From Halodesulfurarchaeum sp. (GTDB lineage Archaea > Halobacteriota > Halobacteria > Halobacteriales > Halobacteriaceae): 16,514 nt of DNA. A model generated the notes under the pieces. It was not told the DNA's origin, did no database searches, and saw nothing but the letters and a program-made list of their open reading frames with translations. Below are positions 1 to 16,514 of this stretch, piece after piece. The DNA lies in contig JBDGUI010000048.1 of assembly GCA_042216015.1 (NCBI GenBank), forward strand, positions 1 to 16,514. Direction: 5' to 3'. The first letter of the stretch is position 1. Every line of letters starts with the position of its first letter. The position numbers and the translations under genes were made by a program.

Positions 1-1869
1 ATACCGATCGAACTCGCGGTGGGGCAGATACATCGCCGACATGAACAGGTCGTGAAAGCCCTCCCACGCGGCGAGTTCGACGTACTCGACCGTCGACACA
101 ATGTGCTCGGCTTCCGCTCTTGCCCCCTCGTTCAGGAGCGCATACATCGCACCATAGCCTGCGGCGTTGCCGAGAAACTCCACGTCGTCGACGTCGACCT
201 CCGGATAGAGCCCGAGGAGCTTCGCCGACTCCGGGTCGATGTAGTTCCCGAACCCGCCGGCCATGACGAGTCGGTCGACCGACTCGATTCCGGCCTCCTC
301 GAGCAGAACGTGGGTGCCGGTCTGGATCGCGGCCTTCGCGTTCTGGATGTCCCGGATGTCCTCCTGGGAGACGACGATATCGTCGTCGATATCGGATTCG
401 GTGGTTTTCACCAGCACGAACTCACGGTCACCGTCCTCGGTCTCGCGAATGCGGCCACGCCCGTTTTCCGGGTCGATCAGTCGGCCCCGGCGGTTGATCG
501 CCCCCACCAGGAACAGCTGGGCCACGACGTCGAGAATGCCCGAGCCACAGATGCCCATCGGCGGTTCGTCCCCGATGACGCCCACCTCGGGCTTCCAGGT
601 CTCGGGATCGAGGCTGACCGTCTCGATGGCGCCCGGCTTGGCTCGCACCCCGTGGGTGATCTCGGCCCCCTCGAGGGCCGGTCCGGCGGGGGCGGAGGCG
701 ACGTAGGTCTTCTCCGGCCCCGAGACGGCGATCTCGCCGTTCGTCCCGATGTCGATCGCGAGGACGGTCTCCTCTCGATCGAGGACCCCGGCCGCCAGCA
801 GGTCGGCCACGAAGTCAGGACCGACCCAGCCTCCGATGATCGGGAGCCAGGAGACCGAGGCCGAGGGGTTCATCTCGAGATCCAGTTCCCTCGCGGTCGT
901 TCGGAGGATGGATCTGGCGCCCGGGACGTATGGTGAGGCCGCGACTGGACCGGCGTCGATGCCCAGGAAGAGGTGATGCATGGCGGTGTTGCCGACGAAG
1001 ACTGCCTCGTAGATGCCATCGGGATCGATGTCGGCCTGGTCTGTCACCTCCTCGATGCTCTCGTTGATGGCGCCGACGATTTCGGATTGGAGTTCGGCCT
1101 TGCCCTCCGACTCCTGGATGCTGTACTGGACTCGGCTGATGATGTCTCCGCCGTGGGTGCTCTGGGGATTGATCTTCGAGTCGACGGCAACCTGTTCGCC
1201 CGTCTGGAGGTCGAGCAGGTAGACGGCGACCGTCGTCGTCCCGATGTCGATCGCCAGGCCATAGGGATGACCGGGTCGACCCGGATCGATACCCAGGATC
1301 TCTTCTTCGCCGTACACAGTCGCCGTGGTTCGGAATTCCCCGTCTGTTTCTCCCTCTCGGATCGTCGAGGGAAGGGTGGTGAGTGCCCCCATGTCAACGT
1401 CGGTGATCTCGAGACCGTATTCCGATTGTAGCCCCTCGATGAGCCGCTCACGATCCGGGAGCGTGTCTTCGAGGGTCGGGGCGGGAATCGCGAGCTGGTG
1501 CCGGCGGATGGCCGGATCGAGTTCGAAGTCGATCTCCTGACCCTCCGTCATCACGATTTCCCCCTCGCTCCGTGAGGCCGCGGGGACGAAGACCGAGACG
1601 TCGCCCGTTACTTTCGCCCGACACCCGAGTCGGTACCCCTCCTCGAGTTCCTCCGCAGAGAGTACTGATTCCTCGTCCGGGTCGACGGGGGAGAGTGTCG
1701 ACTCGTCGCTTTCGACCTGTACTGCACAGGTTCCACAGAGGCCGTTTCCACCACATAGTGCTTCGATCCCTACGCCGCCTTTCTCGCCGGCAGCAAGGAC
1801 CGTCTCCCCCGGTTCGATCTGCACGTCAACTTCCCACGGGTCAAACGAGACTGTTGGCAAGGAATCCAT
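1..1869 (-). CDS. ASKHA-domain ATP-dependent reductive activator of corrinoid proteins (RACo/DUF4445 family) with N-terminal [2Fe-2S] ferredoxin domain; 3' end outside the window
   Basis: Manual translation of the minus strand from ATG 1869 (in-frame ATG also at 1872) is open for 623 codons to the window edge: MDSLPTVSFDPWEVDVQIEPGETVLAAG...ALCGGNGLCGTC...GYRLGCRA ([2Fe-2S] C39/C45/C48/C83), YGLAIDIGTTT, NPQSTHGGDIISR, VGNTAMHHLFLG, IGGWVGPD, LAIDIGTNGEI, APAGPALEG, GICGSG, QNAKAAI, AGGFGNYID, LGNAAGYGA. It is missing from the ORF track, probably because no stop codon lies in the window. Confidence 0.93.
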   Translation of the reverse strand, partial: MDSLPTVSFDPWEVDVQIEPGETVLAAGEKGGVGIEALCGGNGLCGTCAVQVESDESTLSPVDPDEESVLSAEELEEGYRLGCRAKVTGDVSVFVPAASRSEGEIVMTEGQEIDFELDPAIRRHQLAIPAPTLEDTLPDRERLIEGLQSEYGLEITDVDMGALTTLPSTIREGETDGEFRTTATVYGEEEILGIDPGRPGHPYGLAIDIGTTTVAVYLLDLQTGEQVAVDSKINPQSTHGGDIISRVQYSIQESEGKAELQSEIVGAINESIEEVTDQADIDPDGIYEAVFVGNTAMHHLFLGIDAGPVAASPYVPGARSILRTTARELDLEMNPSASVSWLPIIGGWVGPDFVADLLAAGVLDREETVLAIDIGTNGEIAVSGPEKTYVASAPAGPALEGAEITHGVRAKPGAIETVSLDPETWKPEVGVIGDEPPMGICGSGILDVVAQLFLVGAINRRGRLIDPENGRGRIRETEDGDREFVLVKTTESDIDDDIVVSQEDIRDIQNAKAAIQTGTHVLLEEAGIESVDRLVMAGGFGNYIDPESAKLLGLYPEVDVDDVEFLGNAAGYGAMYALLNEGARAEAEHIVSTVEYVELAAWEGFHDLFMSAMYLPHREFDRY

Positions 1870-1892
1870 CATGAACTCATATGGCGAAATCC

Positions 1893-1929
1893 GTTATATG
1901 CATTGTGCTGATTTGAACCTGGTGCACAA
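1893..1929 (-). promoter_or_regulatory. Candidate promoter of the RACo gene with adjacent inverted repeat TTGTGC-N15-GCACAA
   Basis: Minus-strand CATATAAC (about 1893-1901) lies about 25 bp upstream of ATG 1869/1872. Perfect 6-bp inverted repeat at 1903-1908 and 1924-1929. Confidence 0.45.
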
Positions 1930-2030
1930 AACAGCGGCCAGGGCGGTGGGCTCTTCGATCCGGGGATGGGGTCGACTTGATGGGCGACTCCCTGGCGAAG
2001 GATTATCTCCCCGGCCGGGCTACGTCCGGT

Positions 2031-2474
2031 ATGGAACCGGTTACCTACCAACCGATCGGCGTGGTCGAGTCCCCGTTCGAGACGCCCGATGACGTCCCTC
2101 GGCCCGGCACCGAGCCGGTCGCCGCCACGGGCACCCTGGCCATCGATAAGGCCCACGAGGCTGGGCTCCTCGGTCTCGAGGACTTCTCCCACGTGATCGT
2201 CCTCTCACATCTCCACGAGGTCGAGGACGTCCGGCTTCAGGTTCGACCGATGGGCGGGGACCCGGTCGGCATCTTCGCGACGTCGGGGCCGCCCCGGCCA
2301 AATCCGATCGGTCACTCGGTGCTTCGCCTGGAGGACGTCTCGGGAACGCGGCTGTCGGTCTCGAACCTGGATCTGGTGGACGGCACCCCGATCCTCGACC
2401 TCAAACCCTACGCCCCGAAGGGACCGCCGATCGAGGAACTGGAAATCGGGTGGATGGCAACCCTCTCGCAGTGA
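2031..2474 (+). CDS. tsaA: TsaA/TrmO-like (AF0241/YaeB family) single-domain SAM-binding beta-barrel protein
   Basis: Motifs PIGVVESPF, GLEDFSHVIVLSHLH, GIFAT..PRPNPIG.S, LDLVDGTPILDLKPY. Start moved to ATG 2031, which has a GATTAT box about 27 bp upstream; 147 aa. Confidence 0.85.
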   Translation: MEPVTYQPIGVVESPFETPDDVPRPGTEPVAATGTLAIDKAHEAGLLGLEDFSHVIVLSHLHEVEDVRLQVRPMGGDPVGIFATSGPPRPNPIGHSVLRLEDVSGTRLSVSNLDLVDGTPILDLKPYAPKGPPIEELEIGWMATLSQ

Positions 2475-2560
2475 GTTGTGGGACCGTTCGTCGTCGGGGT
2501 GGGTGGCCGGCCCTCTCTGCGACCATCAAGGTAATAGGCGTTTACCCAGTACGCCGTGAC

Positions 2561-3196
2561 ATGAACGCGGATCCACGCAGGGACGGACGGTCCGACGGTC
2601 GTCCAGTCCGAACTGACGGAGGAACGCCGATGCCGGGCGTGCCGGGCGAGGACGAGTCCTCGGCGGACCCCCGTGAATCCGATCCGGGGGAGCATGGGGA
2701 CACGACCGATCCTGCGGGCAGCCAGATGCCCGGCGTCCCGGAGCCGAAGGGAGAGAAGCCAGCGGTCGAATCGGGTGGTGAATCCTGTGAGGCGCCGACC
2801 GAGGAGGCGATGGACACATCGGCGGAGGCCGAGAACCACGAGCTTACGACCGCGTTCACCCTGGCTGCGCTGTCCCAGCTCGAAAACCCTGCGGGGGTGG
2901 TCGCCGAATCACGGTCCTGGTCTGACTGGGTCGGGGTGGTCGGCGACGCCGACGCCCCGACGATCAACACGTTCCTCCGTCGAGAGAGCGTCGATGTCGA
3001 CTTCTTCAATGGGGTGGCCTCGCCCGTGGAGCGGCTGTCCCGCGTCTCTGCGGAGGGATCGGCGTTCAACTCGGATCGGCTGGTTCTCGTGGGGCTCGAG
3101 GGACAGGGGGCAATCGCCGAGGAGGCCGGGTGGGAGTTCGAACGTCTCGTCCCGACGGCCGAAGAGGCGGGTTGGGAACTGCACACTCAGGAGTGA
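2561..3196 (+). CDS. Haloarchaeal conserved hypothetical protein (DUF7124-like C-terminal domain) with acidic disordered N-terminus
   Basis: ATG 2561 preceded by AAGGTAATAG at about -27. Contains a TDGG motif and two MPGVP repeats. The C-terminal domain (TTAFTLAALSQLENP...SWSDWVGVV...DFFNG...AEEAGWE x2) resembles a widespread haloarchaeal family, recalled from memory. Confidence 0.75.
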   Translation: MNADPRRDGRSDGRPVRTDGGTPMPGVPGEDESSADPRESDPGEHGDTTDPAGSQMPGVPEPKGEKPAVESGGESCEAPTEEAMDTSAEAENHELTTAFTLAALSQLENPAGVVAESRSWSDWVGVVGDADAPTINTFLRRESVDVDFFNGVASPVERLSRVSAEGSAFNSDRLVLVGLEGQGAIAEEAGWEFERLVPTAEEAGWELHTQE

Positions 3197-3390
3197 CTGC
3201 CGCGATTGGGTCCGTTTCGGGTTTGGGGCCTCGCCAACTCCCAGCCAGTCGGAACTCCCAGTACGATTAACTGCGCCGAACGGGTAGGGATTGGTATGTC
3301 CCGAAAACGCGGTCAGCGGGGATCGCCGATCGATCGGGAGCCACGGGACCGGGTGAGGGGACTGAAACTGAAACCGGGGGGATCCGCTCG

Positions 3391-3888
3391 ATGGGACTGA
3401 CCGACCATCCCGAACCGGTTCAGGAACTCCCGAACCGGAACGCGGGGCGGTATCTTCGGATGATTCTTCTTTCCGTCGATGGCCCCGAGGACGAGGTCCG
3501 GCCGAGTCAGATCGCGGATCGCCTGGGCGTCAGCCCGGCCAGCGTCACCGAAATGACGACCCACCTGACCGAATCGGGGTACGTCGATCACGAGCCCTAC
3601 GGTGGGATCTCCCTCACGCGGAAAGGGGCTTCGATGGCGCGGCACCTCCAGTGGCGACAGTGCGTCCTCGGTCGCTTCTTCGAGTCGACCCTCGACGTCG
3701 ACGTTCCGGGCACGGAAAGTTACGAGGCGAGCTTTGCCCTCCCGGGAGCAGTGCTCGAACGTGCGAGGGAGTACGTCGGACTGGAGTGCAAGAAACGCTG
3801 CAGTGAACGCGTGTGGGAGGACAGCTGTGTGGAACTGGAAACCCCCTCGTCCGATCGAACAGATCCCGCTACCGGGAGCGACCCGTGA
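3391..3888 (+). CDS. DtxR/MntR-family metal-dependent transcriptional regulator, Cys-rich variant
   Basis: Winged HTH signature YLRMI...VRPSQIADRLGVSPASVTEM..HL...GYVDHEPYGGISLT.KG; C-terminal C133-x3-C137-x8-C146. Confidence 0.88.
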   Translation: MGLTDHPEPVQELPNRNAGRYLRMILLSVDGPEDEVRPSQIADRLGVSPASVTEMTTHLTESGYVDHEPYGGISLTRKGASMARHLQWRQCVLGRFFESTLDVDVPGTESYEASFALPGAVLERAREYVGLECKKRCSERVWEDSCVELETPSSDRTDPATGSDP

Positions 3889-3904
3889 TCGGGGCCGATC
3901 ACGG
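3883..3904. repeat. Perfect 10-bp inverted repeat overlapping the DtxR-like stop codon (possible terminator or RNA hairpin)
   Basis: CCGTGATCGG-GG-CCGATCACGG; no U-tract follows. Confidence 0.5.
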
Positions 3905-4109
3905 TCGAGGACGATCCGTGACCGTGCCACGTCGCCGATTCCAAGGGCATTCGTCAATCGTCGTCATTTTGGCCGAACCAATCTGACCGACCCATATCAA
4001 TATGACACCTGGAAGGGGGCTGAAACCGGCCTTTTTCAGTTCCAAACGTGCCATTATCAAGACAGAGATAATCGTAAGATCTTTCTAGATTAAAGATAAA
4101 TATAAAATA

Positions 4110-4610
4110 ATGACAAAGTTAGAGAATATATCCACTGCAGATCTTCACGACGCGCTCGATGAGGTCGAGGAGAAAAAGCCAGCACAACGGTTGATGCTTG
4201 CGATTTTGTACAAACAGGGACCGTCCGTCCCGATGATCGGTGATTGGTTCGACATGCGCGATGAGACCATTTACCGCTGGTTCACGGAGATGGAAGAAAA
4301 CCCGCTCATGGAGGCCATTTACGATAAACCCCGTCCAGGACGTCCGACCAAGCTCGCCGAAGCGCAGCGTACAAAGTTTGAAGCCGCCCTGAAGGATCCG
4401 CCGAGGGACGCCGATCTCGAAGCTTCAGCCTGGACGCCGAAACTGGCTCGAAAATATCTGCGAGAGGAGTTTGATGTGGATTACTCGCTTCGACACGTTC
4501 GGCGGCTCATGCACGAGGCAGGTGTCTCATGGCAAACACCGCGGTCGGAGTCGCTCTCAGTCGACGGGGAAGAACGAGAAGTTGATCGCAAAGATATCAA
4601 AAATACATAA
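4110..4610 (+). mobile_element. IS630-family transposase N-terminal (HTH/wHTH) ORF without the DDE domain; remnant or domesticated DNA-binding protein
   Basis: MTKLENISTADLHDALDEVEEKKPAQRLMLAILYKQG...TIYRWF...D.PRPGRPTKL...AWTPKL...YLREEFDVDYSLRHVRRLMHEAGVSWQTPR matches haloarchaeal IS630 ORF-A. It ends at an A-run (ATCAAAAATACATAA) where such elements frameshift; no DDE ORF follows. Flanks are AT-rich. Confidence 0.82.
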
Positions 4611-4821
4611 TAGATTGCATTTGGATAAATTTTCTGCCGTCGCCAACGGTCGGACGAAACGAGGCAGAGATCCGATAATTCCGGCCCGATGAGACGTATG
4701 AACGCCGAGATGATCTGCCCTCTGTTCCAGTATTCCTTACATTATATGCGATTATTTCTGTCTGTGGGGACGGGTGTCGGGTGATCGGGACCATTATGAA
4801 CGTCCCATACGTCCTCATCCC

Positions 4822-5502
4822 ATGGCATTCGATCCAACCGTGGTCTCGACGGTCACATTTGACTCGTATAGTACGCTCGTCGATGTAGATGCTGCAGAGC
4901 GGGCTCTATCGGACGTCGTCGACGATCCCGAGGCCGTATCGAACCTCTGGCGCTCGCGCTCAATCGAGTATACCTTGGTTAGCAATCACATCGATGCCTA
5001 TCAAACCTTCTACGAGATGAACCGCGACGCGCTGACATACGCACTCGACGCCCACGATGTGGAATACGCTCCGGAGAGGCGGAACGAGATTCTCTCGGTC
5101 TACCACGAACTCGACGTGTTCGAGGACGTGCGGGCTGGGATGGAACGCCTTCGAGATGCCGGGTATGCCCTCTACGTCGTCTCCAACGGAAATCCCGAGA
5201 TGCTCTCTTCGATGGTCGAGCACGCGAACCTGGGTGACCTCCTCGATGGGACCATCAGCGCCGACGAGGTGGAGACGTTCAAGCCCTCCGCTGAAATTTA
5301 TCGACATGCCGCAGCCCGGACCGGAACCCCCATCGATGAGATCGCCCACGCGACCGCTGCGTGGTTTGACGTCCAGGGCGCCATGCATGCCGGGATGCAG
5401 GGCATCTGGATGAACCGCAAGGGTACTCCCTGGGAACCCTTCGATGGCGAACCGGATTTGACCGTTGAGACCATTCCCGACATCGTGGACGAACTCGTCT
5501 GA
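4822..5502 (+). CDS. Haloacid dehalogenase type II (HAD superfamily)
   Basis: TFDSYSTLVD (motif I), W+SR..EY, VVSNGN (motif II), FKPSAEIY (motif III), AAWFDVQGAMHAGM..IWMNR. ATG 4822 has CATTAT at about -27. Confidence 0.9.
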   Translation: MAFDPTVVSTVTFDSYSTLVDVDAAERALSDVVDDPEAVSNLWRSRSIEYTLVSNHIDAYQTFYEMNRDALTYALDAHDVEYAPERRNEILSVYHELDVFEDVRAGMERLRDAGYALYVVSNGNPEMLSSMVEHANLGDLLDGTISADEVETFKPSAEIYRHAAARTGTPIDEIAHATAAWFDVQGAMHAGMQGIWMNRKGTPWEPFDGEPDLTVETIPDIVDELV

Positions 5503-5690
5503 TTCACGGCACGAATCGTCTCACTTGGGTTCTTTGTTGGCAAACTGGGGTCCAGTGGGACCAAAATACGGCGAAGCACGCTTCACTCGTCTGTTCTCGA
5601 GTGTCGAACGAACAGGTGGGGGGGGGGTTTCGAACGATGATTCCTGACCGATGTACCCCTCTCGGCCATGGATCAAATCGGCTCAATACG

Positions 5691-5763
5691 ACTTAAAAAA
5701 CGAACCCTCTATATTACTATTAATTATATTTATCACGTACTTTATTCGCCAGGTTTATTTATC
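5691..5763. promoter_or_regulatory. AT-rich, probably bidirectional promoter region upstream of metY
   Basis: Plus strand: AGGTTTATTTAT at 5751-5762, about 27 bp before ATG 5785. Minus strand: TTTTTTAAGT at 5691-5700. AT-rich core at 5711-5733. Confidence 0.55.
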
Positions 5764-5784
5764 GACCTCCACTTTCTCGAATCG

Positions 5785-7080
5785 ATGACGGAAGATTCCG
5801 ACAACGGTATCCACACGCGATCGATCCACGCGGGCCAGGAGTCCGATTCAGCCACCGGCTCGCGCGCACCGCCCATCTACCAGACGACCTCTTACGAGTT
5901 CGAGGATGCCGAGGACGCCGCAGCCCAGTTCGCCCTCGAGAAACCCGGCTACGTCTACTCGCGGTTGATGAATCCGACCGTCGAGACCCTCCAGGAGCGA
6001 CTCGCCTCCCTTGAGGGCGGCGTCGGCGCGACGGTCACGGGCTCGGGAATGGCCGCACTGGACGTGACGACCTTCCTGCTCGCGGAGTCCGGGGACAACA
6101 TCGTCGCTGCCTCCTCGCTCTATGGCGGAACCCACACCTACCTGAACCACACCGCGCCCCGACGCGGGATCGACACCCGTTTCGTCGACACCCTCGAGTA
6201 CGACCAGTACCGCGAGGCGATTGACGAGGACACTGCCTACGTCCTCATCGAGACGATCGGCAATCCCGCCCTGATCACCCCGGACATCGAGCGGATCGCC
6301 GACATCGCCCACGAGAACGACACCCCATTGCTCGTGGACAACACCTTCGCGACGCCCTATCTCGCGAACCCGATCGAGTACGGCGCCGACCTCGTCTGGA
6401 ACTCCACGACCAAGTGGCTCCACGGGGCCGGCTCGACCGTCGGCGGGGTCATCGTCGACGCCGGGACCTTCCCGTGGAAGGAGCACGCCGACTCCTACCC
6501 CGAGATCGGTGGCGAGAACCCCGCCTATCACGGGGTCAACTTCGCCGACCGGTTCGGGGACGCCGCGTTCACGTACGCGGCGATCGCTCGTGGGCTGCGC
6601 GATCTGGGGAATCAGCAGTCCCCGTTCGACGCCTGGGTCACCCTGCAGAAACTTGAGAGCTTCCCGCTCCGAATCGCCCGTCACTCCGAGAACGCCGCCA
6701 TCGTGGCGGAGTACCTCGCGGACCACGAGGCCGTCGAGTGGGTCAATTACCCCGGGCTGGATAGCCACGAAACCGCCGAGAACGCCGAGAAGTACCTCGA
6801 GGGTGGCTACGGCGGCATGCTCACCTTCGGGATCGAGGGTGGCTACGAGCAGGCCCAGACGGTGGTCGAGTCGACGGAACTCGCGAGCCTGCTTGCGAAC
6901 GTTGGCGACGCGAAGACGCTCATCATCCATCCCGCCTCGACCACCCACCAGCAGCTCTCGGATAGCGAACTCGCGGATGCGGGCGTCAAACCCGATCTGA
7001 TCCGTCTCTCGGTGGGTATCGAGGACCCGGCGGACATCATCGCGGACCTGGAGCAGGCGATCGAGTCGGCGACGGAGTGA
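5785..7080 (+). CDS. metY: O-acetylhomoserine aminocarboxypropyltransferase (OAH/OAS sulfhydrylase), PLP-dependent
   Basis: TRSIHAGQ..D.ATGSRAPPIYQTTSY, YSRLMNPT, LEGG, SLYGGT, ETIGNP, VDNTFATPYL, STTKWLHG (PLP lysine), SLLANVGDAKTLIIHPASTTHQQL, IRLSVGIED; 431 aa. Confidence 0.95.
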   Translation: MTEDSDNGIHTRSIHAGQESDSATGSRAPPIYQTTSYEFEDAEDAAAQFALEKPGYVYSRLMNPTVETLQERLASLEGGVGATVTGSGMAALDVTTFLLAESGDNIVAASSLYGGTHTYLNHTAPRRGIDTRFVDTLEYDQYREAIDEDTAYVLIETIGNPALITPDIERIADIAHENDTPLLVDNTFATPYLANPIEYGADLVWNSTTKWLHGAGSTVGGVIVDAGTFPWKEHADSYPEIGGENPAYHGVNFADRFGDAAFTYAAIARGLRDLGNQQSPFDAWVTLQKLESFPLRIARHSENAAIVAEYLADHEAVEWVNYPGLDSHETAENAEKYLEGGYGGMLTFGIEGGYEQAQTVVESTELASLLANVGDAKTLIIHPASTTHQQLSDSELADAGVKPDLIRLSVGIEDPADIIADLEQAIESATE

Positions 7081-7150
7081 GGCTCTGACGTCACCCCGGC
7101 GGTATTGCTTCGATCGATTCCCCCTTGAGCCTGCGCGGCGAAGGTCGGAC

Positions 7151-7477
7151 ATGCACCTCTGTCTCATCGTCGAGACGAAGGAACCGGGACCGGTCTGGAA
7201 CGGCTTTCATCTCGGCAACTCGGCCCTCGAGGCCGGTCACGACGTCACGGCCTATCTCCTGGGGGACGGCGTCGAGGCGCCGGACCAGCCCGCGGGCGAG
7301 GACGTGAATCCACACGGAATCATCAGGAAGTTCCAGATGGAGGGGGGCGAACTGCTGGCGTGCGACCGCTGTCTCGACCACCGGGATATGGAGGCCGACG
7401 ACCTCCGACCGCGCGCAAAAATGGACGAACTCGTGGCGCTGATCGAGGACGCCGACGAAACTGTCTCGATCGCCTGA
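7151..7477 (+). CDS. DsrE/DsrF-like family protein (putative sulfur carrier or peroxiredoxin-like)
   Basis: 108 aa: WNGFHLGNSALEAGHDVTAYLLGDGVE...GGELLACDRCLDHR...MDELVALIEDAD, with the conserved DsrE cysteine inside a CxxC. Confidence 0.85.
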   Translation: MHLCLIVETKEPGPVWNGFHLGNSALEAGHDVTAYLLGDGVEAPDQPAGEDVNPHGIIRKFQMEGGELLACDRCLDHRDMEADDLRPRAKMDELVALIEDADETVSIA

Positions 7478-7503
7478 ACCCGAGTCACTCCCGGAAGAGC
7501 CGA

Positions 7504-7743
7504 TCAGTACATCCGATCCGAACCCGGATCGTCGTCAGCGATCGCGGGGTCCTGCTGGTCATCGACGGTCCCGGTGAACACCGATTCCTCCGTTCCGACG
7601 TCCTCTTCGGACTGGTAGGCCGAGAGGCCGAGGGTGAGCAACTCCTCGACGGCCTGGTCCCAGTTCAGGAACTCTCCCGATTCGACGAAACGGTCGATGT
7701 CACTCGTGACACGGTCCGGCAACGTCACTTCCGATTCCGGCAT
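7504..7743 (-). CDS. Small ribbon-helix-helix (CopG-like, DUF7120-type) protein with acidic tail
   Basis: EVTLPDRVTSDIDRFVESGEFLNWDQAVEELLTLGLSAY fits the haloarchaeal RHH pattern (V..GEF.N...A+..LL). Confidence 0.78.
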   Translation of the reverse strand: MPESEVTLPDRVTSDIDRFVESGEFLNWDQAVEELLTLGLSAYQSEEDVGTEESVFTGTVDDQQDPAIADDDPGSDRMY

Positions 7744-7886
7744 GGTCGGTCATCGGGGGTTCGCCGGGAAGAATCCTCCGGTGGCGGCGATTGGTGTGAT
7801 GTGGTAGTATTGCTGAAGGACCATGGGTGACACTACCCCCTTCCGGGATCGGCGGGTACAAGAATTGCCAGCCCCTGGCCCGAGGT

Positions 7887-8156
7887 ATGCAGGCGACCGA
7901 GTCCGTCAAGGTACCCGATGGCAAACTGATCAGGGTCGAGGTGACCTTCGAGGAGACGATCGAGGACGTCGCGATCACGGGGGACTTCTTCCTCGAACCG
8001 CCCGAGGCCCTCTCCGACCTCGAGTCGGCGATCGAGGGCCATTCGACGGACGTCACCGAGGCCGAACTCCGAAGCGAGATCGAAACGGTCGAGGCCGACC
8101 TGATCGGCTTTGACGCCGCGGACCTCGCCGGGGTGACCGTGGAGGCGCTTCGATGA
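7887..8156 (+). CDS. lplB: Lipoate-protein ligase accessory subunit (stand-alone LplA C-terminal domain, LplB)
   Basis: KVPDGKLIRVEV...IEDVAITGDFFLEPPEALSDLESAIEG; 89 aa; ATGA overlap with the next gene. Confidence 0.85.
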   Translation: MQATESVKVPDGKLIRVEVTFEETIEDVAITGDFFLEPPEALSDLESAIEGHSTDVTEAELRSEIETVEADLIGFDAADLAGVTVEALR

Positions 8157-8899
8157 CGGTCCGACTGATCGACGAGGGCGAATTCGACGAGCCGATGCAT
8201 CACGCCCTCGATCAGGTCATGCTCGACCGCCTGAAGGCGGGCGAACTGGAACCGACCGTCCGGTTCTGGTACCGGACCGGTTCGGCCGTCCCACTCGGCC
8301 GGTTCCAGTCATACAGAGACGAGGTCGCCGTCGATTACGTCGAAAGCGAGGACATCGACGTCGTCCGACGCATTACGGGGGGCGGGGCGATGTTCGCCGA
8401 ACCGGGGGACGTCATCACCTACTCGATGTACCTGCCGACCTCGATGGTGCCCGAGGGAATCGAGGAGAGCTACGAGACGCTCAACCAGTGGGTCATCGAT
8501 GGCCTGTCCGCGGCCGGACTCGACGCCCAGCACGAACCGCTCAACGACATCAGCCACCCCGAGGGCAAGATCGGCGGTTCGGCCCAGCTCCGCTCCGGGG
8601 ACGCGGTCTTGCACCACACGACGATGAGCTATCGCGTCGACATGGAGGGGATGCTCAAGGCCCTCCGGATCGGGAAGGAGAAGGTCTCCGATAAGGCGGT
8701 CAAATCGGCAGAGAAACGGGTCGCCCGGATCACCGACCACGTCGAGGGTTCCCGACGGGACGTGATCGAGTCGCTGATCGACGGACTCGAGTCGGCCTAC
8801 AGTACCCGAAAGTCGTCCTACGAGACAGCGACACTCGAGGAGGCCCGCGAGTTGGCCGATTCGAAGTTCCGGACCACAGCGTGGAACGAACGATTGTAG
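8153..8899 (+). CDS. lplA: Lipoate-protein ligase catalytic subunit (LplA N-terminal domain)
   Basis: HHALDQ, TVRFW, LGRFQ...EV, VVRRITGGGAMF, PLNDI....GKIGGSAQ, VLHHTTM, KF.T..WN. Confidence 0.9.
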   Translation: MTVRLIDEGEFDEPMHHALDQVMLDRLKAGELEPTVRFWYRTGSAVPLGRFQSYRDEVAVDYVESEDIDVVRRITGGGAMFAEPGDVITYSMYLPTSMVPEGIEESYETLNQWVIDGLSAAGLDAQHEPLNDISHPEGKIGGSAQLRSGDAVLHHTTMSYRVDMEGMLKALRIGKEKVSDKAVKSAEKRVARITDHVEGSRRDVIESLIDGLESAYSTRKSSYETATLEEARELADSKFRTTAWNERL

Positions 8900-9083
8900 G
8901 TCGGAATACGGGTCGACACCCGATCACGTGGTCGGCGTCTCTCCGGGGCGGGTCCGGTCGAAGCCTTTCTATTCGTGGCCGCCAAGTTCCGGTATACGTG
9001 ATTTCGATGGCCGAATTGCCTCGACCCGACCCGGACCCGGAAGACCGTACGCGAGCGTCCGTCTCTCGTTCCGTTCGGTATCC

Positions 9084-10121
9084 ATGACGGGGGAGCACTG
9101 GGGGAGCCGGACGGACCAGGATCGCGAATCCGATGCCGCGGAGTACCACGACCTGCGCGGGATCAGGGTGACCGTCGATCCCGCCTCCCACCTCGTCGGG
9201 CCGACGACGGATTCGAGCTACCACGGACTCCCGATCCGCGAGCCGGGCCCCCAGCAGGTCCCGACGGTGCGAACGGCCTATCACCCCTCCGCGATGACCG
9301 GGAGTCGGGATTCCGAGGAGATCATCGCCCGCGCACTGGGCGAACTCGACAAGCCCGTCCTCCTCGAGGGCGAGGCTGGCACCGGGAAGAACACGGCCAT
9401 GTTGACCCTCGCGAGTGAGACGAATCGGCCGGTCACCCGGATGAATTTCGGGGCCGATACGACCGTCTTCGACCTCATCGGCGAGAAGGACCTCGTGGGC
9501 GGGGACACCGTCTACGTGCTCGGCGAACTCGCCAAGGCCGCCCTCTTTGGCTGGATCTTCGTCGCCGACGAGATCAACATGGCCGAGGGGGACATCACCT
9601 CACACCTCCACGCAATCTGTGAGGAGGCCGGTCGTCGTCGACTCACGCTGCGGGGAACCGGACGGACGCTGACCGACCTTCCCTTGGAGACCGAATGGGA
9701 CCCCGAGAAGCACCTCGGTCGATACATCCACCCGGCGTTCCGGTTCGTCGGGACGGCGAACCCGCTCTCGTATGCCGGAACGAGCGAGATGAACGACGCC
9801 TTCCGGTCCCGGTTCGTCGTGCTGCCGGTCGAGTACCTGCCACCCGAGGAGGAAGCCGACCTGTTGATCGAGGAGACGGGCGTCGACCCGGAGACCGCCG
9901 GTCGCCTCACGTCCGTGGCCGAACGCCTCCGGGAGGCCCACCGGCGGGACGAACTGGAGACGCCGATCAGCCACCGCGAACTCCTGAAGGTCATCGAGAT
10001 GGCCGGTCCGGAGGAGGAGTTCATGCCCATTGCCGAGGCCGCTCGACTCGTGCTCGTCGGCCACGCCACCCTCAAACTCGACCGGGCCACGATCCGGGAC
10101 ACCATCACCGCCGAACTCTGA
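9084..10121 (+). CDS. MoxR-type AAA+ ATPase (CobS/NorQ/CbbQ-like)
   Basis: Walker A GEAGTGKN (9369-9392), DLIG, Walker B FVADEIN, IHPAFRFVGTANP..YAGT..MNDAFRSRF (sensor 1/Arg finger), ISHRELL (sensor 2); 345 aa from ATG 9084. Confidence 0.9.
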   Translation: MTGEHWGSRTDQDRESDAAEYHDLRGIRVTVDPASHLVGPTTDSSYHGLPIREPGPQQVPTVRTAYHPSAMTGSRDSEEIIARALGELDKPVLLEGEAGTGKNTAMLTLASETNRPVTRMNFGADTTVFDLIGEKDLVGGDTVYVLGELAKAALFGWIFVADEINMAEGDITSHLHAICEEAGRRRLTLRGTGRTLTDLPLETEWDPEKHLGRYIHPAFRFVGTANPLSYAGTSEMNDAFRSRFVVLPVEYLPPEEEADLLIEETGVDPETAGRLTSVAERLREAHRRDELETPISHRELLKVIEMAGPEEEFMPIAEAARLVLVGHATLKLDRATIRDTITAEL

Positions 10122-10122
10122 C

Positions 10123-12021
10123 ATGCGCATCGACAGCTCGACAAACCCCGAGGCCGTGTCGGCCCACCTCGACGCCGAGACGGCGTCGCTTCGAGAAAGT
10201 GAGGCCCGAGCCGACCGACTCCAGCGCGACGCCCGGATCAGGACCGGTCGCTGGGACCTCGAGGTCCGGATCGAGTCGGGATTTTCGCCGGCGACTCTCG
10301 ACGTTGCGGACGGCACTCCGATCGTGACGCTCTCCGGTGCGCCCGTCGGGCAGACGGTCACGGGGTACCCCGAGCGGGAGTGGCACCTGCTCGTCCAGCG
10401 GGTCCGGGTTCTCCACGAACTCACCCATCTCGCACACACCGATTTTGCCGACCTGCACGGGCGGCTCGAATCGGTCGACGAGGGTCACCGGCCGGTCGCC
10501 GCGTCGCTCTGGAACGCGCTCGAGGACGCCGCCATCGAGGGAACGATTCGCCAGCGGTGGCCGAATTACGGGGAGTGGTTACAGACGGTCCGGGCGAACC
10601 TCATTGCCGGGGTGGGGCCGGGGATTTCGGATCCGGATGGCGGACTGGTGTATCCGGTGGTGCAGGCGGCCGTTCTCGGGATTATGGACGGGACGGTCGT
10701 GGAGTCCGGCCCGCTCGGAACGCTGCTGGATCCAACGGTGGAGGGTCATCACTTTCACACCGAAGCTGATCGGGAGCGCTTCGAATCGACGGTGGTGCCG
10801 GCGATCGAGGAGACGACACGGGAATCGGTCGGCGTGAGCGATCCGGTCGAACGGAACCGGCTGGCAATCGAGTGTTTCGAGTCGATCCGACCGGCAATCG
10901 AACGGGCTGACGCCGACGGGAGAGCCCAGGTCTCGGCCTGGAGCGGGAACCACTGGGGCATGCCCGATGACGCGGCACACGGACCGGTTTCGAATCGTCC
11001 GGAGCCGCTTCCGACCGAGGTGGACTGGTCCCCGGTGTCGGCAGCCGCCAGCCGGAGCGGGCAAGCCGAACCGGATCGAAGCACCCGACGAACTGACGAG
11101 CCGAGAGTGCCGGCAGACGTGGATGCCCCGATGGACGACTCCACCGAGGAGGAACTCGAAACCCAGCTTTCCACGGATCTCGCTGCAGAGATCGAGGCCC
11201 AACGTCGACAGGCTCGCTCGCTCGACGACCGACGCGAGTCCCTCGAGGACCTCCAGGCGGCCGTTTCGGCGGCCGAGACCGAACTCGAGAGTGACGGTGT
11301 CGTGATTCCGACCGACGATCCGGATCCTCATCGGCCGACCATGGAGGCCGCGGAGGCAGACGGAACTCGCCTCGCCCGGGTGTTGAAGAACCGCTTCCAG
11401 AAGGAGCGAAAGCGGTCGATCCAGCGGAACGAACGCCGGGGTCGCATCGATCCGGCCGCGCTCCACCGACACGCTACTGGGGACCGACGGGTGAAACAGC
11501 GGCGGGAACGGCCGGATGAGGCCGAGCACCGCTGTCTGTTCGTGCTCGACCGCTCGGGCAGCATGCGCCAACACGTCCGGGTTGCCGAGCGGGCGATGGG
11601 GATGCTCGCGGTTGCCCTCGAGGCGGTCGACGTGGAGGTCTCCGTGCTCGAACTGCTCGACAAGGAGGTCCGGCTGGCAAAGCCGGTCGACCGGAACGTC
11701 GATCGGGCGGCGGGTCGCCTCTACCACGGCGAGGTCGGCGGGGGAACACCGCTCACGGACACCCTCCACATCGCCCGCGAATATCTCAAGCGGACCGACG
11801 GAACCCGGTTCGTGATCGTCGTGACCGACGGCCGGCCCTCCGAGCCGGACCGCTATCGCGAGGCGCTGAACCGCTTTACCGTTCCGGTACTGGGCGTGAA
11901 TCTCACCACCGAGGAGGCCGCGGGGGAGAGCGAATTCCACCGTCAGGTCACCGTCCCGCCGGAGACCGAACAGCTTCGCCGCGCGCTCCGACAGCTCGTC
12001 CAGGAGGTGCTCTTCGAGTGA
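10123..12021 (+). CDS. vWA-domain protein (CobT/NorD-like) with N-terminal HExxH metallopeptidase-like domain and acidic linker
   Basis: Starts 1 bp after the AAA stop. LHELTH (H98), WNALEDAAIE (E134), acidic/Pro linker, RGRIDPAAL, intact MIDAS DRSGS (D476)...GGTP...VVTDG; 632 aa. Confidence 0.88.
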   Translation: MRIDSSTNPEAVSAHLDAETASLRESEARADRLQRDARIRTGRWDLEVRIESGFSPATLDVADGTPIVTLSGAPVGQTVTGYPEREWHLLVQRVRVLHELTHLAHTDFADLHGRLESVDEGHRPVAASLWNALEDAAIEGTIRQRWPNYGEWLQTVRANLIAGVGPGISDPDGGLVYPVVQAAVLGIMDGTVVESGPLGTLLDPTVEGHHFHTEADRERFESTVVPAIEETTRESVGVSDPVERNRLAIECFESIRPAIERADADGRAQVSAWSGNHWGMPDDAAHGPVSNRPEPLPTEVDWSPVSAAASRSGQAEPDRSTRRTDEPRVPADVDAPMDDSTEEELETQLSTDLAAEIEAQRRQARSLDDRRESLEDLQAAVSAAETELESDGVVIPTDDPDPHRPTMEAAEADGTRLARVLKNRFQKERKRSIQRNERRGRIDPAALHRHATGDRRVKQRRERPDEAEHRCLFVLDRSGSMRQHVRVAERAMGMLAVALEAVDVEVSVLELLDKEVRLAKPVDRNVDRAAGRLYHGEVGGGTPLTDTLHIAREYLKRTDGTRFVIVVTDGRPSEPDRYREALNRFTVPVLGVNLTTEEAAGESEFHRQVTVPPETEQLRRALRQLVQEVLFE

Positions 12022-12332
12022 GCCTCCCGGTGTATGAGTGCACGGTCTGTGGCACCCGACAGCCGGTCAGGGACGTCGACAGGGCGAACCCGCCACAGAA
12101 ACTTGGCAACACGCAGTGTCAGGGCGCCTATGGCGGCTGTCTCCGCTCGATTCGACTCGAATACGTCCCTGATGCCAGGTGGGAAGCCGGCGAATGGGAC
12201 CTCCGCTGTCCCCGGTGTGGCTACGAGACGGTCGCCTGGGGCGAGATGGGGTTTGGCCCCACCGATCGATGGTCCTGTCCGGACTGCGAGAGCCGGATGC
12301 TCGTCGAACGCGTCGAGAACCGGGCCGAGTGA
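12018..12332 (+). CDS. Small double zinc-finger (CPxCG-related) protein
   Basis: GTGA overlap with the vWA stop; eight cysteines: YECTVCG, C-x6-C, CPRCG, CPDC. Confidence 0.75.
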   Translation: MSLPVYECTVCGTRQPVRDVDRANPPQKLGNTQCQGAYGGCLRSIRLEYVPDARWEAGEWDLRCPRCGYETVAWGEMGFGPTDRWSCPDCESRMLVERVENRAE

Positions 12333-12373
12333 GAGCCCGAAGATCCATACATCCTCCCCGTCTGCGTTCGGTC

Positions 12374-13801
12374 ATGGCGCTGCTCTCCCCGGACGCCCGG
12401 CAGACGATTCACGCGGGCGCACTCGACCTGCTGACCGACCACGGCATGCGGGTCGAACACGAGACGGCACGGGAGGACCTGGCCGCCGCCGGCGCGACTG
12501 TCGAGGGCGAGACGGTCACTGTCCCCGCGGACCTCCTCGAGGAGGCCGTCGACGACGCGCCGGCGACGTTCCGATGGCGGGCCCGCGATCCCGAAAAGAG
12601 CGTGCGGGTGGGCACTGACGAGCCGGTGATCGCCCCGACCCGGGGGCCGCGATACGTCAAACGGCCCGGTGAACCCCGCCACCGGGCGAGGATGGCTGAC
12701 TTTCACACCCTCGTCGAACTGGTCCACGAAGAGTCGGCGATCGACGTCGTCGGCTACGATCTGGCCAGCCCCGAAGGATATTCCCTGCCCGGGAATCCGG
12801 GCGGGCTAGAGGAGCCGGCGGTGGGGTACGAACTTCTTGAGGCACTTTTCACCGGTACGGACAAGCCCATCGTCGGCTCGGCCCGGAGCGGTGGCGAAGC
12901 CGCCGCCTCCCTGGAGATGGCACGGATCGCCTTCGAGGAATCGACCCTCTCCGAACCGTCGGTGCTGGCGATCCTCTGTCTGCGCTCGCCCAGACTGTTC
13001 AACGAGCCCATCGTCGACGGGATGATCCAGTACGCTCGCGCCGGGCAACCGCTCGTGGTCTCCTCGGGGGCGATTCCCGGTGCCTCTGCCCCTCACTCCC
13101 TCGCGGAGACGGCGGTCCAGGCCACTGCCGAATCGCTTTTCGGCGTGGCCCTGGTCCAGGTGGTAAACTCGGGAACGCCGGTGGTCTTCGGCCGCGCGAG
13201 CACGATGTACGACCGGGCGGCAGACGCCGTCTCCGCGGGAATACCTGGATCGACGCTCCAGGGGGTGATGGTCGAGATGGCCGGGTTTTACGGCCTTCCC
13301 TCGCGGGGACACGGGGCCGCCACCGACGCGAAGGCGATCGACGAGCAGAGTGGGGCCGAATCGATGCACCACCTCGCGAAGGGACTGGATTCCGGTGCGG
13401 ATTTGCTCCTGAACGCCACCGGGGGCCTCGATACCTTCGGCGCCGTCTCTCCGGAGAAGACCGTCCTCGACGCCGAACGGATCAGGTTGCTGCGCCGGTC
13501 GGAATCGGAGGCACAGGCCCTCACGGATCGACTCGACTCCGGGGCGATCACCGATTCGATGCGGATCGGCAACCCCCGTGAACCGTTCTTCGATGACCGC
13601 GATCCCGAATCGATCCCGGACGCGCCGGTCTTCGAGGGGACGATCGGGATCCGCGGGAGCCAGGAGGCCTGGACCGAAGCGGGCGAACCGACGATCGCCG
13701 ACCGGGCGACCGAGCGCGTGGAGCAGCTACTGGAGGCCTACGAACGACCGCCGATCGATTCGGAAGTCGCCGCGGAACTTGCCGCCCAGGGCGAGGACTG
13801 A
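12374..13801 (+). CDS. MttB-superfamily (trimethylamine methyltransferase family) corrinoid methyltransferase, non-pyrrolysine, divergent
   Basis: LLS......IHAGALDLL...GM, AP..F...ARDP, TDKPI, GASAP.SLA, QVVNSGTPVVFG, FYGLPSRGHGAATDAKAIDEQSGAES, GGLD.....SPEK.VLD, W.EAG, LEAYERPPID; 475 aa with no in-frame amber codon. Confidence 0.9.
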   Translation: MALLSPDARQTIHAGALDLLTDHGMRVEHETAREDLAAAGATVEGETVTVPADLLEEAVDDAPATFRWRARDPEKSVRVGTDEPVIAPTRGPRYVKRPGEPRHRARMADFHTLVELVHEESAIDVVGYDLASPEGYSLPGNPGGLEEPAVGYELLEALFTGTDKPIVGSARSGGEAAASLEMARIAFEESTLSEPSVLAILCLRSPRLFNEPIVDGMIQYARAGQPLVVSSGAIPGASAPHSLAETAVQATAESLFGVALVQVVNSGTPVVFGRASTMYDRAADAVSAGIPGSTLQGVMVEMAGFYGLPSRGHGAATDAKAIDEQSGAESMHHLAKGLDSGADLLLNATGGLDTFGAVSPEKTVLDAERIRLLRRSESEAQALTDRLDSGAITDSMRIGNPREPFFDDRDPESIPDAPVFEGTIGIRGSQEAWTEAGEPTIADRATERVEQLLEAYERPPIDSEVAAELAAQGED

Positions 13802-13912
13802 GTAGCTCTGTGGGGGAAAGTGGCTCAAGAGTGATATCTGAGTGGTCCCTGAGCGAGGAACTGAGTGGCCCAGATAGCGGACTGAGTTACCCCTGAACGA
13901 TGACTGGGTGCT
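13798..13912. repeat. Degenerate tandem repeats with CTGAGT core and about 22-bp period between convergent genes
   Basis: CTGAGT at 13798, 13838, 13861 and 13882; CTGGGT at 13904; partial copy near 13816. Confidence 0.6.
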
Positions 13913-13949
13913 TGGTCTGTCCCTCCCTTCGACGGCGTCTTCGCTTGGC

Positions 13950-14023
13950 TCGTCGGCGGGATTTTCGACCACTCAATCGTCTGCGGTATCCGCGAGCGTT
14001 CCATCGTCGGCGGGATTTTCGAC
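13950..14023. repeat. Perfect 20-bp direct repeat (54-bp offset) inside a 27-bp-period array at the btuD 3' end
   Basis: TCGTCGGCGGGATTTTCGAC at 13950-13969 and 14004-14023. Confidence 0.85.
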
Positions 14024-15364
14024 GGCTCCATCATCTGTGGCGTCTTCGATCCCCCCATCGACGGCGGCTTCGACCGCCTCGAGGACGTTCCGGGAGTGGA
14101 CCGTCACCGCCCGCTCCCTGAGTGACTCGTAGAGCTCCTCCCCTCGCACGCCGGCGTAATTCCGCTCCTCGAGGGGGCGGTCCTCGATCAGGATCAACTC
14201 GTTTGCACTCGCCGCCGCCCGGAGGTTCGCCAGATTGCCGTGCCCGATCGCCACGTCGGCAAGCACCGTCACGGCTGCCTCTTCGACACGCTCGGTCACC
14301 GCCTTGGCGGTGGCGTCGTCGATGGGTGCATAGGGCTCGAGGGTCTCGGCATCGATGCCCAGCATTCGGGCGGTCTCGATGTCCGCGTCCCCCTCGTTGA
14401 GCGCGCCGGTCGTCACCTGATAGCCGCTGGCAGCGAGGAGGTAGAGCAAGCGGGCAGCCGACCCCCCGCCCCCGATGACGTGAACGTGTGGGCCGTTCCG
14501 ATCCCTGGCCCCCTCTGGAAGCGCCATGACGTAGACCGACCCGGTGACCGGGTTGTTCGTGACGACCGCGTCGGTCCCGAAGGCGGATTCGAGGTTGTCC
14601 TCGGTCAGGACCTCACTCGGTGGGCCGAGGGCGGTTCGGATCCCATCAGAGAGCAGGAGGAGTCGATCGCAGTAGTGGGCCGCGAGATTTAGGTCGTGAA
14701 TCGGGGCCATGACCGTCTTTCCCTCCTCGACGAGGGACTTGACCAGTTCCAGGGTCCGGATCTGGTGATTGATGTCGAGGCTGGCTGTGGGCTCGTCGAG
14801 CAACATGACCGGTGTGTCCTGGGCGAGCGCCCTCGCGAGCAGCACCCGCTGGCGCTCGCCGCCGCTGACGTCGCCGATGTTCCGCTTTGCGAAGTCGGCG
14901 ACCTGGGTCCGCTCGAGCGCCCGGTCGACGATGGAGGCCTCCCCGGTCTGATCGAAACTGACGCGTTGCTTGTAGGGGGTGCGTCCCATCTCCACGACCT
15001 CCCGGACGGTGAAGTCGAAGGCGAGGTTGGTCTCCTGGGGGACGACGGCGACGAGCCGGCTACTCGCCTTCGACGGGAGCGTGTTGATGTCGTGCTCGTC
15101 GACGGACACGGAGCCAGCCGTCGGTTCGAGAACTCCGCTGATCGTGCGGAGGAGGGTCGTCTTTCCGGAGCCGTTCGGACCGATCACTCCCATGAACTCG
15201 CCGCGGTCGACGTCGACGGAGACATCCTCGAGTGCTCGAACCTCGCCGAGGGTCACCGAGACGCTCTCGACGTCGACGATCGGGTCCGAACGCTCGCCCG
15301 CCGTCTCGACCCGATCCGTCGTCCCGCTGATGCCGTCGAGGATATCGGCAAATCGGGAACTCAC
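13973..15364 (-). CDS. btuD: Cobalamin/Fe-siderophore ABC transporter ATP-binding protein (BtuD-like) with extra C-terminal domain
   Basis: GPNGSGKTT, VPQE, VSGGERQRV, LLDEPTASLD, HDLNLAA; GTGA overlap with the permease; C-terminal HVIGGGG domain as in haloarchaeal BtuD. Cobalamin specificity is inferred. Confidence 0.85.
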   Translation of the reverse strand: MSSRFADILDGISGTTDRVETAGERSDPIVDVESVSVTLGEVRALEDVSVDVDRGEFMGVIGPNGSGKTTLLRTISGVLEPTAGSVSVDEHDINTLPSKASSRLVAVVPQETNLAFDFTVREVVEMGRTPYKQRVSFDQTGEASIVDRALERTQVADFAKRNIGDVSGGERQRVLLARALAQDTPVMLLDEPTASLDINHQIRTLELVKSLVEEGKTVMAPIHDLNLAAHYCDRLLLLSDGIRTALGPPSEVLTEDNLESAFGTDAVVTNNPVTGSVYVMALPEGARDRNGPHVHVIGGGGSAARLLYLLAASGYQVTTGALNEGDADIETARMLGIDAETLEPYAPIDDATAKAVTERVEEAAVTVLADVAIGHGNLANLRAAASANELILIEDRPLEERNYAGVRGEELYESLRERAVTVHSRNVLEAVEAAVDGGIEDATDDGAVENPADDGTLADTADD

Positions 15365-16446
15365 AGGGCATGCACCTCCCGTCGGCGGAGCAGGAAGAGG
15401 AAGAAGGGTGCACCAAGCGCGGCCGTCACGATGCCGACCGGGATCTCACCGGCCCAGGTCCGCGCGATGGTGTCGGTGGCGACGAGGAAACCCGCTCCGG
15501 CAATTGCACTCGTGGGCAGCAGGATCCGGTGATCCGGGCCCACGACGAGCCGCATCATGTGGGGGACGATCAGCCCGACGAATCCGATGACCCCGGAGAC
15601 GGCGACGGCCGCGGCCGTGATCAGACTCGAAACGCCCAGGAGGATTCGCTTGGTCCGTTCGACCTCGATCCCGAGGGTCGCGGCGTCCTCCTCGCCCAGC
15701 AGGAGGACGTTGAGGTCGCGGCTGTACCAGGCCAGGACGAGAAAGAGCGCGGGAACGAACAGCATGGCGAATTCGACCTCGTCCCAGGTCGCATTGTGGA
15801 GATGCCCCATCAGCCAGTAGACCGCCTGTTCGAGGCTCTGACCCCCCATCGTGAGCATGAACGAGATGACCGCACCGAGGAAGGTCTGCACGGCCACCCC
15901 CGCGAGCAGCAGGGTCGCGACCGGCGTTCGACCGTTCTCCGACGCGATGAGATAGACCCCGAAGGCCGCGAGCAGGCCGGTGACGAAGGCGGCGGGTCGG
16001 AGTCCGATCGGAATCGGCAGCACGATGGCCGCGACCGCACCGACCGCCGCGCCGGTCGAGACGCCGATGATCGACGGGTCGGCCATGGGATTTCGAAAGA
16101 ACCCCTGCATGACCGACCCCGCGACCGCCAGGGCAAACCCCACGAGTGCCCCGAGGACGATCCGCGGCATCCGCACCGCCCAGACGATCGTCGTGGTGGT
16201 CTGGGAAAGATCGAAGTGAAAGAGGCTCGTGAATCCGAGCCCCGGCCATGGAATTTGCACGCCGGCAAGCGATGTCGTCCCGGCAACGGAGATCGAGGTC
16301 GGGACGGCGAGGTGATTGAGAAGCACCTTGAGCACGGCCACCGGGGCGATCGGCACGGGCCCGATCCCGGCACTCACCGTCACGATGGCAAAGAGGAGTG
16401 CGGACAGAGCCGCACTCCACGTGAGCGTCCGGGTCCGAAGCCCCAT
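15361..16446 (-). CDS. btuC: Vitamin B12 ABC transporter permease (BtuC, FecCD family)
   Basis: RMPRIVLGALVGFALAVAGSVMQGFFRNPMADPSIIGVSTGA, YWLMG, LLLGEEDAATLGI, GVIGFVGLIVPH, EIPVGIVTAALGAPFF. Start at ATG 16446 (alternative 16452). Confidence 0.88.
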   Translation of the reverse strand: MGLRTRTLTWSAALSALLFAIVTVSAGIGPVPIAPVAVLKVLLNHLAVPTSISVAGTTSLAGVQIPWPGLGFTSLFHFDLSQTTTTIVWAVRMPRIVLGALVGFALAVAGSVMQGFFRNPMADPSIIGVSTGAAVGAVAAIVLPIPIGLRPAAFVTGLLAAFGVYLIASENGRTPVATLLLAGVAVQTFLGAVISFMLTMGGQSLEQAVYWLMGHLHNATWDEVEFAMLFVPALFLVLAWYSRDLNVLLLGEEDAATLGIEVERTKRILLGVSSLITAAAVAVSGVIGFVGLIVPHMMRLVVGPDHRILLPTSAIAGAGFLVATDTIARTWAGEIPVGIVTAALGAPFFLFLLRRREVHAL

Positions 16447-16460
16447 TGTCATCAACTCAG

Positions 16461-16490
16461 CTTGGAAAAGTAAAATACCTGTTGGACTTG
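16461..16490 (-). promoter_or_regulatory. btuCD promoter (TATTTTA) flanked by two TCCAA direct repeats
   Basis: Minus strand reads CAAGTCCAACAGGTATTTTACTTTTCCAAG. The TATA-like element at 16471-16477 is about 25-31 bp upstream of ATG 16446. Confidence 0.5.
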
Positions 16491-16514
16491 TCGGGATCGG
16501 GTTTTCGGTGATGG

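Follow-up and report, generated by a model that had tools for sequence, protein, structure and literature searches.

Probable corrinoid-dependent methyl transfer to tetrahydrofolate in Halodesulfurarchaeum: a glycine betaine cluster and the pieces of three modules in one stretch of haloarchaeal DNA

Halodesulfurarchaeum likely feeds tetrahydrofolate (THF) by corrinoid-dependent methyl transfer through several modules, and the stretch of DNA analysed here (16,514 nucleotides, G000:C18:1-16514, hereafter the window) carries parts of three such modules. The window comes from a Halodesulfurarchaeum metagenome-assembled genome (MAG; G000, 87% complete), and both the acidic proteome of this host (D+E 16.6%, K 1.9%) and its closest named relatives, which are Halodesulfurarchaeum, bear out the haloarchaeal origin proposed in the initial annotation. 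The RACo/DUF4445 activator, the pyrrolysine-free MttB-superfamily protein and the BtuCD importer recognised there are all genuine genes according to Pfam/NCBIfam and structure matches. The features of the window are the following:

1..1872, minus strand: RACo/DUF4445 reductive activator, second copy, cut by the contig end (Pfam; PDB 3zyy)
9084..10121, plus strand: MoxR/NorQ-type AAA+ ATPase, first gene of an AAA-VWA-Zn-MttB unit (PF07728, PF08406)
10123..12021, plus strand: VWA (MIDAS) partner protein (PF05762, PF13519)
12018..12332, plus strand: small double zinc-ribbon protein overlapping the VWA stop codon (Pfam and atlas leads below cut-off only)
12374..13801, plus strand: divergent non-pyrrolysine MttB-superfamily protein (PF06253, 280 bits)
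13973..15364, minus strand: BtuD-like corrinoid ABC ATPase, convergent with mttB (NF007082, 460 bits for a cut-off of 537)
15361..16446, minus strand: BtuC corrinoid ABC permease (NF007081, 561 bits versus a cut-off of 461)

Such a toolkit was supposed not to be a standard trait of Halobacteria, and the survey of the class agrees with this view. RACo exceeds the cut-off in 5 of 401 Halobacteria and MttB in 11, a rarity that places their presence above background. MtrH/MtgA occurs in the same five genomes as RACo, four of which come from one genus, and the corrinoid cap domain is found in those five of the 11 MttB genomes. A count within the genus finds 10 of 12 genomes positive for MttB, RACo and MtgA alike, the same two being devoid of all three. 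McrA and CdhC (acetyl-CoA synthase) were each found in none of five genomes (G000, 87% complete; the other four, 98-99%) while positive controls worked, so that the proposed non-methanogenic lifestyle fits what is assembled. The expected corrinoid proteins and THF-type acceptor methyltransferase do exist in the host genome, outside the window. Among other G000 candidates, the sole Pterin_bind match is a FolC-FolP protein and was rejected as a second methyltransferase (MT2), and two of the four B12-binding matches are much longer proteins, the one scanned being a radical SAM enzyme.

A complete glycine betaine cluster lies on contig C8 of the same genome. It combines a BCCT transporter, a corrinoid protein, MtgA, its own RACo and an MttB carrying the MtgB binding motif with a dimethylglycine oxidase-like enzyme and ETF, MetF, FolD, Fhs and two FdhA. 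Its central components are:

C8:34280-34954: corrinoid protein with DxHxxG, co-located with MtgA and an activator
C8:44056-44964: MtgA, MtrH-type (best PDB match 6sj8, E 6e-64)
C8:45202-47154: dedicated RACo of the betaine cluster
C8:53797-55260: MtgB-type MttB (best PDB match MtgB 9yce, E 4e-118)

The best PDB match of the C8 dimethylglycine enzyme is dimethylglycine oxidase 1pj5 (E 3e-133). With respect to NCBIfam cut-offs, the C8 proteins fall below (MtgA, 249 versus 550; corrinoid protein/MtgC, 221 versus 310; MttB, 300 versus 525), a point against our overall model. The DxHxxG corrinoid protein, MtgA and activator are co-located. The positions equivalent to MtgB Y97, R312, H348 and F356 are occupied in the C8 MttB by Y, R, H and Y; this motif was termed a minimum set, and the F356Y variant of MtgB behaves close to wild type (PMC13080624). 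G004, G010, G020 and G394 have this gene set in a cluster as well, and the stretch examined in G416 displays it from FdhA through ETF.

This oxygen-avoiding salt-lake archaeon thus probably draws on glycine betaine, a common salt-protection molecule, as a fuel by way of B12 enzymes that remove its methyl groups. BCCT would bring in glycine betaine, MtgB would methylate the corrinoid protein and release dimethylglycine, and MtgA would pass the methyl group to THF, while the dedicated RACo would re-reduce Co(II) at the expense of ATP. A second methyl group may leave as methylene-THF through the dimethylglycine oxidase/dehydrogenase-like flavoenzyme and ETF. The C1 units would then be oxidised to CO2 by MetF, FolD, Fhs and FdhA, with ATP made at Fhs, and the electrons would enter anaerobic respiration, for which a type II enzyme of the DMSO reductase family found in the host MAG is a candidate acceptor enzyme; none of the four molybdopterin matches in this MAG is a polysulfide reductase, which counts against the model. 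The genes stand together on C8, and we infer that flux follows the betaine route. The closest parallel is the MtgB/MtgC/MtgA system with RamA-like activator of Desulfitobacterium hafniense, where methyl groups pass from glycine betaine to THF in support of anaerobic respiration (PMC13080624). C8 shares with it all four components, the betaine-binding residues, the MtrH-type MtgA, BCCT and the THF-linked oxidation. Unlike D. hafniense, the host is a salt-in haloarchaeon with acidic proteins, and the dimethylglycine-oxidising flavoenzyme, ETF and two FdhA lie within the cluster. Neither the MttB nor the RACo of the window belongs to this Mtg-like system. The idea that osmolyte demethylation takes place in this organism is therefore supported at the level of the genome, by C8, which has a RACo and an MttB to itself, but not at the level of the window.

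The published proteome of H. formicicum grown with S0, thiosulfate or DMSO, mapped by gene order, provides spectral counts that are small single values from another species (given below in this order). The betaine cluster reaches 49/82/39 for MttB, 23/37/26 for MtgA and 29/23/23 for the corrinoid protein, and the dimethylglycine enzyme is the most abundant protein of that proteome (95/192/103). The cells were grown on formate and received no betaine, so that such abundance would also agree with a reductive or constitutive role, which counts against our overall model. It is one argument for a C8 pathway running mainly in the reductive, biosynthetic direction, from formate to methyl-THF for methionine or purines, or from dimethylglycine to betaine, rather than as an energy route; the other is the 2017 study, which interprets the THF genes and betaine cluster as biosynthetic (PMC5437934). 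We consider this unlikely because it leaves the betaine importer, the intact MtgB pocket, the dimethylglycine flavoenzyme with ETF and the two FdhA unexplained, and because 390 of 401 Halobacteria get by without an MttB above cut-off. The yeast extract of the medium may also be a source of betaine. Halodesulfurarchaeum is described as restricted to formate and H2. We found no account in the literature of a betaine pathway, growth or enzyme turnover with betaine in haloarchaea, and the donors listed as tested in PMC5437934 do not include betaine; both points count against our overall model. Nevertheless, isolates with MttB homologues include HSR-GB, AArc-GB and H-GB1-1, where "GB" stands, as we guess, for glycine betaine, and the existence of such strains means that the pathway may already be known.

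The RACo of the window would activate a second system. All four RACo Pfam domains (Fer2, linker, middle and C-terminal) are above cut-off, the protein matches the solved RACo 3zyy (E 6e-108), and it contains the Cys cluster motif and two DIGT motifs; its scores with the AcsV and RamA models of NCBIfam are below cut-off. The contig end cuts off about 16 C-terminal residues relative to the 640 aa of a congener. The protein is predicted to be an ATP-dependent reducer of a Co(II) corrinoid protein. It is the second activator of the genome and shares 51% identity with the C8 RACo. The RACo tree resolves three clades matching three gene contexts, and the window copy groups with activators preceding clusters of UroD-type methyltransferases (clade support 99). 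In six of six relatives, the gene after its orthologue encodes a UroD-type (MtvB/MtoB/CdmB-like) methyltransferase, and the 3' region comprises two to three UroD-fold MT1s (∼430 aa; best PDB match CdmB, E 6e-29), corrinoid proteins, MT2 and MFS transporters. The prediction that corrinoid and pterin genes lie downstream of RACo is thus borne out in relatives, while in this genome the contig ends at RACo. Since the G000 assembly yielded no UroD MT1, pterin MT2 or DUF1638 genes, this second module is seen in relatives only, and it is from them that UroD-fold MT1s, corrinoid proteins and a pterin-binding MT2 may be attributed to the window RACo. In H. formicicum, the RACo orthologue (10/21/4) and its UroD and MT2 neighbours (12/28/5 and 11/25/2) behave similarly.

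By likeness to Mtv and Mto, this second system most likely would O-demethylate aromatics bearing methoxy groups, though its donors may instead be haloalkanes or other methyl compounds; a preference for haloalkanes is possible in a near relative of O-demethylases, as CdmB illustrates (PMC13222342). The cluster of the relatives resembles the Mto system of Methermicoccus shengliensis, the Mtv system of Moorella thermoacetica (PMC8630106) and the Cdm system of Acetobacterium dehalogenans (PMC13222342) in its UroD-fold MT1s, corrinoid proteins, MT2 and MFS transporters and in an activator with an N-terminal 2Fe-2S site. The likeness is one of gene content and of the PDB match to CdmB, and the MT2 of the relatives is pterin-binding (AcsE/O-demethylase type), whereas MtoA of Mto is MtrH-like. 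The four supplementary files of PMC8630106 and the readable ones of PMC13222342 contained no match to Halodesulfurarchaeum, Halalkaliarchaeum or Halobacteria.

The MttB of the window forms a unit with its AAA+/VWA neighbours. Its orthologues stand behind the AAA+/VWA pair in nine of nine genomes, all nine keeping the zinc ribbon between VWA and MttB. The AAA+ ATPase is present in 9/11 congeners versus 0/44 other family members (E<=1e-40) and in none of five other MttB-bearing genomes (E<=1e-10), and the VWA protein belongs to a small family of 26 proteins with at least 61% identity over the C-terminal region. In the ESM atlas, VWA gave generic matches and the zinc ribbon only leads below 0.9. 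The pyrrolysine-free nature of MttB was recognised correctly, as its reading frame has no in-frame stop (amber) codon and PylS exceeds the cut-off in none of five genomes, host included. The AlphaFold model (pLDDT 94.9) superimposes on MtgB 9yce with a TM score of 0.88; a single-sequence fold (pLDDT 37) was discarded, and a complex prediction with the VWA domain (score 0.00) was counted neither for nor against.

At the glycine betaine site, the window MttB differs from MtgB, as R90, R311, N347 and F355 occupy the Y97, R312, H348 and F356 positions and two of the four MtgB residues are lost. In MtgB, the Km rises from 0.88 mM to 320 mM in Y97A and 23 mM in H348N (PMC13080624). Arginine at the Y97 cation-π site is found in 26/26 core clade members versus 1/105 outside representatives, all 30 of the 30 clade members examined retain the R312 equivalent, and the F356 position varies (F/Y/H/Q). 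In a quick tree in which three long rows remained unplaced, the stem branch of the clade is long (0.82). Could the protein then be catalytically inactive, acting in binding, scaffolding or regulation or as a client of AAA+/VWA devoid of methyl transfer? The long stem, the Tyr to Arg exchange, the variable F356 site and the lack of an adjoining corrinoid gene in the neighbourhoods examined would agree with this. We find it improbable given the purifying selection between the window and G416 (dN 0.091, dS 0.68, dN/dS about 0.13), the full fold, the invariant R312 and the fact that the active enzymes MtcB, MtpB, MthB and MtyB also lack a conserved aromatic pair (PMC13080624). Like these non-pyrrolysine enzymes, the window MttB retains the fold and Arg312, which binds the acidic group of the substrate; it seems to differ by its arginine at the Y97 site and its AAA+/VWA linkage. 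We thus favour a conserved, re-tooled paralogue, which most likely would take methyl groups from some substrate that is not glycine betaine and pass them to a corrinoid protein used in common with other modules. Sharing of a single corrinoid protein by MttB paralogues is described in PMC12478193. A metagenome scan with the clade alignment kept 76 loci, all distant (26-32% identity), and so added no neighbourhoods for this clade. The H. formicicum orthologue (5/0/8) follows its AAA (6/0/20) and VWA (2/2/13) neighbours.

BtuCD is an ordinary haloarchaeal, general B12 importer. BtuC belongs to haloarchaeal BtuFCD by its NF007081 score and occurs in 197 of 201 class genomes, hence not above background; the best match of BtuD is the corrinoid ABC ATPase model, even though below cut-off. 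A candidate corrinoid binding protein gene lies apart, on C8, flanked on one side by the cobamide-synthesis genes cbiB and cobS and on the other by the betaine cluster. Spectral counts in H. formicicum are 0/1/0 for BtuC and 0/0/0 for BtuD. BtuD comes after the window MttB in seven of eight checkable congeners, which counts to some extent against our overall model, while G422 keeps AAA-VWA-MttB with no adjoining BtuD.

These data bear on the original proposal that RACo, MttB and BtuCD form one onium-osmolyte demethylation unit, to be completed by genes for a corrinoid protein and a THF transferase immediately on its left. It gains from the BtuD adjacency, from the corrinoid and pterin MT2 genes following RACo in relatives, from the possible sharing of one corrinoid protein (PMC12478193) and from the proximity of all modules, RACo lying 28 kb (G416) and 42 kb (G010) from the betaine cluster. 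We nonetheless judge it quite unlikely. RACo and MttB are separated by 10.5 kb, on opposite strands with unrelated genes between them (the gap is wider in G010), the partners of window-type RACo are UroD-type MT1s and not MttB, neither the aromatic Y97 nor H348 survives in the window MttB, the three sets of orthologues follow different proteome patterns, and btuC is near-universal. The single-module claim accordingly does not hold. Its suggested survey of DUF4445 and PF06253 across the 401 Halobacteria confirmed the rarity of both (5 and 11), with MtgA tracking RACo.

If the several-module reading is right, the betaine-to-CO2 route represents a methylotrophic energy metabolism for Halobacteria at the highest salinities, in which the main osmolyte is consumed with no release of trimethylamine, on which halophilic methanogens usually feed. 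In the published proteome, the top-ranking protein by abundance bears the label glycine cleavage T and would have to be re-read as a dimethylglycine-oxidising enzyme. The novelty is tempered by the fact that the chemistry is that of the known Mtg system, that public genomes have included annotations of these genes since 2017 and that the "-GB" isolates suggest specialists may already have the phenotype. A bolder proposal, tentative as a whole, is that haloarchaea respiring sulfur or DMSO live at salt saturation as anaerobic methylotrophs of broad range, in which, besides betaine use, the window RACo serves Mto/Mtv-like demethylation of methoxylated aromatics and the arginine-rich pocket of the window MttB clade takes a non-betaine, probably more anionic donor and needs its own AAA+/VWA chaperone.

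Regarding the assembly, end overlaps did not join C18 to C8, whose end carries a tRNA-like stretch. No RNA run among those listed holds the window, and a sigma-70 promoter scan, a model irrelevant for an archaeon, gave nothing exceeding shuffles. A DNA contig of 5,103 bases from one sequencing run overlaps the window over its first 30 bases and runs on leftward; this run may itself be the source of the MAG. Finally, cultured strains exist.

The glycine-betaine cluster proper of this Halodesulfurarchaeum genome is on contig C8, not in the window. The window opens contig C18 (bases 1-16,514) of the source MAG (G000; 1.68 Mb, 51 contigs, 86.6% complete), and Pfam and NCBIfam confirmed the presence there of the reductive activator (RACo), MttB and B12-importer genes:

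1-1872, minus strand: RACo gene, cut by the contig end
12374-13801, plus strand: MttB-family gene
13973-16446, minus strand: btuD/btuC

The interval between the RACo and MttB genes holds trmO, a DUF7124 gene, a DtxR-like regulator, an IS630 remnant, a HAD hydrolase, metY, dsrE, a split lipoate ligase, an AAA+ ATPase, a VWA protein and a zinc ribbon. Searches across the genome gave two MttB, two full RACo genes and one fragment, one MtrH/MtgA and four B12-binding matches. The C8 region comprises:

C8:29986-57868: FolC-FolP, BCCT, corrinoid protein, aldehyde:ferredoxin oxidoreductase, 846-aa flavoprotein, ETF, FolD, MetF, MtgA, RACo, FdhA, Fhs, MttB, cupin, second FdhA

The best solved relatives of its MttB, MtgA and flavoprotein are MtgB (E 4e-118), MtgA (E 6e-64) and dimethylglycine oxidase (E 3e-133), respectively. 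The available text of PMC13080624 assigns Y97, R312, H348 and F356 to the MtgB pocket and gives the F356Y variant as near wild type; these sites read Y, R, H and Y in the C8 enzyme. The cluster is bordered by genes for cobamide synthesis and a candidate binding protein. The gene set is also clustered in genomes G004, G010 and G020, was seen from FdhA to ETF in the stretch covered in G416, and is clustered in rearranged form in G394, from another family. The initial annotation, which had read the window RACo, MttB and BtuCD as one demethylation module, holds for the organism and fails for the locus.

Across the class, MttB scored over cut-off in 11 of 401 genomes (12 at E<=0.001), RACo in five and MtgA in the same five, which are also the five of the 11 MttB genomes with a corrinoid cap domain. 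Because four of these five belong to one genus, they count as two lineages and not as five independent cases. Within the genus, MttB, RACo and MtgA each occur in 10 of 12 genomes, the same two MAGs being without all three. No PylS, CdhC or McrA exceeded its cut-off in the five RACo/MtgA genomes; BtuC did in 197 of 201 genomes. Six genomes (G022, G071, G073, G119, G326 and G376; loci L058-L069) carry an MtgB-like MttB, with Asn at the H348 site in 5/6, near Fhs, FolC-FolP and a dimethylglycine (DMG) enzyme, most with ETF and BCCT; the corrinoid cap domain, RACo and MtgA were not found genome-wide in them, and free cobalamin or a different path to THF may serve instead.

D. hafniense is an established host of Mtg chemistry, as are, according to the available text of PMC12478193, M. 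vulcani and marine roseobacters. Searches of the open-access literature yielded no description of the pathway in Halobacteria, and term look-ups returned none in PMC6176080, PMC11332174, PMC8966722, PMC13595746 and bioRxiv 2021.10.18.464844, the last of which reads the abundant mttB of salt-flat metagenomes as methanogenic. We see a known system in a class for which no description was found, plus two less understood modules. Among the strains listed at NCBI are HSR-GB, AArc-GB and three of the H-GB series; three of these -GB strains are the named sources of MttB homologues, and HSR-GB together with the H-GB strains of the VWA protein. GB may stand for glycine betaine, in which case a betaine phenotype is probably already in hand.

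The window MttB shares 30% identity with the C8 MttB and falls in a 33-row clade with a long stem (support 100), the named sequences of which come from haloarchaea. When 1.84 billion representatives were searched with a profile, six proteins scored 812-390 bits, followed by ordinary MttBs at <=365. Matched loci (69-85% identity) are titled Halodesulfurarchaeum in three of four cases and Halobacteriales in the other; identity to the named protein from H. formicicum is 65%. The predicted fold is intact (pLDDT 94.9, TM 0.88) and the gene is under purifying selection (dN 0.091, dS 0.68). R90, R311, N347 and F355 occupy the Y97, R312, H348 and F356 sites of MtgB, and Arg at the Y97 site is found in 26/26 core clade members versus 1/105 outside representatives. 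VWA, zinc ribbon and MttB are contiguous in all nine genomes with this clade, BtuD comes next and convergent in seven of eight checkable genomes (exception G422), and the AAA+ gene is present in 9/11 congeners versus 0/44 other family genomes. Gene order and the general role of MoxR/VWA pairs suggest that the window MttB would be a methyltransferase re-tooled for another substrate, on which the AAA+/VWA pair may act as on a client. A second such pair (C7:40245-43255; 50% and 38% identity to that of the window) has no MttB beside it. G394 (L052-L057) carries three MttB paralogues, all near DMG-type flavoenzymes, two beside BCCT transporters and one, whose Y97 site holds Gly, next to an ABC transporter.

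The window RACo shares 51% identity with its C8 counterpart. In a quick tree of 15 rows, the betaine-cluster copies form one clade (support 100), the window copy sits in a clade of five (support 99) with the UroD-linked copy of G394 unresolved beside it, and copies from a corrinoid-MttB-RACo cassette form a third (support 98). In G004, G010, G020, G394, G416 and G418, the gene after the window-type RACo encodes a ~430-aa UroD-fold protein. In the five of these genomes with gene-by-gene annotation of the neighbourhood (G004 excepted), it is followed by corrinoid proteins, a pterin-binding acceptor methyltransferase (MT2), MFS transporters and DUF1638. The best PDB match of this putative substrate methyltransferase is CdmB, which PMC13222342 groups, in its available text, with MtoB, MtvB, OdmB and VdmB; the closest homologues of the putative methyltransferase outside the haloarchaea (45-50% identity) include Chloroflexota, Jordarchaeaceae and Moorellales proteins. 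The operon in PMC8630106, as far as accessible, is similar in make-up. We infer the substrate from these likenesses, and the system in relatives is probably O-demethylating. The corrinoid and acceptor genes predicted to the left of the window do follow RACo in relatives, but as partners of a different, UroD-type system; C18 stops inside RACo, and the cluster was not found in the G000 assembly. A 40-residue RACo C-terminal remnant (C2:38815-38946) is possibly a deleted third cassette. The compact cassette (corrinoid protein-MttB-RACo) occurs at G020:C12, G420:C131, G421:C25, G422:C6 and G423:C7; its MttB is ~29% identical to the C8 enzyme, and the G020 copy is without R312. At C3:64583-68960 lie a LigM/DesA-like demethylase, an uncharacterised gene, a corrinoid protein and an MtaA/CmuA-like methyltransferase.

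The H. formicicum proteome (PMC5437934, available parts) offers small single counts from another species; those of Table S11 refer to cells on S0, on thiosulfate and on DMSO (the third column is headed HTRS) and were mapped by gene order and annotation. Betaine-cluster counts are high in all three conditions (MttB 49/82/39, MtgA 23/37/26, corrinoid protein 29/23/23, RACo 20/31/25, 'GcvT' 95/192/103). The orthologue of the window RACo (10/21/4) tracks the UroD and MT2 proteins encoded beside it, that of the window MttB (5/0/8) tracks AAA (6/0/20) and VWA (2/2/13), and BtuCD counts are 0-1. These counts are compatible with three modules and prove nothing about substrates. In the main text consulted, betaine, corrinoid and cobalamin do not occur, the list of tested donors does not include betaine, and THF genes are treated as biosynthetic; high expression on formate suits the rival, biosynthetic reading of the betaine cluster as well. 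The same source, matched by gene order, has as polysulfide reductase the molybdopterin/4Fe-4S/NrfD operon that is flanked by the DUF7124 and DtxR genes in G004, G010 and G416; it is absent from the corresponding window gap (3196-3391) and from G418. G000 has four molybdopterin enzymes: two FdhA, one FDH-like on C43 and one over the DMSO-reductase-family type II cut-off.

In a low-GC patch of the window (4110-5502; 47-62%) lie a fragment of an IS630 transposase and a haloacid dehalogenase of type II; neither was seen at the corresponding site of G004, G010, G416 or G418. The split lipoate-protein ligase (7887-8899; small, then catalytic subunit) lies directly upstream of the AAA gene and is apart from it in G422. 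Just right of the window (C18:16650-17456) is an aminoglycoside 3-N-acetyltransferase-family gene, below NCBIfam cut-offs, which in congeners lies upstream of btuC.
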